A stretch of 63,159 nucleotides of DNA, taken from an uncultured Anaerolineales bacterium. GTDB taxonomy: Bacteria; Chloroflexota; Anaerolineae; CG2-30-64-16. The stretch is taken from positions 1-63,159 of the forward strand of contig CAYLZG010000008.1 in assembly GCA_964387985.1 (NCBI GenBank), written 5' to 3'. The first letter of the stretch is position 1. Every line of letters starts with the position of its first letter. The notes beneath the pieces were generated by a model. The model searched no databases. It was not told where the DNA came from and saw only the letters and a list, made by a program, of their open reading frames with translations. A program made the translations under genes and the position numbers. Positions 1 through 63,159 of the stretch are shown one piece after another.

Positions 1-27
1 TCACCTCTTCACGGAAGGGGGAGACGT

Positions 28-1209
28 ATGGAAGATATCATGGCCCTGGAAGGGCAGCATGTGTTGCAGACGTATGCGCGGCCGCCGTTCGTGCTGGACC
101 ACGGCCAGGGGTGCTGGGTGTACGACGCGGACGGCAACGCGTACCTGGACTGTGTGGCGGGCATTGCCGTCAACGCGCTAGGCCATGCGCACCCGGCCCT
201 CGTCGCCGCGCTGACCGGGCAGGCGGGCAAGCTATGGCACACATCCAACCTGTACCACACTGCGCCGCACGCCCGGCTTGCTGCACGGCTGTGCGCGGGC
301 AGCTTCGCAGACCGCGTCTTCTTCTGCAACTCGGGCGCGGAGGCAAACGAGGGCGCATTCAAGTTCGCGCGCAAGTGGGCGCATGACCACTATGGGCCGG
401 AGAAGCACGTCATCGTCGCGTTCACCAATGCGTTCCACGGGCGCACCTTCGGCGCATTGGCAGCAACCCCGCGCGAGAAGTACCAGGCGCCCTTCCGCCC
501 GCTGCTGCCCGGCGTGCGCATCGCCCCCTTCAACGACCTGGCCGGCGCCGCGGCCGCGTTCGACGACAGCGTGTGTGCGGCCATCGTCGAGCCGGTGCAG
601 GGCGAGGGCGGCGTCCACCCGGCGACGCCGGAGTTCCTCGCGGGCCTGCGCGACCTGTGCGACCGGCACAACGCGCTGCTGATCTTCGACGAGGTGCAGT
701 GCGGTGTCGGGCGCAGCGGCAAGCTGTGGGCGTACCAGGGCTACGGCGTCATCCCCGACCTGCTGACCGCCGCGAAGCCGCTCGCGGGCGGCCTGCCGAT
801 GGGCGCGATCCTGATGCGCGAGGCAGTCGCCGCGGTCATGCACCCGGGCGATCACGGCAGCACGTTTGCCGGCTCGCCACTCGTCGCCTCGGTCGCAGAG
901 GCCCTGCTCGACCAGGTGGACCGGCCCGAGTTCCTGGCGGAGGTGGCGGCCAAGGGCGAGTACCTCAAGGAGCGGCTGGAGGAACTCAACTCGCCGCACA
1001 TCACTGAGGTGCGCGGCCGCGGGCTGATGGTCGGTGCAGACCTGGACATCCCGGCGGCGGATGTCGTCAACACGGGGTATCGCCACGGCCTGCTGCTCGT
1101 CAACGCCGGCCCGCAGACGCTCCGCTTCGTGCCCCCGCTGATCATCACGCGTGCGGAGATCGACACGCTCATCGAGCGGCTGACGGCGATATTGACCGAA
1201 TTGGGGTGA
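28..1209 (+). CDS. argD: acetylornithine aminotransferase (class III PLP aminotransferase)
   Basis: 393-aa ORF with a GGGGGAG run 4 nt upstream of the ATG. Class-III aminotransferase motifs are present (FFCNSGAEANEGAFKFARKW, FDEVQCGVGRSGK). It sits in a cluster with argG and argJ. Confidence 0.9.
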   Translation: MEDIMALEGQHVLQTYARPPFVLDHGQGCWVYDADGNAYLDCVAGIAVNALGHAHPALVAALTGQAGKLWHTSNLYHTAPHARLAARLCAGSFADRVFFCNSGAEANEGAFKFARKWAHDHYGPEKHVIVAFTNAFHGRTFGALAATPREKYQAPFRPLLPGVRIAPFNDLAGAAAAFDDSVCAAIVEPVQGEGGVHPATPEFLAGLRDLCDRHNALLIFDEVQCGVGRSGKLWAYQGYGVIPDLLTAAKPLAGGLPMGAILMREAVAAVMHPGDHGSTFAGSPLVASVAEALLDQVDRPEFLAEVAAKGEYLKERLEELNSPHITEVRGRGLMVGADLDIPAADVVNTGYRHGLLLVNAGPQTLRFVPPLIITRAEIDTLIERLTAILTELG

Positions 1210-1213
1210 ACCC

Positions 1214-1237
1214 GGGGCGAACACGCAGGTTCGCCCC
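1214..1237 (+). terminator. perfect 9-bp stem-loop immediately after the argD stop
   Basis: GGGGCGAAC (1214-1222), 6-nt loop, GTTCGCCCC (1229-1237). There is no clear T-tract, so it may be a processing or attenuation hairpin rather than a full terminator. Confidence 0.4.
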
Positions 1238-1259
1238 TACACAAGATGGTGGACATGGG

Positions 1260-1838
1260 ATGATGGATATACATATACGCAAGGCCACTGAGGCCGACAT
1301 CGAGTCGATCCTGGCGATCATTAACGCTTATGCGGCGCAGAACCTGATGCTGCCCCGCACGCCGGAACAGATTCGCCGCGTGCTACATAAGTTCCTGGTG
1401 GCAGAGCAGGCGTCCCCCGGCGGGAGTCAACGCGTGGTCGGCTGCGGTTCCAACGTCGAGCTCACGCCTGAACTCACGGAGCTGCGCTCGCTGGCCGTCG
1501 CGCCGGACCAGCGCGGCACCGGCCTCGGCCGGCGGCTCGTCCACGCGCTCATCGAGCAGGCGCGCGCGGACGGGTACGACACGATCTGCGCGCTGACCCT
1601 GAGCGAGGAGTTCTTCAACCGCTGCGGCTTCACGATCGTGGATCGCTGGTCCATCTCCCCCAAAATCTGGCACGAGTGCGTGTACTGCCCGAAGTTCGAT
1701 GCGTGCGACGAGATCGCCGTGGCGATGAACCTGACCGAGACGGCCCCGGCCTTGGCTCCGCTCCCACCCGAAGTCAGCCTGGAGTTGTGGCAGGCGCTCA
1801 AGTTTGGCCGGCTGCAGATGCTCCGGCAAAAAGTATGA
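1260..1838 (+). CDS. GNAT-family N-acetyltransferase, ArgA-like short amino-acid N-acetyltransferase
   Basis: The ATG at 1260 (MMDIHIRKATEADIESIL...) lies downstream of the hairpin, whereas the track start at 1206 would run through it. A GNAT acetyl-CoA loop is present (QRGTGLGRRLV), as is a C-terminal CxxCPKFxxCDE motif that I recall from COG1246-type enzymes. The arg-cluster context fits. Confidence 0.7.
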   Translation: MMDIHIRKATEADIESILAIINAYAAQNLMLPRTPEQIRRVLHKFLVAEQASPGGSQRVVGCGSNVELTPELTELRSLAVAPDQRGTGLGRRLVHALIEQARADGYDTICALTLSEEFFNRCGFTIVDRWSISPKIWHECVYCPKFDACDEIAVAMNLTETAPALAPLPPEVSLELWQALKFGRLQMLRQKV

Positions 1839-1843
1839 TTGGG

Positions 1844-1915
1844 AACCGCGAAGACGCAAAGGCCGCGAAGGTTATCTAAAGAAAACAACTTTGCGCTCTT
1901 CGCGTCTTAGCGGTT
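1844..1915 (+). promoter_or_regulatory. structured leader with mutually exclusive pairings upstream of the next gene
   Basis: 1844-1857 (AACCGCGAAGACGC) pairs with 1902-1915 (GCGTCTTAGCGGTT) at 13 of 14 positions. The second CGCGAAG copy (1864-1870) can instead pair with CTTCGCG (1898-1904), which overlaps the first stem's right arm. Confidence 0.3.
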
Positions 1916-1929
1916 CAAAAAGGGGAAGC

Positions 1930-2970
1930 ATGACACATACGGTACGTATTGCGCTCGTCGGCCTGGGCAACGTGGGCCGCGCGTTCCTCGATTTGATGGT
2001 CGAGAAGGCCGCGTTGCTGGCCGAACGGCACGACCTGGCACTCGTCCTGACGGCCGCGGCGGACTCCTCTGCCGCGCTGCTGGACGGCCGCGGAATCGAT
2101 CCGGCCGCTTTGCGCGGCCACAAGGCCGGCGGCGGCCGCCTGGCAACCTTCCCCGGCGCGCTCCCCGACCTGCCCTCGCCGGAGATGGTGCGCCGCGCGG
2201 AAGCCGACATGGTGCTCGATGCCTCGCCGGTCAACCTGCGCGATGGCCAGCCGGGGCTGAACTGCGTGCGCATCGCGCTGGAACGGGGGCTGCCGGTCGT
2301 GCTGGCGAACAAGGGGCCGCTCGTTCTCGCCTTCAACGAACTGACCCAGACGGCCGCGGACCGCGGCCTGGGCCTGGCTTACAGCGCGACCGTGTGCGGA
2401 GCGCTGCCGGTGGTCAACATCGGCCAGCGCGACCTGGTGGCGTGCGACATCCGCTCGGTCGCGGGCATCTTCAACTCGACCAGCAATTCTATCCTCGCAG
2501 CCATGGCCCGCGGGGAGAGCTACGCCGACGCGCTGCACCAGGCGCAGGTGGACGGCATCGCGGAGGCCGACCCGAGCCTCGATGTCGAAGGGTGGGACAC
2601 AGCGAACAAGCTGGTCATCATCGCCAACAGCATCCTGCACATGCCTGCAACGCTGGCCGATGTGCAACCTGTCACGGGCATCACCGGCATCACGCCGGAA
2701 CAGATACAGACCGAGCAAGCGCGTGGCCGCGTGGTCAAGCTCGTTGCGCGCGCGACGCGAGATCAGGCCAGCGGCGCATACCGCCTGGCCGTCCAGCCAG
2801 AATGGCTGCCCGCCGGTGATTTCCTCGCCGGCGTCAGCGGCTGGGAGATGGGCATCGTTTTCGATACCGATATCATGGGGCTGCAACAGCTCAAAGTGGA
2901 CGAACGCGGCCCTGTGCCGACCGCTGGCGCGATGCTGCGCGATGTGATCCGGCTTGCGACTCAATCCTAA
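1930..2970 (+). CDS. homoserine dehydrogenase family protein (no ACT domain)
   Basis: The ATG at 1930 ([19 protein letters not shown]) gives an N-terminal Rossmann GxGxxG motif. Hom-like core motifs are present ([47 protein letters not shown]). Confidence 0.7.
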
Positions 2971-2990
2971 TCTCGAGGAGTATCCCCCCA

Positions 2991-4256
<1,266 letters not shown>

Positions 4257-4260
4257 CGCA

Positions 4261-4364
4261 AGAATTATGAATTACGAATGAGGAATTAGAGATGAGTAAC
4301 GAGTAGCGAGTAGGAAGTAATCGTCGTCTGTCCCGCTTTACTCTCTACTTGTTACTCGTTACTC
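4261..4364 (+). repeat. AT-rich heptamer-periodic element folding into a 27-bp hairpin (argG-argJ spacer)
   Basis: Nine consecutive 7-nt units: agaatta, tgaatta, cgaatga, ggaatta, gagatga, gtaacga, gtagcga, gtaggaa, gtaatcg. 4294-4320 pairs with 4338-4364 (23 Watson-Crick pairs, 3 G-T, 1 mismatch) around a 17-nt loop, followed by TTTGCTCGTTTGTG. Confidence 0.6.
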
Positions 4365-4389
4365 TTTGCTCGTTTGTGAGGAGCACATC

Positions 4390-5562
4390 ATGACCGACCA
4401 GATTCCACGCGGCTTCCGGTTCGCCGGTGTGGCGGCGGGCATCAAGAAGAGCGGCGCGGCGGACCTGGCGCTGATCATCAGCGACCGGCCGTGCAATGCA
4501 GCTGCCGTGTTCACGCGCAATGCGTTCCCCGCGGCGCCTGTGCAATACGACCGCGCACTGCTGACCGAACAGCCGGCCGGCTTGCGCGGCGTGGCCATCA
4601 ACTCCGGCTGCGCGAATGCATGCACAGGCGAGGACGGGCTGGCCGATGCAGCTGCGATGGCCGCCAGTGCAGAGGCAGCGGCCGGATTGCCGCCGAGGTC
4701 GGTCGCGGTGATGTCCACCGGCGTCATCGGCCCGCGGCTGCCGATGGCAAAGATCACCGTGGGGCTGGCCGCAGCGGCCGCGCAGCTCTCGCCGGACGGC
4801 TGGGACGTCGCCTCGCTCGCTATTATGACAACTGACACGCGACCGAAGGTGGCCTTCCGCCAGGTCGACGGCATCCGGTTGTTCGGCATGGCGAAGGGCG
4901 CGGGCATGATTCACCCGAACATGGCGACCATGCTCGCAACTGTCGTCACCGACGCGGACATTGCGGCGGATACGCTGGGCAGTCTGTTGCGCAAAGCGGT
5001 CGCGGGCAGCTTCAACAGCATCAGCATCGACGGCGACACCAGCACAAACGACACTTTGCTCCTGCTGGCAAACGGTGCGGCCGGGCCGGTGAATACCGAC
5101 CGGTTTGCAGCCACGCTGACCGACCTCTGCGCCGACCTCGCGCGGCAGATCGTGCGCGACGGCGAGGGCGCGACAAAGTTCATTACCGTCACGGTGCAGG
5201 GCGCAGCGTCGGATGAAGATGCAGGGCGCGCGGCGAAGGCCGTCGCCAACTCCCCGCTGGTCAAGACCGCTTTCTACGGCGGCGATGCCAACTGGGGCCG
5301 CATCCTCGCCGCGGTGGGGTATTCCGGCGCAGAGGTCGACCCCGCGCGCGCGGACTTGTGGATCGAGGGCGAACGCGGTAAGCTGCAACTGGTGGCCGCA
5401 GGCCAGCCGCTTGCCTATTCGGAAGAGCTGGCGACCGCCATCTTCCAGGGCGCGGAAATCAGCGTGACCGTGGAGCTGGGGCTGGCTGAGGGCCGTGCGA
5501 CCGTCTGGACGTGCGACCTGAGCCACGCATACGTGGATATCAACGGGAGCTACCGGACGTAG
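4390..5562 (+). CDS. argJ: bifunctional ornithine acetyltransferase / N-acetylglutamate synthase
   Basis: The ATG at 4390 follows a GAGGAG RBS. ArgJ hallmarks are present (GFRFAGVAAGIKKSG, autoprocessing region GMIHPNMATMLA, ANWGRILAAVG). Confidence 0.9.
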   Translation: MTDQIPRGFRFAGVAAGIKKSGAADLALIISDRPCNAAAVFTRNAFPAAPVQYDRALLTEQPAGLRGVAINSGCANACTGEDGLADAAAMAASAEAAAGLPPRSVAVMSTGVIGPRLPMAKITVGLAAAAAQLSPDGWDVASLAIMTTDTRPKVAFRQVDGIRLFGMAKGAGMIHPNMATMLATVVTDADIAADTLGSLLRKAVAGSFNSISIDGDTSTNDTLLLLANGAAGPVNTDRFAATLTDLCADLARQIVRDGEGATKFITVTVQGAASDEDAGRAAKAVANSPLVKTAFYGGDANWGRILAAVGYSGAEVDPARADLWIEGERGKLQLVAAGQPLAYSEELATAIFQGAEISVTVELGLAEGRATVWTCDLSHAYVDINGSYRT

Positions 5563-5589
5563 GACCATCTGTGAGTTGAGGAGGCTACA

Positions 5590-6549
5590 ATGAACTATCG
5601 ACGATTGGGACGCACTGGACTGAAGGTGTCGGAGTTGTGCCTGGGCACGATGCAGTGGGGCTGGACCGCGAACGAGGAAGAATCGTTCACGGTCATGGAC
5701 GCCTTCGTGGAGGCGGGCGGGAATTTCCTCGATACGGCGGACGTCTACTCCCGCTGGGTCGAGGGCAACCCGGGCGGCGTGTCGGAGCAGATCATCGGCC
5801 GCTGGCTGAAGGCGCGCGGCAACCGCCAGGATGTCGTTGTGGCGACGAAGGCGCGCGGGCGGATGTGGGACGGGCCCAACGGCGAAGGCCTGAGCCGCGG
5901 CCACCTGGTGCGTGCGTGCGAGGACTCGCTGCGCCGGCTGGGAACCGATTACATCGATCTGTACCAGACCCACTCGGATGACCGCGACACGCCGCTGGAC
6001 GAGACGCTGCGGGCCCTCGATGACCTCGTGCGGGCAGGCAAGGTGCGCTACGTGGGCTGCTCGAACTATCAGGCCTGGCGGCTGTGCGGTGCGCTATGGA
6101 CAAGCGAGAAGCACCGCCTGGTGCGGTTCGACTCCATCCAGCCGCACTACAACCTGGCACACCGCGCCGAGTTCGAGCGCGAGCTGCTGCCGCTCTGCAA
6201 CGACCAGGGCTTGGGCATCATCCCCTACAGCCCGCTTGCCGGCGGATTCCTGACGGGCAAGTACCGCCGCGACAGCGTGCCGGACAGCCAGCGGGCGGAA
6301 GGAATCAAGCAACGCTACTTCAACGACCGCGGCTTCGCCATCGTGGATGCGCTCGATCGCGTGGCGCAGGCGCATGGCAGCACGCCCACTGCGGTCGCGC
6401 TGGCTTGGCTCCTCGCGCAGCCGGGCATGACCGCGCCCATCATCGGCGCGAACTCACCGGAACAGCTCCACGCCAGCCTTACCGCGACCGAGCTGAAGCT
6501 CACCTCCGAGGATCTGGCAGCGCTGAACGACGCGAGCAAGTGGGAATAA
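5590..6549 (+). CDS. aldo/keto reductase
   Basis: 319 aa. AKR motifs are present ([50 protein letters not shown]). GAGGAGG RBS upstream. Confidence 0.85.
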
Positions 6550-6618
6550 CTTAACTCACCCCAGATTGTTGTCTGTGTTGTGCACACGGCTGACAAAAAC
6601 TTTACCTGTTTCGAGCAT

Positions 6619-6656
6619 GGCGGGCGGAGCATCATCTTCTGCCACTACCGCCCGCC
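6619..6656. terminator. GC-rich hairpin between convergent genes
   Basis: GGCGGGCGG (6619-6627) and CCGCCCGCC (6648-6656) with a 20-nt loop. The right arm overlaps the last codons and the TAG of the extended rhodanese frame. Confidence 0.35.
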
Positions 6657-7229
6657 AACCATTGGAAGTCCAGCCGCGATCCAGCCGGCTGTCCCTCCCT
6701 TGAGTGCCGCCACATCCGCAAATCCCATCTCCTGAAGCATTTGCGCCGCACGGGCGCTAGTCGATTCGCCCCCTCAGTCGCAACTTGTCACGATCGCCTG
6801 TCCACGATCCAGGTTTTGGGCCATTGCAGTGATTTCACCTAGTTTGACAAGCTGCGAACCCGGAATGTGTTGCTTTTCATACTGATCTGCCGTGCGGATC
6901 TCCCATACGAGAGGTGGGTTTGATTCGCCTAAACGGCGTTGCAGCTCAACCGGCGAAATGCGCGGCACTTCAGCTTGTGGTGACGCGGGCTTGACGACCG
7001 CCGTTGCCATAGCCGGATCAGGTGCAGCCGGGGCAATGGCCAATCTGGTCGGCGGCGCAGCCTGGGCAACGGGCTGCGAGGTCAAGCGCGTAAAGTTTGG
7101 CGTAATAACGACAGGCTGAGCCGAGATGTTCGCAGCTCCCGACGCTCCTGGACGCAACAGCAGCCAAATGCCCAAGGCAACCACCACCAGGCCAGCCGCC
7201 AACATAAGCACACCGACGGATCTCCGCAT
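6645..7229 (-). CDS. membrane-anchored rhodanese-domain protein with an in-frame TGA in the active-site loop (candidate selenoprotein, or nonsense pseudogene)
   Basis: The ATG at 7229 follows an AGGAAGG RBS and is followed by an N-terminal TM helix (VGVLMLAAGLVVVALGIWLLL). The track ORF stops at the TGA at 6774-6776. The same frame then continues for 43 codons, GGESTSARAAQMLQEMGFADVAALKGGTAGWIAAGLPMVGGR, to a TAG at 6645-6647. That stretch is the expected C-terminal half of a rhodanese fold. Confidence 0.65.
6774..6776 (-). other. in-frame TGA codon (Sec candidate or nonsense mutation)
   Basis: The local context reads VTS-C-D-TGA-G-G-E-S, which matches the rhodanese CxxGxxS loop spacing. I verified the frame triplet by triplet across 6645-6776. 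Confidence 0.7.
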
Positions 7230-7286
7230 CGTGACCTTCCTAACAGCGAATAAGCCGGAGGGGTCCGGCAATTCGAGTCCGTCCTA

Positions 7287-8465
7287 CTAACGACCCCACA
7301 TGAGGTAGCTCCAGGACAGTCCGTGCTGCGACGTGCTGCCACGCGTCACTAATGGCAGCCAGACCCGATAAAGGGCCGGGCTTGTAGTGACCGTTGCGGT
7401 GGACGTCGCAGTCTCCTCAGGCGTCGCGCTGGGCGTGAGCGTCGCGGTCGAAGTACCAGGCTCAGGTGTCAGCGTAACGGTCGGGGTCGACGTTACGGTT
7501 GACGTCGGAGTGGACGTGTGCGTAGCGGTCAGCGTGGAGGTCACAGTCGGTGTGTGCGTGGCGGTCGGCGTGGAGGTCACAGACGGCGTATTCGTCACGG
7601 TTGGAGTTTGGGTACGAGTCGGCGTACGCGTGGCCGTGCCCGTCTGGATCGGCGTGCGGGTTATCGTCGGTGTGCGCGTTACCGTCGATGTGGGGGTCAC
7701 CGTTGGCGTTCGGGTCACGGTCGAAGTAGGCGTCGGAGTCCACGTCTGGACCGGTGTCTCGGTGATGGTGCTGGTGGCGGTCGGCGTGAATGTCGACCCT
7801 GCATGCGGCGTGTAGGTCAGATACCCCGTCTTCAGCGTCATCGTGTACTTGATCGCCTGGGGCGAACTGACAAAACTACCGGGACTGGCACGAAAAGTGA
7901 TCGTCGTATCGGCAGTAGGCGTCCCGCCTGCCGGACAGTTCGGCACTGCCTTGGTTTGCACCGTGAACGACGCCAGAAGGCCTTGTGAGGCTGTAACATA
8001 AGGAGGCTGAATTAAGAGCAGGCCCGCCTGGATGTGAAGCACGTTGCCGGAAAGCGAGACCTTGGGGTTTGGATTGAATGCCGGAATCGAGGTCGGAGGC
8101 GCCGGCCAAAGACCGCCAGCCAGACTCATCAGCACCGGCGCTGTCGCGAATTTGCAGGCATCGAGCTGCAGGTCGATCTGCCAGGCTGCCTTTTCGCCGC
8201 TGCCGGCGTCACGCATGCGCACCTCGAAAGTGACGGCACTGTTACCGGGCGCGGGGATGGGGTTGCCGGCAGTCGCTTCTGCACCGCCCGGATGCGCGAT
8301 GAAGAACGTGGCAGGGTCGGCCGCGGGCACCAGAACGGCGCGCGTTTGTGCTCGACTCCCGGCCATCGGCTCCCCAGACGCGGCCTGGCCCACGGCGGGC
8401 AATGCCCAAGTTGCCAATAAGCCGATCAAAATCACAACAAGCAACCATGTGCTATGGCGTCTCAT
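7287..8465 (-). CDS. secreted divergent cohesin-like protein with long Thr/Pro linker and WLPLV tail
   Basis: The ATG at 8465 follows an AAGGAG RBS, with a signal peptide [28 protein letters not shown]. An N-terminal beta-sandwich resembles the neighbouring cohesin modules ([13 protein letters not shown]). About 150 aa of TPT repeats follow. The protein ends ...[12 protein letters not shown] plus 18 aa. Confidence 0.7.
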
Positions 8466-8890
8466 AGACGACTCCTTCGCATTGTATACAGTGGTATGGC
8501 CCACAGCCGTGACCGCCAGGCCTGCACCCGGATCAGGCAACTCGTTCCAACGAGCATCGACAGGGCAACAAGCGAGCTCAGCGGCCAACTCATCTCTGAG
8601 TCCATCACTTGAACGCGCACAAGCATGATCACACTCAAGGTACTACGGCAGGAATCGGAACTCAGAGGTGTCAATCAACAGGATGACCCAACGGCCTGTT
8701 TTACCAACGGTACTGGCATCAAGCACACAAGCTGAGAGAAAATCAGCTAGCCGGTGTCCAGCAGGAGAGGGTTGCTTTGGACAGCCTCGGCGCACAAAAG
8801 CCCCAAGACGCGAGACCGCCTCACGAGAGTCGATCTCTTGCTCAGAAAACAATTAAGCGTGAACACTCCCTTTTAGCAAGTACAGAAATG

Positions 8891-8919
8891 AGTATACTCC
8901 AACTCATGGGGCAACGCAA
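8891..8919 (-). promoter_or_regulatory. possible sigma-70-type promoter TTGCGT-N17-TATACT
   Basis: On the - strand the -35 is the reverse complement of 8914-8919 and the -10 is the reverse complement of 8891-8896, with exactly 17 nt between them. This would give a ~420-nt leader before the 8465 start. Confidence 0.3.
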
Positions 8920-8978
8920 AACTTTGAACTCCAGAGGAACGCAGATGGCGTTGCCAGCGAACGTCCTAAGGCGACGCT

Positions 8979-9609
8979 TCAACGACGCATGACCAAAGGC
9001 AGAAGAACCTTCCGGCCGCCGTTTGAAATGATCGTGAAGCGGCCGTCCAGGGCGGTCACATCATACTTGGTGCCGTCCGGCGTGCTGAGGATCGCGAGGG
9101 CGAAGGCGGCGGAGGACTGGTCGGGCGGCGGGGCATCCGGATTGGGGCACGCCACCTGTGTCTTGGCCGTTAGCGTCATCGTGGCGAGCCAGGCCACCTG
9201 AGGCTGTCGTGGAGCCAGCAAGGGCCACCTGCCCCAGATCAATGCGGATGGTGTTCCCGTTCTGCTGGATTTCGGGACCAATAGGGATCAGGGAACCCGG
9301 CACCATGTAATCGCCGAAGAGAATATCTTCGACTGTGGGAGTCTCGAATGTGCATGCATCCAGCAACAACCGGACTTGCCAACCCGCCTTTGGAGACGTG
9401 CCTGCATCGCGGACACCCACCTCGAACGCCACGGCTTGACCGCCGAGGACAGTGATCGGCACAACTGAGGCATCCTGGTGGCTCTCCACATGGGCCACAA
9501 AGAAAGTGGCCAACAGGCTTTGTGCCTGGCTCCGGATGCCGGGTGCCGGAGCCAGAAACCAACTAACCAGGAACAGGATCCCCATTATCTTCGCGCACTT
9601 TTTTCCCAT
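8979..9609 (-). pseudogene. small cohesin-like secreted protein, frameshifted near 9199
   Basis: Two track ORFs (9061..9624 and 8979..9281) in different frames together make one paralogue of the 7287-8465 N-terminal domain. The span is 631 nt (3n+1). The junction is gcc tca g|gtg gcc tgg; removing one G gives ...STTASVAWLATMTLTAKT..., which matches the xxLATIxFxA cohesin strand seen in neighbouring genes. The product ends KVLLPLVMRR. Confidence 0.6.
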
Positions 9610-9626
9610 GATCGCAGCTCCCAAAG

Positions 9627-9657
9627 AAAAGGGCCGGCGCGCTATGCCGGCCCTTTT
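9627..9657 (-). terminator. rho-independent terminator after the scaffoldin-like gene
   Basis: A 12-bp stem AAAAGGGCCGGC / GCCGGCCCTTTT with a 7-nt loop. On the - strand the hairpin is followed by TTTTCTTTGGG. It lies 59 nt past the TAG at 9716-9718. Confidence 0.65.
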
Positions 9658-9715
9658 ATGCTACCACAGCAACGGTTGCAGGCCAACTAGTCAGTCAGCC
9701 TGCAATCATGAACCT

Positions 9716-12700
9716 CTACCTGCTAATGAGCGGCAGGTAGATCCTGTAGATTATAGGAGCAGATGTGCTTGTCGGCGTCGCAGTCGGTTCCGGCGTGTTC
9801 GTCGGCGTGGCCGTTGGTTCCGGCGTGTTCGTCGACGTGGCCGTCGGTTCCGGCGTGTTCGTCGGCGTGGCCGTCGGCTCCGGCGTGTTCGTCGGTGTAG
9901 CCGTCGGTTCCGACGTGTTCGTCGGCGTCGCAGTCGGCGCCAGGACCTCTCCGAAGTTCACCGCCTTGTGTTGGCCGCCCACGATCGTGACAGAGACCGT
10001 GTCGGGTGATGTGCTGATGTAGCCTGCCGGCTGGGTCGCCTGGACTACCTTGTAGGCACCCGGAACGACACCGGAGAACTCGAACCAGCCCGTAGCGCCC
10101 ACCGAGTTAACTGTCTGCAGCAGCGCGTTGGTCGCAGCATTCCGGAGTTGGATCGCGACACCTGGAATACCAGCCGTCTCGCCCGCATCACGGATGCCGT
10201 TCCCATTGGTGTCGATGAAGACCCAGCCAAAGAGCCGCGGCGCTGTGTAGCCAAAGTCCACAGTGAGCTGGCTTTCACCGCGAGCCAGACTGACCGTCTC
10301 CGGGCTGTTACCTGTCGTCAGGAAGTGATTGGCAGGCACGGTGGTCGCATCCACTTTGACCTGATACTGGCCGGCCCGCAATCCATCAAACAGATACTTC
10401 CCGTCCGCGCCCGTCGTGGCCGACTTGTTGACGGCAGCACCGAACTCATCCGTGCCGGTCAGATCGACCTCGACGCCAGCCAGGCCAGGCTCACCCGCAT
10501 CCTGTGTACCGTTCGCATTGGTGTCATACCAAACCTGGTCCCCGATGCTGCTGAGCGCGTAGGGTTTGACACACAATGCGCCACCATAGACCAGTGGGAC
10601 CTGTTCCTGGCCGCGTGTATCCGTCGCCCGAACGTTCAGCAGGCTCAGCGGTGAACCACAGCCCACCTTCAGAGCTGTGAAGTCGATATGCGCGAGAACA
10701 CCATTGCCGCTGGGTCCCGGATTGGGGCCGAAGGAAATCTGGCCATACTCCAGGTTGCCCGCGGCATTATCGATGGTTGGCCCGATCTCGTTGATGGGCC
10801 TGACGGCGCTGATGAAGCCGCCATCGCGCACATCATCCACCTGGGCGATGCTCGCATTCCAGTTCAGCTCGAACTGGAAGCCGCCGAGATCATAGGCACA
10901 CTCGGCAACGACATCCACGGTGAACTGAGGATCAATTACGAAGATCTCCGCGCTCGCCGGCACCAGCTTGATGATGAATGGCTTGACCGCGATGCTGTTA
11001 CTCACTACCGTGTTGGGTTGCACGAACCCGTCGATGTCCGTCAAGATGACGTTGGACAACGTGAGGGAGGACGTGCCGGCCAGCGTCTTGCCGCGGAACT
11101 GGATCACCGCGAGCTTACCATCACCGCTCGGTCCATCCATGGCACCACTGCTGGCCGCACCCACCGAGATCGTCCCCGCCGCGTTGTCGATGATCGGGGC
11201 CGCTGGAATGAGGGTCCGTCCGGTGCTGCCAAGGAAGCCGCCATCGGTAACTCCCACGACTTCCATCAGAGCCGGGTTGAACGCCAGCTTGAACTGGTAG
11301 GCGCCAAGGTTGGATGCATCATCAACCCGAACCTCGACGTTGAACGCGTTGCGGACGCAGGCGGCCTGTGTCACCAAATGCACGTTGGCCGTAGGCAGCG
11401 GCTTGATGATCGCCTTGCCGTCCGTCACCGTCGCGTTCTGCTCGAAGCCCTTCGTCGAAGTCAGGATGACCCTGCTCAAGTCCAGCGGGCTGGTGCCCAC
11501 TCCGATTCCGCGGAAACGAATGGTGGCCAACTTGTGAGGGCCGCCGTTCGCACCCGCCTGGGCGCCACTGGAAATCTGACCATAGCTGATCAGGCCTGCG
11601 CTGACCGTCGGGCCCACCGGGGTTACCGTGCGGCCAGTGGCCGAAATCAGCGTGCCACCGGTCAACGACACATACTCCAACACGTCCTTGTCGTATGCGA
11701 GGTTGAACTGGAAGGCGCCGAGGTCCGCTGCAGCGCTCACCATAACATTCACATCAACGAAGTCGCCGATTTCCTTCGTCTGCGTGATCGGCTGGATGTA
11801 GACCTTGGCGACGGGCAACGCACTGACTGTGACTTGGCCCGAACTTGCGGTCGAGGGCTGCGCGTAACCAAGTGTCGTGGTTGCGATCTGATTGGAGAGT
11901 GTCAGAGGGGACGTACCAGTAGCCATCGCCTGGAAGTGCAGTGTCACCAGATCACCCGCGCCCTCAGGACCAGCGGCAGCCCCGGTGCTATACTCACCAT
12001 ACGCCACAACACCCGCCGACAGGCTAGTCGTCGGGAACACAGTACGGCCAGTGCTGTGCAGGAAGCCAGCAAGCGGATCGCTGGTCCCTATGAACTGGAG
12101 TTTTGCGGGATCATACGCCAGCTTGAACTCGAATGCGCCCAAGTCCACGGCGCCGTCAATGTGGATCTTGATGTAGACATCGTCACCAATGGTGACCGTC
12201 TGGTCCGCGGGCACAACGCTGAACTGTGCACTTGACAACTGCGCGACACGGACGACGCCGTCCACAGGCACACTGCCTTGCACGACACCGGCCGCAGTCG
12301 TCAAGATCACATTCGACAGATCGAGCGGGCTGGAACCAGATGCGATCGCTGTGAACTCGATGGTGGCGAGGACCTGCGGGCCACCGGTAGGACCAGTCGC
12401 AGCAGCTGAAAACTGGCCGTAGCTGATGGCACCTGGGGTGATCGTCGGGCCGAGTGCGGTAACTGTTCCCAGATAATTACCGCCTGTCAAGCCTTCATAG
12501 GAAAGCACGGTCGGGTTGAATGCCAGGTTAAACTGGAACGAACCCGAGTTCAACACATAGTCAGCCACCACATCCACCGTGAACGTATCCCCCAAGGTCA
12601 CATCCTTGGAGGCCGGAACGATGCGCACGTTGGTGATGGTTGATTCCACCTTTACGCTGCCGTTGGTGGTCGTGAACGGGAGGCCACCGAGGTTAGTCTT

Positions 12701-13177
12701 CGGTGCTGCTGCGAAGGTGAGCGATGAGGTGCCAGCAGCGACGGCTTCGAACGTGATGGTCGCCAAGACACCCGACCCATCCACGCCGCCACCCAGGCTG
12801 ATTCCACCAAAGGCCACGTTGCCCGGGCTCAGCACCGGGCCCACGCTGATTGCAGGCTGAGCCAGGAAGGCAGTAGCCCCGCTGACGCTCAGAGCGTGGA
12901 TCAGTGAGTTGTTGTAGACCAACTCTACCTGATACCCTTCCAATCCGATCACGTCTTCCACGCGAACGTCAACGGTGAAGGTTTCGCCCACGCGCGGGTT
13001 GGTGGCCGGACCAACCAGGCGCAACTCGGCAACGCTGCCTTGCGTGTTCGGCTGGGCGACCGGCGCGGCAATCGCCAAGCCACTGGAGCCAAGCAACAGC
13101 ACCAGCAGGATAACCAAGGCCCGGCCCAGTGATCCGCCATACCGGCGAAACGGCCGAGTAGGATTGGGTAGTTTCAT
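9716..13177 (-). CDS. scaffoldin-like protein: six tandem cohesin modules, two Cna-B/SdrD-type domains, [10 protein letters not shown] repeats and a YLPLISR tail
   Basis: The ATG at 13177 follows an AGGAGAAG RBS; the track's upstream extension overlaps the preceding gene. There is a signal/TM segment ([18 protein letters not shown]). Six ~135-aa repeats (roughly 10560-13030) each carry L(G/E)(A/G)(F/Y)(Q/E)F.LA(Y/F)(D/N)P and ..LATI.F.A blocks. Two SdrD-B-like units follow ([28 protein letters not shown]... and [17 protein letters not shown]...). The C-terminus is ...[12 protein letters not shown]. Confidence 0.85.
9769..9942 (-). repeat. 30-bp coding tandem repeat (5 full copies plus partial flanks)
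   Basis: The units at 9781-9810, 9811-9840, 9841-9870, 9871-9900 and 9901-9930 differ by 1-4 nt. They encode [10 protein letters not shown] decapeptides in the scaffoldin linker. Confidence 0.85.
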
Positions 13178-13232
13178 GAGAACTTCTCCTTGCGAATGGT
13201 CAACAGGCCGGATGCCCGCTGCGCTGAAGATA

Positions 13233-14336
13233 CTACTTGCCGGCGCCCCGCGTGCTCTTCCGTCCGCTGTGCCGCCAGAGAAAGATGCCGCCGGCGCCCA
13301 AAAGCGCGCCAAAGCCGATGAGAACAGGTCCGACGATGCTGCCAGTACCGCCTGAAGACGGCGGAGGCGGGGTCGCACCGGGCACGGTCGTGTCTTTCGG
13401 CGCAAAGATGGCCGTTTCGCCGGGTCGCGGGGTCAAGCTCGGCAGTGCGCGCGGCGTAACCGTCCCCAGAGCGATCGCGGTGCGCAAAGCATGGGCCGTG
13501 GCGGTCGCCACTTTAACGATCTGCGTTTCGATCGGTTCAGGGGTGTCCGTTGGTGTCTCCGGGGTCGGAGAGGCCAATGGAGTATCGGTGGCGCCCGTTA
13601 CCGCCACGGTTGAAGTCGATACGGCAGACGTCACAGACGTAGAGCTGTCGAAGGTAGCCGGCACTGTAACGTTCGGTGCCGCGGTTGCAGCCGGTGTTGG
13701 CCCAGCCACCTCGGTGGCCGGCGCCTCCATCGTGATCGTTGCCGGCGCGAGTGTTGCCGTTGGTAGAACAACATCGCCCGTGAAAACAACTTGTGCGCCT
13801 TGCACGGAGGCCGAAATCCCCGTTCCTTGCGTGTCGGCCAGCCGCACATCGGACAACACCAGGCTACCTTCGCCGGCCCGGAGGGCTGTGATGCTGAGGG
13901 TGACCAACACACCGTCACCGCTCGCGCCAGACGTCGTCCCGAGTGTCACCGCACCTGCGCTTACTCTGCCTGTCACCCGATCGTCCTTGATACCGACCGG
14001 AATTACCGTGCGGTTCGTACTGCCGATGAATGGGCCAAGCTTCGCTTCATCAATCTGAACCAAGGCTGGATCGTATGCGAAGACCAACTCAAAGGCGCCC
14101 AGGTCGTTGACACCTTCGACTGCTACGTTAACTTCAAAACGCTCGCCGGCCGCACGCGCGATCTCCGCAGGAGTCACCAGGATGGTGGCTTGCTCCTGCA
14201 GGGTTGGAGCCGCGCCGGTAACGACGGTCGAGCCGACCAAGCCAAAGAGAATCAGAGCCACCGTGATCGCACCCAGGCGAAGCCCACCGTGACTGGAAAA
14301 GATCCCTCCGGCTTGTACGCTTCCAACAAGCGGCAT
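13233..14336 (-). CDS. single-cohesin protein with Thr/Pro linker and C-terminal TM anchor (candidate anchoring scaffoldin)
   Basis: Signal/TM segment LGAITVALILFGLVGSTVV. One cohesin module (VNDLGAFELVFAYDPALVQI..., GVLVTLSITALRAG). T/P/A-rich linker. Tripartite C-terminus: PPSSGGTGS, then a hydrophobic helix IVGPVLIGFGALLGAGGIFLW, then a basic tail RHSGRKSTRGAGK. Confidence 0.8.
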   Translation of the reverse strand: MPLVGSVQAGGIFSSHGGLRLGAITVALILFGLVGSTVVTGAAPTLQEQATILVTPAEIARAAGERFEVNVAVEGVNDLGAFELVFAYDPALVQIDEAKLGPFIGSTNRTVIPVGIKDDRVTGRVSAGAVTLGTTSGASGDGVLVTLSITALRAGEGSLVLSDVRLADTQGTGISASVQGAQVVFTGDVVLPTATLAPATITMEAPATEVAGPTPAATAAPNVTVPATFDSSTSVTSAVSTSTVAVTGATDTPLASPTPETPTDTPEPIETQIVKVATATAHALRTAIALGTVTPRALPSLTPRPGETAIFAPKDTTVPGATPPPPSSGGTGSIVGPVLIGFGALLGAGGIFLWRHSGRKSTRGAGK

Positions 14337-14358
14337 AAATCCCTCATGTCCACAGACA

Positions 14359-14398
14359 CACTTCTACCCCAGCCCCAGTGAGGGCTGGGGTAGAAGTG
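14359..14398 (-). terminator. perfect 17-bp stem-loop
   Basis: CACTTCTACCCCAGCCC (14359-14375), loop CAGTGA, GGGCTGGGGTAGAAGTG (14382-14398). It lies between the dockerin gene stop and the 14336 start. Confidence 0.5.
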
Positions 14399-14430
14399 GG
14401 TTCGGTAGTGTAGCTTATTCAGGTGGAAGC

Positions 14431-14461
14431 GAGGTCACTGCGCACCTGGCGCAGTGACCTC
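14431..14461 (-). terminator. perfect 13-bp stem-loop 13 nt after the dockerin gene stop
   Basis: GAGGTCACTGCGC (14431-14443), loop ACCTG, GCGCAGTGACCTC (14449-14461). No T-tract follows. Confidence 0.5.
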
Positions 14462-14473
14462 ACTATCAGAGGT

Positions 14474-17400
14474 TCAGAAATGGCACGTGTCGCCGATATG
14501 GTTGATGACCTTCATGAAGTCGATCACGGTGATCACACCATCACCGTCCACATCGTATGCGGCCACCCAGTTCGGGCTGGCTGCCGTCTCTTGCCAGTGC
14601 GGCACCATCATCAAGACATCATTGACGGTGACCTCGGTGTCCTGGTCCCAATCGTAGTTCAGGTCGCAATTCGGGACGCAGGGATCAGTGCCCTTCAGCA
14701 TTTCCTGGATGTTGGTGTAGCCATCGGCATCCGGATCAGCAGTAGCATCGGCCACGGTCGCCTGGAGGCAATCGTACTTGACTTCATAGCCGTCAGGCAT
14801 GAGGTCGGCGTCGGTGTCCCTCTTCAGTGGATCGGTGCCGTAAACATCGATCTCATCACCGTCCTTCAGACCATCACCGTCGCTGTCAGCCTTCATTGGG
14901 TCAGTGCCCTTGGCGACTTCCTCGCCGTCCATCAGGCCGTCATCGTCGCTGTCAGGGTCCGTCGCGTAGGTGCGGTAGATGAAGAGCTCCTCGCCGTCCT
15001 TGAGCCCGTCATTGTCAGTGTCTGCCTTGGTGGGATCGGTCCCATAGTACTGGACCTCATCGCCATCACCGACCCGATCGCCATCGGTGTCGGCGTCGCA
15101 CGGATCGGTGCCAATCTTGACTTCATCCCCGTCCAGCAGGTAGTCGCCATCCGAGTCAGGGTTGCTGATGAGGGGGCAGGCACCCATTTCCTGGGCATCC
15201 GGCAGGCCGTCGTGGTCGAGATCGGATATGTCATCCAGGCCATTCTGCGGGTTATGGGGGTAGCCCATCTCGGACAACTGCCATTCGACGAAGTCGGTCA
15301 CGCCACCGTCATCGGTGTCCGGCATCGTGCAGCTCGTGGTATAGCCGTCCTCACCCAGTCTGCCTTCTTCCCCGTCGTCCAGGCCATCATTATCGGTGTC
15401 GGCCTTGGTCGGATCGCATGACTGCCAGCTGCCCGGGCCACCGGGGTACGGAGCAGGGACACGCCCATTAACTTCTACGCCATCGCTCCAGCCGTCATCG
15501 TCGGTGTCCCTGTCGCACGGATCGGTCTTGAGGCCGAATTCCTGCACATTTGTCAGAGTGTCACCATCCGCGTCCAAGGCTGCGTCGCCCGGAATGAGGG
15601 GGCTCAGCGAAGCGCATTGGCCATAGGTAACTTCCCACCCATCCGGCATACCGTCCTCGTCGGTGTCGGCAACGCACGGTTTGGTGCCAAGGGCCTTCTC
15701 TTCGACATTGGTCAGGCCATCCACGTCAGGATCGGCCGCTGCGTCGTCCACCAGCGCGTCCAGGCACGAGTTGGCGAGCTCGTAGCCGTCGAGCATGGTG
15801 TCGTCATCGGTGTCGATGTCACAGGGATCGGTGCCGGCATTCATCTCATCGATGTTCAGAGCGCCGTCGCCATCCGTGTCAGAGGCGTTGTTCGCCGTCA
15901 GCGGGCTCAGACAGGCATTGTGGATCTCGTAACCATCCAGCATACCGTCGTCGTCGCTGTCGGGATCACACGGCTCACTCTTGTTGATCTCCTCGATGTT
16001 GGTCGCGCCGTCATCGTCAGGGTCCGCATCCGCATCGTCTACCACCGGGTTGAGGCAGGGTCGGATCGTCTCATAGAGGTCCGGCAGCGCATCACCGTCG
16101 GTGTCACCATTGCACGGGTCGGTCTCATCACCGGAGTACGCCTCGCCGTCCCGGCCCAGGTATTCCGCCAGGTTGGTCAGGCCATCCGTATCCAAGTCCC
16201 CGCCAGCATCGTTGACAAGCACGTCGAGGGCGCAGCCAGCAGCTGCCTTATCGACCTCATACTTGTCGTCCATGCCATCCCCGTCGGTGTCATAGTAGCA
16301 TGGCTCGCTGACGTTGTATTCCTGAATATTGGTCAGGCCGTCGCCGTCAGGATCCGCAGCCGCGTCGTTCACCAGCGCGTCCAGGCAGTCGCGCATGAGC
16401 TCGTACCCATCGAGCATGCCATCTTCGTCGGTGTCGGCGACACACGGATCGGTGCCGGCCTTCATCTCCACGATATTGGTCGCGCCGTCGCTGTCCGGGT
16501 CACGGTTCCGGTCAGCAACCTTCGGATTGAGACAAGCATTGGCTAACTCGTAGCCGTCGTTCATGGTATCGTCATCGGTGTCGGCGTCGCAGGGATTGGT
16601 ATTATCCCCGGTGGGCGGGAACGTGAAATGATCCGCCGTCCCATCCGAATACTTCAGCGGCTCCAAGCCATCCTTGCCCAGGTATTCCGCGCCACTGAGA
16701 GCGCCATCGGCATCCGGATCTTTGTCGGCATCCGCCACGAGCGCGTTCAGGCACGCATTGCCGTCAGCATCTGTGGCGTAGAACGCCTCGAAGCCGTCAT
16801 TCATGCCATCGCCATCGGTGTCGATGTCGCAGGGATCGGAGCCAACCGTGAACTCATTCAAGCTGCCGAAGCCATCCAGGTCAGGGTCAAGGCCCTTATC
16901 GTCGACCACCGGGTTCAGACACGCATGGGCAGCCTCATAGGCATCGGGCATGCCGTCCGCGTCGGTGTCCTTGACGCAGGGGTTGGTCTTGAGAGCCATC
17001 TCCTGGATATTGGTCAGACCGTCTTCATCTGCGTCGTCATCGGCATCCGCCACGGTGGCATCCAAACATGCATTGGCCCACTCGTAGTCGTCGGTCATGC
17101 CGTCGCCATCAGAGTCGTTGCTGCACGGATTGGTGCCCATGAGGTATTCGTTCAGGCTGCCCTGGCCATCCCCATCCGGGTCTTCGCCTCTGTCGTCGAA
17201 GTACAGAGGATCCAGACACTCATGGGAGACCTCGAAACCGTCAGGCATGCCATCCGCGTCAGTGTCGGCAGCGCATGGGTCAGTGCCGGCCGCCATTTCC
17301 GCGATGTTGCTCAGGTCATCATCGTCGGGATCAGCGTTGGCATCAGCCGTGATCGGCTTCAGGCAGGGGTTCGCCACCTCATAGTCATCGGGCATGCCGT

Positions 17401-17968
17401 CGCCGTCGCTGTCCTTCGACAGGGGGTTGGTGAGATGGGTGTTTACTTCCGCCCCGTCCGACAATGTGTCACCATCGGTGTCAGCCTTCAGCGGATCGGT
17501 ATGGTACACGATCAGCTCGGACGAGTCCTTCAGTCCATCACCGTCGGTATCAGACTTCGTGGGGTCGGTGCCAGCCTGGAACTCGGCCAGGTTAGACAGG
17601 TTGTCACCGTCTTTGTCGCCGCCCGCATCCGTCGGATCCAGCGGGTCCAGCCCAAAGTTCTTTTCCCAACCGTCAGGCATCCCGTCGCCGTCCGTGTCCC
17701 ACTTGAGGGGATTGGTTTCACCGGCGTCCTGGATGGCGTTGGCATTAACATCTTCTTCATAGCCATCGCGCAAGCCATCTGCGTCCGTGTCGGGGTTGTT
17801 AGGGTTAGTGCCCCAGATCGTTTCAGCAGCATCGCAAAGGCCGTCGAAATCGGCATCGGGCGCAAGGGCCGGACACACAGGATCGGCCGCAAAGGCCGCA
17901 CCGGCTGTAAATGCCATGACCATCGCGACAATGGCCAACAGCGCAAGCCATTTCATCTTGGCGTGCAT
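14474..17968 (-). CDS. secreted Ca-binding thrombospondin-type-3-repeat protein with C-terminal dockerin
   Basis: The ATG at 17968 lies after a GGAGGAGAG RBS, with signal peptide MHAKMKWLALLAIVAMVMAFTAGAAFA. About 1050 aa consist of D.D.DG..D..E (TSP3) units organised in ~37-40-aa Cys-containing modules (..PC..DTD.DGM.DGYE....CL.P.V.DA..DPD.DGL(T/S)N..E...GT.PC). A C-terminal dockerin follows. Confidence 0.85.
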   Translation of the reverse strand: MHAKMKWLALLAIVAMVMAFTAGAAFAADPVCPALAPDADFDGLCDAAETIWGTNPNNPDTDADGLRDGYEEDVNANAIQDAGETNPLKWDTDGDGMPDGWEKNFGLDPLDPTDAGGDKDGDNLSNLAEFQAGTDPTKSDTDGDGLKDSSELIVYHTDPLKADTDGDTLSDGAEVNTHLTNPLSKDSDGDGMPDDYEVANPCLKPITADANADPDDDDLSNIAEMAAGTDPCAADTDADGMPDGFEVSHECLDPLYFDDRGEDPDGDGQGSLNEYLMGTNPCSNDSDGDGMTDDYEWANACLDATVADADDDADEDGLTNIQEMALKTNPCVKDTDADGMPDAYEAAHACLNPVVDDKGLDPDLDGFGSLNEFTVGSDPCDIDTDGDGMNDGFEAFYATDADGNACLNALVADADKDPDADGALSGAEYLGKDGLEPLKYSDGTADHFTFPPTGDNTNPCDADTDDDTMNDGYELANACLNPKVADRNRDPDSDGATNIVEMKAGTDPCVADTDEDGMLDGYELMRDCLDALVNDAAADPDGDGLTNIQEYNVSEPCYYDTDGDGMDDKYEVDKAAAGCALDVLVNDAGGDLDTDGLTNLAEYLGRDGEAYSGDETDPCNGDTDGDALPDLYETIRPCLNPVVDDADADPDDDGATNIEEINKSEPCDPDSDDDGMLDGYEIHNACLSPLTANNASDTDGDGALNIDEMNAGTDPCDIDTDDDTMLDGYELANSCLDALVDDAAADPDVDGLTNVEEKALGTKPCVADTDEDGMPDGWEVTYGQCASLSPLIPGDAALDADGDTLTNVQEFGLKTDPCDRDTDDDGWSDGVEVNGRVPAPYPGGPGSWQSCDPTKADTDNDGLDDGEEGRLGEDGYTTSCTMPDTDDGGVTDFVEWQLSEMGYPHNPQNGLDDISDLDHDGLPDAQEMGACPLISNPDSDGDYLLDGDEVKIGTDPCDADTDGDRVGDGDEVQYYGTDPTKADTDNDGLKDGEELFIYRTYATDPDSDDDGLMDGEEVAKGTDPMKADSDGDGLKDGDEIDVYGTDPLKRDTDADLMPDGYEVKYDCLQATVADATADPDADGYTNIQEMLKGTDPCVPNCDLNYDWDQDTEVTVNDVLMMVPHWQETAASPNWVAAYDVDGDGVITVIDFMKVINHIGDTCHF
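14477..14671 (-). other. dockerin module (two EF-hand-like segments)
   Basis: The sequence is DWDQDTEVTVNDVLMMVPHW ... DVDGDGVITVIDFMKVINHIG, i.e. duplicated D.D.D(G)..(T/V)..D loop-helix units typical of dockerins. It is the only such module in the window. Confidence 0.75.
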
Positions 17969-18399
17969 AGGACTCTCCTCCAAGGGTGCAGAAAAATGAG
18001 TGGTGGTAGAAAACCGATGCCGGTTACCATGAGATAGCCGGTAGAACGCAAAACGAAGTGAGACAAAGGTTACCCGATAATCACCTCCTTTGCAGCGTCA
18101 GTCTTGGTAGACCGGTGGGATATGCCCCAGATGAAACTGGCGAGCCGCGGGAAATCGCCGATGGGAAGCCAGAGAACATGGACTCTGGCAGGGTGGCCGA
18201 ACGTAATCACACACACTTCATCCTGTCAATCGGAATGGCGGTGACGCGGCCACCGTACAACGGTGCATAATGCACTTCCTACTCGCTTAGTCGCCAAGGG
18301 TAAGGCAATCCTTCGCAAATTTGTGCAGATTTGAGCAAGAATATCCGTTGAGATCACATGGCATCCGGTGGGAGCCCCAGGGAGCAACGCGCGTCGCCT

Positions 18400-20430
18400 C
18401 TATCCGGAGCCCAATCGGCCGCATTGCCGTTGATAGATCTGTCCGTCGGCGACCAGTGTGGAACAGAATTCTGCGTCGGCCTCCAGCTCAGTCCAGCCAC
18501 GCAGAGTGACGGCGATCAAAGCCGCGGAATACAGCCGCCCCAGACGTACAACGACAGTATGGTCTACCACGCTGACCAGCCCCATCGTGGTCAGCACATC
18601 GGAGAGCCGGCAGCCATGATTGAACTCCACGTACAGGTAGGCGCTGTCGGCTGCAATCGCGCCAGGGTTGCTCACCACCAATGTGGCCCCGCTGCGGCCG
18701 ATGGTGAGCTGACCCCCGGAATTGCCCAGCAGGGATAGTGTGGGCAACGCCCCAGTCGGGTCGGTGTCGCTGTCTGACGCGACAGTTCTGTCACGGGGAT
18801 CAGAGGTCGGGACCCGCACGCTGGGCAACGGTCCGCAAACATCGGGTAAGCGGATGCCATTGCTGACTGTAACGCAATGCAAATCAGCCGCGGGCTTGGC
18901 GACGGCAGGTGCGCGCACGGTCAAGCGCACGACGACCTGCTCGCCCGGTTGCAGGACGCCCAAGCTGATCCGCAAGCGGCCCTCAACGATACTGACGAGC
19001 CCCTTGCTGGCGGCAGCGCCGGCAAGATTCCAACCTGGTGGCAATGCATCGATCAGCGCGATGGGCTGCGATGCCAGATCTCCGTCATTGCGCACGACGA
19101 AGGCAAGTTGTGCCACCTTACCAGCGATCACCGGCTGCGGGCGGTCCTCCAGTGCCACCAAAATGCGGGCTTGAGGCCACGCGGTTGGCGAGGGTGACGG
19201 CAGCAGTGTCGCCGTGGGCGCGCGGCTCGGCGTGCTCGTTGGAGTGCTGGTCGACGGCACTCTGGTCGGCCACCAAGGCGTAACGGTCGGCACATCCATG
19301 GCCCCGCCAGAGGGCGTTGCCGTGCGCGTGCGAGTGGGTGGCACCAGTGTTGCGAGATTTGCAGTTGCTGTGGTTGTGGGAGTAGATGATCGCAGAGTGG
19401 GTGTGGCGCTGGACATACGCGTGGCAGTCGCTGTCGGAGGCAGCGGCGTCCAGGTAGGCTGCTCTGTCGGCTGAGTAACGGTCGGCGGGATCGAAGTAGG
19501 AGGCCGAGCCGTAGGTGTGGCGGTGGGAGTCGGCATCAGCGTGACAGTAGCAGTCGGTGTCGGCGTGGTGGTTGGCGTCGCCGTTGGCGCGTCGGTGGAT
19601 GTTGCGGTGGGCGAGGGCAGCAACGTCGGAGTAGCGGTCGGCACGGCGGTGGATGTCACCGTCGGAGTAGAAGTCGGGCGGGGCGTCATAGAGGGCGTAT
19701 GAGTTGGCACCCGGGTGCGCGTGGCTGTCGGTGAGCTTGTTGGCTGCGGAGTTGCGGTTGCGGTCGATGTATTCGTCGGCACTGGCGTTTCGGTTGCAGT
19801 GGCCGTCAGGGTAGGTGCAGAGGTACTAGTCTGCGTTGGTGTGGCTGTGTGTGTAGGCACCGGGCTCGGAGTGTGGGTGGGCATGCGAGTTGGAGTATGC
19901 GTGGCATGGGGCGTCGGCGTGAGCGTCGGCGGAAGAGGACTGCGGCTGACCACGAAAACGTTATCCCCGTACGTGCCAGGCTCCAGAAAGCCAAACAAGA
20001 TGCCAGCCGGCCCCAAAGCCGCACCACCAGGCCCGGGTCGCACCTGGACTGCCTCATACTCTGCTCCTGTCAGGATTAAACCGAGGTAGAAATGGCTGTA
20101 GGAGAGCTCAGTACTGAGCCTGAAGGTACCATCCGACCGGACGGCGGTTCCCCACAGGAACTCTTGCGGTCCTGCAGCCGTACCACCCATCAAGCGAATC
20201 GCAAAAGCCTGCGGGTTCTCGGGCGTCAGGCCATCCTGATCCTGAACCGTACCGGCAAATGTCCATGTGTCCGCGTCTGGCACCAGGTCGAGCTCAGCAA
20301 GGTCGATTCCAGGATTTGCAGGAGCCGCGCCGAAAACGACCATCGCAGCGAGCCACTGCAATGCCAGCAGCAGCAGACTGACCCCGATGATCGCAGTAAG
20401 CCGTTGGCGAGATAGCGCGCGTCGGCCCAC
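18400..20430 (-). CDS. secreted/anchored protein with ~250-aa Thr/Pro-rich region and DUF11-like C-terminal repeat domains
   Basis: GTG start after a GAGGGGA RBS, 34 nt downstream of the anti-sigma stop. Signal anchor [24 protein letters not shown]. Long TPTPT tract. The C-terminal beta-sandwich repeats resemble the 'conserved repeat domain' ([12 protein letters not shown]..., [12 protein letters not shown]). Confidence 0.65.
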
Positions 20431-20464
20431 TGTCCCCTCAAAGACCTAAAGAAGCACTCCTACC

Positions 20465-21922
20465 CTACTGGGCAGGCTCGTACACGATGACCGACTCAAG
20501 AGTAATACTGTTGCCAGCCGGATCCGTGGCAACCAGATTGATTGGGTTAGCGCCAAGCGCCAGAGGAAGCTCTTGCGAGAAATCTCCCTGTTCATCAACG
20601 ATTACCGGTTCACCGTTGGCGAACAGTGTAACCCCCGGTTCAGTGCTACCAGCGAGGGATACCGAACTCGTCGTAACCTGGGGGTCGGAAGGGCTGGTCA
20701 ACAACAGGGGGGGATGGGTATAATCTACAACGACAGTCTTGACCGGCGCAGCCAGGCTCGCCTCGCCCGTTGCTGTCTCCATGCTAGCCGTAATCCGATA
20801 GATGCCCTCGGAATCAGGAGTGAAATCGACCGCAGCCACTCCATCGTCGTTGGCGATCATCTCCTTCAACACGACATCGTTGACATAGAAGGCGACGCGA
20901 GCGCCAGGGAGCGTCTGAATCACCCAAGGCATCGAGGTCGTATTCACAAAGTAGCGCTCAGAGGCATTTTCGCCCCCACCATCTCTTTCCGCCAATGCGG
21001 TCGATGACATGCGAGGGGGTTGAGGGCGCACATTAACCTCGGGCACGGATTCGCCCAACCGCACCATCAACTCCCGGCCGGCCTCGATATCGAATGCCTT
21101 CCCGTCGAAGCTGACGCGCACCAAGCCCTTGTCGGTGGCGACGCGAGTCTTATCGGACTCCACACCAACCCGAAAGACGGTACCCTTTACATGAGCCACC
21201 AGACTAGGGGTGCTAACCTCGAACCGTTCGCCATTCTCCGGTCGCAAACGCTCAACTTGCGACCGCACCTCACCGCGCTCCAATCGCATTGCGACGACGA
21301 GCGGCTTGGAAGCCGAACGCGCCTGAAGTTCTTCCACCGTCAATTGCGCGCCCGAACCTACCGCCATCTTGCTGCCGTCAGAGAGCGCGATCTCAGCTTC
21401 GGTCGCGCTGTCGCTGCTGAGCTGGTCGCCCGGTCGCAGCCGAACTAGCTGACCGGGCGATACCGTGATCGAACGCATAAGCCCGGTGTCAATGAAAAGA
21501 CTCACGGGGCGGGCGATGTGTAACTCACCGTCAATCACGCTAAGGGTAGCGACCTGACTGCGCGGGTCCAGCGAAGCGAGTCTGCTCACCAGCACAGCAC
21601 CCAGCGTGAGAATCAGCACCGCACCCAGCGCGACCATCGCCAGGCGCAGTCCATATCCAGTGTGCGACGGCGAAACCTCGCGGCCTGGACGCGGAGCGGA
21701 CTGAGCGGATGGTGCAGACCTTCGCCACCAAGAGCGCTTTGCGCGCCGAGACGCCTGCGCGGCGAGCTCTTCCAGTATGATGCCGCGTAACCGGGCCACA
21801 TATTCCGGGCGCATCGGCAGCGGTGTACGCCTCAATGGGGCAAACGCAATCGCAAGCTCGTCCTCAACGTTGAGAGGAGTCTCTTGATTAGGTGCTAAGT
21901 CCTGCGAGACCATGTCGCTCAC
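20465..21922 (-). CDS. anti-sigma factor with FecR domain and extracytoplasmic Ig-like C-terminal domains
   Basis: The start (GTG at 21922 or ATG at 21913) overlaps or abuts the sigma gene's TGA at 21919-21921. The order is a cytoplasmic N-terminus, one TM helix (LRLAMVALGAVLILTLGAVLV), a FecR-like block (GELHIARP..., ALSDGSKMAVGSGAQLTV..., HVKGTVFRVGV), then two Ig-like beta domains. Confidence 0.75.
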   Translation of the reverse strand: MSDMVSQDLAPNQETPLNVEDELAIAFAPLRRTPLPMRPEYVARLRGIILEELAAQASRRAKRSWWRRSAPSAQSAPRPGREVSPSHTGYGLRLAMVALGAVLILTLGAVLVSRLASLDPRSQVATLSVIDGELHIARPVSLFIDTGLMRSITVSPGQLVRLRPGDQLSSDSATEAEIALSDGSKMAVGSGAQLTVEELQARSASKPLVVAMRLERGEVRSQVERLRPENGERFEVSTPSLVAHVKGTVFRVGVESDKTRVATDKGLVRVSFDGKAFDIEAGRELMVRLGESVPEVNVRPQPPRMSSTALAERDGGGENASERYFVNTTSMPWVIQTLPGARVAFYVNDVVLKEMIANDDGVAAVDFTPDSEGIYRITASMETATGEASLAAPVKTVVVDYTHPPLLLTSPSDPQVTTSSVSLAGSTEPGVTLFANGEPVIVDEQGDFSQELPLALGANPINLVATDPAGNSITLESVIVYEPAQ

Positions 21923-22533
21923 CTGTATCCGGGACTGGCATCCACAAGCCGTTCCCGCAGCGCCGCACGAGCTCGGGTCAAGAGCGATTCGACCGATTTC
22001 TCCGATCGCGCCATGATCTGCGCGAGCTCACTGACCGCTAACCCATCAATGTACTTGCCCACCAGCACGGTCCGATAATCAACGGGCAGCGCATGAAGAG
22101 CCTGTTCCAGAATCTGCTGCTGCGCTAACTCACCCTCGACCGATGGCGATGCACTGGCCAAATTCCCCAACTCATCAAACGTTTCGGATGAGAGCCGCTG
22201 GCGCGAGCGTTGCTGCTGGCGAACATAGTCCTGAACCTTATGCCGGGCAATAGCGCACAACCAGGTGTACAGGCTGCAGTCGCCCCGGTAACGTGGCAAC
22301 GAGCGTAGCGCCGCGACCATCGTCTCCTGCAAGACATCCTCCACATCCGGCGTGTTGTCACCGCCCATCGTCCGCCAGATGAAACGGTACAGCTTAGGCA
22401 CATAAGTCGCGAACAGGTCTTCAAGCGCGCGCTCATCACCTGCCCGAAGGCGCGCCACATAGGCGCGCTCATCGAGGCACCCCTCTGTTGTGCTATCGCG
22501 TTTCGCATCAGCTGAGATGCCGATAGTGATCAC
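21919..22533 (-). CDS. ECF-type RNA polymerase sigma-70 family factor
   Basis: 204 aa. Region 2 (LEDLFATYVPKLYRFIWRTMG...DVEDVLQETMVAALRSL, YTWLCAIARHKVQDYVR) and region 4 (LPVDYRTVLVGKYIDGLAVSELAQIMARSEKSVESLLTRAR) are both present. The exact start is uncertain; the longest frame begins with GTG. Confidence 0.85.
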   Translation of the reverse strand: MITIGISADAKRDSTTEGCLDERAYVARLRAGDERALEDLFATYVPKLYRFIWRTMGGDNTPDVEDVLQETMVAALRSLPRYRGDCSLYTWLCAIARHKVQDYVRQQQRSRQRLSSETFDELGNLASASPSVEGELAQQQILEQALHALPVDYRTVLVGKYIDGLAVSELAQIMARSEKSVESLLTRARAALRERLVDASPGYR

Positions 22534-22687
22534 AATCTCTGTGCACCTAATAAGTCGTTAGAGAGTGCCTGAATCCTGCGAACAACCTGACAATCGAACT
22601 GCGCAAGCGGTCAGTAATGTATAAGGCACAGGCCAACCCAGAAAGGAGTGCGAGTCAAGGACTGAGTCCAATATTACCTTGATTATA

Positions 22688-22716
22688 GGAGTTCTGCAAA
22701 TGTACTGGGAGTTCTG
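22688..22716. promoter_or_regulatory. direct repeat GGAGTTCTG x2, 20 bp apart, in the divergent intergenic region
   Basis: Identical 9-mers at 22688-22696 and 22708-22716, i.e. two helical turns apart, between the sigma gene and the PKS promoter. Confidence 0.3.
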
Positions 22717-22741
22717 AGAGAGAACATACAGAGATAGCTGC

Positions 22742-22770
22742 TTGACAGGCCGGATACTTTGCGCTATAGT
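22742..22770 (+). promoter_or_regulatory. near-consensus sigma-70 promoter TTGACA-N17-TATAGT for the PKS operon
   Basis: -35 at 22742-22747 and -10 at 22765-22770 with an exact 17-nt spacer. It lies ~80 nt upstream of the ATG at 22850, which is preceded by a GGAG RBS. The surrounding spacer is AT-rich. Confidence 0.55.
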
Positions 22771-22849
22771 CGTACAAAGTCAGAACATTGGGCTGTTTAG
22801 AGTACGGCGCGTTTCTCTTCGTTTGGAGTCAATTTTAATGGAGTAAAAC

Positions 22850-25800
22850 ATGCGTGTATTCGAATTTGTAGTCCTGACTCCTTCTCCATTGAATGATCCT
22901 TCGGTGGCAATTGCTGCGAATCGTGCCGGGGCTCTGGGTGTGCTCAACCTGGAATTTGCTAACGATGGCGTTGCTGCCAGGCAGGCCATTTCCGAACTGA
23001 TCCGTTATACCGACAAAGAATGCGGCGTTCGGTTTGACAGTTCCTCCACTACATTTGTCAAGGAACTACTTCCCGCCATACCTGGGCAGATCACCGTCGC
23101 AATCCTTACTTGCTCTGATCCGAAGCAGTGGGAAGATCTGGTGCCTGTTCTCCACCAGCATGGGCTAAAGATTTGGCTGGAGGTCACGAACGTCTCCATG
23201 GCCAAGTACGCTGAAGCTCTGGACGTCGACGGTTTGATTGCAAAAGGACACGAGAGCACCGGCTGGATTCACGAAGAGACAACTTTCATCCTCCTCCAGC
23301 GCATAGTGGCTTCCACCGTGCTACCGGTCCTGGCATATGGCGGAATCGGGTTGCATAACGTCGCGGCGTGTAAAGTTGCCGGTGCTTCAGGTGTGGTGCT
23401 CGATACACAACTGGCCCTGACGCGCGAATCATCCCTCCCCGAGCCGGCTCGGGAGACAATTGCTGCCATGGATGGCAGTGAAACCCTCTGTCTCGGGGCC
23501 GAAGTCGGCCTCCAGTTCCGCAGTTACGCGCGCCCCGGCAGCAGTGTCGTGCAGCGACTGCGTGCGCTCGCCGTCGACTTGAGCCAAAATGGCGATATGC
23601 CGGAGAACAAGCAGATAGCCTGGCACAATGCGCTTACTGCCCAGGTGGGTTGGAACTCACCTGATGAGAACCTCTGGCCTCTCGGACAGGACGTGGCCTT
23701 TGCCGCGTCGCTTGCGCAAAGATACAGCACCGTCGGCGGCGTTCTCGAAGCGATGCGCGAGGCACTGAGAGAGCACCTGGATCAGGCGGCCGCTTCATCA
23801 CCTTGGGCGGAGAACACGCCGCTGGCCAAAGCCCACGGCTGCCGCTACCCGATCTTTCAGGGTCCCATGACCCGCGTGAGCGACACTGCTGAATTCGCCC
23901 TGCGGGTGGCAGAGAATGGAGGCCTGCCGTTCCTGGCCCTTGCCCTTATGCGTGGCCCCGATGTCGAGACTCTGCTCGCCGAGACCCAGCGTCTCTTGGG
24001 CGACCGACCGTGGGGGGTCGGGGTCTTGGGCTTTACACCGTTAGCACTCCGCCAGGAGCAGTTGCAGGTCATCCACAAGTTCCGGCCTGCGTGTGCGCTG
24101 ATTGCAGGCGGGAGACCCGACCAGGCGCAGGAGCTGGAGGCTAGTGGTATTGCCACCTATCTGCATGTCCCTTCGCCAGGTCTGCTACGCCTGTACCTCC
24201 AAGCCGGCGCGCGCCGCTTCATCTTCGAGGGCCTGGAGTGCGGAGGACATGTCGGTCCACGCAGCAGCTTTGTCCTCTGGGAAACAGCAGTAGAAATTAT
24301 CAGTAACGAGGTCCCTGCCGCTGATCTGAAGGATTGTGAAGTGATGTTTGCAGGAGGCATACATGATAGGGTCTCCGCGGCCATGGTTGCGACAGTCGCC
24401 GCGCCACTCGCTGCGCGGGGAGTATGCATTGGGGTGTTGATGGGCACTGCTTATCTATTTACCGAGGAGGTGGTCAGTTCGGGTGCCATCTTGCAGCGTT
24501 TCCAACAAGAAGCACTGCGCTGCAACACCACGGTGCGCCTCGAATCTGGCCCCGGATACGAAACTCGATGTGTTTCTACTCCCTTCGTGAATACCTTTAA
24601 CCAGGAGAAGCTGCGCTTGATTCGTGAGGGTAAGTCACCGCAGGACATACGCGAGGCTCTCGAGGAATTCAACGTGGGGCGTCTGCGCATTGCGGCAAAG
24701 GGTATCGCTCACCAGTCACAACCAGACCACAATTCTGCGGGTCGCAAATACGTGAGCGTCGGCGAGGAAGTGCAGCACCGAGATGGCCTTTATATGATTG
24801 GCCAGGTGGCCGCGCTACACAATCAGCCGTTCAGCATGGCCGAGCTGCATCACGAAGTCGCGGAGGAAAGCGCCGCCTTGTTAAGAGCGCTTGCCGACAT
24901 GGAATCCACACCGACGACGAAGGCAGCCCAAGCTCCGGCCCAGATCGCCATCGTGGGAATGAGCGCGATTCTGCCCAAGGCCGGCGATCTGCAGACATAC
25001 TGGGAGAACATTCTTAACGGCGTTGACGGCATCACCGAAATCCCCAAAGAGCGCTGGGATGCCGATCTGTACTACAGTACGGACCGCAATGCTCGCGACA
25101 AGATCTACTCGCGGTGGGGTGGGTTCATCGACGCAGTCACTTTCAATCCGGTGGAGTTCGGCATCCCTCCCAACTCGTTGTCATCGATTGACCCTATGCA
25201 TCTGCTGGCTCTTGTGGCCACGCGCGAGGCTCTAAGAGACGCCGGCTATCAGAGCCGCCCTTTTGAGCGGAGCCGGACGTCCGTCATCCTCGGTGCCAGC
25301 GGCGGCACAGGCGACCTCGGCGCAGACTATCTTCTCCGGTCAGGCCTCCCACTGCTGTTCGGCGATAAAGGGTTTGACCTCGCAGCCGGTGCCGGTGACG
25401 CGCTGCCGGAATGGACGGAGGATTCTTTCGCCGGACTGCTGCCGAACGTGTCGGCAGGCCGGATCGCCAACCGCTTCGACCTGGGTGGCGTGAACTTTGT
25501 GGTCGACGCGGCTTGCGCATCGTCACTGGCTGCCGTCCACCTGGCGGTCAGGGAACTGGTGGCCGGCAACAGTGACATTGTCATTACCGGCGGCGTCGAC
25601 ACGGCGCAGAATCCCTTCAGCTACCTGTGCTTCAGCAAGACACGGGCTCTCTCGCCCACGGGCCAACCGCGGGTCTTCGACGCAGAGGGCGATGGCATCG
25701 TGATCAGCGAGGGCGTGGCCATGCTAGTCCTCAAGCGACTGGCGGATGCGGAGCGAGACGGAGACCGCGTCTACGCGGTGATTCAGGCGGTGTCGGGCTC

Positions 25801-28800
25801 CAGCGACGGTCGGGCCATGGGAATGACGGCGCCGCGGCCAGAAGGCCAGATGCTTGCGCTGCGGCGGGCTTACGACGACGCGGGGTATGATCCCACCACC
25901 GTCGGCCTGTTCGAAGCTCATGGTACAGGCACAGTAGTCGGCGATCGCACCGAAGCCCAATCGCTGGCGCGATTCCTCGAATCCCACGGCGCGCAGCCCG
26001 GCAGACATGCTATCGGCTCAGTGAAATCGATGATCGGGCATACGAAGGCTACTGCAGGCGTAGCCGGTCTGGCAAAGGTCGCACTGTCGCTCTACCACAA
26101 AATCCTGCCGCCTACTCTGCGTGTGAGCCGGCCGAATCCCAATGTGCAGTTCGGAAAGACACCGCTCTATGTCAACTCCGAAATGCGACCGTGGCTCCGG
26201 GACCTGGCGGGTCATCCGCGACGCGCAGGCGTCAGCGCCTTTGGTTTCGGCGGCACCAACTTCCACGCTGCCGTAGAGGAATACACGGGGGACTTCCTCG
26301 CGAAGAAGCGGGAAGCTCCCAGCCAACAGTGGTCCAGTGAGCTCTTCCTGTGGAGAGCGGCTTCCAAACAGCAACTGGCGGAGCAGCTGCTTGTCCTGAT
26401 GCAAGGCATCGACCAGGGTGCCCAGCCGAGATTGCTCGACCTGGCCTACACCCTCGCGAAGCATGCCGCCGAAGCTCCCGCGCCTGGCCAGACGCTGGCC
26501 ATCGTTGCCGGCTCGCTCCCGGATCTGAGACAGAAACTAGCGTCTGCTGAGATAGGCCTTCGCCAGACCGGCCAGGATCCGATACGCCTTAATGCTGCGC
26601 AAGGAATCTACTTTAGCGACGAACCTTTGGCGCGAACAGGCAAGGTGGCTTTCTTATTCCCAGGTCAGGGTTCTCAGTACGTGAATATGCTGCGTGACCT
26701 GGCCGTCCATTTCCCTGAGGTACGCGAGACTTTCGAGCAGGCCGACCAAGAGCTGGCGCAACGCTTCCCCGGGAGATTGAGCAACATCATCTTCCCGCCC
26801 CCCGCGTTCACCGATCAGGAACGGCAACTGCAGTCCGACGAATTGACGCAGACCGATCGCGCGCAGCCGTCATTAGGAGCGGCAGGCGCCGCCTTGCTGC
26901 GGTTGCTGGAAACCCTGGGCGTGAAGCCTGAGATGGTTGCCGGCCACAGCTATGGCGAATATGTGGCGCTATGGGCTGCAGAAGTCATTGATTTCCGTAC
27001 CCTTGCCACACTGTCGGAGGCGCGGGGACGGTTCATTATCGAAGCCGCAGCGGGCGACCTGGGCACGATGGCCGCGGTGCGTGCCCCTGCGGATAAGATT
27101 GCCCCCATCATTGCAGCCGTCGACGGCGTGTGGGTCGCGAATCTGAACGCTCCTACCCAGACTGCCATATCCGGCACGCGTGATGGCATCGCTGAAGCCG
27201 TGCGCCGGCTCGAGGCTGCAGAAATCACCGTTCGGCATTTGCCGGTTGCGTGTGGCTTCCATTCGCCGCTCGTGGCGCCGGCCCGAGATAAGCTGGCAGA
27301 AGTGCTGGCGCAGCAGCAGTTCAAAGCCGCCGTCGTGCCGGTATTCTCCAACACAACCGCGAAGCCATATCCGACGGAGCCGGAGGCCATCCGTGCACTG
27401 TTGTCGGAGCATCTGGTGCGGCCCGTGCGTTTCGCAGATGAGATCGAGGCGATGTATGAGGCGGGAGCGCGCATTTTCGTCGAGATAGGACCGCGCAATG
27501 TACTGAGCGGACTCACCGCACTCACCCTAGGCGACCGGCCACATCTCGCAATCGTAACCGATTTCCCCGGTCGCGCAGGCTTGCCGAGTTTGCTCAACGC
27601 ACTGGGCCAGCTTGCAGCCCAGGCTGTACCTGTGCAGCTGGGACGGCTCTTCCGAGGACGCGGAGCCCACACGCTGGATTTGGTCAGGTTGGCACAGAAT
27701 TCGGGCAGGGAGAAGCCCTCGGCGACTACCTGGTTGGTAGACGGCGCCAGAGCCCGTCCCGCGGGAACGCCTGCTACCGCGAAGGGCAAGCCGGCTATCG
27801 AACTGCCGGCGGCGTCAGCAGCTGCTCCGTTCGCACCGCCCCAGCCAGCGCGCAACGGCCAAGATCCCAATCCTGCTATGGACCAGTTGATCGCACCACG
27901 GTTGCCGGCGTCTTCAACGGTAGAGAGGGCTGCATCAACAGGACAGCCTATGACATCTGCCGCAAACGAAAACTCGGCAGATGTGATGATACAGTTCCAG
28001 CACCTGATGAGTCGCTTTCTGGAAACCGAGCGCAATGTCATGTTGGCCTACCTCAGTGGCAACGGTGTCGCTCCGCAAGAGTCGCAGGCGAAACCGGAGA
28101 CGGCCCAGACCGCAGCGCCGCTTTCCGCCGTCCAGGCCCAGGCCACGGCACTGCCCGCACCTGTAACACGCGGGGCTGAATCCTCTATGCCAGTCGCCAC
28201 TGAGCGTGCGCTCACTGAACAGGCAACCACCGAGCCCCCGGCATCTGAACCGGTCGCGGTAAGCAATTCCGCAGCTGCCCCACTTGCGTTCGATAGAGAA
28301 GGCCTATCCCAACACCTCCTGAAAATCGTCAGTGAACGAACGGGCTACCCACCGGACATGCTGGATTTGGACGTGGATATCGAGGCCAAGCTGGGTATCG
28401 ACTCGATCAAACGCGTCGAGATACTGGGCGCCTTGCGCCGAAGTTATCTCCCGGCTGACCGGCAGTCAGACCCGGAAGCAATGGAGCGACTGACTGGCAT
28501 CAAGACCTTGGGCGGAATCATTGACTGGTTCGAACGCGCCCTGCAGAAATCAATCGTCCAGGCTAGCCAGGACAAAGAGGTTTTCCAGGGACCTCTCTCA
28601 CCAAGCGAGACCTCACGGCGCCTCGACGCGAGCGAGTACTTGTCTACCGAGTCTAACAAGCTTGGTCAGGCAAAGAAGATCGCCGCGGGGACAACCGTGC
28701 CCCGGTCTCTGGTTGCGATTCATCCCATCCCACCAGTTGGTAGCACAACAGAAGTGTTTCCTGCGGATCGCTGTATCGTCATTACGGTCGATGGTTTCGG

Positions 28801-31246
28801 TGTGGCCGAGATACTGGCCACGCAGATTCGCGGCCTGGGTGGCCGAGCGGTTCTGGTGAAAGCTATTAATAATCCGACCGATACGGTTCCGGGCGCGCAC
28901 TGCGTGGATCTGGATGACCCGTCACGCGTGGCGGAGTTCATCCAACGGTTGCGCGAGGAACACGGTCCAATCGGGGGCCTGGTGCACCTATTGCCCTTGC
29001 GGGAGCAGCAGGCCATGGCCAGCATGGACCTTGCTCTGTGGCGGGAGCAGGCACGGAGGCAGGTGAAGAGCCTGTTCTACCTTTCCCGCGCCGCAGCGAG
29101 CGATTTGAAGCAAGCAGGCAAGGGGGGCCCGGCCTGGCTCGTGGCCGTTTCGGCGATGGGTGGCAGCTTTGCGATGGACCCGACCGGCACACATCCATTT
29201 CTGCCACTCCAAGCTGGCCTGGCCGGACTCGTCAAGTCGCTGGCCCAGGAATGGCCCTCGGTACGCTGCAAAGCAATCGACGTAGATTTGAGGAATTCGC
29301 CAGCCAGTTTCACAGCATGGGTGCTGGCGGAGATGGTCGCAAACGACGGCATGGTCGAGGTAGGCTACGGTGCCGCAGGCCGCCAGACCTTACAGCCGGT
29401 AGCTACTCCGCTGGATGAAGCTGGAGCCCAATTCCTGAGCATCGAACAGGATTGGGTCATCCTGGTGACCGGGGGCGCACGCGGCATCACGGCCGAAGTG
29501 GTCTGCGAGCTCGCCGAGCATTACCAGCCAACTCTGCTGTTGGTGGGTTCCTCGCCACTGCCTGAGACCGAGGAATCGCCTCAGACCGCGGGGCTGACTT
29601 CTCCTCAGGAGCTCAAGCTGGCGCTGATGGCCCAGCTACGCCAAGCGGGCGAAGAGGTATCGCTGGCCAACGTGGAAACGGCATACGGACACCTCTTGAG
29701 GGCGCGCGAGATACGCCAAAATCTGGCACGTATTGAGCGGGCCGGAGCCAGAATCCGTTACTACCAGGTCGACGTGCGAGGCCAGGGTGCGCTGCGCACG
29801 TTGATCGCCGGGATCTACAGCGAGTACGGCCGGCTCGATGGCGTCATCCACGGGGCAGGGATCATCGAGGATAAACTCATCGAAGATAAGCTGCCTGAGT
29901 CATTCGATCGGGTGTTCGATACGAAGGCCGACAGCGCCTTTGCCTTGAGCCAGGCATTGCAGCCCGAGTCGCTCAGGTTCCTCGCCTTTTTCTCGTCAGC
30001 GGCCGGAGCATTCGGCAACCGCGGCCAGGCAGACTATGCGGCCACTAACGAAGTGGTCAACAAACTGGCCATGCTCCTTGACAGAAGTTGGCCAGGCCGC
30101 GTCGTCTCAATCAATTGGGGCCCATGGCTGAAGACCGGGATGGTCTCTAAGGAACTAGAGCAGCAGTTCGCGGCACGCGGCATCGAGCTAATCTCGCTGG
30201 CTGCCGGACGGAAGCTCTTTGAGCGCGAGCTGCGCCTGGGTCGAAAGGGTGAAGTGGAGGTCGTCCTGGCGGGCGGGACGTGGGGCGTTCCGTCACCAGA
30301 TGGAGTCACGTCGCACCGAGATGTGGGGGGAGGCAAGCTGGCCAAGGGATACGCGGCGCCGCTACTGGTGGGGGCTATCTTCTCCAGTGCCGAGATGGGC
30401 GCCGTCCGTGTGCTGCGGCAATTAGATCTGGCCCACGACCTCTACTTGAATGACCATCGGCTAGATGGGAAGCCTGTTTTCCCGTTCGCAATGGCGATGG
30501 AGTTAGTGTCGGAGGTGGCGCAGCATGGCTGGCCGGACCTGAAGGTCGGCTCATTGCGCGGGCTTCAGGTGCTGCGCGGTATCGTCTTGAGTAATGGCAA
30601 GCGGCCGATTGAGGTCTTCGCGAAAGCCGCGACTGCGCCGTCGCCCGACTGGAAGGGGATCGATGTCCACGTGGAAATCGCCGACCCCGACGAACCAGGC
30701 AAACCCTTCTACCGCGGGATCGTCGAGCTGGTAGACCGGCTGCCGCTTCCCCCGCAGCGGTCGCTCTCAAGGAACGGCCTGCAGCCGTTTCCCATGACCA
30801 TACCTGAGGCCTACGGTCGCTGGTTGTTCCATGGGCCGTTATTCCAGGGCATCGCGAATATACACGGCATTTCTCCAGAACTCATGGTGGCAACTTGTTT
30901 GCCATCGTCGCCAGGACGCTGTTTGACCGGAGAGACGGAGGGCACATGGTTGATCGATCCGGTTGTTTTCGATAGCGCCCTCCAGTTGATCATTCTCTGG
31001 ATGAGGACGTATCAAGATGCGACTCCCCTGCCATCCCGCTTCTCTAGATACAGAATCTTCGGACCGCCATCGGATGCTCCGGTTGAATGCTACCTGCGGG
31101 TCCCGGTGCAACCATTGAGCCCGGTCGTGTCGTTGGACATCGACTTTGTCGGCCGCGAGGGGCAACTGCTGGGCGTGCTTGAAGGCATGGAATGCCCTTC
31201 CAGCAAAGCCCTGAATCGACTCACCGGAGGCACAATCCGCTCCTGA
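22850..31246 (+). CDS. PUFA-synthase-like type I iterative PKS/FAS: NMO-like domain, NMO/PfaD-type ER, KS, AT, ACP, KR, DH
   Basis: 2798 aa. The first TIM-barrel NMO-like domain looks degenerate (KGHESTGW instead of GGH). The second is canonical (FQGPMTRVSD, ECGGH with His467 at 24248-24250). KS: DAACASS with Cys889 at 25514-25516, plus EAHGTGT and GHTKA. AT: GHSYGE with Ser1367 at 26948-26950. ACP: LGIDSIKRVEILG with Ser1852 at 28403-28405. KR: VTGGARGIT and QADYAATN. DH: H(2536)RLDGKPVFP. Confidence 0.95.
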   Translation: MRVFEFVVLTPSPLNDPSVAIAANRAGALGVLNLEFANDGVAARQAISELIRYTDKECGVRFDSSSTTFVKELLPAIPGQITVAILTCSDPKQWEDLVPVLHQHGLKIWLEVTNVSMAKYAEALDVDGLIAKGHESTGWIHEETTFILLQRIVASTVLPVLAYGGIGLHNVAACKVAGASGVVLDTQLALTRESSLPEPARETIAAMDGSETLCLGAEVGLQFRSYARPGSSVVQRLRALAVDLSQNGDMPENKQIAWHNALTAQVGWNSPDENLWPLGQDVAFAASLAQRYSTVGGVLEAMREALREHLDQAAASSPWAENTPLAKAHGCRYPIFQGPMTRVSDTAEFALRVAENGGLPFLALALMRGPDVETLLAETQRLLGDRPWGVGVLGFTPLALRQEQLQVIHKFRPACALIAGGRPDQAQELEASGIATYLHVPSPGLLRLYLQAGARRFIFEGLECGGHVGPRSSFVLWETAVEIISNEVPAADLKDCEVMFAGGIHDRVSAAMVATVAAPLAARGVCIGVLMGTAYLFTEEVVSSGAILQRFQQEALRCNTTVRLESGPGYETRCVSTPFVNTFNQEKLRLIREGKSPQDIREALEEFNVGRLRIAAKGIAHQSQPDHNSAGRKYVSVGEEVQHRDGLYMIGQVAALHNQPFSMAELHHEVAEESAALLRALADMESTPTTKAAQAPAQIAIVGMSAILPKAGDLQTYWENILNGVDGITEIPKERWDADLYYSTDRNARDKIYSRWGGFIDAVTFNPVEFGIPPNSLSSIDPMHLLALVATREALRDAGYQSRPFERSRTSVILGASGGTGDLGADYLLRSGLPLLFGDKGFDLAAGAGDALPEWTEDSFAGLLPNVSAGRIANRFDLGGVNFVVDAACASSLAAVHLAVRELVAGNSDIVITGGVDTAQNPFSYLCFSKTRALSPTGQPRVFDAEGDGIVISEGVAMLVLKRLADAERDGDRVYAVIQAVSGSSDGRAMGMTAPRPEGQMLALRRAYDDAGYDPTTVGLFEAHGTGTVVGDRTEAQSLARFLESHGAQPGRHAIGSVKSMIGHTKATAGVAGLAKVALSLYHKILPPTLRVSRPNPNVQFGKTPLYVNSEMRPWLRDLAGHPRRAGVSAFGFGGTNFHAAVEEYTGDFLAKKREAPSQQWSSELFLWRAASKQQLAEQLLVLMQGIDQGAQPRLLDLAYTLAKHAAEAPAPGQTLAIVAGSLPDLRQKLASAEIGLRQTGQDPIRLNAAQGIYFSDEPLARTGKVAFLFPGQGSQYVNMLRDLAVHFPEVRETFEQADQELAQRFPGRLSNIIFPPPAFTDQERQLQSDELTQTDRAQPSLGAAGAALLRLLETLGVKPEMVAGHSYGEYVALWAAEVIDFRTLATLSEARGRFIIEAAAGDLGTMAAVRAPADKIAPIIAAVDGVWVANLNAPTQTAISGTRDGIAEAVRRLEAAEITVRHLPVACGFHSPLVAPARDKLAEVLAQQQFKAAVVPVFSNTTAKPYPTEPEAIRALLSEHLVRPVRFADEIEAMYEAGARIFVEIGPRNVLSGLTALTLGDRPHLAIVTDFPGRAGLPSLLNALGQLAAQAVPVQLGRLFRGRGAHTLDLVRLAQNSGREKPSATTWLVDGARARPAGTPATAKGKPAIELPAASAAAPFAPPQPARNGQDPNPAMDQLIAPRLPASSTVERAASTGQPMTSAANENSADVMIQFQHLMSRFLETERNVMLAYLSGNGVAPQESQAKPETAQTAAPLSAVQAQATALPAPVTRGAESSMPVATERALTEQATTEPPASEPVAVSNSAAAPLAFDREGLSQHLLKIVSERTGYPPDMLDLDVDIEAKLGIDSIKRVEILGALRRSYLPADRQSDPEAMERLTGIKTLGGIIDWFERALQKSIVQASQDKEVFQGPLSPSETSRRLDASEYLSTESNKLGQAKKIAAGTTVPRSLVAIHPIPPVGSTTEVFPADRCIVITVDGFGVAEILATQIRGLGGRAVLVKAINNPTDTVPGAHCVDLDDPSRVAEFIQRLREEHGPIGGLVHLLPLREQQAMASMDLALWREQARRQVKSLFYLSRAAASDLKQAGKGGPAWLVAVSAMGGSFAMDPTGTHPFLPLQAGLAGLVKSLAQEWPSVRCKAIDVDLRNSPASFTAWVLAEMVANDGMVEVGYGAAGRQTLQPVATPLDEAGAQFLSIEQDWVILVTGGARGITAEVVCELAEHYQPTLLLVGSSPLPETEESPQTAGLTSPQELKLALMAQLRQAGEEVSLANVETAYGHLLRAREIRQNLARIERAGARIRYYQVDVRGQGALRTLIAGIYSEYGRLDGVIHGAGIIEDKLIEDKLPESFDRVFDTKADSAFALSQALQPESLRFLAFFSSAAGAFGNRGQADYAATNEVVNKLAMLLDRSWPGRVVSINWGPWLKTGMVSKELEQQFAARGIELISLAAGRKLFERELRLGRKGEVEVVLAGGTWGVPSPDGVTSHRDVGGGKLAKGYAAPLLVGAIFSSAEMGAVRVLRQLDLAHDLYLNDHRLDGKPVFPFAMAMELVSEVAQHGWPDLKVGSLRGLQVLRGIVLSNGKRPIEVFAKAATAPSPDWKGIDVHVEIADPDEPGKPFYRGIVELVDRLPLPPQRSLSRNGLQPFPMTIPEAYGRWLFHGPLFQGIANIHGISPELMVATCLPSSPGRCLTGETEGTWLIDPVVFDSALQLIILWMRTYQDATPLPSRFSRYRIFGPPSDAPVECYLRVPVQPLSPVVSLDIDFVGREGQLLGVLEGMECPSSKALNRLTGGTIRS

Positions 31247-31288
31247 CATACGAATGGCCGGCACTCAGATCACTGTGTCTCGATTTGG

Positions 31289-34200
31289 TTGGAGGATCGA
31301 GTGAGCGTGTTACGGATCAACCACACAAAAGATGAACAGCAGACAGGCGGCGACATCGCGATTATCGGCATGGCGTGTCTGTTTCCGGGCGCCCCTGACC
31401 TTGATACTTACTGGCAAAACATCATCTCGAAGGTGGATGCTGTCACCGATCCGCCGCCAGAATCCTGGGATCCGGCCGTGTTCTATGACCCTGAGTCAGA
31501 CTCAAATGACCGCGTCTACTGCAAACGCGGAGGTTTTATCAGTCCGCTTGCGTACTTCAATCCGGCAAAGCACGGCATCATGCCGAAGGCGGTAGAAGGT
31601 GGGGAGCCCGACCAGTGGCTGGCATTACAGGTCGCTCGCGCTGCCTTTGACGATGCTGGCTACGGCGATGAAATCCCCGAGCACAAGCACACGGCCGTTG
31701 TCATTGGCAAGGGCACGTATCTCAACCGGGGCAACCTTAGCGCGGCGCAACATGGGATCGTCACCGATCAGACGCTGGACATCCTGAAAACCCTGCATCC
31801 CGAGCTGACTGCCGAGGATCTCAAGGCGATTCGTCGTGAACTGAAGCAGCACTTGCCCCCATTCAACGCCGATACAGCCTCGGGGCTGATTCCTAATGTT
31901 CTGGCAGGGCGAATTGCCAACCGGCTAGACCTCATGGGCCCGAGCTACACAGTAGACGCTGCCTGTGCCTCATCTTTGATCGCCGTAGACATCGCCATGC
32001 GCGACCTGCAAACCGGCCGGTGTGATTTGGCCCTGGTTGGCGGCTCTCATGTTGTCACGCCGGTGCCGGTGCTCATGCTCTTCTGCCAGCTCGGTGCATT
32101 GTCGCGGCGGCAGGAGATCCGACCCTTCGACAAGAAGGCGGATGGTACAATCCTCGGCGAAGGTGTCGGCATGGTGGTGCTGAAGCGACGCGCCGATGCC
32201 GAGCGCGATGGGAACCGCATCTATGCGTTCATCAAGGGTGTAGGCACTGCCAGTGATGGCCGTGGTTTGAGCGTAATGGCTCCGCGCCTCGAAGGCGAGG
32301 TTGAGGCTATCGCCCGCGCGTATCGCAGCGCAGGCGTATCGCCCAACACGATAGGATTGATCGAAGCACACGGGACGGCGACATCGGTTGGAGACACCGC
32401 GGAAGTCAGGGCGCTAGCCCAGGTGTTTGGAGAGGAAGCCCGCACTTCGCGACGGATCGGCCTGGGCTCCGTCAAGTCGATGATCAGTCACCTGATGCCT
32501 GCCGCCGGCATTGCGGCGTTGATCAAGACTGCCCTCGCCCTCTACCACAGAGTACTACCTCCGACGCTCCATGTGGACGAACCTAACCCCGAGCTTCACC
32601 TGGAGAAGACACCCTTTTACATCAATACCGAGACCCGTCCGTGGATTCATGGTTCACAGGAGTCCCTCCGGCGAGCCGCCGTCAGTGCGTTCGGCTTTGG
32701 GGGGATCAATGCGCATGTGGTCTTAGAGGAAGCCGACCTTGCTGACGCGGCCGGTTTCCGCAGTCGCCAGTTGTCCTGGGATACCGAGGTTCTCCTTCTA
32801 TACGGCTCGTCCCGTGAGGACATTCTCGAGCAGGTAAGGGCGCTGGCTATGTTCCTTGAGAGAGCACCCGGTGTTGTCCTGCGCGACCTGGCCTATACAC
32901 TGAATACCACCCGTGCTAACGCTCCCGGGTCAACGTGCCTTGCTATTGTCGCATCGAGCATCCCCGAAGTGCAGGACAAGCTGGACCGGGCGCTGAAGAA
33001 ACTCTCTGATCCCCAGGTCGGTCAGATCAAGACGCGAGATGGAGTTTACTGGACCGCGCAACCTCTGAATTCGCCAGGGGCCGTCGCCTTCCTGTTCCCC
33101 GGAGAGGGCAGCCAGTACGTGAACATGCTGGCGGACCTCTGTATCCACTTCCCTGAGGTACGTGCTCAGTTCGATTTGATCGATCGTATATTTGCCGGAC
33201 ATGCTCGCAACTTCGTGCCCAGCGACTACCTTTTCCCGCCACCTGCTTTCGCTTCAGAAGCTCAGAACGCTGATGAGACGCGTATCTGGCAGATGGAATG
33301 TGCGGTCGAAGCCGTGCTGACTGCCAACCGAGCGCTGACTTTCTTACTTGACCGTTTGCATGTTCGGCCTTCAGCGGTCGTCGGGCACAGTACGGGAGAG
33401 TACTCAGCCATGCTGGCCTCCGGTATGATCCGGGCCGACGATGAGTCTACTTTACGCGAATTTGCGCTGGGCCTGAACAACTTACATCAGGAGTCGGCCG
33501 GAGATAGCGGTATCCCCGCCGCAGCGCTGCTGGCTGTTGCCGGTGATTCAGGGCATGTCGCTGCCACCATTGCAGAAGGCGAAGAACAGCTCTTCATCGC
33601 AATGGCCAACTGCCCGCACCAAACCGTCATTGCGGGGCCTGAGGCGGCGATCGCGAGAGCTGCCGAGAAGTTGCATGCTGCCGGACTTATCACAGAACGG
33701 TTGCCGTTCGACAGACCGTATCACACACCGCAATTCGAGGGAGCGGCTAAACGGCTCGAACCATTCTTTGCACGTTGGTTGGTTGCAGGTCGGGATATCG
33801 TTACCTATTCATGTACGACTGCGGCGCCTTTCCCAACTGACCTGGTCCAGGCGAGGCAGATCGCAGTCGATCATTGGCTACGTCCGGTTGCATTCTCGCA
33901 GACCATTGAAGCCATGTACGCCGATGGCGTGCGCATATTCATCGAGGTGGGATCGAAGGGCAATCTAAGTGCATTTGTGGATGACATTCTTCGCGGTCGC
34001 CCTCATGTGGCCGTTCCCGCCGACGTGATCCACCGTTCAGGAATCACGCAGTTGAACCACCTGGTGGCTCTGCTGGCAATTCATGCTGTGCCCATGCAGC
34101 TGGACTACCTTTATCGTCACCGTACCCCTGTCAAGCTGGACCTGGAGCGGCCGGAAGACCCGTATCATGCCGGCCCGACGCAGGGCGTTGGGATGAAACT

Positions 34201-36739
34201 TCCTACCGGCTGGCCTGCCATGCATCTGTCGGAGACTTCCGCCCAGCAACTCCTTGCGCGCCCAGAAGCCGGACCATTGACTAGTGCACCGGATTCATCC
34301 AGCGCCGTATCGATGCCTGTGCCCGAGTGGTCGGCGCCAATCCCGGCGACCAGGACCTTCCCGCGCACGCTCTCCAGCGAGCCTGCACCTGTGGCCGCAG
34401 AACAGGTGTTGAGCGCCCACTTTAGTACGATGGAGCGATTCCTGACGACACAGCAAGACGTCATGCAAGCATACCTGGCACAAAGCTCGCCTGGGAACGA
34501 CCCGCCAACCGTGGGCAGCACTCGACCGGATGACGAACAGCTGGTGTCCTCACCAGCTGCCTCGTCCACAGATGATTGCCCTCTTCCGCAGGCAACTGCC
34601 CCCCTGGCCGCTGATCAGTCGCAACGCTCAGATGGCATCAACTCACCGCCAGGAAGTGCACTCAGCGCTGATGCCGCGTCTGCGATCCTGGTACGGCTGG
34701 TTAGTGAGCGTACGGGATACCCCGCCGAGATGCTGGAGCTGAATCTGGATCTGGAGGCCAACCTGGGTATAGACTCTATCAAGCGCGTGGAGATTCTTGG
34801 AGCGTTCCGAAAAGAGATCGGCTTGGGTCAACCGTCTGATATGGAAGCTCTGGCCTCAGCCAAAACGCTGCAGGCGATCATCAATCTGCTGTCGTCTTCC
34901 GAGGCAGGTTCGCATGACCACGTACCGGCGGTTGTCTCACCTCCGACGGTCAGTAAAGCATTGCATCCAGGCATATCCGTATTGTCCGCACCGGTCGATC
35001 CGGGCTGGCCGGCTTCGCTGCCGTTGCTCGGACGTGTGATCGCATATCGACCAGGCAAAGAACTGACGGCTCGCTATGAGATCAACCCCGAAGAACACCG
35101 GTTTCTGCTCGACCACACGCTCGGCAGGCATGTATCGGTGGAAGATCCGGAACTCCGCGGCCTGCCTGTGATGCCTCTCACCATGAGCATGGAACTGCTG
35201 GCAGAGACGGCCGCGGCGTTGGCGCCCGGCCTTCTCCTGACCGGCATGCGCGACGTGCGGGCAACCCGTTGGATTATTGTTGACAGGGAACCCCTGACTC
35301 TGGAGCTTATCGCCACCCGAGAAGAGGGCGGTCCAGAAGAGCGCGTCCATGTACAGCTATATGAGGCGAGCGCAGGCAACGGTAGCGAGCGAACGATGCC
35401 CATTGTCGAAGGGACAATGCTCTACGCCGGAAGCTATCCGGCTCCTCCGGCACTCGCGCCCTTTGCGCCTCAGGACGCGCAACCTTCAAAGTGGACCTCT
35501 GACCAGTTGTACTCGGAAGTCATGTTTCACGGCCCGACGTTCCGTGGCGTTGTCTCGATAGATCGGACCGGCTCGGATGGCACGATAGCAACGCTGCTGG
35601 TCCTCCACAAACAGGGGCTGCTTCGGTCCCTGCCGCAGCCCGCGCTGATAATCGATCCCGTGCTGCTCGACCAGCCTGGCCAAGTCGTTGGCTTCTGGAC
35701 AGCTGAACATCTTGACACCGGACGCGTGATATTTCCCTTTCACTTGCGGGCGCTTCACTTCTACGCGGCGATGCCGGAGGCGGGCCGGCGTCTGGAATGC
35801 CGAGCGCGTATTGATCTGATCGGTGACCTGCAGGTGCGATCAGACCTGGATGTGGTGGACCCGGATCGCGGTTTGTTGCTTCGGTTTGAGCATTGGGAGG
35901 ATCGGCGTTTTGAGCTGCCAGGCGCATTCTTCCGCTTCTTGATGTCGCCGCGAGATGTGATGTTGAGCCAACCCTGGCTTAGCGGAGAGCAACTACAAGC
36001 GGATCCCGGGCACCAGTTGTACCGGGTTGATCTGGACGCATTTGCGGAGGATTTCTTCACCTCATCCGGCGGCATCTGGCAACAGATGCTCGCAGGACTG
36101 ATTCTGAGCCGTCGCGAGAGAGTGCTCTGGCACAGTCTGACCAAGCCTGAACGGCAGCGCGTCGAATGGCTGTTGGGCCGCCTGGCAGCCAAGGACGCCG
36201 TGCGCTCCTCAGTTAAGGAACGCCATGGTTTGGTGTTGGCACCGGCAGATATCGAGATCCTGCCGGATAACGCGGGACGCCCGGTTGTGGCCGGTAACTG
36301 GCTCCAGCGGCTTGGGGTTCAATACCAAGTTTCAATCGCACACACGGCACGCGTGGCAATCGCTGGGGCTTCTGATTCTGTTGCAGGGATTGGGGTGGAT
36401 GTCGAGCATGCCGAGCACATGCGGGCAGAAGTGAGTGCAGTCGCGTTCACATCCTATGAGCAGGCTCTGCTGCACAGGGAAGGACTGCCCAGCGAGGAAC
36501 TGTGGCCCTTGCGACTCTGGTGTGCCAAAGAAGCGGCAGCGAAAGCGGTCGGATATGGAATGCAGGGCGGGCCGCAGAGCCTGGAAGCCAAAGAGCTGGA
36601 CCCAGCATGTGGGGTGGTTGAGATCGCGCTGACAGGAGCGCTGCTCAGAATGGTACCGCAGGCAAGCGGCAGCATCCTGAGCGTGGGCACTGCGCGACAG
36701 GGAGAGTTCATAGCGGCACTATCCGTCCTCCACTCATAA
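31289..36739 (+). CDS. second PKS subunit: KS, AT, ACP, DH and a C-terminal Sfp-type phosphopantetheinyl transferase
   Basis: 1816 aa in the longest frame; the likely real start is the GTG at 31301 or 31307, after GGAGGA. KS: DAACASS with Cys226 at 31964-31966, plus EAHGTAT. AT: GHSTGEY with Ser701 at 33389-33391. ACP: LGIDSIKRVEILG with Ser1163 at 34775-34777. DH: LLDHTLGRHV...PVMPLTMSMELLAE. PPTase: GIGVDVEHAE ... WCAKEAAAKA. I found no KR Rossmann motif. Confidence 0.9.
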   Translation: MEDRVSVLRINHTKDEQQTGGDIAIIGMACLFPGAPDLDTYWQNIISKVDAVTDPPPESWDPAVFYDPESDSNDRVYCKRGGFISPLAYFNPAKHGIMPKAVEGGEPDQWLALQVARAAFDDAGYGDEIPEHKHTAVVIGKGTYLNRGNLSAAQHGIVTDQTLDILKTLHPELTAEDLKAIRRELKQHLPPFNADTASGLIPNVLAGRIANRLDLMGPSYTVDAACASSLIAVDIAMRDLQTGRCDLALVGGSHVVTPVPVLMLFCQLGALSRRQEIRPFDKKADGTILGEGVGMVVLKRRADAERDGNRIYAFIKGVGTASDGRGLSVMAPRLEGEVEAIARAYRSAGVSPNTIGLIEAHGTATSVGDTAEVRALAQVFGEEARTSRRIGLGSVKSMISHLMPAAGIAALIKTALALYHRVLPPTLHVDEPNPELHLEKTPFYINTETRPWIHGSQESLRRAAVSAFGFGGINAHVVLEEADLADAAGFRSRQLSWDTEVLLLYGSSREDILEQVRALAMFLERAPGVVLRDLAYTLNTTRANAPGSTCLAIVASSIPEVQDKLDRALKKLSDPQVGQIKTRDGVYWTAQPLNSPGAVAFLFPGEGSQYVNMLADLCIHFPEVRAQFDLIDRIFAGHARNFVPSDYLFPPPAFASEAQNADETRIWQMECAVEAVLTANRALTFLLDRLHVRPSAVVGHSTGEYSAMLASGMIRADDESTLREFALGLNNLHQESAGDSGIPAAALLAVAGDSGHVAATIAEGEEQLFIAMANCPHQTVIAGPEAAIARAAEKLHAAGLITERLPFDRPYHTPQFEGAAKRLEPFFARWLVAGRDIVTYSCTTAAPFPTDLVQARQIAVDHWLRPVAFSQTIEAMYADGVRIFIEVGSKGNLSAFVDDILRGRPHVAVPADVIHRSGITQLNHLVALLAIHAVPMQLDYLYRHRTPVKLDLERPEDPYHAGPTQGVGMKLPTGWPAMHLSETSAQQLLARPEAGPLTSAPDSSSAVSMPVPEWSAPIPATRTFPRTLSSEPAPVAAEQVLSAHFSTMERFLTTQQDVMQAYLAQSSPGNDPPTVGSTRPDDEQLVSSPAASSTDDCPLPQATAPLAADQSQRSDGINSPPGSALSADAASAILVRLVSERTGYPAEMLELNLDLEANLGIDSIKRVEILGAFRKEIGLGQPSDMEALASAKTLQAIINLLSSSEAGSHDHVPAVVSPPTVSKALHPGISVLSAPVDPGWPASLPLLGRVIAYRPGKELTARYEINPEEHRFLLDHTLGRHVSVEDPELRGLPVMPLTMSMELLAETAAALAPGLLLTGMRDVRATRWIIVDREPLTLELIATREEGGPEERVHVQLYEASAGNGSERTMPIVEGTMLYAGSYPAPPALAPFAPQDAQPSKWTSDQLYSEVMFHGPTFRGVVSIDRTGSDGTIATLLVLHKQGLLRSLPQPALIIDPVLLDQPGQVVGFWTAEHLDTGRVIFPFHLRALHFYAAMPEAGRRLECRARIDLIGDLQVRSDLDVVDPDRGLLLRFEHWEDRRFELPGAFFRFLMSPRDVMLSQPWLSGEQLQADPGHQLYRVDLDAFAEDFFTSSGGIWQQMLAGLILSRRERVLWHSLTKPERQRVEWLLGRLAAKDAVRSSVKERHGLVLAPADIEILPDNAGRPVVAGNWLQRLGVQYQVSIAHTARVAIAGASDSVAGIGVDVEHAEHMRAEVSAVAFTSYEQALLHREGLPSEELWPLRLWCAKEAAAKAVGYGMQGGPQSLEAKELDPACGVVEIALTGALLRMVPQASGSILSVGTARQGEFIAALSVLHS

Positions 36740-36762
36740 AGCATTATCGCGAAAGGTAACCT

Positions 36763-37041
36763 ATGAAGCGCAGCTATGAAGAAGTCCGATCAGATATCGT
36801 GCTGTTGTTGAGGCGGCTGGCTGATGATTGGGAGTACGATGGTGAGATTACCGAGGACACGCGTATGTTGGCCGATCTCGGATTTGAGTCGCTGGATGTG
36901 GTAGTTCTAGGTTCTGTAATTCAGGAACACTATGACCAAGTGCTGCCCTTCCCCGAGTTTTTCGCAGAAATTGGGCAGCGAGCCGTCGGTGACGTTACCG
37001 TTGGTGAATGGGTAACCTTTGTCTGCGAGCATCTATCATGA
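36763..37041 (+). CDS. stand-alone acyl carrier protein
   Basis: 92 aa, acidic, four-helix-sized. The attachment motif is DLGFES(43)LDVV, with the Ser at 36889-36891. Its stop overlaps the next start (ATGA at 37038-37041). Confidence 0.8.
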   Translation: MKRSYEEVRSDIVLLLRRLADDWEYDGEITEDTRMLADLGFESLDVVVLGSVIQEHYDQVLPFPEFFAEIGQRAVGDVTVGEWVTFVCEHLS

Positions 37042-38642
37042 GAAAGAAGACTGTCCTGATCGGGCTCGATGGCGCGACCTTCGCAGCTCTTGACCCACTA
37101 ATGGACGCCGGTGTGATGCCCTTTCTCAAGGGATTCATGGCGTCAGGGGCCCGTGCGCCACTGCACACAGTGATCCCGGCGTTAACACCGCCAGCCTGGA
37201 CCTCATTGATGACCGGGCGTAGCCCTGGTCAGCATGGCGTATTTGACTTCTTCCGCAAAGTCGCACCGGGAAGTCAGCACGTTCGGTTCAATACCTCGCA
37301 TGACGTAGCAGTTGAGACGATCTGGTCTATGGCCAACCGCTACGGTAAGCAGGTAATAGTTCTCAATTTCCCACTGATGTTTCCGGCTCCTCCTCTGGAT
37401 GGTTACATCGTGCCAGGCTGGATGCCGTGGCGCCAGCTGAGACATGGCTGCCACCCATCTGGGTTATTCGATCGACTTAAGGCTTTGCCAGGCTTCGACG
37501 CACGTGAGCTGGCCATGGATATGACCTTGGAGGAAAAGGCGCTCGAGGGCTGTGATGCCGGGGAGTACGAGGACTGGATACAACTGCATATCCGGCGCGA
37601 GCAACAGTGGCTTCAGATTCTCAGAATGCTCATGCGAGAAGAGCTCTGGGACCTGACCGCAGTCCTCTTTGACGGGGTGGATAAGCTGCAGCACCTCTTC
37701 TGGCGCTTCCTGGACCCGAAACTGGTCCCGGCTGCGCTGCCTGCAGATGAGGAACGCGTGCGGCAAAGCCTCCTGGGTTACTTCCGGCAACTGGATCGCA
37801 TATTGGCGGAGATCATCGAACTCGCAGGAGAGGGCGCGACGGTCGTCCTGGCGTCCGACCACGGCTTTGGTGCTCAGACTGGGACCTTTTTTGTGAACAC
37901 CTGGCTTGAGCAGAACGGCTTCCTGGCATGGGCCGATGGAAAGGTGGTCACACCCGAGCCCGACAAACTAGGAATCTCACAACTCGCGCGTCACGTTTAT
38001 CAGCTCGATTGGTCGCGCACCATGGCCTACGCTTCCACACCCAGCAGCAACGGAATTCACATTGTACAGGATGACGGCAGCGGAATTGGTGTTCCACCCA
38101 CACACTACCAGGACTTCCGAACCCAGTTGATGACAGAACTACTGAGCTTCCGGGATTCTGCAACCGGGCGCCCGGTGGTCTCGCGCATCTGGACGCGTGA
38201 GGAGGCGTTTTCCGGGCCGTTTATGAATCTGGCGCCCGACCTAACTCTGCTTCTGAGCGACGGCGGTCTGCTGTCGATCCTGGCTTCGGATGCTCCTTAT
38301 AAAACGAGACCCCAACCGAGCGGCACACATGGACTGGAAGGCGTTTTTGTGGCGGCGGGGCCGGGGATACGAAAGGGCGTGGTCCTGCCCCAACTGCGGA
38401 TCCTCGACGTGGCGCCGGTGGTGCTCCATAGCCTCGGTCTGCCGGTCCCCGTCGAGTTGGAAGGACGCGTGCCAGCTCAGGCTTATGAAAACAACATAGG
38501 GGTGGACTACGCCCGCCTCTCGTTGCCTTCAGTTCAGCAGCCATCATCAGCTGAGTCTGCTAAAAACGGAGGCGCAGAACTCACTGAAGAAGATGAAAGA
38601 GAACTTCTCAGGCGAATGCGTGCGCTTGGATACATTTCGTAA
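37038..38642 (+). CDS. alkaline-phosphatase-superfamily enzyme (type I phosphodiesterase / nucleotide pyrophosphatase-like)
   Basis: The ATG at 37038 is translationally coupled to the ACP gene. Core metal and nucleophile motifs are present: VLIGLDGATF, ALTPPAWTSLMTG (Thr nucleophile context) and LASDHGFG. Confidence 0.75.
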   Translation: MRKKTVLIGLDGATFAALDPLMDAGVMPFLKGFMASGARAPLHTVIPALTPPAWTSLMTGRSPGQHGVFDFFRKVAPGSQHVRFNTSHDVAVETIWSMANRYGKQVIVLNFPLMFPAPPLDGYIVPGWMPWRQLRHGCHPSGLFDRLKALPGFDARELAMDMTLEEKALEGCDAGEYEDWIQLHIRREQQWLQILRMLMREELWDLTAVLFDGVDKLQHLFWRFLDPKLVPAALPADEERVRQSLLGYFRQLDRILAEIIELAGEGATVVLASDHGFGAQTGTFFVNTWLEQNGFLAWADGKVVTPEPDKLGISQLARHVYQLDWSRTMAYASTPSSNGIHIVQDDGSGIGVPPTHYQDFRTQLMTELLSFRDSATGRPVVSRIWTREEAFSGPFMNLAPDLTLLLSDGGLLSILASDAPYKTRPQPSGTHGLEGVFVAAGPGIRKGVVLPQLRILDVAPVVLHSLGLPVPVELEGRVPAQAYENNIGVDYARLSLPSVQQPSSAESAKNGGAELTEEDERELLRRMRALGYIS

Positions 38643-38673
38643 GGAATCTGTCACCAGAACCGCAGGAGGAGTC

Positions 38674-39495
38674 ATGGCTAAGGCACTTGTCAATGGCCTC
38701 AACATCCACTACTACCAGGTCGGTGAAGGGCCCGATCTTGTTTTGCTCCATGGCCTGACAGGGAATCTGGCAGTATGGCACTTCACATTGGTGCCGCGGC
38801 TCCGCGATGAGTATCGCATCACCACCTACGATCTGCGCGGGCATGGCCGCAGCGATATGCCCGCCACCGGCTACAGCACAGATTACTTGGCAGCAGACCT
38901 GCTCGCCTTGATGGACCACCTCGAGATCGAGAAAGCACATTTGGTGGGTCACAGCTTGGGCGCGGACATTGCCCTGCATCTTGCCATGCTTCATCCTGAA
39001 CGTGTAGACAAGATCGTTGCCATTGAAGCCGGCCTCGCGGCGCTTGTAGAGATGCGCAAACATCCTGACTGGCCTGGTTGGGCCGAATGGGGGCGAGCAC
39101 TGGAACAATATACGGGCATTCGCGCTCCGAGAGAGAAGTGGACCGACGTGCGCTACATGCTCGAGGAAAGCCTGAAAGCGCCGATCTATTTTGGTCCGGC
39201 GCGCGGACTGCCGCGTAAGGGAGATGCTCTGCGAAAGCTGCTGGACACAACGACCCTCGTCGATGATTACCAGGATGCATCTGGCCTGACCGTGGAGACC
39301 ATCTCGGGCATCCGAAACCCCGTATTACTGATGTATGGCGGCGATTCGGCATATCTGGGCACCTATGAAATCCTTTGGGAGGCGTTGCCCAATGTCGACG
39401 CAGTGATCCTCGAAAACTGCGCGCACTTCGGCGCGCTTGAGCGCCCAGATGAAGTAGTTGCCGCTGTACGACCCTTCCTCAAACGCGATAAGTAA
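38674..39495 (+). CDS. alpha/beta-fold hydrolase
   Basis: The ATG at 38674 follows an AGGAGGAG RBS. It has an HG oxyanion motif (LLHGLTGN), a nucleophile elbow (GHSLGA) and a C-terminal His context (CAHFG). Confidence 0.8.
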   Translation: MAKALVNGLNIHYYQVGEGPDLVLLHGLTGNLAVWHFTLVPRLRDEYRITTYDLRGHGRSDMPATGYSTDYLAADLLALMDHLEIEKAHLVGHSLGADIALHLAMLHPERVDKIVAIEAGLAALVEMRKHPDWPGWAEWGRALEQYTGIRAPREKWTDVRYMLEESLKAPIYFGPARGLPRKGDALRKLLDTTTLVDDYQDASGLTVETISGIRNPVLLMYGGDSAYLGTYEILWEALPNVDAVILENCAHFGALERPDEVVAAVRPFLKRDK

Positions 39496-39514
39496 CGAAC
39501 ACAGACCAAGGTGA

Positions 39515-40387
39515 ATGGATGTGACAATGCAAGACGCTATTCTGATCACCGGCGCCTCCACGGGTCTGGGCCTGGAAACGGCAGTCTACCTTGCGCAGCG
39601 AGGGTTCTGCGTCTATGCTACCATGCGAGACTTGGACAATCGAGCGGCATTGGATGATGCCGCCGCGAAGCAAGGGGTGAACCTCAATGTCCTGAAACTG
39701 GATATCTCAAACCAGGGCGATATAGAGTCTGCCGTGGCCAAGGTCGTAGAAGAGTCAGGCAGCATCTATGGCCTTGTAAATAATGCTGGGATTGGACTAC
39801 GAGGCTACTTCGAGGACCTTTCTGACGCTGAAATCCGTGAGCTCTTTGAGGTTAATGTATTCGGTACAATGGCTGTGACTCGCGCCGTGCTGCCATTCAT
39901 GCGTCAGGCCAAGCGTGGTCGCATCATCATCATCAGTTCGGTCGGCGGTCGAATTGCATCCCTGGCTGTCAGCGCTTACTGCGCCACCAAATTCGCCCAG
40001 GAAGGGTTTGGTGAGGCTCTTGCCCAGGAGGTTGTTCCGTTTGGGATATATGTGTCTCTAGTAGAGCCTGCCATCATTAAGACCGAGCGGTGGAGTACCA
40101 ATCGGGCAGTTGCCCAGGGAGCTCTGAAACCAACCAGCCCGTACAGCGGATGGTTCCGCGTATCGGAGCGCCTCGCTGACCGACTGGTGGATACCTCTCC
40201 TACGAAGGCGATGGACGTGGCAAAGTGCGTCTATACTATTCTTACATCGTCGCGTCCTCGGCTGCGTTATGGTGTCGGGAGCCGTGCCAGGCTCGTTACG
40301 AGTCTGAGGCGCTACGTGCCGGAAGCCCTTTTCGAGCGTCTGTACTTCGGTGAAGCCGTGCGGCGAGTGACCAAGCCCAGAGGATAG
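39515..40387 (+). CDS. short-chain dehydrogenase/reductase (classical SDR)
   Basis: TGASTGLG cofactor motif, NNAG, and the catalytic S...YCATK motif. Confidence 0.85.
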   Translation: MDVTMQDAILITGASTGLGLETAVYLAQRGFCVYATMRDLDNRAALDDAAAKQGVNLNVLKLDISNQGDIESAVAKVVEESGSIYGLVNNAGIGLRGYFEDLSDAEIRELFEVNVFGTMAVTRAVLPFMRQAKRGRIIIISSVGGRIASLAVSAYCATKFAQEGFGEALAQEVVPFGIYVSLVEPAIIKTERWSTNRAVAQGALKPTSPYSGWFRVSERLADRLVDTSPTKAMDVAKCVYTILTSSRPRLRYGVGSRARLVTSLRRYVPEALFERLYFGEAVRRVTKPRG

Positions 40388-40404
40388 GCCAGGAGCTGAC
40401 TCTC

Positions 40405-41694
40405 GTGGCGCGATTTCTTTTCACTGTCTGGCCCTTTGCGGGTCACTATTACCCGGATATCGCCATTGCTCATGCATTGCGAGAGCGGGGCCATGCGGTT
40501 GCGTTCTACACCGGCGCGCGCGCACTTGCAACCATTGAGAATGAAGGCTTTAAGTGTTTTCCCTTCAGATGCGTTGACGAAGCGACGATTGAACGTCTGA
40601 TGTTCGCCCGACAACGGCTGTCGCTAGATTGGAGTAACGCCGGCCGACTGAGCACTACGCTACGCTCGTGGTTGGTCGACACAATTCCACTTCAGATCGA
40701 AGACCAAGAGGAAATCCTGGCTACCTGGCGACCGGATGTTGTTGCCTGTGACCCGACGATGTGGGGTCCCATCCTCATACTGCACGAAAAACTCGGCATT
40801 CCGGTCGCCGTGTCCTCATTCATTCCAGCGTGTCTGGTGCCGGGACCAGATGCACCCCCTTTTGGTCTGGGCCTGCCGCGACCGCACAACTGGAAAACCC
40901 GTCTCATCGCCAAGACCGTTGCCTGGGCAACTGAGTTCCTGGCATTTGGCTTCAGACGAGCCGCGCAAGCAATGCGTGAACAGTACGGACTTCCGCCCCT
41001 GACAATGTCGGTGACGGCCTTCACCGGACAAATGCCGCTTTATTTGGTGCCCAGCGTTCCTGAGTTCGACTACCAACGCCGGGATTTACCCTCTTCCGTT
41101 CACTATACCGGAGCTTGTCTGTGGAATAGACCGCATGGAGAGCCATCGCCAGGTTGGCTTGCCACACTGCCGCGCGACCGGCCCTGGGTTCACGTAACCG
41201 AGGGGACGATGCACGTCGAGAACCCATTCCTGCTGCGCGCGGCTGCTCAGGGCCTGGCAAACCTGCATATGGAAATTGTGATGACGGCAGCCAGTGATTA
41301 CGAACCGCATGAATTAGACCTGGGGCCCCGGGCCCCCAATATCCATGTGGCCCGCTGGATATCGCATAGCGACCTGTTACCCAATACCGCAGTCATAGTA
41401 ACCACCGGTGGTGCGGGGACCATCATGGCTGCGCTGGCTGCGGGAGTGCCCATTATCGTGGTGCCGACCGAGTGGGATAAGCCCGAGAATGCACAGCGCG
41501 TGGTGGAAATCGGTGCAGGGTTACGGCTTGAGCCACGGCTCTGCACACCGGAACGTCTCCGTGCTGCGGTCGAACGCGTGTTGTGTGATCCTACCTATCG
41601 CACGAACGCCGGCCGGATGGCGAATCTGCTGAGAAGTTACGGTGGGCCGGCACGTGCGGCAGAACTCCTCGAAGAACTTGGAAAGGCCAGTTGA
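40405..41694 (+). CDS. GT1-family (MGT/UDP-glycosyltransferase-like) glycosyltransferase
   Basis: GTG start. N-terminal FTVWPFAGHYYP and a C-terminal nucleotide-sugar motif (VTTGGAGTIMAALAAGVPIIVVPTEWDKPENA). Confidence 0.85.
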   Translation: MARFLFTVWPFAGHYYPDIAIAHALRERGHAVAFYTGARALATIENEGFKCFPFRCVDEATIERLMFARQRLSLDWSNAGRLSTTLRSWLVDTIPLQIEDQEEILATWRPDVVACDPTMWGPILILHEKLGIPVAVSSFIPACLVPGPDAPPFGLGLPRPHNWKTRLIAKTVAWATEFLAFGFRRAAQAMREQYGLPPLTMSVTAFTGQMPLYLVPSVPEFDYQRRDLPSSVHYTGACLWNRPHGEPSPGWLATLPRDRPWVHVTEGTMHVENPFLLRAAAQGLANLHMEIVMTAASDYEPHELDLGPRAPNIHVARWISHSDLLPNTAVIVTTGGAGTIMAALAAGVPIIVVPTEWDKPENAQRVVEIGAGLRLEPRLCTPERLRAAVERVLCDPTYRTNAGRMANLLRSYGGPARAAELLEELGKAS

Positions 41695-43847
41695 TGCATC
41701 TGCTACTCACTACCCGACTGGGAAAAGCTATCCGGATCGCGCTGCTCTGTATAGTAACCCTGTCTTTAGCTAAGTCCGTCTCGGCTGATCCGGCAGGGCC
41801 ATTGCTTCCTACTCAGTTTCGGTTGGCTACGCCACAAGGTTTCGGTGACCGGCAAAACAGCATGGCATGGTCGATGCAGTGGTGGCGTGGAAAGCTCTAT
41901 ATCGGAACGGGGCGCTCATACGGCTGTGTCCGCCAGGCAATCATGAGTACCTACTTCTCCTTGATTAAGTATCCACCGCTTGATCCCGAGCTGGAATGCA
42001 CCGCCTCAGCGCAAGACCTGATGCTCCAAGGGGAGATCTGGCGTTTCACGCCAGAGAGCAACACGTGGGAGCGCGTCTACCAGTCGCCACTAGTACCGCT
42101 CGGTGATACGGGCAAAACGGTCGCCGTCGATGTGGGCTACCGGTCCATGACCATTTTCACTGAATCTGACGGAACCGAGGCGCTCTATGTAGGCGGCTTT
42201 ACCTCGCGCGACTTCAATCCCGGTGTCCCGCCGCCCAGGATTTTGCGCACAACAGACGGCGCAAATTTCGAGGCTGTCCCGCAAGACGTAGGGACTCTAT
42301 TGGGGGATCTGGATGAGCTGGAAGGCATCACGATTACCGGATTCAACCGGATGGAGGTCCACAAGGGGCGCCTCTATGTGATCGCAGGTGGCGCCTTTGG
42401 GCATGGCGCGTTGCTGGAGGCCGAGAAACCGGCAGACGGTAACGATAGCTTTCAGATTGTGACACCGGCAGGAATGACGATCACCGGCGTTGCCTCGTAC
42501 AATGGCCAGCTTTATGTGGCGCAAGGCTCCAATCCACTACCTGACCGGCCGCCTTTCACCGTCTATCGAACGTACCCGACAGGGAGTCCTCCGTACGGCT
42601 ATATCCCAGTTCTGAGGTCAGCAGGGTACCGTGAGAATGGCAGCAAATCTGTTGCCACCCTGTACGTGTTCAACAATAGGCTGTGGGTGGGCACGAACCG
42701 ACCGGTGGAACTCCTGCGCATCAACCCGGACAACTCGTGGGACCTCATCATGGGCACGGGCCGCCTTACTCCAGAGGGGCCCAAATATCCACTCAGCGGC
42801 ATCGGTGATGGCTTCGCATGGCCTCTGAACATCCATATCCACCAGATGCAGGGCCACAACGGTTGGCTGTATGCAGGCACAAACGACCAGAGCAGTTCGG
42901 GAGTATGGCATCTCGTGCCATGGATCGAGGATCTATTGAGAGCCAACTACGGCTTTGACCTGTACGCTACGCAGGAGGGCTGGTACTTCTACCTGATCAC
43001 CAGAACAGGCCTTGAGCGTTACTCACTCAGCTATTCGGCCCGGACTATGGCATCTACGCCTGGTGGCATGTATCTGGGAACCATGAACGATAGCTATGGC
43101 TTGCAGTTGTGGCGGGGAACCGTGGGAAAAGATGAACTCTTTTTGCCGCTTCTTTCAGCCGGTGGCACCACACCTGTGCGAAGTGCAGCCGGTCTCAATT
43201 CAACCGAATTCCGGATTCGAACTGCAGATCTCGCTGCACCAGCCAGATTGCAGCTCGATAATTCTGCTCGCGGCCTGATCCTGTCCTGGGAACCCGTCGA
43301 AGGTGGGGTAACATATGGGGTTTACCGATCGGATTTTGCTGTAAACGAAGACTTGGCGGCGCTTGCGCCTGAGTTGGCCGAGGCCTTTCCCGGTCCTTTC
43401 CGACGCATCGCCTCAACCGGTAAAGCCCACTATCTGGATGTGACCGCAATACCGGGACAGACTTACCAGTACTACGTCGTCACAGAACAAGGGAACAGGA
43501 CATCGCGCGGGTCGAACTTCGTTCAAGCCCCAGTGGTCACCGAACCGGCCACAGTAAAGGCCTTGCAGGAGTTGATTGCTGCTTGGGCCACACACTCTGT
43601 CGCGGCGGAGAAAAGTTCAACTCGTTTGTTTCGAGCGTCTTTTGAAGGCCTCAACGAGGCCCTTCTGTCGGGTGACTTAAGCGAAGCTGCCAGCAGGCAA
43701 CAAGAGCTCAGCGAAATCCTGGCGGGCGATTCGAGTGGTTTGCCCTCTTGGAGAGCAACGGATATCGCAGCGCTGATGGAGAGATTTGAGCGACGGTTGC
43801 ATCTCGCGCGGATGGGCTTGATTGACATCCGGGAACTACTAAAGTAG
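41694..43847 (+). CDS. secreted hypothetical protein (repeat/propeller-like N-terminal region, FN3-like domain, helical C-terminus)
   Basis: The ATG at 41694 overlaps the GT gene's TGA (41692-41694). It has a signal peptide (IALLCIVTLSLAKSVSA). The FN3-like block is LILSWEPVEGGVTYGVYRS...YQYYVV. I recognise no enzymatic motif. Confidence 0.55.
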   Translation: MHLLLTTRLGKAIRIALLCIVTLSLAKSVSADPAGPLLPTQFRLATPQGFGDRQNSMAWSMQWWRGKLYIGTGRSYGCVRQAIMSTYFSLIKYPPLDPELECTASAQDLMLQGEIWRFTPESNTWERVYQSPLVPLGDTGKTVAVDVGYRSMTIFTESDGTEALYVGGFTSRDFNPGVPPPRILRTTDGANFEAVPQDVGTLLGDLDELEGITITGFNRMEVHKGRLYVIAGGAFGHGALLEAEKPADGNDSFQIVTPAGMTITGVASYNGQLYVAQGSNPLPDRPPFTVYRTYPTGSPPYGYIPVLRSAGYRENGSKSVATLYVFNNRLWVGTNRPVELLRINPDNSWDLIMGTGRLTPEGPKYPLSGIGDGFAWPLNIHIHQMQGHNGWLYAGTNDQSSSGVWHLVPWIEDLLRANYGFDLYATQEGWYFYLITRTGLERYSLSYSARTMASTPGGMYLGTMNDSYGLQLWRGTVGKDELFLPLLSAGGTTPVRSAAGLNSTEFRIRTADLAAPARLQLDNSARGLILSWEPVEGGVTYGVYRSDFAVNEDLAALAPELAEAFPGPFRRIASTGKAHYLDVTAIPGQTYQYYVVTEQGNRTSRGSNFVQAPVVTEPATVKALQELIAAWATHSVAAEKSSTRLFRASFEGLNEALLSGDLSEAASRQQELSEILAGDSSGLPSWRATDIAALMERFERRLHLARMGLIDIRELLK

Positions 43848-43865
43848 CTGCAGGGGGAATCAGGA

Positions 43866-44879
43866 ATGTGCACGGGAGGGAGAGCCTCCGTATCAACGGA
43901 CCAGATACGAGGGCGGGACGAACCGTACATGGATCGGCTGGCAGAAGTGAAGGTCGATCCGATTTTCATCATTGGAGACCACAGATCTGGTACAACCTTG
44001 CTCTACCAGCTTCTGGACGCCTCCAAGTGTTTCAATGTGGTTACTGCCTACCACCTGATTCACTACCATGAACTTCTATACAATCACTTTCAAGGTAAGG
44101 AGCTGCTTGCCAAGGAATCGCTGCATCGGCGTTTTGCTGCTGCAGGCCTGACTGACCGGCTCATTGACGGGGTGCGGGTTACGCCTGAGCTTCCAGAGGA
44201 GTATGGGTTCAGGCTGAAAGCCTCCGGACCACGGCCCCAGGTACGGCGCGAAACAGTAACGCCTCTGGTTGAGTTGTTCAGAAAAGTTCAACTCATTACC
44301 GTTCCTGAGCGCCCGCTCCTGCTCAAGAATCCCTGGGATGCTCTGGGCTTCGTTCGCGTGAAACAGCTCTTTCCCGCTGCACGCTTCGTCTTTATCCATC
44401 GTCATCCAGTGTGTGTGATCAGTTCCCAACTCAAAGCGCTGCGTTCACTCTTTGCTGAGAAAAACGGCTATGTAGCACTTATCGATCCGTGGTACGAGCA
44501 GATATTCAACAGACCGATCCAACTGGCGGTGATAAGGCTGCTGAGCGGGAAACGCTTTGGCATCGGTTTAGCTACTACGATGAGACACGTTACGAAAGTC
44601 GCGAGCTATTACCTTCGTAACATTGATGTTCTCTCTCCTGAGGAATATGCAGTCATAAGGTATGAGGATTTGTGCGAGGCGCCTGATGTCACGATCGGGA
44701 ACCTGCTATCATTTCTTCAGGCACAACCGTCCTCGTCGGGCGATTATGCCAGCTACATTCGCTCTCGGTCTACCTCTCTGCTTCCAGAAGTAATCGCGAG
44801 GGAGCAGCGTGTTCTCAAAAGGCTGGCTATCTACTGTGACCGGTTCGGATACCAGCGCACGCAGGTCCTGGTAGGTTAG
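43866..44879 (+). CDS. sulfotransferase-family protein
   Basis: A 5'-PSB-like PAPS loop (FIIGDHRSGTTLLYQLL) and a 3'-PB-like region (FVFIHRHPVCVISS). An alternative start is the ATG at 43929. Confidence 0.7.
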   Translation: MCTGGRASVSTDQIRGRDEPYMDRLAEVKVDPIFIIGDHRSGTTLLYQLLDASKCFNVVTAYHLIHYHELLYNHFQGKELLAKESLHRRFAAAGLTDRLIDGVRVTPELPEEYGFRLKASGPRPQVRRETVTPLVELFRKVQLITVPERPLLLKNPWDALGFVRVKQLFPAARFVFIHRHPVCVISSQLKALRSLFAEKNGYVALIDPWYEQIFNRPIQLAVIRLLSGKRFGIGLATTMRHVTKVASYYLRNIDVLSPEEYAVIRYEDLCEAPDVTIGNLLSFLQAQPSSSGDYASYIRSRSTSLLPEVIAREQRVLKRLAIYCDRFGYQRTQVLVG

Positions 44880-44883
44880 GAGT

Positions 44884-46203
44884 TTGGACGTGCATTCTAG
44901 CCGGTTTTTTGCTCTGAAAGGTGCCTGCCGCTCCCTCAGGCTGCCAGGCACGCGTAGCCGCGCTTCAAACAACCATCCCGGTCCCCGGCCTCGCATTGGC
45001 TCCATCCTGCTGATCTGTGCTCTCTCTATCTTTGTTGCAGGGTGCCGGGTTTCATCCAGACCAGCCAAAACTATCAGTCCAACCCCCACATCGCGTAGTG
45101 CAGCGACAGTGCCACACGTTCCTACCATCTCGGCTACCGAGCTGCCGGCCAAGAGTCCTCCCATCCAAGGCAGGCCTGTCGTCGAGAGCATTACGCCCCT
45201 GGTTACCGATGTCGGCGGACGTGTGGACTGGCTGCCGAAAAGCGAACTTATCGCCTATGACAAGTTAAGCAGGTCCGGCTACTTTGATGTCTGGACCATG
45301 CGAGCAGATGGTTCCGCACAGAAATGCCTGACCTGTGCCAATAAGGAGGTTCCACAGCGCCACAAAGGCAATCCGGCCTGGCATCCTTCTGGCAAGTACA
45401 TCCTGCTCCAGGCCCTCGATGACAGTATCACAGGGCCTCTGGAGAATACGGAGGCCTATCGGATCTATACCAATCCCGGTGCTGGTTTCGGCAGTACTCT
45501 TTGGTTGATAACCTCGGACGGAAGACAGGCATGGCAGATGACTAGCAGCAGTGATGGGCTTGGCATCCTGCACCCTCACTTTTCCCGTACCGGTGATCAG
45601 GTGGTCTGGGCTCGGATGACGAGTACTGACTTACTGCCTTTGGGGACCTGGGACATAATGATAGCAGACTTCGTTATTGAAGGGGGCACTCCCGCACTTC
45701 GCCATCCACGAAGTCTGGTGCCTGGAGATTTCCAATGGTACGAAACACATGAGTTTACTTGGGACGACCAGGGGCTCTTGTTTACGGCCATGCCTCGTCG
45801 GGGCAATGCGAACGACTTTGATCTTTACCGGCTGGATCTGGCTAGCGGCGCCGTAATGCCGCTGACTTCCAGCGCAGTGAAGGCTTGGGACGAGCACGGC
45901 CACCTGTTTCCCGACGGCCAGCATATCGTCTGGATATCGAGTATGGGCGCCATTGAGAACGTGCCGCTCAATCAGTTGAACGTGAAGACAGACTTGTGGC
46001 TCATGGACGTCAATGGCGATAACCAGGTCAAGCTTACCGGTTTCAACGACCCCTCATCTCCCCACTACCGACAAGCGCGGGTCATTGCCTCCGACATAAG
46101 TTTGAGCTCCGACGGGACGCGGCTAGTTGCCTATCTGCAGGTCGATTCTACCGCAAGCAGGCCGGGCGAAATCGACTTGATCCAGATCTCTTGGACTCAG
46201 TGA
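44884..46203 (+). CDS. lipoprotein with TolB/PD40-like beta-propeller
   Basis: Lipobox-like LSIFVAGC. Repeated propeller-blade motifs (FDVWTMRADGS, NPAWHPSGKYILL, LWLITSDGRQ, PHFSRTGDQVVW, LWLMDVNGDN). The start is ambiguous: TTG at 44884 or GTG at 44890, after TAGGAG. Confidence 0.65.
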   Translation: MDVHSSRFFALKGACRSLRLPGTRSRASNNHPGPRPRIGSILLICALSIFVAGCRVSSRPAKTISPTPTSRSAATVPHVPTISATELPAKSPPIQGRPVVESITPLVTDVGGRVDWLPKSELIAYDKLSRSGYFDVWTMRADGSAQKCLTCANKEVPQRHKGNPAWHPSGKYILLQALDDSITGPLENTEAYRIYTNPGAGFGSTLWLITSDGRQAWQMTSSSDGLGILHPHFSRTGDQVVWARMTSTDLLPLGTWDIMIADFVIEGGTPALRHPRSLVPGDFQWYETHEFTWDDQGLLFTAMPRRGNANDFDLYRLDLASGAVMPLTSSAVKAWDEHGHLFPDGQHIVWISSMGAIENVPLNQLNVKTDLWLMDVNGDNQVKLTGFNDPSSPHYRQARVIASDISLSSDGTRLVAYLQVDSTASRPGEIDLIQISWTQ

Positions 46204-46209
46204 GGGATC

Positions 46210-46983
46210 ATGAGACAATCAATTATCGATGATCGGTACGAACGCAAGATGCTGCACCCCTGGACGCAGGAATTGTATGGGTACAGCGATTTCTATAACT
46301 TCGGCTATTGGCAGGAACATACGCGAGATCAAAGGGAAGCCTGTGAGAATCTCGTCGATAAACTGATGAGCTACGTGCCGCGTCGCGAGGGGCTGATTGT
46401 CGATGTAGCATGCGGCATGGGGGCGACCACGCGACATCTGCTGCACTACTACCAACCAAGCCAGGTGATCGGCATTAATATCTCCAGGCAGCAGCTCCAG
46501 CGTAGTCAAATGAACGCTCCAGGCTGCACGTTCACAATGATGGATGCTACGCAGCTTGCGTTTCCCGATCAGAGTATCGATAACATGATTTGCGTTGAGG
46601 CAGCATTCCATTTCAACACTCGAGCGTCATTTCTCGCGGAAGCATTTCGAGTTCTAAAACCAGGAGGTCACGTCGTCCTGTCGGACATTCTGACTTATTC
46701 CTGGGCGGCAAGGGTGAACTTCCGGACGCCAATGCACAACTATGTCGCAGATCTCGATCAATATGTGGCGACCTACCGCGACATTGGCTTCGATGAAGTT
46801 CAGGTGCTAGATGCCACAACCGAGTGTTGGCGTCGCTTTCTGGCCAATGCCAGGAGGTTCAGACAACAAAAAGTGCACGCGAAAGAGATGAGCCGGGGTG
46901 CCGCTCTGGGGATATCTTTCCGTCAGAGAGTCGCAGCGGCTGGACTGCATTACTACCTGCTCGCGTCAGCACTGAAGCCATAA
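46210..46983 (+). CDS. class I SAM-dependent methyltransferase
   Basis: Motif I VDVACGMGATT, plus LKPGGHVVLSD. The N-terminal DFYNFGYW block resembles lipid and natural-product methyltransferases. Confidence 0.85.
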   Translation: MRQSIIDDRYERKMLHPWTQELYGYSDFYNFGYWQEHTRDQREACENLVDKLMSYVPRREGLIVDVACGMGATTRHLLHYYQPSQVIGINISRQQLQRSQMNAPGCTFTMMDATQLAFPDQSIDNMICVEAAFHFNTRASFLAEAFRVLKPGGHVVLSDILTYSWAARVNFRTPMHNYVADLDQYVATYRDIGFDEVQVLDATTECWRRFLANARRFRQQKVHAKEMSRGAALGISFRQRVAAAGLHYYLLASALKP

Positions 46984-47002
46984 GAGCGATGGAAGGACCC
47001 GC

Positions 47003-48367
47003 ATGAGAAGAGAATTCAACTCCTCATTCCTAACGCATATGACGTCGTTTGTTGCGACCGTGCTTGCGGTATTTTGTCTCTTGCTGCTTGCCTGGCACCC
47101 TATCTCTGCTGCTCCTCTCGAGCCTCCGTCTGGGGATCGTTGCAAGTGGTCCGGTGAAACCTACGCTGACTTTTACGTTCCACCGGAGTTAGGCGACGTC
47201 ACAGCGGAGCGCTTAGGGGAGATTGTGCGCGCAGAGCACGTACTAAGCATGACTCGCGAGCAAGTTGCAACCATGGTTGGCTTGTCCTCCAGTCCCTATG
47301 GCGCGGCAATATATCGCATTCTATATGTCAGTCAAGATACCTTGGGCCAGTATCACACCGTGTCGGGTTTGATCGTTGTGCCGGTTGGAATCGTGCCGGC
47401 AGGAGGCTTCCCGATCGTTGCAGCCGGCCATCCGACGAGTGGCTTGGCTGATTCGTGTGCGCCATCGCGCAACTCGTCACCGCCCATCTTGTTGCTGCCC
47501 TGGGTCGCTCAAGGCTACGTTGTGTCTGCTTCAGACTATCAGGGGCTTGGTACACCTGGCCTGCACCCATATGGGGTGGGTGCGGTAGCCGGCCAAAACC
47601 TGCTAGATGCAGCCAGAGCCGCGCTGCGCTTCTGCGACAGCGAGCACGACGTGGCCCAAAGCGCCAGCAACCGGATCATCCTGGAGGGCCACTCCCAGGG
47701 GGGACAGGCGGCTCTCTTCGCCCACCAGATATGGCCCGCACACGCGCCAGAGCTGAATATCCTAGGCACTATCGCCTTCGCTCCGGGTTCAGAAATGCAT
47801 CTCCTGGCCAAGGAAATGGCCGATAGCTACCTTTCAACGCTTGCCGCACCCGTAGCTCTGGCCATGTATGCACAATCAGAGTATTACGGGGCAGCTGCGG
47901 ACCTCGCGTCGTGGATGAAGGAGCCATACGTGTCGGAGTTGCCACTGCGCGTCGAACAGGAGTGCATTGTGCCCCTGGTCGCATGGTTTGGATGGCGACC
48001 CTCGAACGTTTTCCCCAACCTGCTATTACAGTCCGTGGCACAAGACGAATGGGAAAAACTTGAACCGTGGAACACCTATCTGGAAATGAATACACCAGGG
48101 AACTATCATAGCGACGTCCCTGTTCTTGTCATCCACGGCGGTGCGGATACAACGGTGCCTGTGAAGGCGAGCGAGTGGCTGAGTATCCGGTTGTGCCATC
48201 ACGAGACACCCACAAAACTCAGCATCTACCCGGATGGCAGACATAACGCACCCATATATGCCATGCCTGAAGCCCTTCAGTGGGCGGCCGATCGGCTTGC
48301 AGGCAAGCCGCCGGTGGGTAGCTGTATTGTCCCAACGTCGGTGTACCTGCCGCTCGTATCACATTAG
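47003..48367 (+). CDS. secreted lipase/esterase (alpha/beta hydrolase) with YLPLVSH tail
   Basis: GGAAGGA RBS. Signal anchor (VATVLAVFCLLLLAW...ISA). Nucleophile elbow EGHSQGG. The C-terminus is ...PTSVYLPLVSH. Confidence 0.7.
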   Translation: MRREFNSSFLTHMTSFVATVLAVFCLLLLAWHPISAAPLEPPSGDRCKWSGETYADFYVPPELGDVTAERLGEIVRAEHVLSMTREQVATMVGLSSSPYGAAIYRILYVSQDTLGQYHTVSGLIVVPVGIVPAGGFPIVAAGHPTSGLADSCAPSRNSSPPILLLPWVAQGYVVSASDYQGLGTPGLHPYGVGAVAGQNLLDAARAALRFCDSEHDVAQSASNRIILEGHSQGGQAALFAHQIWPAHAPELNILGTIAFAPGSEMHLLAKEMADSYLSTLAAPVALAMYAQSEYYGAAADLASWMKEPYVSELPLRVEQECIVPLVAWFGWRPSNVFPNLLLQSVAQDEWEKLEPWNTYLEMNTPGNYHSDVPVLVIHGGADTTVPVKASEWLSIRLCHHETPTKLSIYPDGRHNAPIYAMPEALQWAADRLAGKPPVGSCIVPTSVYLPLVSH

Positions 48368-48540
48368 CGTGCCGAGTAATCACAGTTGAGGTGTCGATCA
48401 GCGGAGCATTTCGACAGCGAGGTTGCTGCGTGATAACCGGAGCCAGCGAAGTCCAGACGTGCGGTCGAGGCCCCCGAGCTAGGGTAAGAGAACGTGTTTG
48501 CAGCAAGGCAGATTGAGACAATTTCCTGAACAGGTGATTG

Positions 48541-49998
48541 ATGACAACGAATTATCCGAATTACAGTTTGACCGCACCGGCACGACGTCAGGCTTCCACG
48601 ACCACTAAGTTGCTTTACGGCGTCGGTGATATCGCGACTGCCATCAAGTCCGTACTATTCAACCTCTTCACTTTGTTCTTCTATACTTCGGTGATAGGAC
48701 TGCCGGGAGCGTTGGTGGGGATTGCGACCTCGATTGGGCTCATGGCCGATGCATTTCTTGCCCCTTATCTGGGGCACATCTCCGATAACTCCCGGTTACG
48801 CCTGGGACGTCGCCACAGCTTTATGCTTGCTGGCGGACTATGCATGGGTATCAGTCTATGGAGCTTCTTCAGCCCACCTCCGAATCTGTCAGAAGCTGCC
48901 CTTCTTGTCTGGCTGCTCATCACAGGCAGCTTGGTACGCATCACCGCGTCGGTATTCGGCGTACCCTACTTTGCGTTGGGTGCAGAACTCAGTCAAGACT
49001 ATGAGGGTCGCACACAGGTTACAGCCATACGCGGCGGCCTCGCACTGCTTGGAACGCTACTGACCGCTGGGTTGTCGTTCGTTTTGTTCTTTCCGAGCAC
49101 TGGTTCTGGCCTCGATCCAAAGCTCAACCCCAGCGCCTACTCGGACATGGGGCTGGCTGCAGGAGTCGCTGTTACAGCCGTCGCGCTGATTGCGTACGTC
49201 GCTACTCTGCCCTGGCGGTCGGCAGCTAGCCCCAGAAATGACGCCCGAACGATGCCGATGGGTTTTCTGACCAGCTTTCGACAGATCCTGCGCTTGGGCG
49301 CCTTCCGACCCATATTCCTGTCAGCCTCGCTGTTCTTCTTCGCCGTGGTTGTAAACGGGGTGTTGATGATTCATTTCGTCACCTACTACGCCGGAGTCAC
49401 GGACAGCCGCGCACTGAGCAGCCTGCAGGTGGCGCTCTACCTGGGTAGCCTGGCAGGGGTTCTAAGCTGGTTCATACTCAACAAAAGGTTCTCGATCGAA
49501 AAACAGCGGCTCTATGTTGCTTCGGCGATTCTCACCGGTCTACTTATGCTTGGCGCCAGTGTGCTTCTCGGCGAAGGGAATATGCTGGGTACCGGTAATG
49601 TAACCGCGCTCACGGTCGGGCATAGTCTGGCAGGGCTTGTGAGCAGCGTACTCTGGTTCATCCCAACGTCCATGGTCGCTGACACGATAGACCAGGATGA
49701 ACTAATGACCGGTCAGCGCCGAGAAGGCGTGTTCTTCGGGCTCTTCTTCTTCGGACAAAAGCTCGCCACCGCACTCGCCGCGCTAACGGCTGGCTTCCTG
49801 CTTGACTGGTTCGCTGGACTTGTGCCGGGCACCGTGCAGCAACCAGCGCTCACAATCCAGCGTATCGGGTTGATCTACAGCCTCCTGCCCGCGCTTGCGT
49901 TGTTTGCTGCTGCCGCCTTAATGATGCGCTATCCGCTCAACCGGGGCCTGGTGGCAGCAATCCGAGCAGAACTGGATGGCCGGTTTGCAACGCAGTGA
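48541..49998 (+). CDS. MFS transporter, glycoside-pentoside-hexuronide (GPH)-like
   Basis: The ATG at 48541 follows AGGTGA. About 12 hydrophobic segments. The loop 2-3 motif is GHISDNSRLRLGRRHSF. It resembles MelB/LplT-type carriers. Confidence 0.8.
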   Translation: MTTNYPNYSLTAPARRQASTTTKLLYGVGDIATAIKSVLFNLFTLFFYTSVIGLPGALVGIATSIGLMADAFLAPYLGHISDNSRLRLGRRHSFMLAGGLCMGISLWSFFSPPPNLSEAALLVWLLITGSLVRITASVFGVPYFALGAELSQDYEGRTQVTAIRGGLALLGTLLTAGLSFVLFFPSTGSGLDPKLNPSAYSDMGLAAGVAVTAVALIAYVATLPWRSAASPRNDARTMPMGFLTSFRQILRLGAFRPIFLSASLFFFAVVVNGVLMIHFVTYYAGVTDSRALSSLQVALYLGSLAGVLSWFILNKRFSIEKQRLYVASAILTGLLMLGASVLLGEGNMLGTGNVTALTVGHSLAGLVSSVLWFIPTSMVADTIDQDELMTGQRREGVFFGLFFFGQKLATALAALTAGFLLDWFAGLVPGTVQQPALTIQRIGLIYSLLPALALFAAAALMMRYPLNRGLVAAIRAELDGRFATQ

Positions 49999-50103
49999 CC
50001 CGCATCTGCGCCACCACGGTCTTCGACCTGTCACAGCGCATCGAGTCGACACAATCTGGGCTTTTCTGCTGCGGAACGGCAGAAATCCTAATTGGAGGCA
50101 AAC

Positions 50104-51348
50104 ATGAAGCATAGAGCTCTCTACCATCGATTGGTCCTCGTGACCGTTGTCTTGGCGTTATTGTTGGCGTCGAACGCCGCAGCCAGCGTGTCTGGCTTGA
50201 GTACTATCGTCAGGACCCAGGAGCCCGTGGTGATCCTGGGCAGCGAGTTGCCCGCGTTCCTGGGTGTCCCGGTGACGCAATTGCACGTTTACGCTTTCGA
50301 TGCAAACCAATGGGTGCGGCTCCCCGCCCAGGTAGATGAGATCGATCTGGGGGACAAGTATGTGGAATTAGAAGACGGCTTACTCGATGCCAATGACCAG
50401 ATCGTTTTCATGGCGAGGGACCTCGGTGAGTTATCGGGAGGACGCGCGCCGGCAATCGGCGACGGGAGCCTTGCGCTCTCTTGGTACGAGGCCAAAGTCA
50501 GCGATCCAACACATTCCGGAGCTCAGGGCTGGGCCTACGTTGTGCGAACTGGCTCTGCGCCTCCAGGGGGCACTCCGGACTACGTAAGCTGGAATGCGGC
50601 AGAGCACCGGATCATGGGGAGCAACTACACGCTGGGCTTTGAAAGTCCGCGGCCATGGCTAGACTACCTCGCTCTTGGCTCGAGTGGCGTCGACATCCTT
50701 GACCGCGCACCTAAATACCGTTTCTGTCGGGCGTTGCTCTGTTTGAATGAGAACCTGGCCCCGGATACGCCGGACGGACTGGTCAAAGATGGACCGGTGC
50801 GCGTCATCCTGCGCGAGGGGCGCATCATAGCTTATGGATGGATGGCGTCTTCTGAGATCCCGCTCACGATTCCGTCCGTCGTCGCGCCTGACTGGCTGCG
50901 CTTCTCTGTTGATCTCAACTCTGCCGCGACAGGAGCCCTCTATTATAACCAGGCTGTGCCGGGTGGCGTCTTAGTCGACGGTTCGCCGGATGCTGTACCC
51001 GAATTGCCTTTGAGCACCTGGAATCAGATCAGCCATAGCACGGGAACGTTTGTGCATGTGTTTGACGTTAGCGAGTTAGGCGGCGCCCCGATCAACTACT
51101 ATCTTGACAGTTCTGCCATCGACAACCAAGATTCCGGTGACAAGATGCACTTCGGTGATTCGGGGGTCCGGGTGGATATGCCGAACCTGAGCTTTACATT
51201 CCGAACCGTGTTCTACTTCCTGAACGGTCCGCAGCCCAATGTGGGTGCAGACTATGCCAGCTATTACAACCAGCCGCTCCAGGTCGACACGCAGTGGCAA
51301 CAGCTGATTCTGCCACCGCGTCAGTATTTGCCACTGGTGCTGCAGTGA
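50104..51348 (+). CDS. secreted hypothetical protein with YLPLVLQ tail
   Basis: The ATG at 50104 lies 5 nt after GGAGG. It has a signal peptide (LVLVTVVLALLLASNAAASV). I see no recognisable catalytic motif. The C-terminus is ...LPPRQYLPLVLQ. Confidence 0.55.
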   Translation: MKHRALYHRLVLVTVVLALLLASNAAASVSGLSTIVRTQEPVVILGSELPAFLGVPVTQLHVYAFDANQWVRLPAQVDEIDLGDKYVELEDGLLDANDQIVFMARDLGELSGGRAPAIGDGSLALSWYEAKVSDPTHSGAQGWAYVVRTGSAPPGGTPDYVSWNAAEHRIMGSNYTLGFESPRPWLDYLALGSSGVDILDRAPKYRFCRALLCLNENLAPDTPDGLVKDGPVRVILREGRIIAYGWMASSEIPLTIPSVVAPDWLRFSVDLNSAATGALYYNQAVPGGVLVDGSPDAVPELPLSTWNQISHSTGTFVHVFDVSELGGAPINYYLDSSAIDNQDSGDKMHFGDSGVRVDMPNLSFTFRTVFYFLNGPQPNVGADYASYYNQPLQVDTQWQQLILPPRQYLPLVLQ

Positions 51349-51474
51349 CTTCGTCACAGTTTGGCTTACTCTCCAGGCCAGTTCCTGTATGGCATGTGAG
51401 ACCAACTGGATCTGCAACTTCCATGGAGCATTGATGGCGCCAGGCGTTCAGGATAGCAACGACGGATCAATACT

Positions 51475-52611
51475 ATGGTGAAGCGACTCATTGCGATCAT
51501 GCAAAAGGAACTCGCGCAGGTGCTGCGGGACAGGCGCACGCTGTTAATCCAGCTCATGTTGCCGGTTCTCATGCTTTTCCTGTTCGGCTACGCGGTCGAG
51601 GTTCAGGTTGACCACCAGTCCCTTGTGGTGGTCGACCTGAGCAAGGACCGCCGGTCGGCAGCCTATCTGAATGCGATGGTGAACAGTGGCTACTTCGATG
51701 TTACCGCCTATGCCGACAGCGAAGCTGAAGCTCGCAAGCTGATCGATAATGGACAGGCTCGGGCAGGAGTTATAATTCCCCCCGGTTTCAGCACAGCCAT
51801 CGAGCGTAACCTTGGAGCACAGGTGCTCGTAATGATAGATGGATCCGACCTACTCGCCAGTCAATCGGCCCTCAATGCTGCCTTGGCCACGGGGCAAAAC
51901 TTTGCAGCCAGTGTCGCGCTGGAGCGGATTGCGCGTACCCCCCAGGGATCCCGGATGGAACAAACTTCGCCCGTTGACGTGAGATTTAGGATCCTATACA
52001 ACCCCGCATTGAGCAGCATTGTCTTCATGATACCGGGAGTGGTAGGTCTCATCCTCCAGCAGCAAACACTGTTATTGACAGCCTATGCCGTGGTACGAGA
52101 GCGCGAAGCTGGAACGATAGAGCAACTACTGGTTACGCCGATCCGCTCATGGGAGTTGATGCTGGGCAAGATGCTGCCGAGCGTACTTATCACGCTGGTC
52201 AACGTCGTAACAATCCTTGCCATCGGCATGTTCTGGTTCAAGGTCCCTTTCGTCGGCGACCTCCGCCTGTTTTTCGCCTTGAGCTTCCTCTTTATTTTCG
52301 CGTCCCTTGGCTTGGGACTGCTGGTGTCAACTGTTGCCACAACACAGAGACAGGCTCAGCAACTGGCCAACGTGATTATCTTGCCCGCCTTCATGCTTTC
52401 TGGCTACATCTTTCCCCGCGAGGCGATGCCGCCGGCGATACGGACGCTGGGCAGCCTAATTCCACTGACATATTACCTGCCGATCAGCCGCGGGATCATG
52501 ATCAAGGGCGTCGGCTTCAACTCAGTGCGAGATGACGCTCTCGTCTTGTTGATCTTTGGGCTGGTCGTCTTCGCCCTGAGCGCGCGTTCTTTTCGGACGC
52601 GATTGGATTAG
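51475..52611 (+). CDS. ABC-2-type exporter permease (YbhS/YbhR-like)
   Basis: N-terminal KELAQVLRDRRTLLIQLMLPVLMLFLFGYA, a large extracytoplasmic loop, then 5 further TM segments. This is the typical ABC-2 architecture. Confidence 0.85.
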   Translation: MVKRLIAIMQKELAQVLRDRRTLLIQLMLPVLMLFLFGYAVEVQVDHQSLVVVDLSKDRRSAAYLNAMVNSGYFDVTAYADSEAEARKLIDNGQARAGVIIPPGFSTAIERNLGAQVLVMIDGSDLLASQSALNAALATGQNFAASVALERIARTPQGSRMEQTSPVDVRFRILYNPALSSIVFMIPGVVGLILQQQTLLLTAYAVVREREAGTIEQLLVTPIRSWELMLGKMLPSVLITLVNVVTILAIGMFWFKVPFVGDLRLFFALSFLFIFASLGLGLLVSTVATTQRQAQQLANVIILPAFMLSGYIFPREAMPPAIRTLGSLIPLTYYLPISRGIMIKGVGFNSVRDDALVLLIFGLVVFALSARSFRTRLD

Positions 52612-52614
52612 GTC

Positions 52615-53622
52615 ATGGCCGAGCAGTTCGCGATTTCTGTTGATGGATTGACAAAGGTCTTTCGGAGCAGGCAACGCGGCCGCGTTGCCGCAGTGGATCA
52701 CCTGGATCTGAAGATCTCAATGGGCGAACTCTATGGCCTAATCGGTCCTGATGGCGCAGGTAAGTCCACCACCGTCCGCTTATTGGTCGGCCTCTTGAAA
52801 CCAACCAGTGGATCAATCCGCCTACTGGGCACGGAGACGCGCTCTCAGTATCAACTGCGTCGACTGAAATCCCAGATTGGCTACATGTCACAACGCGCAA
52901 ACCTGTACGGTGACCTTACCGTCATCGAAAATCTGCGGCTCTTCGCTCGGCTGCAGGCCGTCGGAGCGAGGATGCAGGAGTTGCGGGCTGCCACCTTATT
53001 GGATCTGGCTGGCCTGCAGGGTGTCGAGGATCGGCTGGGTCGTCAGCTTTCCGGCGGCATGCGGCAGAAGCTGGCCTTGGCCTGTGTATTGATCCATTCT
53101 CCCCAGATTCTGTTCCTTGATGAGCCTACACTCGGTGTGGATCCCTTGAGCCGGCGCGAGTTCTGGCACCTGCTGACTAAGCTACGTTCGGACCAAGGGA
53201 CAACCATATTCGTGTGCACACCGTACATGGACGAAGCCGAACAATGCCAGCGTGTGGGGTTGCTCTATCATGGTACACTACTTGCGGAGGGAACTTCGAA
53301 GGAGATCCGACAGCGCCTTGCCGGCCAGCTCCTTGACGGCAGGCCCAGCAACCTGCGTGCGGCCAAAAATCTGGTAGCGTCGCTGCCGGGTGTCCTCGAG
53401 GTCCAAACCTTTGGCGACCGGCTTCGGGTCTTTGTGGACGATTCTAACCTGCGGGCCCCCGAACTGGCGACCGAGTTGGTGCGTCAGGGAATAGCTATGC
53501 AAGATCTCAGGCAGGTGCAACCCAGGCTCGAAGAGGCATTCATCTCGCTGGTGAAGGGGCAAACCTCCGCACAATCCGCTGCGGGCCAGCAATCCCCTGA
53601 ACGGCAGACGCAGTATCGGTAG
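52615..53622 (+). CDS. ABC transporter ATP-binding protein
   Basis: Walker A GPDGAGKST, signature LSGGMRQKLAL and Walker B ILFLDEPT. Confidence 0.9.
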   Translation: MAEQFAISVDGLTKVFRSRQRGRVAAVDHLDLKISMGELYGLIGPDGAGKSTTVRLLVGLLKPTSGSIRLLGTETRSQYQLRRLKSQIGYMSQRANLYGDLTVIENLRLFARLQAVGARMQELRAATLLDLAGLQGVEDRLGRQLSGGMRQKLALACVLIHSPQILFLDEPTLGVDPLSRREFWHLLTKLRSDQGTTIFVCTPYMDEAEQCQRVGLLYHGTLLAEGTSKEIRQRLAGQLLDGRPSNLRAAKNLVASLPGVLEVQTFGDRLRVFVDDSNLRAPELATELVRQGIAMQDLRQVQPRLEEAFISLVKGQTSAQSAAGQQSPERQTQYR

Positions 53623-53629
53623 TTGGCCC

Positions 53630-54601
53630 ATGGATGAAACTGCAATAGCTGTTGTGAACTTAACTAAGGTCTTTGGCGGAGACCGCCGAAGGCCGGCGTT
53701 CAGGGCTGTCGATGGTGTCAGCTTTACGGTGCCCAGAGGCGAGGTTTTCGGCTGCCTTGGCCCCAACGGCGCGGGCAAGACAACGACAATTCGAATACTG
53801 CTGGGATTGATGCGACCAACCGGGGGCACGGTGCGAGTGTTAGGGCTGGTGTTGCCTGAGGCGGCGAAAAATCTTCATGCGCGGATCGGCTACATGTCGC
53901 AGCAATTCACACTCTACGATGAACTGACGACAGCTGAGAACCTTCGCTTCTATGGACGGGCCTATGGCCTCTCGGGAAAGCAGTTGCGCTCTCGCTTTGC
54001 AAGAATGATCGAGTTGGCACGTTTGGCAGGCCTGGAGCATGAACTGGCTAAGGACTTACCTGGAGGCTGGCGTCAACGACTTGCGCTCATGTGCGCCATT
54101 GTCCATGATCCGGAGTTGGTCTTTCTAGACGAGCCTACGGCGGGGGTAGACCCGTTGGCGCGGCGCGAGTTATGGGAGCTGATCTACGATCTCGCTGACC
54201 AAGGCAAGACGATTTTCGTTACGACTCACTACATGGATGAAGCCGAGTTGTGTCAACGCTTATCCTTCATGGCCAATGGAAAGATCGCAGCCATTGGCAC
54301 TCCGGAGGAGCTGAAGCGCACTCATGTGCGTGGCGATATTGTCGAAATTGCCTGCGATCAGCCTGAGCAGGCGGTGGCGGTGCTTTCCCGTGCGCGCGCA
54401 GGCCGTGCACTTCAAATCAACTCACTTAGCCAATGTGGTTCCACCGTGCGCCTCGCAGTGCCCGATGCACGTGCAGTGCAAGGCATCATCAGGGAGCATC
54501 TGGCCGCGGCCGGTGTTCAACTCTCGGCAGTAGAGGCCGGCGCAGTCACTATCGAGGATGTGTTCATCTCAGTGACTCAAGCGGCCGGGGATGAGGGGTA
54601 A
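53630..54601 (+). CDS. ABC transporter ATP-binding protein (second copy)
   Basis: Walker A GPNGAGKTT, signature LPGGWRQRLAL and Walker B LVFLDEPT. Confidence 0.9.
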   Translation: MDETAIAVVNLTKVFGGDRRRPAFRAVDGVSFTVPRGEVFGCLGPNGAGKTTTIRILLGLMRPTGGTVRVLGLVLPEAAKNLHARIGYMSQQFTLYDELTTAENLRFYGRAYGLSGKQLRSRFARMIELARLAGLEHELAKDLPGGWRQRLALMCAIVHDPELVFLDEPTAGVDPLARRELWELIYDLADQGKTIFVTTHYMDEAELCQRLSFMANGKIAAIGTPEELKRTHVRGDIVEIACDQPEQAVAVLSRARAGRALQINSLSQCGSTVRLAVPDARAVQGIIREHLAAAGVQLSAVEAGAVTIEDVFISVTQAAGDEG

Positions 54602-54604
54602 TCT

Positions 54605-55921
54605 ATGACGCTCTGTTTCCGACCGGAAATCGCCTTGCTGGCATCGGTCTTCATGCTGGCCAGTTGCCAACCGGCAGCGATCGTGTCAAGTCGAGACGCG
54701 AAGACTGAGGTGCGGGCGTATGGTGTGTTCCGCGCCGATGAGATTCTGGTCAGCTCCCAAACTGCGGGGACGATCGAGTGGCTTGGAGCCAATGAAGGCA
54801 GCACAGTGTCCCAGGGCGATGTATTGGCACGTCTAGAAACAAACCTGGTTGATGCGCAGATTGCGCAGGCTATGGCCGCTCTGGAAACAGCCAAGGCTCA
54901 ACTGGCAGGAGTAAAGGAAGGTGCTCGACCGGAAGAGATCGCCGTGGCCGACTCAGCGGTCAGGCGCGCTGAGGAAGAGGTCGCCGCCTCTGAAAAGTCC
55001 GTTGAGCTTGCCAGAGGATCTGTTGCGGGTGCCGAGGCTAAGCTCCAGGTGGCGCTGGCGGAACAGAACAGAATCAACGCAGGTGCTAGCCCGCAAGATA
55101 TCATCAGTGCACAAGAACGTGCCAAGACGGCCCAAGACCGGCTGGCTCCACTCGGGCGAATGCGAGAGAATGTGGGAGGAGGGGAACAGGGTGGGATCTT
55201 GCCTCCTGGCAGTCACGACGCGGCTCAAGCAACCCTTGCCCAGGCCGAACTCAGTGCAACGATCGCCGGGCTTCAGGTGGAGAATCTGCAGGCAGGGCCT
55301 CATCTTCAGGACCTTGAGGCCGCCCGCGCGACAGTAGATGCGGCACGGGCTGGGCTCAACGCCACCCAACTGAAAGTCACAGAAGCTGAAGCACGCCTGG
55401 AGGCCGCACGGGCTCGCTTACGGCAGGCGCGGGCGCAAGCCGACCTACTGAGGGAGGGGGCCAGTCCTGAACAAGTAGCCGTGGCTGAAGCACCTGTGCG
55501 CATCGCGATGGCCTCGTTGCGGGTCCTGGAGGTCCGTCGTGCACAGGCGACACTAACGGCCCCGCGCGCTGGCCTGATCCTGGAACGGAACGTCGACGTT
55601 GGTGAGGAGGTCCTGGTGGGAACGGTTTTGTATCACCTGAGTGACTTGAAGACCTTGGAACTCACGGTCTATGTTGCCGGCGGCGATATCAGCCGAATTC
55701 GCGCCGGCCAAGGCGTCAGGATCACGACAGGATCGCTCCCGGGGAGAAGGTTTGACGGCGAAGTTAACCACGTCTCACCGCAGGCAGAGTTTACCCCTAA
55801 TGCGCTGAATGGCTCTGGCGCCGAGACCAGCGAGGTATTCGCGGTAACGATTCGAGTCGCCAATCCGGACGGTGTGCTCCGGCCCGGCATGCCCAGCGAG
55901 GCAGAATTCACCGGGCTGTGA
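54605..55921 (+). CDS. HlyD-family periplasmic adaptor (lipobox-like N-terminus)
   Basis: N-terminal MLASC. A barrel-sandwich lipoyl half (GDVLARLE), a long Ala/Glu/Arg coiled coil, and a C-terminal beta-barrel (FDGEVNHVSPQAEFTPN...VFAVTIRVANPDGVLRPGM). Confidence 0.8.
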   Translation: MTLCFRPEIALLASVFMLASCQPAAIVSSRDAKTEVRAYGVFRADEILVSSQTAGTIEWLGANEGSTVSQGDVLARLETNLVDAQIAQAMAALETAKAQLAGVKEGARPEEIAVADSAVRRAEEEVAASEKSVELARGSVAGAEAKLQVALAEQNRINAGASPQDIISAQERAKTAQDRLAPLGRMRENVGGGEQGGILPPGSHDAAQATLAQAELSATIAGLQVENLQAGPHLQDLEAARATVDAARAGLNATQLKVTEAEARLEAARARLRQARAQADLLREGASPEQVAVAEAPVRIAMASLRVLEVRRAQATLTAPRAGLILERNVDVGEEVLVGTVLYHLSDLKTLELTVYVAGGDISRIRAGQGVRITTGSLPGRRFDGEVNHVSPQAEFTPNALNGSGAETSEVFAVTIRVANPDGVLRPGMPSEAEFTGL

Positions 55922-55938
55922 GGTGGCCGGAGAAAGCG

Positions 55939-57402
55939 ATGAAACGCGCACTTGCTATAGCTCTCCTAATGCTGGCCCTACTCCTGGTTATCGGGACCTT
56001 GGCCGGTCGTCGCTTCGGCCTACCGGTTCCGCAACGAGAAGGCATTCGCGACCTGTTTGCACCACGGACGGGGGCGGACCCAGCGCTGGCTGTCGATGAT
56101 GCCTATGCAAATAGGCCGGTCGGTGGGGCGGTTAAGGTTGAGGGCGTGCTCCGGGCTGAAGTAGAGATTGCCATAAGCGCCGAAGTAGCCGGACGCATTG
56201 TCTTGTTGGGTGCTAATGTGGGCGATGCTGTCAACGCCGGTGACCTGTTGGTCCGCCTGAGCGATGAACTTCTCATGGTTCAGATTGAACAGGCGGAGGC
56301 AGCCATTCAGGCAGTCAAAGCAAACCTGGCACTTGCGCAGGCCGGCGTTCGGCAGCAGGAACTGGTTGCCACCAACGCCACCGTAGATGGCGCAAATGCC
56401 TTGGTCGGGGCAGCTGAGGCCGGCGCTCTAGCCGCAGCGGCCGGTGTTGATGCCGCAGCAGCCAGTGTCAGGGTCGCCCAGGCGAAGTACGAAAGATTAG
56501 CCGCAGGCGCGACGCCGACCGAACTCGAACTAGCCGAGAAAAATGTGGAATTGGCGCGTATCCAGCTTTGGGCTGCTCAGGCAACCAGAGACGCAGTTCG
56601 CAACGGCATTGGCTTTCCCCTCACTATTCCAGTCGTGATTAATGGGGAGACCTTAGGTACAATTGCCGTGCCGAATCCTCTCGGTCCTGCGCAGGCCGAC
56701 GTCGAAGCTGCCGAAGCTCGGATTGTGGATGCAGAAGGTGCCATCCGCGTGGCAGAGCTTGCAGTTGCGAAACTGCGCAACGGAGCAAACCGTGAAGAAC
56801 TCGCGGTGGCCCAAACAGCGGTTAAACAGGCAGAGGCAGACTTCCAGCTTGCCGGACTGGCGCAGGAGCAGGGACACCAAGCGATCGAAATCGCGCGGGC
56901 TCAGTTGGAGCAAGCTGAGGCGCAGCGTAGCCTATCGTTGGCAGGCTCTCGGCCCGCAGACATCGTGATTGCGCAAGCCAAGGCAGCAGAAGCACAAGCT
57001 CAGCGAGACATTTTAAACGTGTCTGCGGCGAAGCTATCGCTTACAGCGCCGATCGCCGGCATCATCTCACAACGATTTGTCCATGAGGGCGAAGTCATCG
57101 TGCCCGGGACCCCCCTGTTCGTCGTATCGGCGTTGGACCCTGTTGTGTTGATGGTCTATGCGGATGAGAGTAGTCTCGCTCGTATAAACCTCGGTCAGAT
57201 CGTTGATGTTAGCGCAGAGGCCTACCCGGGCAAGGTGTTCGAAGGACAAGTCATCCATGTCGCCTCTGAGGGGGAGTTTACTCCCCGCACCGTTCAGGCT
57301 CAGGATGTGAGTTCGTCCATCGTTTTCGCAGTGCGCATACGGGTGCCGAATAACGATCAGCAACTGCGCCCAGGCATGTGGGCGACAGCTTACTTCCGGT
57401 GA
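55939..57402 (+). CDS. HlyD-family periplasmic adaptor (second, TM-anchored)
   Basis: The ATG at 55939 follows GGAGAAAG. TM segment ALAIALLMLALLLVIG. It has the same lipoyl / coiled-coil / beta-barrel layout as the first adaptor (FEGQVIHVASEGEFTPR...VFAVRIRVPNNDQQLRPGM). Confidence 0.8.
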   Translation: MKRALAIALLMLALLLVIGTLAGRRFGLPVPQREGIRDLFAPRTGADPALAVDDAYANRPVGGAVKVEGVLRAEVEIAISAEVAGRIVLLGANVGDAVNAGDLLVRLSDELLMVQIEQAEAAIQAVKANLALAQAGVRQQELVATNATVDGANALVGAAEAGALAAAAGVDAAAASVRVAQAKYERLAAGATPTELELAEKNVELARIQLWAAQATRDAVRNGIGFPLTIPVVINGETLGTIAVPNPLGPAQADVEAAEARIVDAEGAIRVAELAVAKLRNGANREELAVAQTAVKQAEADFQLAGLAQEQGHQAIEIARAQLEQAEAQRSLSLAGSRPADIVIAQAKAAEAQAQRDILNVSAAKLSLTAPIAGIISQRFVHEGEVIVPGTPLFVVSALDPVVLMVYADESSLARINLGQIVDVSAEAYPGKVFEGQVIHVASEGEFTPRTVQAQDVSSSIVFAVRIRVPNNDQQLRPGMWATAYFR

Positions 57403-57464
57403 GGTCTGCCATTGTAGTGACCAGGACTACACTGCAGCGCCGTGTTACATGTTCCGACGGTCCA

Positions 57465-57490
57465 GACGAACCGCTGTAACGCGGTTCGTC
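57465..57490 (+). terminator. 10-bp stem-loop after the transporter operon
   Basis: GACGAACCGC (57465-57474), loop TGTAAC, GCGGTTCGTC (57481-57490). The T-tract is weak. Confidence 0.4.
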
Positions 57491-57512
57491 GTTATCCGCT
57501 TCAGGAGGAATC

Positions 57513-58964
57513 ATGCGCACCACTCACGCGCCGGTCTGCCTGGCTCTGTTGCTGACATTGCTTTGTACTCATGTGCACTTTGCAAGTGCAGATCTGGAAG
57601 TTGATGAGTCGGTCGTTGGAGACGCGAGTTTCTCGGGCGTGCTTGAAGCATACCGCGATGCTGAGGGCACGCTTTACGTGAGCGACTGGACTGCGGGCGA
57701 GGTCATCGTGATCGATCCGTTGTCCGAGACCCTGATCCGCTACAATACCCCGTTTGCGGTCGGTGATGCCAAGCCTGATGCTGCCGGTTCGATGATCTGG
57801 TGGAGTGATTTCTACGGAAGTATCGGCCGCATCGACACCGGCACTGCAACGCTTGATTATTGGGATTTCACAGATGTGATCCCTGGACCCTTTGCCCTTG
57901 ATACCTCAGGCAGCCTGTTATGGTTCGCGGACCTGGCATACCCCGCCATCAACTTATTGAGCTTCGAGCCTGAATACCAGCCCGGAACTGGTCGGTTGTG
58001 CCGTTACGCTGTAGGCGGCAGCAGCGCGTATGTTATCGAGCATAATGGACAAGTCTGGATGGGATGGACGGGACAAATCGTTCGCTTCGACCCCGACGCC
58101 GCGTATTCCGACGTTGAGAAGCTCCGGTGGTGGGTCCTTCCAGAGGCTGCATCGGAAGTGGACAGCCTCGCCTATGATGCAGACGGGACGCTTTGGTGGG
58201 CGGATGCGAATGCCGGGCGATTGGGCCGCCTGTCGCCTGAGACCAATCAGGCCGTGACATACGGCCTGCTGGTGGACAGCAGGCCCAAGATGCTTGTGCC
58301 GGACGAAGGGGTCATTTGGTACTCAGACCAGGGAGGCAGAGTCGGTTTTCTGGATCCTGCCCGTGCTATAGGACTGCCTGCCGTCCCGGATCCCGATAGC
58401 GATGCCGCAGGATATTCTGAGCCGCCGATTTGTACTCTTCATGACAGGCACGGGCCCATCGCTGTGGACGTCAGCAGGCCGGCGCCCCTCAGTCTCGCGC
58501 CCGCGAACTGGGTCGCGGCCACGGGCGCTCCGATAGGGACGCAGGTCTATCATGCGGCGCCGGCAGGAACTCAAAGCGTTCCGTGGGGAATTGTCGCCAG
58601 CGCCGGACGCCTCTGGACCGTCGATGCCGTCCGGGCTGTGCTTGCACGCACTCCACATCTCCCGCTCCAACCCGAGGTGGCCATCGCACGCTCGGGCACC
58701 GGCATCTCCCTCCTATGGGCGACAGACCCAAGTGTAGCTAAGTACCAGGTGTGGCGGAGCAGCGCCCCATACTTCAGACCTGGCGATGCCAGCAATCCGG
58801 CGTTACTGGGGCAGCCGGCGGCCAGCCCGTTTCCCGATCCGGATGTTCCCCTTCCCGGCTCGGACCGCTATTACGTACTCAGGGCCGTCGGCACCAACGG
58901 CTTGCTCTCGGCGCCGTCTTCCTCCGTCGGTGTTTTTTCTTTTGAACTGGTACGTGGCTCCTGA
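57513..58964 (+). CDS. secreted beta-propeller protein (Vgb/streptogramin-lyase-like repeats) with C-terminal FN3-like domain
   Basis: AGGAGG RBS and a signal peptide (VCLALLLTLLCTHVHFASA). Repeated blade motifs (LYVSDWTAGEVIVIDP, IWWSDFYGSIGRID, LLWFADLAYPAINLL, LWWADANAGRLGRL, IWYSDQGGRVGFLD). The FN3-like tail is ISLLWATDPSVAKYQVWRS...RYYVLRAV. Confidence 0.6.
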   Translation: MRTTHAPVCLALLLTLLCTHVHFASADLEVDESVVGDASFSGVLEAYRDAEGTLYVSDWTAGEVIVIDPLSETLIRYNTPFAVGDAKPDAAGSMIWWSDFYGSIGRIDTGTATLDYWDFTDVIPGPFALDTSGSLLWFADLAYPAINLLSFEPEYQPGTGRLCRYAVGGSSAYVIEHNGQVWMGWTGQIVRFDPDAAYSDVEKLRWWVLPEAASEVDSLAYDADGTLWWADANAGRLGRLSPETNQAVTYGLLVDSRPKMLVPDEGVIWYSDQGGRVGFLDPARAIGLPAVPDPDSDAAGYSEPPICTLHDRHGPIAVDVSRPAPLSLAPANWVAATGAPIGTQVYHAAPAGTQSVPWGIVASAGRLWTVDAVRAVLARTPHLPLQPEVAIARSGTGISLLWATDPSVAKYQVWRSSAPYFRPGDASNPALLGQPAASPFPDPDVPLPGSDRYYVLRAVGTNGLLSAPSSSVGVFSFELVRGS

Positions 58965-59007
58965 TCCGGCTGTTAAGCGATGTGATCCGACCCTAACCGT
59001 AAACGCA

Positions 59008-59039
59008 TAGGCTCTCCTGCTGCGCAGCAGGAGAGCCTA
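59008..59039. terminator. bidirectional terminator: 30-nt perfect palindrome between convergent genes
   Basis: AGGCTCTCCTGCTGC (59009-59023) is the exact reverse complement of GCAGCAGGAGAGCCT (59024-59038). A further T-A pair extends it to 59008 and 59039. Confidence 0.6.
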
Positions 59040-59124
59040 GCGGCTGATTTACTTGCCCGGGGGCTGTGTGCCTGGAGAACGCGCTACCCGCCGGGCAAGA
59101 CTCATGCGTCAGGCTCCCTACCTG

Positions 59125-62100
59125 CTACTGGATCTCTCCGATGATCCCGAAGTAATCATTGTAGGGTTCGTCAGGTGGCGTCGATACTGCAGCAGTATCG
59201 ATGCCGATCAGCAAGGGATTGTTGAACGTCAGCAATCCACCCAGGTTCAGCCCCTTGGCGCACAACGGAGGCGTGTACAGATCGGTATTCTTCGTGACCT
59301 CATCCACCGCAGTGCTTCCCGCGGCTTCAGCGGTGACCTGAGCATCGTCGGTCTGCCCGGCGGCTCCGCACACCGCACCCGCTTGCAATCCGGACCACGT
59401 CACATTCTTAACTCCGAACACGAACCCGGCCTCATCTGCCTCGCACTGCGAGTTGTCCAGGCTCATCTCGGTATCGAGTGACAGGTCCAAGCACGCGGCG
59501 TACAGATTGCAATCCGCGCCGCTGGCAACATTCGTAGCAAAGCAACTCGGAATCGCAGCGATATCGGCGCTCGTGCTGTCCACATCCCGGTCAACGACGA
59601 TGGCCACCGACATATCGTTCAACAGCAGCGAGGTATCCAGGGTGGATTTCGGGGCTGCTGCCGTGTTCTCGTCGATGCCAAACTGCGGCGGGATGCTTTG
59701 CTTGGCGCAGAACAGCAAGTTTTGGCTTGCGCTAAGGTTGAGGACCGGCGTGTTCTTGCAGAGCTGCCGTTCCGCAACCGTGCCCAGGATACCCTGCACC
59801 GGGATGGTATCGCAGTTGTCTCCCTTGATGCCGTGGCATGCGCCCTGCTCGGTGCCCTGGAGGACCAGGTCGGCATTGGTAAGCGACTCACAATCGTCCC
59901 CGCGGATCGCGTGACAGATGCCTTGCGTCACTGCTGTGCTCACCCAGTTAGTGGTCCCATCCTCATTCAGGATCGTCAGAGTTTCGCAATCGGCGGGCAG
60001 GAGGTTGCCGATATTCTTCCCTGTCGGGTTGCAACTGGTCTTCAACCCGCCAGATTCGGCCTGGCTGGCGAAAAACTGGTTGATAGTATCGTCTGCCAAC
60101 ACGATGAACCCGTTCTGAGTTGCATTGCCCTGCGCGGGACCAGGAGCCTGTGCAGGCGACAGCACGGCACCCGGGGTCTGGTCCACGCTCGGGTCTACCA
60201 CCTGGGTTTCGAACGAGGAACCGAACGCCGCAGTCATGCCTGCGGTGGTGATCTCGATATCGGGCGGCGATGGTGAGAAGGCCGCGCGCCCGAACTCCTC
60301 GACCTCCTGCGGGTCGATTTTCACTCCCGTGATCCCGACCGCGTCAGGTTGGCTTGCTCCGGCGGCCGCCTGGAAGTCCGCGAGTTGGAAGTCGACGCTG
60401 ACGAAGTCGAATACATCGGTGGCGTCGACAAAGCCTAAGGTGAACACCTCGATCAGGAACCCCGCGGCACCCTCAAAGAAGCTACAGACTGCGGCACCCC
60501 AGCAGTTGATCTCGTTGTCGGTTTGCCAGATGGCGCTATCATTTTCCAGCGACTCACCGCCAGAGCCAGGGTAAACCAGTTGACCGATGACGAACGACTT
60601 CATGTCCTCCGGCGGCGGCGTATTTGTCTCGATGGAGGTCTCAGTCACGCCGTAGGTAAAGACGGGATCGATGATCTTGGTGATCGCCGTGATGTCAATC
60701 ACCGTTTCTGCGAGGCACTCACCGAAGATACCTTCCGTCTCGCAGCTATTGCTTGCTCTCATGGTGACGGTGATATCGGGCAGTTCCACCTTGACGCTGA
60801 TCTGATCCTCTGCCAGGATTGCGTCACAGTCGTACTGCGTCCCGAATGCGATATCGGCGATGGTCAGAGGAGCCGTCACAGAGCAGGAGCAGTCCGGGTC
60901 AACTGTGATATCTCCGAGCTCCATCCCCCTGATCGTGGCGTCGGCTCTGGATTTGAACTCATCGATCGCGTCAACACAGATCTTGTCGAAGACGGCATCG
61001 ATGGCCGACTCTTCAAGGCCGGCGACAAACGCATTGGGCACCTCTGTCGCCAGGATCGAAGCATAGCTGCCTCGCGTCTTGTTCATCGCCTTCTGCAAAC
61101 GTTCTTCCACCTGGGCAGCCAGAGCGGCTGACTTCTGAGGTGAAAGAATATTCCCTGTGGCAAAGATGTGCGAGTCGAACGCGCGATTCCCCAGGTCGTC
61201 GCTGGCATCCGCGATTGCTCGGTTGGTGCCAGTCTGGAACACGCCAAGCGGCTGGTTGCCACTCGCTGGAATGTTGAAGGCGACCCGAGGCAACGCCTCG
61301 ACGAAGTCAAGTACATACTGATCCGCGGTGTTGATGCCGTCGCCCGGCATAAATGCTACTTGCCCGGCAATGTCGACCGGGGCGCCGTTCAGCTTCAGGC
61401 TGGCGATCATACGGCCGTGCTCGACCTTACCGGTTACGGACACCGGCGCGTCGACAACTGCCTGCTCGGCCGGCGTCTCGAGCGTGACCTCCAAGGCCGC
61501 CACCGTGCCTGAATCGGCAATGTCATCCTGCAAGCATGCTGATGTAAGCGGAGACCGCACTGGGATAGGGGCACCGTCAACATAGATGATGTGGCCCCCA
61601 CCGCCCAGGTTCTTCAGAACCATCGTCACTGTGTTGGAGGCTGCGACGGGGTTGCCGATCATGGTTGTCTTGGCATCCACCACCAGATCCAGCACCTCGA
61701 CCATCTGTCCGTCGACGTTTACTGTGCCGCTGAAGGGACCGCCAGGGAAGTCTGTTGCCGGGTCGATGCCCAAGGCCGGCAGGATTTCCACGCCGTCTAC
61801 CTTGATCACCAGGCTCTTGACGTTAACCAGCGGAATGGCTGCCGTAAACTCGATGACGTCCCCGGAAGAGACGCTGATGACCGCGCCGTCAGGCTCCATC
61901 ACCTGCAAGTACGGAATGTTCGAGCAGTAAGCCTCGGCGATCGTGTCGCCGTCCCGGGCCGTGACGTGCAGCAGCGGTACCGGAGCGAATACCTGGTGCT
62001 TGGTCCAGTTCTTGCTGACGTCGGTGGTCCATTTCCAATCATACTCACTAATCCGGCTGGCCAGATGTGCCTCGTCCCCCGGTTTGACATCGGGCAGAAC

Positions 62101-63159
62101 GCCCAGAAGTTCCCCATCTGAGGAAACGGCCAGGAACTCGGCGCTAACGACTGTATCAGGTCCATCGCCAGTCACTGCGTAATTCACCCTGTGCCAACCG
62201 GTGCAGTCGCCGCCAGGGCGGCCGTTCTTATACGGAAGGCTGCAGGTCACGGCCAGACTCGAATCCGCTCCACTGCAGCTGGCATCGGCCAGGTCGGTGG
62301 TGCCGTCGCAGTCGTTGTCTTCGCCGTCACTGCAAGTCGCACCGCTCGGCCCCTCGAACGCTGCAGGCAGTGGGAAGGCGTTACACATGGTGCCCGAGCC
62401 GTCCGCCGTACAGACTTTCGTGCCGCCATTCATGCAAGCGCCGACCCCCACATCACAGGCGGCACCGACATCGAAGCCATTATCAACAATGTCGTCGAGG
62501 TCGTTGTCGATCCCGTCACAAATTTCCGTGGAGGCAACAGGCGCACAATCTGTGTCGCCAACATCCGTGGTTCCGTCACAGTCGTTATCCAGGCCGTCGG
62601 AGCAGCTATTGCCGATGCCCCATTTCTCCTGCTTGGGGTTGCCGGCCGTCGCGGTGCAGACGGTGCCTGAACCATCGGCTGAGCAGATCGAGGTGCCGTT
62701 ACGCGCGCAAATGCCGATGCCGACCGTACATGTGGAGCCTACCGCAGGGAAGAAACCGTCATCCACGGACCCATTGCGATCGTTGTCGTAGCCATCGCAG
62801 ATCTCGGGGATGTTGGCACAATCAGGCGCATCGAGGATATCCACCAGGGTGTCGCAGTCGTTGTCCAGGGTGTCCACGCAGCTTTGAGGAACAGACCAGT
62901 TCTCTGGCTTGGGAAGCTTGAGGCCGGTGTTGGGCACCGGACAAACAAGAGAGAGGTTATCGTTACTGCACACATATATGCTGCCGGTAGCGCAGCTTAC
63001 GCCAGGGTTGGTAGGAATCGTGCAGGCACCCCCCGGTTCAAGCTGACCGCCCGCAACACAGTCATTGTCAACGCCGTCACCGCACAATTCCGGCGCGCCA
63101 AGATAGATCGTGTTGTTGCCGTCATTGCAGTCGAATGGAGTGCATACTCCGTCCCCATC
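59125..63159 (-). CDS. giant secreted protein with N-terminal Cys-rich DNDCD (MopE-like putative metal-binding) repeats; 5' end outside the window
   Basis: The frame stays open from 63087 to the window edge (DGDGVCTPFDCNDGNNTIYLGAPE-LCGDGVDNDC...). There are at least 6 copies of C..(D/G).DND(C/L/R)(D/N)G..D motifs (SCVDTLDNDCDTLVD, ICDGYDNDRNGSVDDGF, SCSDGLDNDCDGTTD, ICDGIDNDLDDIVDNGF, TCSDGEDNDCDGTTD), followed by ~1000 aa without motifs I recognise. Confidence 0.7.
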   Translation of the reverse strand, partial: DGDGVCTPFDCNDGNNTIYLGAPELCGDGVDNDCVAGGQLEPGGACTIPTNPGVSCATGSIYVCSNDNLSLVCPVPNTGLKLPKPENWSVPQSCVDTLDNDCDTLVDILDAPDCANIPEICDGYDNDRNGSVDDGFFPAVGSTCTVGIGICARNGTSICSADGSGTVCTATAGNPKQEKWGIGNSCSDGLDNDCDGTTDVGDTDCAPVASTEICDGIDNDLDDIVDNGFDVGAACDVGVGACMNGGTKVCTADGSGTMCNAFPLPAAFEGPSGATCSDGEDNDCDGTTDLADASCSGADSSLAVTCSLPYKNGRPGGDCTGWHRVNYAVTGDGPDTVVSAEFLAVSSDGELLGVLPDVKPGDEAHLASRISEYDWKWTTDVSKNWTKHQVFAPVPLLHVTARDGDTIAEAYCSNIPYLQVMEPDGAVISVSSGDVIEFTAAIPLVNVKSLVIKVDGVEILPALGIDPATDFPGGPFSGTVNVDGQMVEVLDLVVDAKTTMIGNPVAASNTVTMVLKNLGGGGHIIYVDGAPIPVRSPLTSACLQDDIADSGTVAALEVTLETPAEQAVVDAPVSVTGKVEHGRMIASLKLNGAPVDIAGQVAFMPGDGINTADQYVLDFVEALPRVAFNIPASGNQPLGVFQTGTNRAIADASDDLGNRAFDSHIFATGNILSPQKSAALAAQVEERLQKAMNKTRGSYASILATEVPNAFVAGLEESAIDAVFDKICVDAIDEFKSRADATIRGMELGDITVDPDCSCSVTAPLTIADIAFGTQYDCDAILAEDQISVKVELPDITVTMRASNSCETEGIFGECLAETVIDITAITKIIDPVFTYGVTETSIETNTPPPEDMKSFVIGQLVYPGSGGESLENDSAIWQTDNEINCWGAAVCSFFEGAAGFLIEVFTLGFVDATDVFDFVSVDFQLADFQAAAGASQPDAVGITGVKIDPQEVEEFGRAAFSPSPPDIEITTAGMTAAFGSSFETQVVDPSVDQTPGAVLSPAQAPGPAQGNATQNGFIVLADDTINQFFASQAESGGLKTSCNPTGKNIGNLLPADCETLTILNEDGTTNWVSTAVTQGICHAIRGDDCESLTNADLVLQGTEQGACHGIKGDNCDTIPVQGILGTVAERQLCKNTPVLNLSASQNLLFCAKQSIPPQFGIDENTAAAPKSTLDTSLLLNDMSVAIVVDRDVDSTSADIAAIPSCFATNVASGADCNLYAACLDLSLDTEMSLDNSQCEADEAGFVFGVKNVTWSGLQAGAVCGAAGQTDDAQVTAEAAGSTAVDEVTKNTDLYTPPLCAKGLNLGGLLTFNNPLLIGIDTAAVSTPPDEPYNDYFGIIGEIQ

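Follow-up and report, generated by a model that had tools for sequence, protein, structure and literature searches.

A rhodanese gene in a contig of an uncultured Anaerolineales bacterium most likely encodes a selenoprotein. The analyzed stretch, hereafter the window, spans 63,159 nucleotides, and we put the probability that the in-frame TGA at 6774-6776 (minus strand) of this gene is a selenocysteine (Sec) codon at roughly 85%. Comparison with related sequences strongly supports the gene as encoding a divergent, mis-annotated CxU rhodanese selenoprotein, a kind of protein already predicted computationally in 2005. An initial annotation, made from the letters of the window alone, had left open whether the gene encodes a Cys-x-Sec selenoprotein or was freshly inactivated. 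The former reading is supported by a TGA that is conserved among relatives, by homologues with Cys in its place, by a downstream hairpin that is frozen in sequence, and by purifying selection that continues past the TGA.

The recoded coding sequence (6645-7229, minus strand) was delimited by its reading frame and by coverage of the Pfam rhodanese profile PF00581. It comprises 194 codons including the UGA, for a product of about 20.1 kDa, and ends with a TAG at 6645-6647. A Shine-Dalgarno-like AGGAAGG (7235-7241, minus strand) is located 5 nt upstream of the ATG at 7227-7229, and the N-termini of the homologues (MRR.../MRK...) favor this start over an upstream TTG at 7271. The open reading frame up to the TGA ends in ...GQAIVTSCD, and its in-frame continuation past the TGA reads GGESTSARAAQMLQEMGFADVAALKGGTAGWIAAGLPMVGGR, followed by the TAG. 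The frame described at the outset, in which sense codons run from the TGA to this TAG, was confirmed from the sequence, whereas its length was not: the extension counts 42 sense codons (126 nt; 6648-6773, minus strand), and not 43. As indicated by dN/dS and by the homologues, these codons encode the C-terminal third of the rhodanese fold.

Elsewhere in the window, TGA is an ordinary stop codon, as had been stated before. Of 37 genes called crudely, 16 end in TGA, among them argD (28-1209) and argG (2991-4256), and in both of these the Pfam match reaches the C-terminus. A motif-guided scan looked for an in-frame TGA close to a Cys, flanked by coding sequence and combined with a hairpin that complies with the SECIS rules. 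The rhodanese TGA was its sole site in the 63-kb window, which speaks against a chance feature, and each related locus gave one site. Because the scan missed a positive control, the PrdB-like gene discussed below, its silence at other sites is weak evidence. A second scan used GC3 to find genes that one TGA divides; its output was noisy and did not include the rhodanese gene itself, so it was discarded.

The read-through product contains a single rhodanese domain (residues about 89-190; 6660-6965, minus strand), interrupted by the UGA and delimited with PF00581, with PDB alignments and with the NCBIfam model NF041203, whose match spans residues 75-190. Against PF00581, residues 93-185 of this product cover profile positions 2-101 of 102 with 57 bits, which passes the gathering threshold (22.2 bits), with the catalytic Cys in the active-site loop. 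The truncated product reaches 26 bits and stops at profile position 69 of 102. Full coverage is obtained only with the UGA read through, and agrees with the earlier suggestion that the extension is the missing C-terminal part of the fold. The domain was aligned with the PDB rhodaneses 1yt8, 6mxv (YCGSGFRS) and YgaP. In these alignments, Cys150 (codon TGC, 6780-6782, minus strand) falls on the active-site loop of 6mxv (CGSGFRS), and it is unchanged across all homologues. Since this residue, two codons before the TGA, aligns with the canonical catalytic Cys of solved rhodaneses, the TGA takes loop position +2, two residues after the catalytic Cys, where the initial annotation had already put it. 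Comparison with the homologues makes it the proposed codon for Sec152, in the motif C-D-U.

The domain is preceded by two further segments. Residues 1-26 (7152-7229, minus strand), MRR followed by about 21 hydrophobic residues, form a putative N-terminal export signal or membrane anchor, as judged heuristically from a Kyte-Doolittle maximum of 2.75. Residues 27-88 (6966-7151, minus strand) are, by composition, an Ala/Pro-rich low-complexity linker with 16 Ala and 11 Pro in 62 residues. A basic N-terminus with a strongly hydrophobic segment occurs in all members, by the same kind of heuristic assessment, and family members have an Ala/Pro/Thr-rich linker of 40-70 residues ahead of the domain, weakly conserved and variable in length between homologues. 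In four Sec forms (L011, L013, L015 and L037), a lipobox Cys closes the hydrophobic segment (LAAC, LVAC, LLGC), and the heuristic assessment found such a Cys also in 32 of 120 wider homologues. Together, these features suggest an exported rhodanese of about 20 kDa, either membrane-tethered or of a lipoprotein type.

The in-frame TGA is a shared feature of the family. A first protein search retrieved nine homologues with 43-60% identity, eight of which end at the identical point, ...C-D. At the DNA level, including sequences from independent ENA, JGI, NCBI and Logan assemblies, TGA occupies the same codon in 14 distinct sequences (window included), and neither TAA nor TAG ever takes its place. 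These sequences fall into three subfamilies with a domain identity of 51-65% among them. Subfamily A, with the loop C-D-U-G-x-E-S, contains the window and L001, L005, L007, L008, L009, L011, L013 and L015. Subfamily B, with C-A-U-P-D-E-A, contains L017, L018, L029 and L030, and the loop C-T-U-G-N-E-A is found in L037. The named source genomes of the TGA homologues are metagenome-assembled genomes of uncultured Anaerolineales/Anaerolineae.

The surroundings of the gene vary among these loci. In the window, an arginine-biosynthesis cluster and an aldo-keto reductase are found on one side of the rhodanese gene. The other flank, in the same orientation as the rhodanese gene, encodes a Thr/Pro-rich protein as well as large surface proteins of the cohesin/SdrD and TSP3/dockerin types. 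L001 and L005 share part of this arrangement. Farther away, the window encodes an ECF sigma factor with a FecR-type partner, a pair of PUFA/PKS-like megasynthases, hydrolases and ABC-2/HlyD transport genes. A conserved operon partner was considered for subfamily A and rejected, as the neighbors differ by locus (RecO, glutamine synthetase, aldo-keto reductase). The only neighbors that the subfamily A loci have in common are the upstream cohesin/dockerin/SdrD surface proteins.

Downstream of the UGA, a SECIS-like hairpin (6743-6757, minus strand) was identified by comparison and folding. Its sequence, GCGCC-CGUGC-GGCGC, gives a 5-bp stem and a 5-nt loop with GU, separated from the UGA by a spacer of 16 nt, so that the stem begins at nucleotide 17 after the UGA. 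This is the hairpin that had been drawn at the outset from the window alone. It also emerged as the RNAalifold consensus structure (GCGCC/GGCGC), and it is frozen at synonymous sites. Codons +6 to +10 after the UGA (S-A-R-A-A) read AGC GCC CGT GCG GCG, with 0 synonymous differences in 319 same-residue comparisons among the UGA-bearing sequences. When synonymous difference is measured in stretches of five codons, the gene has a median of 0.51 and these codons are the unique minimum of 74 stretches. Adjacent same-residue codons are free to vary; the Ala at +22, for example, uses GCG, GCC, GCT and GCA. The sole non-synonymous change in the hairpin, GCG to GTG in L013, retains a G-U pair. Furthermore, the exact motif is confined to this rhodanese family, where it always lies 16 nt after a TGA or CGA.

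Published criteria for bacterial SECIS elements ask for a stem of 4-16 bp, a loop of 3-9 nt and 16-37 nt from the UGA to the apical loop, as well as a G in the first two loop positions and a minimum free energy of -7.5 kcal/mol or lower (PMC13188914). The hairpin has a stem of 5 bp, a loop of 5 nt with G at position 2 and then U, a distance of 21 nt from the UGA to the apical loop, and energies of -9.4 and -7.9 kcal/mol. The initial impression that it fits the loose bacterial SECIS rules therefore extends to every published criterion. An alternative pairing mentioned with it, GGGCG/CGCCC, is the minimum-energy winner over the hairpin in the window's own sequence, yet it is not conserved across the homologues. 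No compensatory covariation was found in the hairpin among the UGA homologues, because the stem is invariant. Single-sequence folds of the 45-91 nt after the UGA were no more stable than shuffled sequences (z from -0.02 to +0.9), so the case for the hairpin is a comparative one and not one of thermodynamic significance. Scans of the whole window at gathering thresholds and of 6640-6800 at permissive E-values matched no Rfam family to the hairpin, and their sole match was a chance one (E = 4.4). In L029, a sequence at 3740 resembles the hairpin and has a TGA 19 nt ahead of it, but was rejected: its arms pair poorly, and the TGA (3721-3723) is out of frame with the spanning open reading frame of 181 amino acids (3278-3823).

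The residue opposite the UGA was followed into wider homologues, full-length single-domain relatives collected by an exhaustive HMMER search and a profile search. Among 123 of them, the aligned motif is C-x-C in 117 (typically YCAC..E), C-x-W in four, C-x-R in one and C-x-S in one. Cys homologues opposite the UGA are one of the criteria used in the field (PMC13188914), and with Cys in 117 of 123 sequences, the Sec/Cys pair is as expected for a selenoprotein. The comparison of orthologues proposed along with the initial annotation thus speaks for Sec on both counts, the retained TGA and the Cys in its place. In a Cys-form control (L038), S-A-R-A is encoded within AGC GCC CGC GCG GTG, where a synonymous change removes the loop GU and the 3' arm differs as well. 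As far as one sequence can tell, the site that is invariant beside a UGA becomes free once the UGA is gone.

Arg and apparently Trp also occur at this position. CGA (Arg) replaces TGA in two contigs from two samples (L006/L027 and L026), and in the 5' arm of their hairpin a C is replaced by U. This is a genuine lineage, close to L005 (dS about 0.2), in which we take Sec to have been replaced recently by Arg. The four C-x-W proteins (P0161, P0188, P0198 and P0209) are all encoded on JGI contigs of less than 2 kb. Their Trp could either be a TGG replacement or come from a metagenome gene caller that applied genetic code 4 to a TGA.

A Sec reading requires a decoding system, and here the local evidence is negative. 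Neither selA, selB, selD nor a tRNA-Sec gene was found within the 63-kb window or in any homologous locus examined, which counts against Sec; ARAGORN found zero tRNAs of any kind in the window or in 22 loci. The subfamily B loci offer more. In all of them, a PrdB-like gene follows 350-500 bp downstream of the rhodanese gene on the same strand. It scores 122 bits against TIGR04483, below the cut-off of 300, and has its own conserved in-frame TGA at the known UxxC site of the PrdB family (FLTPC-U-PLC). It also has a textbook SECIS hairpin, CAGUCC-GU[G/U/A]-GGACUG, in which variation is limited to the third loop base. This neighbor is absent from the 63-kb window, a further point against the Sec reading. 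Anaerolineae single-cell genomes carry Sec-containing formate dehydrogenases (PMC5736913), and these, together with the PrdB-like UGA gene, indicate that Sec decoding occurs in Anaerolineae, an indirect support that stops short of proof for the organism of the window.

The same observations can be weighed for another explanation, in which the UGA is read through in a programmed manner with a standard amino acid (Trp, Arg or Cys) by a near-cognate tRNA, and the hairpin acts as a stimulator independent of SelB. The missing Sec machinery in the window and the homologous loci would fit this explanation. So would the nearest sense-codon relatives, which count against the Sec reading: their codons, one mutation from TGA, encode Arg (CGA) or apparently Trp, and not Cys. 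Nevertheless, we consider such read-through improbable. The Cys that prevails at this position in the wider homologues, the bSECIS geometry of the hairpin with its loop GU, and a subfamily B neighbor from an established selenoprotein family, with its UGA at the known UxxC site, all argue against it, and the apparent Trp on short JGI contigs may be nothing but TGA under genetic code 4. To our knowledge, bacteria offer no precedent for a conserved, stimulated read-through within an active-site loop, which also counts against it. If it were true, the gene would contain a conserved, SelB-independent stop-codon recoding signal inside the active-site loop of a bacterial enzyme.

The Sec reading also requires that the segment 3' of the TGA is translated. 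This segment comprises 42-44 conserved sense codons in the homologues and 74 in L007. The true stops of the TGA homologues are mostly TAG or TAA, and L007 ends at a TGA. Downstream of the in-frame TGA, dN/dS is 0.05-0.35 (pairwise Nei-Gojobori) and indistinguishable from the upstream values, with dS mostly saturated. Such low ratios indicate that the segment is translated and under purifying selection. An in-frame UGA conserved among orthologues, with coding conserved on both sides, is a further criterion of the field (PMC13188914), and this is the pattern found here.

If the UGA were instead a genuine stop, the 151-residue fragment would have to be functional, and the 42 codons would be kept as a separate peptide or a regulatory RNA. 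The gene callers of four public sources do report the truncated product, and a role of the hairpin in regulation or as an attenuator is conceivable. Yet the fragment breaks off in the middle of the active-site loop, at profile positions 2-69 of 102, and the conservation downstream is protein-like, with low dN/dS in the same frame. No conserved start or ribosome-binding site was found downstream among the homologues, in which the Met at +12 gives way to Ile, Thr, Arg or Lys. Stop codons should also interchange, whereas TGA is found in 14 of 14 sequences, and the full-length Cys forms are colinear with the read-through UGA forms. A genuine stop is thus very unlikely. As for a recent nonsense mutation, the freshly inactivated gene of the initial annotation, or a sequencing or assembly error at 6774-6776, the window taken alone, with one in-frame TGA and no Sec machinery, could have suggested either, but a TGA shared by 14 distinct sequences from independent assemblies, at saturated synonymous divergence and with purifying selection persisting downstream, leaves them a negligible probability and in effect excludes both.

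With Sec as the preferred reading, a mechanism can be proposed. SelB carrying Sec-tRNA(Sec) would bind the mRNA hairpin 16 nt 3' of the UGA, and Sec would be inserted instead of termination, giving a protein of 194 residues and not the fragment of 151. The predicted export signal would place the rhodanese domain on the outer face of the cytoplasmic membrane in the Chloroflexota cell. The active-site loop would then read C150-D-U152-G-G-E-S, in which Cys150 is presumably the canonical nucleophile that carries the persulfide. As the resolving residue, Sec152 could attack either the sulfane sulfur bound to Cys150 or Cys150 directly, forming a selenenylsulfide. In this way, a plain sulfurtransferase loop may have been turned into a redox-active C-x-U pair. 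Thiosulfate sulfurtransferases have cationic loops, whereas the loop of this family, C-x-[U/C]-x-x-[E/D], is acidic, which argues against a classical thiosulfate:cyanide sulfurtransferase activity. As the loop is acidic and not cationic, a putative redox role for Sec152 together with Cys150 is favored.

These findings leave the present understanding intact. A prediction of the motif class dates from 2005, recent reviews include it, and its presence here will not surprise specialists. The public copies that we retrieved are truncated at the UGA (151-171 residues, "hypothetical protein"; P0010, for example, has 171 residues) or possibly mistranslated, and the truncated protein of the window itself has no exact match on record. 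Since the Sec forms also do not reach the cut-off of NF041203, the Anaerolineae selenoprotein clade is invisible to standard pipelines. With it, the CxU rhodanese selenoproteins would gain members in the Chloroflexota (Anaerolineae), as well as an exported, membrane-tethered architecture. With Sec, Cys and Arg occurring naturally at a single position of the active site, the family is material for studying the role of Sec at +2 in rhodanese chemistry. In addition, a hairpin that is identical in sequence and spacing over about 50% protein divergence would be a clean substrate for SelB recognition in a poorly studied phylum.

Among known rhodaneses, PspE, GlpE and YgaP of E. coli share with the window protein the fold and the position of the catalytic Cys, a likeness at the superfamily level (24-33 bits). 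Their loops differ in being without a second Cys or Sec at +2. PspE is periplasmic, and YgaP is an inner-membrane protein.

Other predicted rhodanese selenoproteins are listed in the literature, namely forms 1, 2 and 4 (UxxS, UxxG) and the rhodanese/DsbD fusion TsoB (UxxxxU) (PMC13188914). Forms 1, 2 and 4 and TsoB resemble the window protein in having a rhodanese fold with Sec in or at the active-site loop, predicted from sequence only. The listed motifs of forms 1, 2 and 4 start with Sec, which suggests that Sec stands in place of the catalytic Cys. In contrast, the window protein keeps the catalytic Cys, and its Sec would be an extra residue at +2. The match to TsoB is weak, with 17-19 bits against a cut-off of 805.

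Closer are the exported C-x-C rhodaneses (for example P0095, P0134, P0162 and P0257), with 36-42% domain identity and the common loop C-x-[C/U]-x-x-[E/D]. Most of them have a lipoprotein or signal sequence, a low-complexity linker and one rhodanese domain, as here, and the organism-named ones come from Acidobacteriota (Blastocatellia, Thermoanaerobaculia). They differ in having Cys for Sec and no UGA, and the hairpin is degraded in the one locus examined.

The closest kind is the CxU rhodanese selenoprotein ("form 3", NF041203), first predicted by Zhang and Gladyshev in 2005 with bSECISearch and cataloged since (PMC13188914, PMC9312934). NF041203, rhodanese_LYCAU, a "rhodanese-related (seleno)protein", is the best NCBIfam match of all three Sec subfamilies and of the Cys forms. 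The initial annotation could not say whether its loop position occurs in reported rhodanese selenoproteins, and form 3 has it, although the match stays below the cut-off. Both families have a single rhodanese domain with Sec two residues after the catalytic Cys, subfamily B even reading L-C-A-U, and in both, Cys (CxC) and Sec (CxU) versions coexist. The Sec or Cys at this position, the motif criterion of NF041203, is represented here by C-D-U, C-A-U and C-T-U. Positional equivalence was derived from profile alignments, in which P0257 (YCAC) aligns column for column. The Anaerolineae family differs in its own loops, C-D-U-G-x-E-S, C-A-U-P-D-E-A and C-T-U-G-N-E-A. With X in place of the UGA, the window protein reaches 57.2 bits, less than half of the cut-off of 115 and a point against the Sec reading; with C, it gains 7 bits (64.1). 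Subfamily B reaches 58.5 and L001 49.0, and profile positions 7-123 of 126 are matched. Cys forms range from 70 to 112 bits, P0257 having 112.3. At 49-64 bits against the cut-off of 115, the Sec forms are divergent relatives of NF041203 and not members of it. The C-x-C/U clade thus appears to grade into NF041203, with the Anaerolineae Sec forms as its most divergent branch. By motif, position and fold, the predicted selenoprotein of the window is the same kind of protein as NF041203, although by the NCBI threshold it is not a member.

All public gene calls for the selenocysteine (Sec) forms of the rhodanese family end at the UGA (records P0010 and P0003-P0009, P0010 being NCBI GCA_964566325.1, CAZMIS010000045.1). 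These calls comprise 137-171 residues, and are either labelled "hypothetical protein" or carry no label. The cut-off of NF041203, the NCBIfam model for CxU rhodanese selenoproteins, is too strict to rescue Sec forms that have been cut at the UGA.

In four homologues (P0161, P0188, P0198 and P0209) the Sec/Cys position reads C-x-W. Because all four are encoded on very short JGI contigs (939-1958 bp), the gene caller may have applied genetic code 4 and read a TGA as tryptophan, rather than a true TGG. Two contigs, drawn from two JGI samples, carry a natural Arg form of the family, with CGA in place of TGA (locus L006, identical to L027, at ~2546-2580; locus L026 at ~513-547). Here, the 5' arm of the SECIS-like hairpin is altered as well (GCC to GTC), together with several non-conservative substitutions, such as Gln to Pro and Lys to Thr. 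This form looks like a recent replacement of Sec by Arg.

Upstream of the rhodanese gene, and on the same strand, lie genes for large cell-surface proteins (window 7287-17983, minus strand). They encode a protein with five cohesin domains and SdrD_B, a protein with TSP3 repeats and dockerin, and a Thr/Pro-rich protein of 433 residues. The arrangement is partially syntenic with two homologous loci, L001 (1-9900) and L005 (4300-6400). Directly beside the rhodanese gene there is a step change in third-position GC, which is 0.80-0.90 in the six genes of the arg/aldo-keto-reductase block (window 28-6549) and 0.59-0.75 in nearly all remaining called genes of the window. This step could stem from expression level, from horizontal origin or from a chimeric join in the assembly.

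Elsewhere in the window, an ECF sigma factor (Sigma70_r2/r4_2) is found beside a FecR-domain protein, which also bears a C-terminal Ig-like/glucodextranase-B domain (20465-22533, minus strand). The two look like a typical sigma/anti-sigma pair, seemingly unrelated to the rhodanese finding. Two adjacent, very large genes of 2798 and 1816 residues (22850-36739, plus strand) form a PUFA-synthase or PKS-like megasynthase, with NMO/enoyl-reductase, KS, AT, ACP, KR, DH and phosphopantetheinyl-transferase domains. Both are read in one frame, with a TGA and 14 sense codons between them; we regard this as a coincidence.

In subfamily B (the C-A-U-P-D-E-A rhodaneses), the rhodanese gene is adjoined by a second interrupted gene, which is PrdB-like (L029:3833-4588, plus strand; L017:3201-3956; L018:6114-6869, the same as L031:3700-4455). 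This gene of 251 codons matches TIGR04483 with 122 bits, under the cut-off of 300. Its codon 163 is a conserved in-frame TGA in the context FLTPC-U-PLC, and a conserved hairpin, CAGUCC-GU[G/U/A]-GGACUG, starts 12 nt past the UGA. The PrdB-like gene is probably a further selenoprotein gene that annotation has missed, and there may be a functional link between it and the rhodanese.

Follow-up and report, generated by a model that had tools for sequence, protein, structure and literature searches.

Putative sigma-regulated surface locus of cohesin and dockerin modules, without enzymes, in an uncultured Anaerolineae bacterium

Eight genes, all of them co-directional and on the − strand, were found at positions 7287–22533 of the window (the whole stretch of DNA analysed, 63 kb; source: an uncultured filamentous Anaerolineae (Chloroflexota) bacterium), as a preliminary description had claimed, and their domain calls are backed by Pfam. 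HMM searches found cohesin, Dockerin_1, TSP3_bac and FecR; DUF11 was just under its gathering score. The real start codons are 21913 (anti-sigma), 17968 (TSP3), 13177 (scaffoldin) and 8465 (short protein). The genes and features are as follows:

22553–22577, − strand: P_sig, candidate autoregulated ECF promoter, AGGATT-N14-CGACT, 20 nt upstream of the sigma start codon
21919–22533, − strand: ECF (group IV) sigma-70 factor, 204 aa (Pfam Sigma70_r2, Sigma70_r4_2, Sigma70_ECF)
20465–21913, − strand: anti-sigma factor, 482 aa (Pfam FecR 4e-12, Glucodextran_B 1.9e-9, Big_6)
18400–20430, − strand: gene 3, secreted, Thr/Pro-rich; double DUF11 (CLIPPER)-like region at the C-terminus (Pfam)
18289–18312, − strand: P_TSP3, candidate ECF promoter, GAAGGATT-N13-CGACTAA, second exact match in the window
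18073–18091, − strand: conserved block AAAGGAGGTGAT..TATCGGG in the long 5' leader (window, L001, L168)
14474–17968, − strand: secreted TSP3-repeat protein, 1164 aa, C-terminal dockerin (TSP3_bac 3e-66, 10 stretches)
14477–14680, − strand: dockerin module, two F-hand Ca loops, conserved flanking Cys (Dockerin_1 36 bits, cut-off 22.9)
14359–14464, − strand: two perfect hairpins without U-tract, stems of 16 and 18 bp, in the intergenic region that separates the TSP3-dockerin gene from the anchor gene
13233–14336, − strand: anchor protein, one cohesin (Pfam cohesin 5.7e-9, hydropathy)
9716–13177, − strand: scaffoldin, 1153 aa, six cohesins (Pfam, cohesin 6.5e-47)
9620–9657, − strand: intrinsic terminator, 12-bp GC stem then UUUUCUUU (RNA fold), ending the TSP3-anchor-scaffoldin operon
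8979–9609, − strand: short divergent cohesin-like gene with a frameshift (each half of the family profile is matched in a different frame)
7287–8465, − strand: short divergent cohesin-like protein, 392 aa (hhalign, AF2 and Foldseek)

The cohesin and dockerin identities given earlier hold, the two divergent short proteins included, and glycoside hydrolases, CBM and SLH modules are, as was also stated, absent from the locus and from the whole window. No enzyme with a dockerin was found across the 63 kb, no dockerin besides that of the TSP3 protein was found in the window, and no cohesins were found in the window outside the locus, which holds one dockerin and nine cohesin-type modules. The reading preferred here, to which about an even chance is given, is that of a sigma-regulated, non-enzymatic surface assembly of cohesin and dockerin modules with, by analogy, a role in adhesion or matrix formation.

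The sigma factor was matched by NCBIfam TIGR02937 (98 bits; cut-off 42.9). In the anti-sigma factor (start fixed by a database copy, P0087) hydropathy places a cytoplasmic N-terminus and a single TM segment (aa 91–109), followed by an extracytoplasmic FecR domain and a C-terminal Ig-like domain; the ECF sigma and FecR/Ig anti-sigma claimed earlier are thus both borne out by Pfam. Gene 3 had been called DUF11-like and Thr/Pro-rich: orthologs pass the family cut-off (30.7 and 26.5 bits), whereas the window copy, at 21.7 bits, lies just below the gathering score of 24.6. Homologs of gene 3 follow the anti-sigma gene in the related loci L001, L165, L166 and L167 (blastp 1e-55 to 1e-72), and gene 3 is the invariant third member of a sigma/anti-sigma triad. 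In L165 and L166 no cohesin or dockerin lies within 10 kb of the triad; this was counted against the preferred reading, and gene 3 is therefore probably the primary target of the sigma. Because cohesins are absent beside the triad in L165 and L166 and the cargo is a different one in L167, the locus is, as judged from these gene neighbourhoods, composed of two evolutionary modules, the sigma triad and a cohesin-dockerin cassette. Related sigma loci are adjoined by Pel-like polysaccharide genes.

As in FecI/FecR/FecA, an ECF sigma is co-transcribed with a single-pass FecR-domain anti-sigma and a candidate autoregulated promoter is present; unlike that system, the locus is devoid of a TonB-dependent transducer, a secreted DUF11 (CLIPPER)-like protein takes the place of the third partner, and the putative targets encode structural proteins of the surface instead of iron uptake functions. 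In SigI/RsgI a membrane anti-sigma, equipped with an extracellular sensor, restrains an alternative sigma that switches on cohesin-dockerin genes (PMC12484212). The parallel to SigI/RsgI that had been drawn stands as a functional likeness, not as family membership: the sigma of the window is a two-domain ECF factor, the anti-sigma carries FecR and Ig-like domains in place of RsgI_N and CBM, and no hint of a carbohydrate signal was seen at the locus.

Exact matches to AGGATT-N13/14-CGACT in the 63-kb window: 2 (0.12 expected). Both lie on the coding strand; the sigma gene is downstream of the first, the TSP3-dockerin gene downstream of the second. The window and L001 were used to derive the motif; L165–L168 then served as further loci, and it was found unaided upstream of the sigma in all four. 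The position equivalent to P_TSP3, which in L167 and L168 is downstream of gene 3, holds the motif in L001 and L167 and, with one mismatch, in L168. Control: 1 match in 1.56 Mb of unrelated loci. When the window is aligned with L001, the P_sig motif stands out as a conserved island, and P_sig and P_TSP3 share the sole 9-mers conserved among four leaders, one SD-like block excepted. The motif at matching positions in orthologous loci argues for transcription of the operon by this sigma; it suggests, at the level of sequence, that the TSP3-dockerin operon is driven via a shared promoter motif, in support of the sigma control proposed earlier. Counted against the preferred reading were the distance of ~320 nt between P_TSP3 and the TSP3 start and the cassette of L082, where the motif was not found in the retrieved region, the upstream part not being included in it. 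The leader block, which matched no Rfam family, precedes the TSP3 start by ~110–150 nt in the three loci that share it.

It is highly improbable that the sigma pair controls its own operon only and that the cassette is an independently regulated, accidental neighbour. The solitary triads of L165 and L166, the motif-free L082 region and the gap of 416 nt between triad and cassette would agree with such an arrangement, but it is in this very gap that the window, L001, L167 and L168 (1 mismatch) carry the second motif, correctly oriented, and the motif is otherwise almost absent from the 1.56 Mb of other loci. The co-regulated assembly preferred here is not the "one block" described before: sigma-type promoters number at least two, the TSP3 gene is followed by twin hairpins and the scaffoldin gene by a terminator, and the two short cohesin-like genes, one of them broken, lie beyond this terminator without a promoter motif.

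The order TSP3-dockerin protein, TM-anchored cohesin protein, YLPL-tailed multi-cohesin protein was found in the window, L001, L168 and the more distant L082/L083 (cassette order conserved across four metagenomic loci); its recurrence in independent metagenomic contigs (L001, L168) makes it more than chance. Identity between L001 and the window is 53–68% (scaffoldin, TSP3 protein, anti-sigma), with 61% for the TSP3 protein. This protein has a predicted signal peptide, 32 DxDxDG motifs, 26% Asp + Glu and 34 Cys, and the TSP3_bac and Dockerin_1 scores confirm it as the carrier of the only dockerin of the window. The Cys residues flanking the dockerin are invariant; its AF2 model (pLDDT 82.6) superposes on type II dockerins (1.0–1.5 Å rmsd), and a PDB profile search gave the CipA XDoc at 6.6e-8. 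The twin hairpins that follow (MFE −78.5 kcal/mol, z = −8.7) have a counterpart in L001 of matching two-hairpin layout and unrelated sequence.

The dockerin profile also scores calmodulin EF-hands, and it may be asked whether the surface proteins are co-regulated and non-interacting, the cohesins being Ig-like structural or adhesive domains, the dockerin an EF-hand Ca2+ module, and the genes adjoining through a shared envelope regulon and not through mutual assembly. The strong divergence of the short cohesin-like proteins would be in line with this, as would a survey (Peer et al. 2009, FEMS Microbiol Lett) that is said to have found many cohesin- and dockerin-like modules outside cellulosomes without a demonstrated partner. 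Such an explanation is nevertheless unlikely: the dockerin has both loops, scores above the Pfam cut-off and yields a model that superposes on type II dockerins at ~1 Å rmsd; the dockerin and anchored-cohesin genes are strictly adjacent across four loci despite 35–60% sequence divergence; and between the window and L167 the dockerin was kept and the cargo was not.

The two proteins that would receive the dockerin in a mutual assembly differ in layout. The anchor (signal peptide, cohesin, Thr/Pro/Ala spacer of ~150 aa, C-terminal TM segment, basic tail) has orthologs at the same position in L001, L168 and L082 and agrees, by its cohesin score and hydropathy, with the single-cohesin, TM-anchored protein described before. 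The scaffoldin (start fixed by its own-protein copy, P0001) consists of a signal peptide, the six cohesins noticed earlier and now found by Pfam, two SdrD_B domains, a Thr/Pro linker and a C-terminal YLPLISR tail; its gene is followed by a terminator in L001 as well. Pfam revealed no dockerin in the whole protein, which therefore cannot dock on the anchored cohesin, and the two cohesin proteins would be anchored independently. The "parts list" of a cellulosome that had been claimed thus breaks at its defining link, the six-cohesin protein having its own tail instead. This tail has neither the hydrophobic TM segment nor the basic tail of known sorting signals, a point counted against the preferred reading, and we know of no enzyme that processes it; the members of the short cohesin-like family end in either an LPL tail or a TM anchor, and the LPL/YLPL tail would accordingly be an analog of an anchor.

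Among themselves the six cohesins of the scaffoldin are 31–45% identical, versus 58–71% to their positional orthologs in L001; on these identities they are old, non-equivalent paralogs. In L167 the promoter motif precedes a beta-propeller/DUF7933 protein with a dockerin 68% identical to that of the window; this was counted in favour of the preferred reading, as a sign of a regulon centred on the dockerin. By the non-equivalence of the cohesins and the second cargo a "complete 1+6/1" module, as claimed earlier, is made doubtful, and further dockerin clients elsewhere in the genome are likely; with one dockerin for nine cohesin-type modules and cohesins so divergent, the TSP3 protein may be a minor client. 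These data may also be read, with a chance clearly short of even, as a general docking platform, i.e., a multi-specificity, cellulosome-like surface rack for many dockerin proteins encoded elsewhere (proteases, propeller proteins, possibly CAZymes outside the window), the TSP3 protein being the next-door client. Consistent with this are the 1:1 correspondence of each cohesin to L001, the same dockerin subtype on the L167 cargo and on a Thr/Pro-linker fragment (P0129), cohesin homologs of related metagenomes fused to subtilase/papain-like peptidases and dockerins (P0038, P0060, P0064), and an L082 protein with cohesins plus an internal dockerin. On the other side, no dockerin-bearing enzyme was seen in 63 kb, and in four loci the cassette invariably begins with the TSP3-dockerin gene, which argues for a core component, as in the preferred assembly, and not for an incidental client.

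The two short proteins gave no Pfam or NCBIfam match. Compared with the cohesins of the locus (hhalign) they scored 91.9% probability, E 6.9e-7, and the top 30 PDB matches of the AF2 model (pLDDT 83.5) were solved cohesins (Foldseek, E 1e-7), among them those of Archaeoglobus fulgidus and Clostridium perfringens; by model they are divergent cohesin folds, as had been proposed. The family is rare (17 matches in 1.84e9 representatives). The 7287–8465 protein comprises a signal peptide, a cohesin-fold domain, a long Thr-rich linker and a C-terminal tail. The other gene, 9061–9624 before correction, is frameshifted near 9183–9188 and its reading frame runs on to 8979; the intact form would end in KVLLPLVMRR, and the intact ortholog P0118 ends in KVFLPLIMVQ.

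With the clostridial cellulosome (C. thermocellum CipA; SdbA/OlpB/ScaA-type anchors) the locus shares cohesins on a multivalent scaffoldin and a cell-bound anchor and a Ca2+-binding dockerin on a secreted partner, and the nearest solved relatives, by sequence and model, are type II cohesins and dockerins. It differs in that dockerin-bearing glycoside hydrolases, CBM, SLH and X-module are missing from the locus, the scaffoldin is without a dockerin and its cohesins are strongly divergent, the cargo is a TSP3-repeat protein, and the host belongs to Chloroflexota, not Bacillota. Like the A. fulgidus cohesin (2xdh) and C. perfringens NagJ/NagH (2ozn), the parts stand outside plant cell-wall degradation; the known non-cellulosomal examples are, however, isolated modules or modules on glycosidases, whereas in the window an anchor, a hetero-multivalent scaffoldin and a non-enzymatic cargo are united in a conserved operon for which a dedicated regulator can be identified. 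One of many unexplained non-cellulosomal cohesin-dockerin systems would thereby become testable.

The domain identities, folds and topology signals were observed, as were the terminator and the conservation of gene order and promoter motif; from these data we infer the dependence on the sigma in vivo, the binding partners, what the tail does and which physiological function is served. The single-pass anti-sigma would keep the ECF sigma at the membrane until an envelope or surface cue, sensed by its FecR/Ig ectodomain, possibly together with the invariably co-encoded DUF11-like wall protein, frees it. From P_sig, free sigma would transcribe the operon to which it belongs (sigma, anti-sigma, DUF11-like protein) and, from P_TSP3, the TSP3-dockerin, anchored-cohesin and scaffoldin genes down to the terminator at ~9620–9657; all products would be Sec-exported. 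The C-terminal TM helix of the one-cohesin protein would keep it at the membrane, with the Thr/Pro spacer, and the six-cohesin scaffoldin would be displayed on its SdrD_B stalk and retained via the Thr/Pro linker and YLPLISR tail. The acidic, Ca2+-rich TSP3 protein would plug its dockerin into one or more cohesins of the locus, the adjacent anchored cohesin being the most conserved candidate partner, and the remaining non-equivalent cohesins probably recruit dockerin proteins encoded elsewhere. The outcome would be a Ca2+-dependent multivalent protein coat for adhesion, filament-filament cohesion or matrix organisation.

An adhesion or matrix function is hinted at, by analogy, by the DxDxDG motifs and acidic composition of the TSP3 protein, its sub-cut-off similarity to Myxococcus CglD and MtsD, the SdrD_B stalk domains as in MSCRAMM adhesins, and the Pel-like genes beside related sigma loci. 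The scaffoldin resembles MSCRAMM Sdr adhesins (SdrC/SdrD) in its N-terminal binding modules, Ca2+-dependent SdrD_B stalk, low-complexity linker and putative C-terminal retention signal; unlike in these, cohesins serve as binding modules, the linker is rich in Thr/Pro and not Ser-Asp, and the C-terminus is YLPLISR without LPXTG, TM segment or basic tail. CglD and MtsD are likewise extracellular adhesion proteins with disulfide-containing, Ca2+-binding TSP3 repeats; the TSP3 protein of the window stays below the cut-offs of both families (CglD, 219 vs 400 bits; MtsD, 106 vs 800 bits) and, unlike them, has neither a VWA domain nor a lipoprotein signal. TSP3 and dockerin repeats co-occur in giant proteins of Omnitrophota (bioRxiv 10.1101/2023.11.21.568195), whereas the window pairs one terminal dockerin with cohesins encoded by neighbouring genes.

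The locus (7287–22533, − strand) was resolved by ORF listing and translation into eight co-directional genes:

Genes of the locus, with Pfam and NCBIfam matches

21919–22533 (−): ECF sigma gene; Sigma70_r2 and Sigma70_r4_2 (Pfam); TIGR02937, 98 bits versus cut-off 42.9 (NCBIfam)
20465–21913 (−): anti-sigma gene; FecR (4e-12), Glucodextran_B/Big_6 Ig-like end (Pfam)
18400–20430 (−): gene 3, Thr/Pro-rich product; DUF11, 21.7 bits versus gathering score 24.6
14474–17968 (−): TSP3-dockerin gene; TSP3_bac (3e-66), C-terminal Dockerin_1, 36.2 bits versus 22.9
13233–14336 (−): anchor gene; one cohesin, 36.7 bits versus 24.1
9716–13177 (−): scaffoldin gene; six cohesins, two SdrD_B domains, low-complexity linker
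8979–9609 (−): short protein; no Pfam or NCBIfam family match
7287–8465 (−): short protein; no Pfam or NCBIfam family match

Copies of the window proteins in databases set the starts 13177, 21913 and 8465; that of the TSP3-dockerin gene (17968, 3' of a GGAGGAG Shine–Dalgarno sequence) was set by alignment with its ortholog. Looking the window proteins up as exact entries gave none on record. Hydropathy indicated signal peptides on all exported products of the locus, a single TM segment in the anti-sigma (aa 91–109) and a second, C-terminal TM segment in the anchor. The profile check proposed in the preliminary description gave matches for cohesin, dockerin, TSP3 and FecR; DUF11 remained under the gathering score in the window protein and passed it in the gene 3 orthologs of two metagenomic comparison loci (30.7 bits, L167; 26.5 bits, L166). 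Opposite the cohesin and TSP3 genes run long ORFs (10688–12235, 16628–18037 and 15617–16546, all +) that translate into Arg/Val/Gly-rich mirror images of the repeats; these ORFs are most likely not genes.

The sigma factor contains regions 2 and 4 only, the anti-sigma gene starts 6 nt past the sigma stop in the same direction and encodes a single-pass protein, and the pairing is kept in six loci; the two are assigned as an ECF sigma factor and its cognate anti-sigma. Comparison of the intergenic regions of the window with those of the metagenomic locus L001 gave one common element, AGGATT-N13/14-CGACT, the layout of which is typical of ECF promoters. The window has exactly two matches (0.12 expected; two matches in only 1 of 100 shuffles):

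22553–22577 (coding strand): candidate promoter P_sig, 20 nt before the sigma start
18289–18312 (coding strand): candidate promoter P_TSP3, in the 416-nt gap that precedes the TSP3-dockerin gene

L001 carries the motif at the same two places. In an independent test it was found directly upstream of sigma in 4/4 further loci (L165–L168), and right after gene 3 as a second exact copy in L167 and a one-mismatch copy in L168; in total it precedes sigma in 6/6 loci and the cargo operon in 4, and 1.56 Mb of unrelated fetched loci contained a single match. The copy before sigma fits an autoregulated promoter. From the shared motif, which is the main support for the regulatory idea, the sigma factor is predicted to drive the cassette of TSP3-dockerin, anchor and scaffoldin genes; the regulatory pair proposed earlier thereby gains an element common to sigma and cargo operon, the evidence being that of sequence only. 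A relaxed motif search gave no match before the anchor, scaffoldin or short genes or in the more distant locus L082; the short genes had none even at two mismatches. A strong intrinsic terminator lies 3' of the scaffoldin gene in the window and in L001. The eight genes had been described as one block; their common direction holds, but the short genes stand beyond the window's terminator and ORF 9061–9624 of the first is frameshifted. Consensus scanning for sigma-70 promoters and terminators gave matches fewer or no more than in shuffles, and missed the terminator later found by folding. A near-consensus sigma-70 promoter, TTGACA-17-TATAGT (22742–22770), faces the divergent + strand cluster.

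Two further elements were found within the predicted transcript of the cassette. The TSP3-dockerin and anchor genes are separated by twin perfect hairpins (14359–14464, −; stems of 16 and 18 bp, no U-tract, z = −8.7), and hairpins alike in position and shape, of unrelated sequence, are present in L001 (8555–8641); their role may be in mRNA stability or attenuation, setting the cargo:cohesin ratio. The ≈320-nt leader 17969–18288 contains a conserved block AAAGGAGGTGAT..TATCGGG (18073–18091, −), which in the window, L001 and L168 precedes the TSP3 start by ≈110–150 nt; it resembles a perfect Shine–Dalgarno sequence with a start codon, the following ORF having 4, 23 or >20 codons across the three loci. 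No Rfam family was matched on the locus, this block included.

The preliminary description had drawn a parallel with SigI/RsgI control of clostridial cellulosome genes. The likeness in logic stands; family membership does not, since the window sigma matches ECF models only, and RsgI joins an RsgI_N domain to a carbohydrate-sensing ectodomain, whereas the window anti-sigma consists of FecR, Glucodextran_B and Big_6 without RsgI_N or CBM. A SigI/RsgI homolog was rejected on these grounds. The FecR domain is shared with FecI/FecR/FecA; the TonB-dependent transducer with N-terminal signalling domain of that system is present neither in the window nor in the orthologous loci.

Dockerin: A duplicated F-hand, i.e., a pair of 12-residue Ca2+ loops with a helix after each, in ≈60–70 aa, was taken as the criterion, and the C-terminal module of the 1164-aa TSP3 protein, at aa ≈1095–1164, is predicted to have this structure. 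Positions 1, 3, 5 and 12 of its loops, DWDQDTEVTVND and DVDGDGVITVID, have retained Asp; the model (pLDDT 82.6) superimposes on type II dockerins with rmsd 1.0–1.5 Å over 53–63 residues, and the nearest PDB sequence in a profile search is likewise a type II module (CipA XDoc, 6.6e-8). Conserved Cys residues bound the module on both sides and possibly form a disulfide clasp. The identity of this dockerin and its description as the only one were borne out, no second dockerin being found in 63 kb (Pfam on all large ORFs and regex). The TSP3 protein contains 32 DxDxDG motifs, with 26% of its residues acidic; it scores 219 bits versus CglD (cut-off 400) and 106 bits versus MtsD (cut-off 800; NCBIfam equivalogs), the likeness being confined to the TSP3 repeats. 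A dockerin-profile protein search returned three fragments only, and a metagenome scan with the TSP3-dockerin alignment returned mostly unrelated TSP3 proteins, 1 of 80 loci (L099) having a cohesin match, a weak one.

Cohesins: Anchor and scaffoldin exceed the curated PF00963 cut-off of 24.1 bits, the scaffoldin with 159.7 bits over 6 stretches; the nearest PDB-sequence cohesins are type II (ScaB, 1.4e-11, profile search). Both short proteins, paralogs of each other, gave no match to PF00963. Profile–profile alignment with the cohesin modules of the locus (hhalign) gave 91.9% probability and E 6.9e-7; the AF2 model of the domain of the 392-aa short protein (pLDDT 83.5, pTM 0.81) had cohesins as all of its top 30 PDB matches in Foldseek (best E 1.2e-7; target-normalised TM 0.6–0.7), among them the Archaeoglobus non-cellulosomal cohesin. 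The short divergent protein is thus modelled in the cohesin fold, a flattened jelly-roll beta-sandwich, and the cohesin identity claimed earlier is retained, for the short proteins as cohesin-like. Their family is rare (17 matches in 1.84 billion representatives). The gene 8979–9609 (ORF 9061–9624, −) shifts frame near 9183–9188 and runs on to 8979, each half fitting the family profile; the site is not a homopolymer, an intact ortholog (P0118) is known from another metagenome, and the shift is either a real pseudogene lesion or an assembly error. Several more database members of the family also appear frameshifted. No cohesins were found in the window outside the locus.

The six scaffoldin modules share only 31–45% identity with one another, and each matches its positional counterpart in the L001 scaffoldin at 58–71% identity; they are accordingly old, individually maintained paralogs, which argues for non-equivalent roles. 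The L001 scaffoldin (9953–14023) has seven cohesins, module 4 being duplicated (copies 74% identical). Besides cohesins, only SdrD_B, SpaA and CarboxypepD_reg domains were found in the window's scaffoldin (Pfam), and its layout of binding modules, SdrD_B stalk, low-complexity linker and tail is MSCRAMM-like. Tandem DNA repeats at 9771–9937 (30 nt × 5.6) and 7516–7723 (18-nt and 36-nt units) encode scaffoldin and Thr-rich linkers and are likely sites of length variation.

With the cellulosome the locus shares the use of cohesin–dockerin docking, predicted here. No GH, CE or PL domain was found by Pfam in any large ORF of the window, and no CBM or SLH anywhere in 63 kb, in agreement with the enzyme-free character first noted. 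Dockerin-bearing CAZyme cargo and a scaffoldin CBM, both cellulosomal features, are absent from the window and from its scaffoldin, respectively. A cellulosomal primary scaffoldin docks through its (type II) dockerin on the anchoring cohesin; the window's scaffoldin has no dockerin (Pfam and regex) and so cannot sit on the anchored cohesin in that manner, and at this link the cellulosome parts list given then does not hold. Cellulosomes are anchored by SLH or sortase, the window's anchor by a C-terminal TM helix, and the scaffoldin is without SLH or LPXTG. A cellulosome proper was rejected, its defining features not being found in the window.

The scaffoldin ends instead in a tail of ≈12 residues without a TM-length hydrophobic stretch. 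This tail, hydrophobic-x-[YFWQ]LP[LIM][IV]x[KRQ], ends many secreted Chloroflexota proteins, mostly following a Thr/Pro linker:

Tail sites in the window (further sites in L001, L053, L060, L067, L075 and L082)

9716–9750 (−): end of scaffoldin
7287–7370 (−): end of short protein
8979–9010 (−): end of short protein
End of 50092–51348 (+): end of one further window protein

Non-cohesin ORFs in other Chloroflexota loci bear it too; related tails occur on both short proteins, on the L001, L082 and P0118 proteins and on many remote cohesin homologs, and some members of the short-protein family have a TM anchor in its place. The C-termini match no curated NCBIfam sorting-signal model, and the combination of motif, hydrophobic TM helix and basic tail that marks LPXTG/sortase, PEP-CTERM, GlyGly-CTERM and MYXO-CTERM signals is lacking. 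No paper on the tail was found in the literature on Chloroflexi sorting signals; it may represent a signal for envelope retention that is as yet undescribed.

Related loci: L001 has the same genes in the same order (anti-sigma 68%, TSP3-dockerin 61% identical) and the one close homolog of the scaffoldin (53% identity); a DDE transposase gene (L001 16144–17286) lies directly downstream. L168, reached via the anti-sigma ortholog, is a third syntenic locus. The more distant L082/L083 keeps the order TSP3-dockerin, one-cohesin protein with C-terminal TM, multi-cohesin protein, and has two extra cohesin proteins, one with an internal dockerin. A homolog of gene 3 always stands 3' of the sigma/anti-sigma pair (blastp 1e-55 to 1e-72). 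The 10 kb downstream of this triad contain nothing resembling a cohesin or dockerin in L165 and L166; in L167 (13659–20862) the motif is followed by a SpaA_4 protein and a 1012-aa beta-propeller/DUF7933 protein, whose dockerin is 68% identical to the window's, and a third motif with one mismatch follows at 21012–21035, the contig running on beyond. A triad without cohesins, or with other cargo, marks the locus as a junction of two modules, the triad and the dockerin–cohesin cassette. A scan of the genome collection with the anti-sigma alignment found no relative, the scan comprising only two near-exact 8-residue patterns and the nearest genomes having ≈90% DNA identity. In the Chloroflexota-type locus L084 (5585–17396) several cohesin proteins stand beside a different ECF sigma with a DUF5667 anti-sigma; a dedicated ECF system paired with cohesin genes may be a recurring arrangement.

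Cohesins and dockerins outside cellulosomes are already known; such modules occur far beyond cellulolytic clostridia, and their role there has been a standing question for more than a decade. TSP3–dockerin combinations were noted earlier in giant proteins of Omnitrophota (bioRxiv 10.1101/2023.11.21.568195). Searches on Chloroflexi/Anaerolineae cohesin–dockerin systems, TSP3 with dockerin, and ECF/FecR in Chloroflexi found no description of the cassette, its ECF control or its promoter.

The best-supported reading is that the locus encodes a sigma-regulated, Ca2+-dependent, non-enzymatic surface assembly, as predicted from its domains and motifs. With its dockerin the TSP3 protein would attach to the membrane-tethered cohesin, to scaffoldin cohesins or to both, and an adhesive or matrix-forming coat would result. 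The main rival, compatible with much of this, sees in the cohesins a general rack on which several dockerin proteins from genes elsewhere would dock; the non-equivalent scaffoldin modules and the different dockerin cargo of L167 speak for it, whereas the TSP3-dockerin gene invariably heads the cassette, which favours a core role for its product. For the surface assembly, a role in adhesion is hinted at indirectly, by analogy: the sub-cut-off TSP3 likeness to CglD/MtsD, the Sdr-type stalks, nearby Pel-like genes and DUF11. DUF11 (CLIPPER) domains are found in fibrillar adhesins, many with an intramolecular isopeptide bond (bioRxiv 10.1101/2025.04.25.650565). The Pel-like genes (DUF3492/PelF-type glycosyltransferase, PelG) adjoin related sigma/anti-sigma loci and dockerin genes:

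L166 11752–13296: Pel-like genes
L169 828–3222: Pel-like genes
L169 15072–16619: Pel-like genes

A wider joint reading, which we consider rather unlikely, is that Anaerolineae make a regulated, Ca2+-crosslinked extracellular protein matrix, in which the six non-equivalent scaffoldin cohesins would be an address code for dockerin-tagged structural proteins (TSP3, beta-propeller and others), all in the regulon of one ECF sigma (AGGATT-N13/14-CGACT), the cohesin proteins being fixed to the envelope by an undescribed Chloroflexota-wide C-terminal signal of the form hydrophobic-x-[YFW]LP[LIM][IV]x[KRQ], interchangeable with a TM anchor.

As a compact test case, this locus and its relatives present a conserved, enzyme-free three-gene cassette with a predicted dedicated regulator and a mutable promoter motif. 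The binding map of one dockerin versus nine cohesin modules is measurable with recombinant domains although the organism is uncultured, and non-equivalent cohesins with a dockerin flanked by a putative disulfide would add orthogonal parts for designer scaffolds.

Host and surroundings: ArgG has 97–98% protein and ≈90% DNA identity to Anaerolineae MAGs from anaerobic reactors, and the host is therefore an uncultured member of Anaerolineae congeneric with them. Filamentous Anaerolineae abound in anaerobic digesters and granular sludge; given this abundance and the reactor origin of the nearest genomes, a regulated matrix of proteins could be relevant to how flocs and granules form. Left of the locus are arginine-biosynthesis genes, an aldo-keto reductase and a rhodanese-like gene. 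A mobile island was rejected: GC matches that of the flanks, and the flanking rhodanese-like gene is common to L001. At 59125–63087 (−) lies a 1320-aa ORF without family matches except a sub-threshold MopE-like metal-binding motif. Right of the locus a large divergent cluster of polyketide/glycolipid type (22850–58964, +) encodes two multidomain PKS/PUFA-synthase-like proteins (enoyl reductase, KS, AT, ACP, KR, DH, PPTase), a phosphodiesterase, hydrolase, SDR, glycosyltransferase, sulfotransferase, methyltransferase and lipase, and export proteins (MFS, ABC-2, two HlyD proteins); it looks like a locus for glycolipid or sulfolipid synthesis and export.

Follow-up and report, generated by a model that had tools for sequence, protein, structure and literature searches.

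The window, which is the whole 63,159-nt stretch of DNA analyzed here from an uncultured Anaerolineales bacterium (contig CAYLZG010000008.1), contains two giant open reading frames followed by a short one on its forward strand, on which all the features described below lie. Subunit 1 (22850..31246) is a 2798-aa protein with the domain order pseudo-ER, ER, KS, AT(malonyl), ACP, KR, and DH based on Pfam and NCBIfam matches, and its ATG at 22850 has a GGAG 6 nt upstream. A candidate sigma-70-like promoter, proposed solely from a consensus match at 11 of 12 positions, is located ~80 nt 5' of subunit 1 (22742..22770, TTGACA-17-TATAGT). Subunit 2 (31289..36739) is 1816 aa long when read from a TTG codon, or 1812 aa from the alternative GTG at 31301 in the public gene call, and has the order KS, AT(long-chain), ACP, DH, and PPTase. 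The third gene encodes a discrete ACP of 92 aa (36763..37041; Ser43 in GFESLD; PP-binding 23.7 bits), and an ACP is found at the equivalent position in 27 of 43 related loci. Both giant open reading frames are present at these coordinates and are confirmed as genuine genes; each subunit has more than 100 full-length homologues (45–66% identity for subunit 2), and the catalytic motifs read from the two sequences are all intact except in the degenerate first barrel of subunit 1.

Subunit 1 starts with two distinct NMO-family barrels that, when scanned singly, score 51 and 65.5 bits against a Pfam gathering score of 28. The first, a degenerate NMO/FabK-like TIM barrel that we refer to as the pseudo-ER (22850..23779, aa 1–310), has W139 in the motif KGHESTGW at the position of the catalytic His, which in the second barrel is H467 of GGH, and its motif I (TPSPLN) lacks the FMN-contacting Met. 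Trp, Arg, or Leu occupies the His position in ~105 of 106 family members, and judging from these sequences loss of the catalytic His from the first barrel is family-wide. The second barrel (23807..24799, ~aa 320–650) is predicted to be an active FMN-type enoyl reductase; its catalytic His is kept in 113 of 113 homologues, and T. maritima FabK (5gvh) is the nearest structure to have been solved. For both barrels the matches were confined to the FabK model TIGR03151 (77.5 bits for the pseudo-ER and 71 bits for the ER) and FabK crystal structures, and neither gave a pfaD-family match at E < 0.01.

The barrels are followed by KS1 (24941..26125, aa 698–1092; Pfam ketoacyl-synt N and C domains; C889, H1024, H1064) and by AT1 of the malonyl-CoA:ACP transacylase type (26651..27508, aa 1268–1553; GQGSQ, Q1339, GHS1367YGE, R1392, GFHS), the malonyl-binding pair of which is conserved among homologues (Gln in 119/119, Arg in 118/119). 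ACP1 (28313..28444, aa 1822–1865; Pfam PP-binding; LGIDS1852IKRVEILG) carries a motif that occurs in one to four or more copies in homologues. Weak adh_short-like matches suggest a structural pseudo-KR subdomain upstream of the KR (29459..30127, aa 2204–2426; TGGARGIT, Y2396; Pfam KR 129.7 bits). The C-terminal PS-type DH1 (30365..31204, aa 2506–2785; Pfam PS-DH and PKS_DH_N; H2536 in HxxxGxxxxP, D2708xxxQ) has a counterpart in 56 of 84 related loci in a loose tblastn count.

In subunit 2, KS2 (31352..32575, aa 22–429; C226, H361, H401) is followed by AT2 (33089..33991, aa 601–901; GEGSQ, GHS701TGE, RPYHT), which has V673 in place of Gln and A726 in place of Arg. Because this malonyl-binding pair is missing in all 120 homologues, none of which has Gln or Arg at either position, we infer that AT2 is a PfaB-like long-chain acyltransferase; PfaB, a long-chain terminal acyltransferase, likewise lacks the pair, although AT2 retains the His of GHSxG where bacterial PfaB has Tyr (PMC12895367). 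ACP2 (34688..34891; PP-binding 29.6 bits, match aa 1134–1201; LGIDS1163IKRVEILG) is conserved as a motif in 104 of 120 homologues. The protein ends in an ArsD-like PS-type DH2 (35021..35908, ~aa 1245–1540; H1276, D1461xxxQ, FHGP; PS-DH 47.8 bits scanned alone) and an Sfp-type PPTase (36086..36736; ACPS 55.9 bits, match aa 1700–1767; GIGVD1704VE, WCAK1747EA), and in an alignment that takes in two ArsD homologues the His, Asp, and Gln of DH2 and the PPTase motifs are invariant. The linker between AT2 and ACP2 matched no Pfam family even at E ≤ 1, and we therefore find no cryptic KR in subunit 2. Pfam matches thus bear out the domain orders given in the initial annotation for both subunits and the free ACP that follows, and its descriptions of two catalytically intact KS domains, of the signature LGIDSIKRVEILG in both embedded ACPs (S1852, S1163), of a first barrel without GGH, and of a KR-less subunit 2 also stand. 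Its label "PfaD-type," or trans-ER of pfa systems, does not, because the barrels are FabK-like.

The three genes are followed by a conserved cassette. The NPP-type phosphodiesterase (PDE) (37008..38642, likely start 37038; Pfam Phosphodiest), a cytoplasmic member of the alkaline-phosphatase superfamily with core residues D21, T60, D284/H285, and H441, is 56–70% identical across more than 120 clusters and present in 31 of 43 syntenic loci, and its AF2 model (pLDDT 84) gave Xac NPP, ENPP6, ENPP1, and PhnA as top Foldseek matches. The alpha/beta hydrolase (ABH) downstream of it (38593..39495; GHSLGA; Pfam Abhydrolase_1), a candidate thioesterase or acyltransferase, is the accessory gene kept most often (34/43 loci) and is also encoded in the Streptomyces locus L085. 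A classical SDR (39515..40387), which by a match below the cut-off most resembles KdsR and other long-chain ketone reductases, occurs in 21 of the 43 loci, as does a probably secreted 718-aa protein (41691..43847) with an N-terminal signal or anchor, Kelch-like beta-propeller repeats, and an FN3-like segment, for which we obtained no Pfam or NCBIfam match and a weak Kelch match in the PDB. Between these two genes lies a GT1-family (MGT/EryCIII-like) glycosyltransferase (GT) (40405..41694), which is syntenic in L008, L012, L014, L018, L026, L028, L029, and L035, has a counterpart in L085, and has a synteny count of 7/43. The cassette in the order ACP-PDE-ABH-SDR-(GT)-propeller is syntenic in Chloroflexota, Acidobacteriota, Thermodesulfobacteriota, Actinomycetota, and Nitrospirota, with an ACP-ABH-GT-methyltransferase variant in Streptomyces.

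Farther downstream, Pfam identified a window-specific set of tailoring and transport genes (43866..49998) that encode a sulfotransferase, a TolB-like propeller, a SAM methyltransferase, a secreted LIP-family lipase, and an MFS_2 transporter and are seldom syntenic elsewhere (sulfotransferase 1/43, methyltransferase 8/43, MFS 2/43), and then an ABC-2 permease, two ABC ATPases, and two HlyD-family adaptors (51475..57402). The latter are a candidate lipid exporter that we tentatively include in the cluster; L003 and L004 likewise have ABC transporter and adaptor genes downstream of their ars-like clusters. The sulfotransferase (43866-44879) and the downstream hydrolases recall a CurM/Ols-like route, in which sulfonation of a beta-hydroxyl, hydrolysis, and decarboxylative elimination would yield a long-chain 1-alkene. 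We regard this route as extremely improbable, given that the sulfotransferase is a discrete protein rather than part of an ST-TE didomain, that it is syntenic in a single one of the 43 related loci, and that the conserved partners of the synthase are instead the phosphodiesterase, the hydrolase, and the SDR.

The layout of the synthase was catalogued in Table S1 of Shulse and Allen (2011), where [ER-KS-MAT-ACPn-KR] [KS-AT-PPTase] [ACP] defines secondary-lipid synthase Types M/N/O of Frankia, Renibacterium, Actinosynnema, S. avermitilis, Chryseobacterium, Dinoroseobacter, and Gloeobacter, with Chitinophaga given as KS-PPTase and Parvularcula lacking the ACP gene; the products were uncharacterized in that table (PMC3098273). 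The three-gene order equals that of the window, and the PS-type DH, embedded ACP, and pseudo-ER are not annotated in the 2011 table. A representative of these types that we examined, L085 on a Streptomyces plasmid, reads pseudo-ER-ER-KS-AT-ACP-KR, KS-AT-DH-PPT, ACP, hydrolase, GT, and methyltransferase. Compared with Types M/N/O, the window has one ACP and an additional C-terminal PS-DH in subunit 1, an embedded ACP in subunit 2, and a cassette with an extra NPP-type phosphodiesterase, SDR, propeller protein, and sulfotransferase. Type P in the same catalogue is the characterized ArsA/ArsD synthase of Azotobacter (PMC3098273). According to secondary sources on the primary paper (Miyanaga 2008), this synthase makes C22–C26 saturated acids from malonyl-CoA that are retained on the ArsA ACP, and its PPTase is ArsD (PMC3098273, PMC6274091, PMC4824345).

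To compare the window with ArsA/ArsD of Azotobacter vinelandii, we used homologues from Beijerinckia indica pBIND02 and Methylosinus. Over ~2000 aa, from residue 6 on and with the degenerate barrel included, subunit 1 shares 43% identity with the Beijerinckia ArsA homologue, and by its sequence it corresponds to an ArsA-like or "fused PfaD-PfaA" protein; ArsA homologues are pseudo-ER-ER-KS-AT-ACP-KR proteins without the DH1 domain. The DH-PPTase region of subunit 2 shares 32% identity with the ArsD homologue of Beijerinckia (E 3e-66), a DH-PPTase protein with the same catalytic residues, and this didomain is encoded in at least 457 species genomes. In a neighbor-joining KS tree constructed without bootstrap and without Pfa, Hgl, PKSE, or Ols references, KS1 falls in a clade that also contains ArsA-type KS domains, which form a subclade of their own, and the KS2 clade is its sister.

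The Ars system is an iterative, self-priming FAS-like machine, as the window synthase probably is too, and the homology between them, together with the pseudo-ER-ER-KS-AT-ACP-KR and DH-PPTase proteins common to the genuine ars-like loci L003, L004, L079, and L084, could be taken to indicate an ars-type pathway, in which the chain is handed directly to type III PKSs to form alkylresorcinols or alkylpyrones. The Ars system, however, has a single KS and a single AT, and both the free ACP and the PDE/ABH cassette are missing from it. Its chain goes directly to two type III PKSs whose genes lie between arsA and arsD, whereas no such gene was found among the window ORFs scanned with Pfam, and the ArsA-type KS domains branch apart in the tree; we give a phenolic-lipid product only a slight chance. 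We conclude that the window synthase belongs to the ArsA/ArsD-related secondary lipid synthases of Types M/N/O, as part of an overall explanation that we consider probable. That the cluster encodes a secondary lipid synthase, as the initial annotation proposed in general terms, is thereby upheld, and the layout, which it considered unusual, proves to be widespread. As for whether the genes fall in an already characterized family, the architecture is catalogued and has a characterized relative in ArsA/ArsD, whereas the Renibacterium-type synthase was still "uncharacterized" in a 2026 survey (PMC13291983), and the two-KS form so far has no known product.

Two better-known types of synthase share features with the window. 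In PfaABCDE, too, an iterative KS-AT-ACP-KR-(PS-DH) protein works with another KS that serves the late cycles, an additional AT (PfaB) that lacks the Arg and handles long chains (PMC12895367), a TIM-barrel ER with FMN, and a PPTase of its own. The score of subunit 1 on the NCBIfam model TIGR02813 omega_3_PfaA exceeds the cut-off (1189.6 vs. 1010.1 bits), and the ACP signature and a broadly Pfa-like KS/AT pairing also speak for a genuine PUFA synthase that would supply EPA, DHA, or other polyunsaturated fatty acids to membrane phospholipids. Nevertheless, as had been noted from the sequence, the layout is not that of canonical pfaA-D, with a single ACP per subunit instead of tandem ACPs and neither a CLF nor a FabA-type DH/isomerase pair in the cluster ORFs scanned with Pfam. 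Moreover, the ER and PPTase are fused in cis, the ER sequence is nearer to FabK than PfaD, a tailoring cassette like the downstream one is foreign to operons of the pfa type, and the nearest characterized relative makes saturated chains according to the secondary sources cited above, making a PUFA synthase very unlikely.

The C-terminal PPTase after a DH on a KS-AT-ACP protein likewise recalls the domain order of the iterative PKSE, and subunit 2 could be viewed as a KR-less, PKSE-like enzyme of enediyne or polyene type that produces a conjugated polyene. In PKSE, however, a single polypeptide of the order KS-AT-ACP-KR-DH-PPTase is partnered by a hotdog thioesterase and an enediyne cassette, and neither this thioesterase nor other cassette genes were found in the Pfam scan, in agreement with the initial annotation. 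In addition, subunit 2 has no KR, its partner bears a predicted active ER, and the best 60 solved-structure matches listed for each KS-AT do not include DynE8, an enediyne PKS. Given the catalogued layout and the relatedness to ArsA/ArsD, the PPTase tail, initially read as a PKSE hallmark, is of the ArsD lineage, and a PKSE-like origin of the cluster is scarcely credible.

We therefore favor, as probable, a type I FAS-like synthase of two subunits that is iterative, primes itself, and supplies a long saturated chain for a lipid that is exported and probably glycosylated. The PPTase of subunit 2 would, by analogy with ArsD, convert both embedded ACPs as well as the discrete ACP to the holo form, and AT1, in which the Gln/Arg pair is observed, would load malonyl extender units. 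From the domain set and the analogy to ArsA/ArsD, KS1, the KR, a PS-type DH, and the FMN-type ER would then carry out fully reducing cycles yielding a long, essentially saturated chain. TIM-barrel ERs are dimers with a proposed catalytic His (PMC13311796), and the pseudo-ER is most likely a structural partner of the active ER, an intramolecular counterpart of the FabK/PfaD dimer. Motifs and analogy suggest roles for KS2, AT2, the second DH, and the free ACP: late elongation may pass to KS2, which is intact and has its own ACP, as it does to the PfaC KS in PUFA synthases, and AT2 may shift the grown chain between carriers or to the discrete ACP in the manner of PfaB. Synteny points to release and decoration by the phosphodiesterase, hydrolase, SDR, and GT1 enzyme, here also by the sulfotransferase and methyltransferase, and to a probably glycosylated envelope lipid leaving via the MFS and ABC/HlyD systems. 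That the scheme assigns no definite step to the NPP-type phosphodiesterase, one of the most conserved accessory enzymes, counts against it.

Glycosylation and envelope export of a long, mostly saturated chain from a Pfa-like synthase are also features of the Hgl system (HglE/D/C/A/B with HglT and DevBCA), which we compared at the level of gene content. DevBCA is the exporter of heterocyst glycolipids, and the downstream ABC/HlyD genes recall it. In Hgl the KS/CLF-AT genes are split, the KR and the ER stand alone, and alcohol release falls to the ACP-reductase HglB; none of these is present in the window, and since a Pfam scan of the cluster ORFs revealed no thioester reductase, the fatty-alcohol route of the heterocyst-glycolipid type is unavailable. 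A related heterocyst-glycolipid-like or methyl-ketone route to an alkyl glycoside would have KS2 perform a final unreduced condensation and the alpha/beta hydrolase free a beta-keto acid that decarboxylates, after which the SDR would reduce the ketone to a secondary alcohol for decoration by the GT and then the sulfotransferase. The lack of a KR in subunit 2, the conserved downstream order of hydrolase, KdsR-like SDR, and GT1 enzyme, and the ABC/HlyD genes reminiscent of DevBCA fit this proposal, but the KR of subunit 1 could serve ACP2 within the complex, DH2 and the phosphodiesterase would be left without a role, the GT is seldom syntenic, and the route is conjectural throughout; on balance we consider it unlikely. 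Under the favored FAS-like scheme, glycosylation may be limited to a subclade because the GT is syntenic in so few loci.

The layout itself was thus already known, catalogued in 2011 and present in hundreds of bacterial species. What our analysis adds to the biology of this family is the FabK-type match of both barrels, the family-wide loss of the His in the first of them, an AT2 devoid of the Gln/Arg pair throughout its homologues, and a downstream cassette with synteny across phyla.

The two synthase subunits are encoded by co-directional ORFs on the forward strand at 22850–31246 (2798 aa) and 31289–36739 (1816 aa), and searches against Pfam and NCBIfam bear out the domain orders that the initial annotation had assigned to both. 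In Pfam, the two NMO-family barrels of subunit 1 are followed by a KS, an AT, one PP-binding domain, a KR, and a PS-type DH, and subunit 2 consists of a KS, an AT, a PP-binding domain, a PS-type DH (47.8 bits when scanned alone), and an ACPS-family PPTase. The free ACP reported after subunit 2 is a 92-aa ORF at 36763–37041 with a PP-binding domain and Ser43. Both KS domains are catalytically intact as originally read (KS1, C889/H1024/H1064; KS2, C226/H361/H401), and the ACP serines S1852 of subunit 1 and S1163 of subunit 2 both lie within LGIDSIKRVEILG. Key residues are also present in the KR (Y2396), the DH domains (DH1, H2536/D2708; DH2, H1276/D1461), the ER (H467), and the PPTase (D1704 and K1747). 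Subunit 2 was said to lack a KR; because its AT-ACP linker, where a cryptic KR was looked for, does not match any Pfam family even at E ≤ 1, we conclude that the KR is indeed absent. A near-consensus sigma-70-type promoter (11/12 positions) is located at 22742–22770, and the ATG of subunit 1 is preceded by GGAG 6 nt upstream. For subunit 2 a public gene call starts at GTG 31301 versus TTG 31289 here.

Subunit 1 has more than 100 full-length homologs (47–72% identity, 2700–2900 aa) with the same set of Pfam domains, including proteins encoded in Candidatus Brocadia, Nitrospirota, Binatia, Chromatiales, and Stellaceae MAGs, and subunit 2 likewise has more than 100, including proteins from Caldilineae, Chloroflexota, Herpetosiphonaceae, Acidobacteriota, Nitrospiria, and Deltaproteobacteria MAGs. 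When an alignment of the DH-PPTase region was scanned against one genome per GTDB species, at least 457 of these species-level genomes were confirmed to encode relatives, most of them representing uncultured lineages from soil, sediment, and wastewater; the best match among those listed is from an uncultured Anaerolineae bacterium (49%), which makes Chloroflexota the probable host lineage of the window. The architecture, initially described as unusual, was catalogued in 2011 as Types M, N, and O of the secondary lipid synthases, which have a characterized cousin in ArsA/ArsD. Table S1 of that study gives the consecutive genes of these types as [ER-KS-MAT-ACP1-3-KR], [KS-AT-PPTase], and [ACP], and the products of all three types as uncharacterized (Shulse and Allen 2011, PMC3098273). 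Type M was found in Frankia (three strains), Renibacterium, Actinosynnema, and S. avermitilis, Type N in Chryseobacterium and in Chitinophaga, which is listed with KS-PPTase as the second gene, and Type O in Dinoroseobacter, Gloeobacter, and Parvularcula, the last being listed with the first two genes only (PMC3098273). All three genes have counterparts in the window: subunit 1 corresponds to the first gene with an additional C-terminal PS-DH, a domain type that carries no annotation in the 2011 study of these types; subunit 2 corresponds to the gene directly downstream of it with an ACP and a PS-DH added between the AT and the PPTase; and the free ACP corresponds to the third. The locus thus adds to a catalogued family and its architecture is not new. 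Our search for work characterizing Types M, N, and O yielded nothing beyond the 2011 catalogue and a paper from 2026 in which the type is called uncharacterized (PMC13291983), and a literal text search of the literature for the domain-order strings gave no match.

Type P of the same catalogue is the characterized ars system of Azotobacter and Beijerinckia, listed as ER-KS-MAT-ACP-KR plus "PPTase" (PMC3098273). In the ars-like loci of Beijerinckia indica pBIND02 (L003) and Methylosinus sp. C49 (L004), the ArsA homologs have the architecture NMO-NMO-KS-AT-ACP(1–2)-KR without a DH, and the ArsD homologs consist of a PS-DH and a PPTase. Subunit 1 is 43% identical to the Beijerinckia ArsA homolog over approximately 2000 aa, and because this alignment starts at residue 6 it includes the degenerate first barrel. 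Residues 1242–1812 of subunit 2 align with the Beijerinckia ArsD homolog at 32% identity (E value 3e-66), and in an alignment of 12 sequences, the two ArsD homologs among them, the DH His, DxxxQ, and FHGP as well as the G-D-E and W..KE..K motifs of the PPTase are invariant. On account of this alignment and these invariant motifs, the C-terminus of subunit 2 traces to the ArsD lineage and not to PKSE, the hallmark of which was initially said to be a PKS terminated by a PPTase. The DH-PPTase module is a separate protein in ArsD, whereas in the window it forms the C-terminal 575 aa of subunit 2, fused to KS-AT-ACP. DH1 of subunit 1 is absent from the ArsA homologs, and a loose tblastn count found a match to this domain in 56 of 84 related loci; judged from the sequences, the conserved dehydratase of the clade is the ArsD-like DH2. 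Published accounts describe ArsA/ArsD as making C22–C26 fatty acids that are kept on the ArsA ACP and passed directly to type III PKSs, with ArsD supplying the PPTase (PMC3098273, PMC6274091, PMC4824345). Unlike L003 and L004, in which type III PKS genes are present, the window has no gene for the role of arsB or arsC among the ORFs scanned with Pfam; despite the kinship of the synthases, an ars-type phenolic lipid pathway is therefore unlikely.

The 111 KS domains of the window and 84 related loci were placed in a neighbor-joining tree, which carries no support values; it was built without Pfa, Hgl, PKSE, and Ols references and without sequences of the 2011 type strains. In this tree, one clade contains all KS domains of the subunit 1 type, including those of ArsA type (L003, L004, L079, and L084) and that of a Streptomyces plasmid locus (L085), and KS1 of the window groups with the plasmid and ArsA-type domains. 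All KS domains of the subunit 2 type form the sister clade; the KS of a modular PKS from L004 belongs to neither clade, and KS domains from KS-AT-DH-PPTase proteins of Kiritimatiellia, Lentisphaerae, and Verrucomicrobia are placed further out. The latter proteins (L068–L083) are 25–35% identical to subunit 2, and because no subunit 1 homolog is encoded within 10 kb upstream of them they look like a separate lineage of PPTase-terminated synthases. The best plasmid match (H2) is a Type-M-like cluster from Streptomyces and not, as anticipated, a PKSE. In sequence searches against the PDB with both KS-AT regions, generic KS domains from cis- and trans-AT PKSs rank first and the only Pfa reference matched is 6riw (235 and 262 bits), which we take to be the PfaC KS-CLF didomain; these searches do not discriminate between the KS families.

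The layout had been judged different from canonical pfaA-D, and this holds: subunit 1 has a single PP-binding domain in place of the tandem ACP array of PfaA (some members of the subunit 1 family carry two to four or more ACPs); each subunit has one ketoacyl-synt match, with the KS-AT linker directly following KS2, so the KS-CLF didomain is missing; and only PS-type DH domains were found, the subunits having no match to the FabA-family DH/isomerase pair at E ≤ 0.01. The second, non-malonyl acyltransferase of PUFA synthases (PfaB type) does have a counterpart in AT2. Nevertheless, because there is no CLF and no FabA-type DH pair and the ACPs are single, the synthase is unlikely to be a true PUFA synthase. 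A PKSE-like enzyme, which the terminal PPTase would recall, is a single protein of the order KS-AT-ACP-KR-DH-PPTase. Subunit 2 lacks the KR and its tail is ArsD-like, and among the cluster ORFs at 37008–58964 the Pfam scan detected neither a hotdog thioesterase nor domains of the conserved enediyne cassette, in agreement with the initial annotation; for these reasons we regard a PKSE-like enzyme as unlikely, too. The assignment of the synthase to the class of Types M, N, and O and ArsA/ArsD is made with high confidence.

Scanned separately, each of the two NMO barrels of subunit 1 exceeds the Pfam gathering score of 28 bits (first barrel, 51 bits; second barrel, 65.5 bits). The first barrel is degenerate, as had been recognized from the sequence: it reads KGHESTGW, with W139 at the position of the GGH of the active barrel, and its motif I lacks the FMN-contacting methionine. 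The label "PfaD-type" for the ER is at best a functional one, since the only matches of either barrel are to the FabK model TIGR03151 (77.5 bits for the first and 71 bits for the second) and to FabK structures such as 5gvh, with no pfaD-family match at E < 0.01; in function, the ER is probably equivalent to the PfaD-family enoyl reductase. Among approximately 106 homologs, the catalytic His of the first barrel is replaced by W, R, or L in all but one, and the His of the second barrel is kept in 113 of 113. Loss of the first-barrel His (barrels at 22850–24919) is seen in essentially every family member, including the ArsA homologs. TIM-barrel ERs function as dimers, and the His has been proposed to be their catalytic residue (PMC13311796). 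Given this dimeric organization and the family-wide loss of the His, we infer that the dead first barrel may be a built-in dimer partner of the active ER. A recent tandem duplication was rejected as the origin of the pair because the two barrels share only 19% identity (E value 0.19).

The two acyltransferases differ in the residues associated with malonyl specificity. AT1 has the motifs GQGSQ and xAFHS, and the malonyl-specific Gln and Arg are present in 119/119 and 118/119 homologs, respectively. AT2 (33089–33991) has GEGSQ and RPYHT, and neither residue is kept in any homolog (0/120), the two positions being occupied by V/I/F/A and A/I/L/V. PfaB, the terminal acyltransferase of PUFA synthases that transfers long acyl chains, also lacks the Gln/Arg pair and barely handles malonyl-CoA (PMC12895367). 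On the basis of this shared absence, AT2 is most likely a long-chain acyltransferase and not an extender loader, although it retains the His of GHSxG where bacterial PfaB has a Tyr.

The genes downstream of subunit 2 lie on the same strand as the subunits with short gaps or overlaps. The free ACP is followed by a Phosphodiest-family protein (PDE; start at 37008 or 37038, end at 38642), an alpha/beta hydrolase (ABH), a classical SDR, a GT1 glycosyltransferase (GT), and a 718-aa signal-anchored Kelch-like propeller protein, and these genes make up a cassette at 36763–43847. Beyond it are genes for a sulfotransferase, a TolB-like propeller protein with a signal sequence, a SAM methyltransferase, and a secreted LIP-family lipase (43866–48367), then an MFS_2 transporter, an ORF of no assigned family (50092–51348), and an ABC-2 permease, two DrrA-like ABC ATPases, and two HlyD-family adaptors (51475–57402). 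The ars-like loci L003 and L004 have ABC transporter and adaptor genes right after arsD as well.

To determine synteny, we compared the window proteins with the 84 related loci by tblastn and restricted the counts to the 43 loci in which a subunit 2-type KS is followed by 4 kb or more of sequence. The ABH is present in 34 of these 43 loci, the PDE in 31, the free ACP in 27, the SDR and the propeller protein in 21 each, the methyltransferase in eight, the GT in seven, and the sulfotransferase in one. Where present, cassette genes lie downstream of subunit 2 with ACP, PDE, ABH, and SDR in the order of the window, and the order of GT and propeller protein is reversed in some loci. The conserved order is seen in Anaerolineae, Caldilineae, Ardenticatenales, Thermodesulfobacteriota/Deltaproteobacteria, and Solirubrobacteraceae, and the cassette loci besides the window are L005, L008, L012, L014, L026, L028, and L035. 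The closest relative, L001, encodes subunit 1, subunit 2, ACP, and PDE followed by unrelated genes, and the Streptomyces plasmid has the variant ACP-hydrolase-GT-MT. The genes at 43866–48367 are mostly particular to the window's version of the cluster, and a Halieaceae variant carries an additional amidohydrolase and CoA-transferases, which give no clue to the product. An anammox genome contains a variant locus (L002; Candidatus Brocadia, GCA_021646415.1, SOEU01000001.1, 10001–28484) in which the gene after the subunit 1 homolog codes for an AT-PPTase protein that has neither KS nor DH; behind it come two genes for B12-binding radical SAM proteins, a 100-aa ORF, a flippase gene, and two genes for NPP-like phosphodiesterases. 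The standard two-KS form occurs in another Brocadia MAG (L059). In the ladderane and anammox literature we found no link to this synthase.

These neighbors bear on two further routes. The sulfotransferase would recall the ST-TE didomain of CurM/Ols, but here it is encoded by a discrete gene downstream of the free ACP; this separate encoding and the lack of conservation make an olefin route of the CurM/Ols type unlikely. A heterocyst-glycolipid-like route, or one to a methyl-ketone or secondary-alcohol glycoside, is a live variant of our main model: Hgl systems have a dedicated GT and an ABC/MFP exporter, for which the GT1 and ABC-2/HlyD genes of the window are candidate counterparts, whereas the ACP-thioester reductase of HglB (alcohol release) is missing, there being no NAD_binding_4/reductase domain and only the 290-aa classical SDR. 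A dicarboxylate product was considered and dropped because the methyltransferase is syntenic in so few loci; its best matches are BioC, Mtf2, and phthiotriol methyltransferase, and the BioC-like and BioH-like matches of methyltransferase and hydrolase are generic. Searches of PDB, Pfam, and NCBIfam did not yield a function for the propeller protein.

The PDE is 56–70% identical across phyla in more than 120 clusters, and this conservation exceeds that of the synthases. Its AlphaFold2 model (pLDDT 84) matches Xanthomonas NPP, ENPP6, ENPP1, and phosphonoacetate hydrolase; the sequence retains the metal ligands and the Thr60 nucleophile and has no signal peptide. To our knowledge, an NPP-type phosphodiesterase has no precedent or role in any FAS or PKS pathway. 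Possible activities of the enzyme are cleavage or transfer at the phosphopantetheine phosphodiester or the installation of a phospho-head group. That the tightly conserved pair of free ACP and cytoplasmic PDE, together with the ABH, constitutes a novel mechanism by which a carrier-bound chain is released or given its head group is a conjecture that we consider rather improbable.

Several other features of the window were recorded. Divergent from subunit 1 (20465–22533, reverse strand) are the genes for an ECF sigma factor and for a FecR-like anti-sigma factor whose C-terminal domain is of the Ig-like/glucodextranase-B type, and this pair is absent upstream in L001. Two giant surface-type proteins are encoded at 9716–17983 on the reverse strand, one of 1229 aa with five cohesin domains plus SdrD-B and SpaA domains and one of 1169 aa with bacterial TSP3 repeats and a type I dockerin; together with a 367-aa cohesin protein (13233–14336), they bring cellulosome-like modules into a genome of approximately 60% GC. 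In a 1320-aa ORF at 59125–63087 (reverse strand), Pfam recognizes no significant domain, and the one feature seen, a MopE-like metal-binding motif, stays below threshold. Scanning the window for Rfam families and tRNAs gave no matches.

Beyond the intact catalytic residues, all steps of the pathway are ones that we infer. The PPTase would prime the three carriers, and AT1, KS1, KR, a DH, and ER would iteratively make a long saturated chain from malonyl-CoA by analogy with ArsA/ArsD, with late elongation by KS2 and ACP2, as in the case of the PfaC KS. AT2 could then shift the long chain between carriers or onto the free ACP; ABH, PDE, SDR, and GT, in the window also the sulfotransferase and methyltransferase, would release and decorate it, and the product would be exported. 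We hold a long saturated chain as the product backbone, a reading drawn from the ars analogy, with moderate confidence and a glycolipid as the end product with low confidence.

What remains of interest is the product and the conserved cassette of ACP, NPP-type phosphodiesterase, and hydrolase. The family has been listed since 2011 and was still called uncharacterized in a 2026 survey (PMC13291983), and it offers three experimental handles: the PfaB-like non-malonyl AT2, the ER barrel that is dead throughout the family, and the conserved NPP-type phosphodiesterase. If the cassette does carry out a new type of release or head-grouping, its products would be long-chain envelope lipids of a class not yet described chemically, common to Chloroflexota, Acidobacteriota, Nitrospirota, Planctomycetota (including anammox Brocadia), Thermodesulfobacteriota, Actinomycetota, and Gammaproteobacteria. 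If the product is a structural envelope lipid, a widespread class would be missing from inventories of bacterial membranes and from environmental lipid biomarker schemes.
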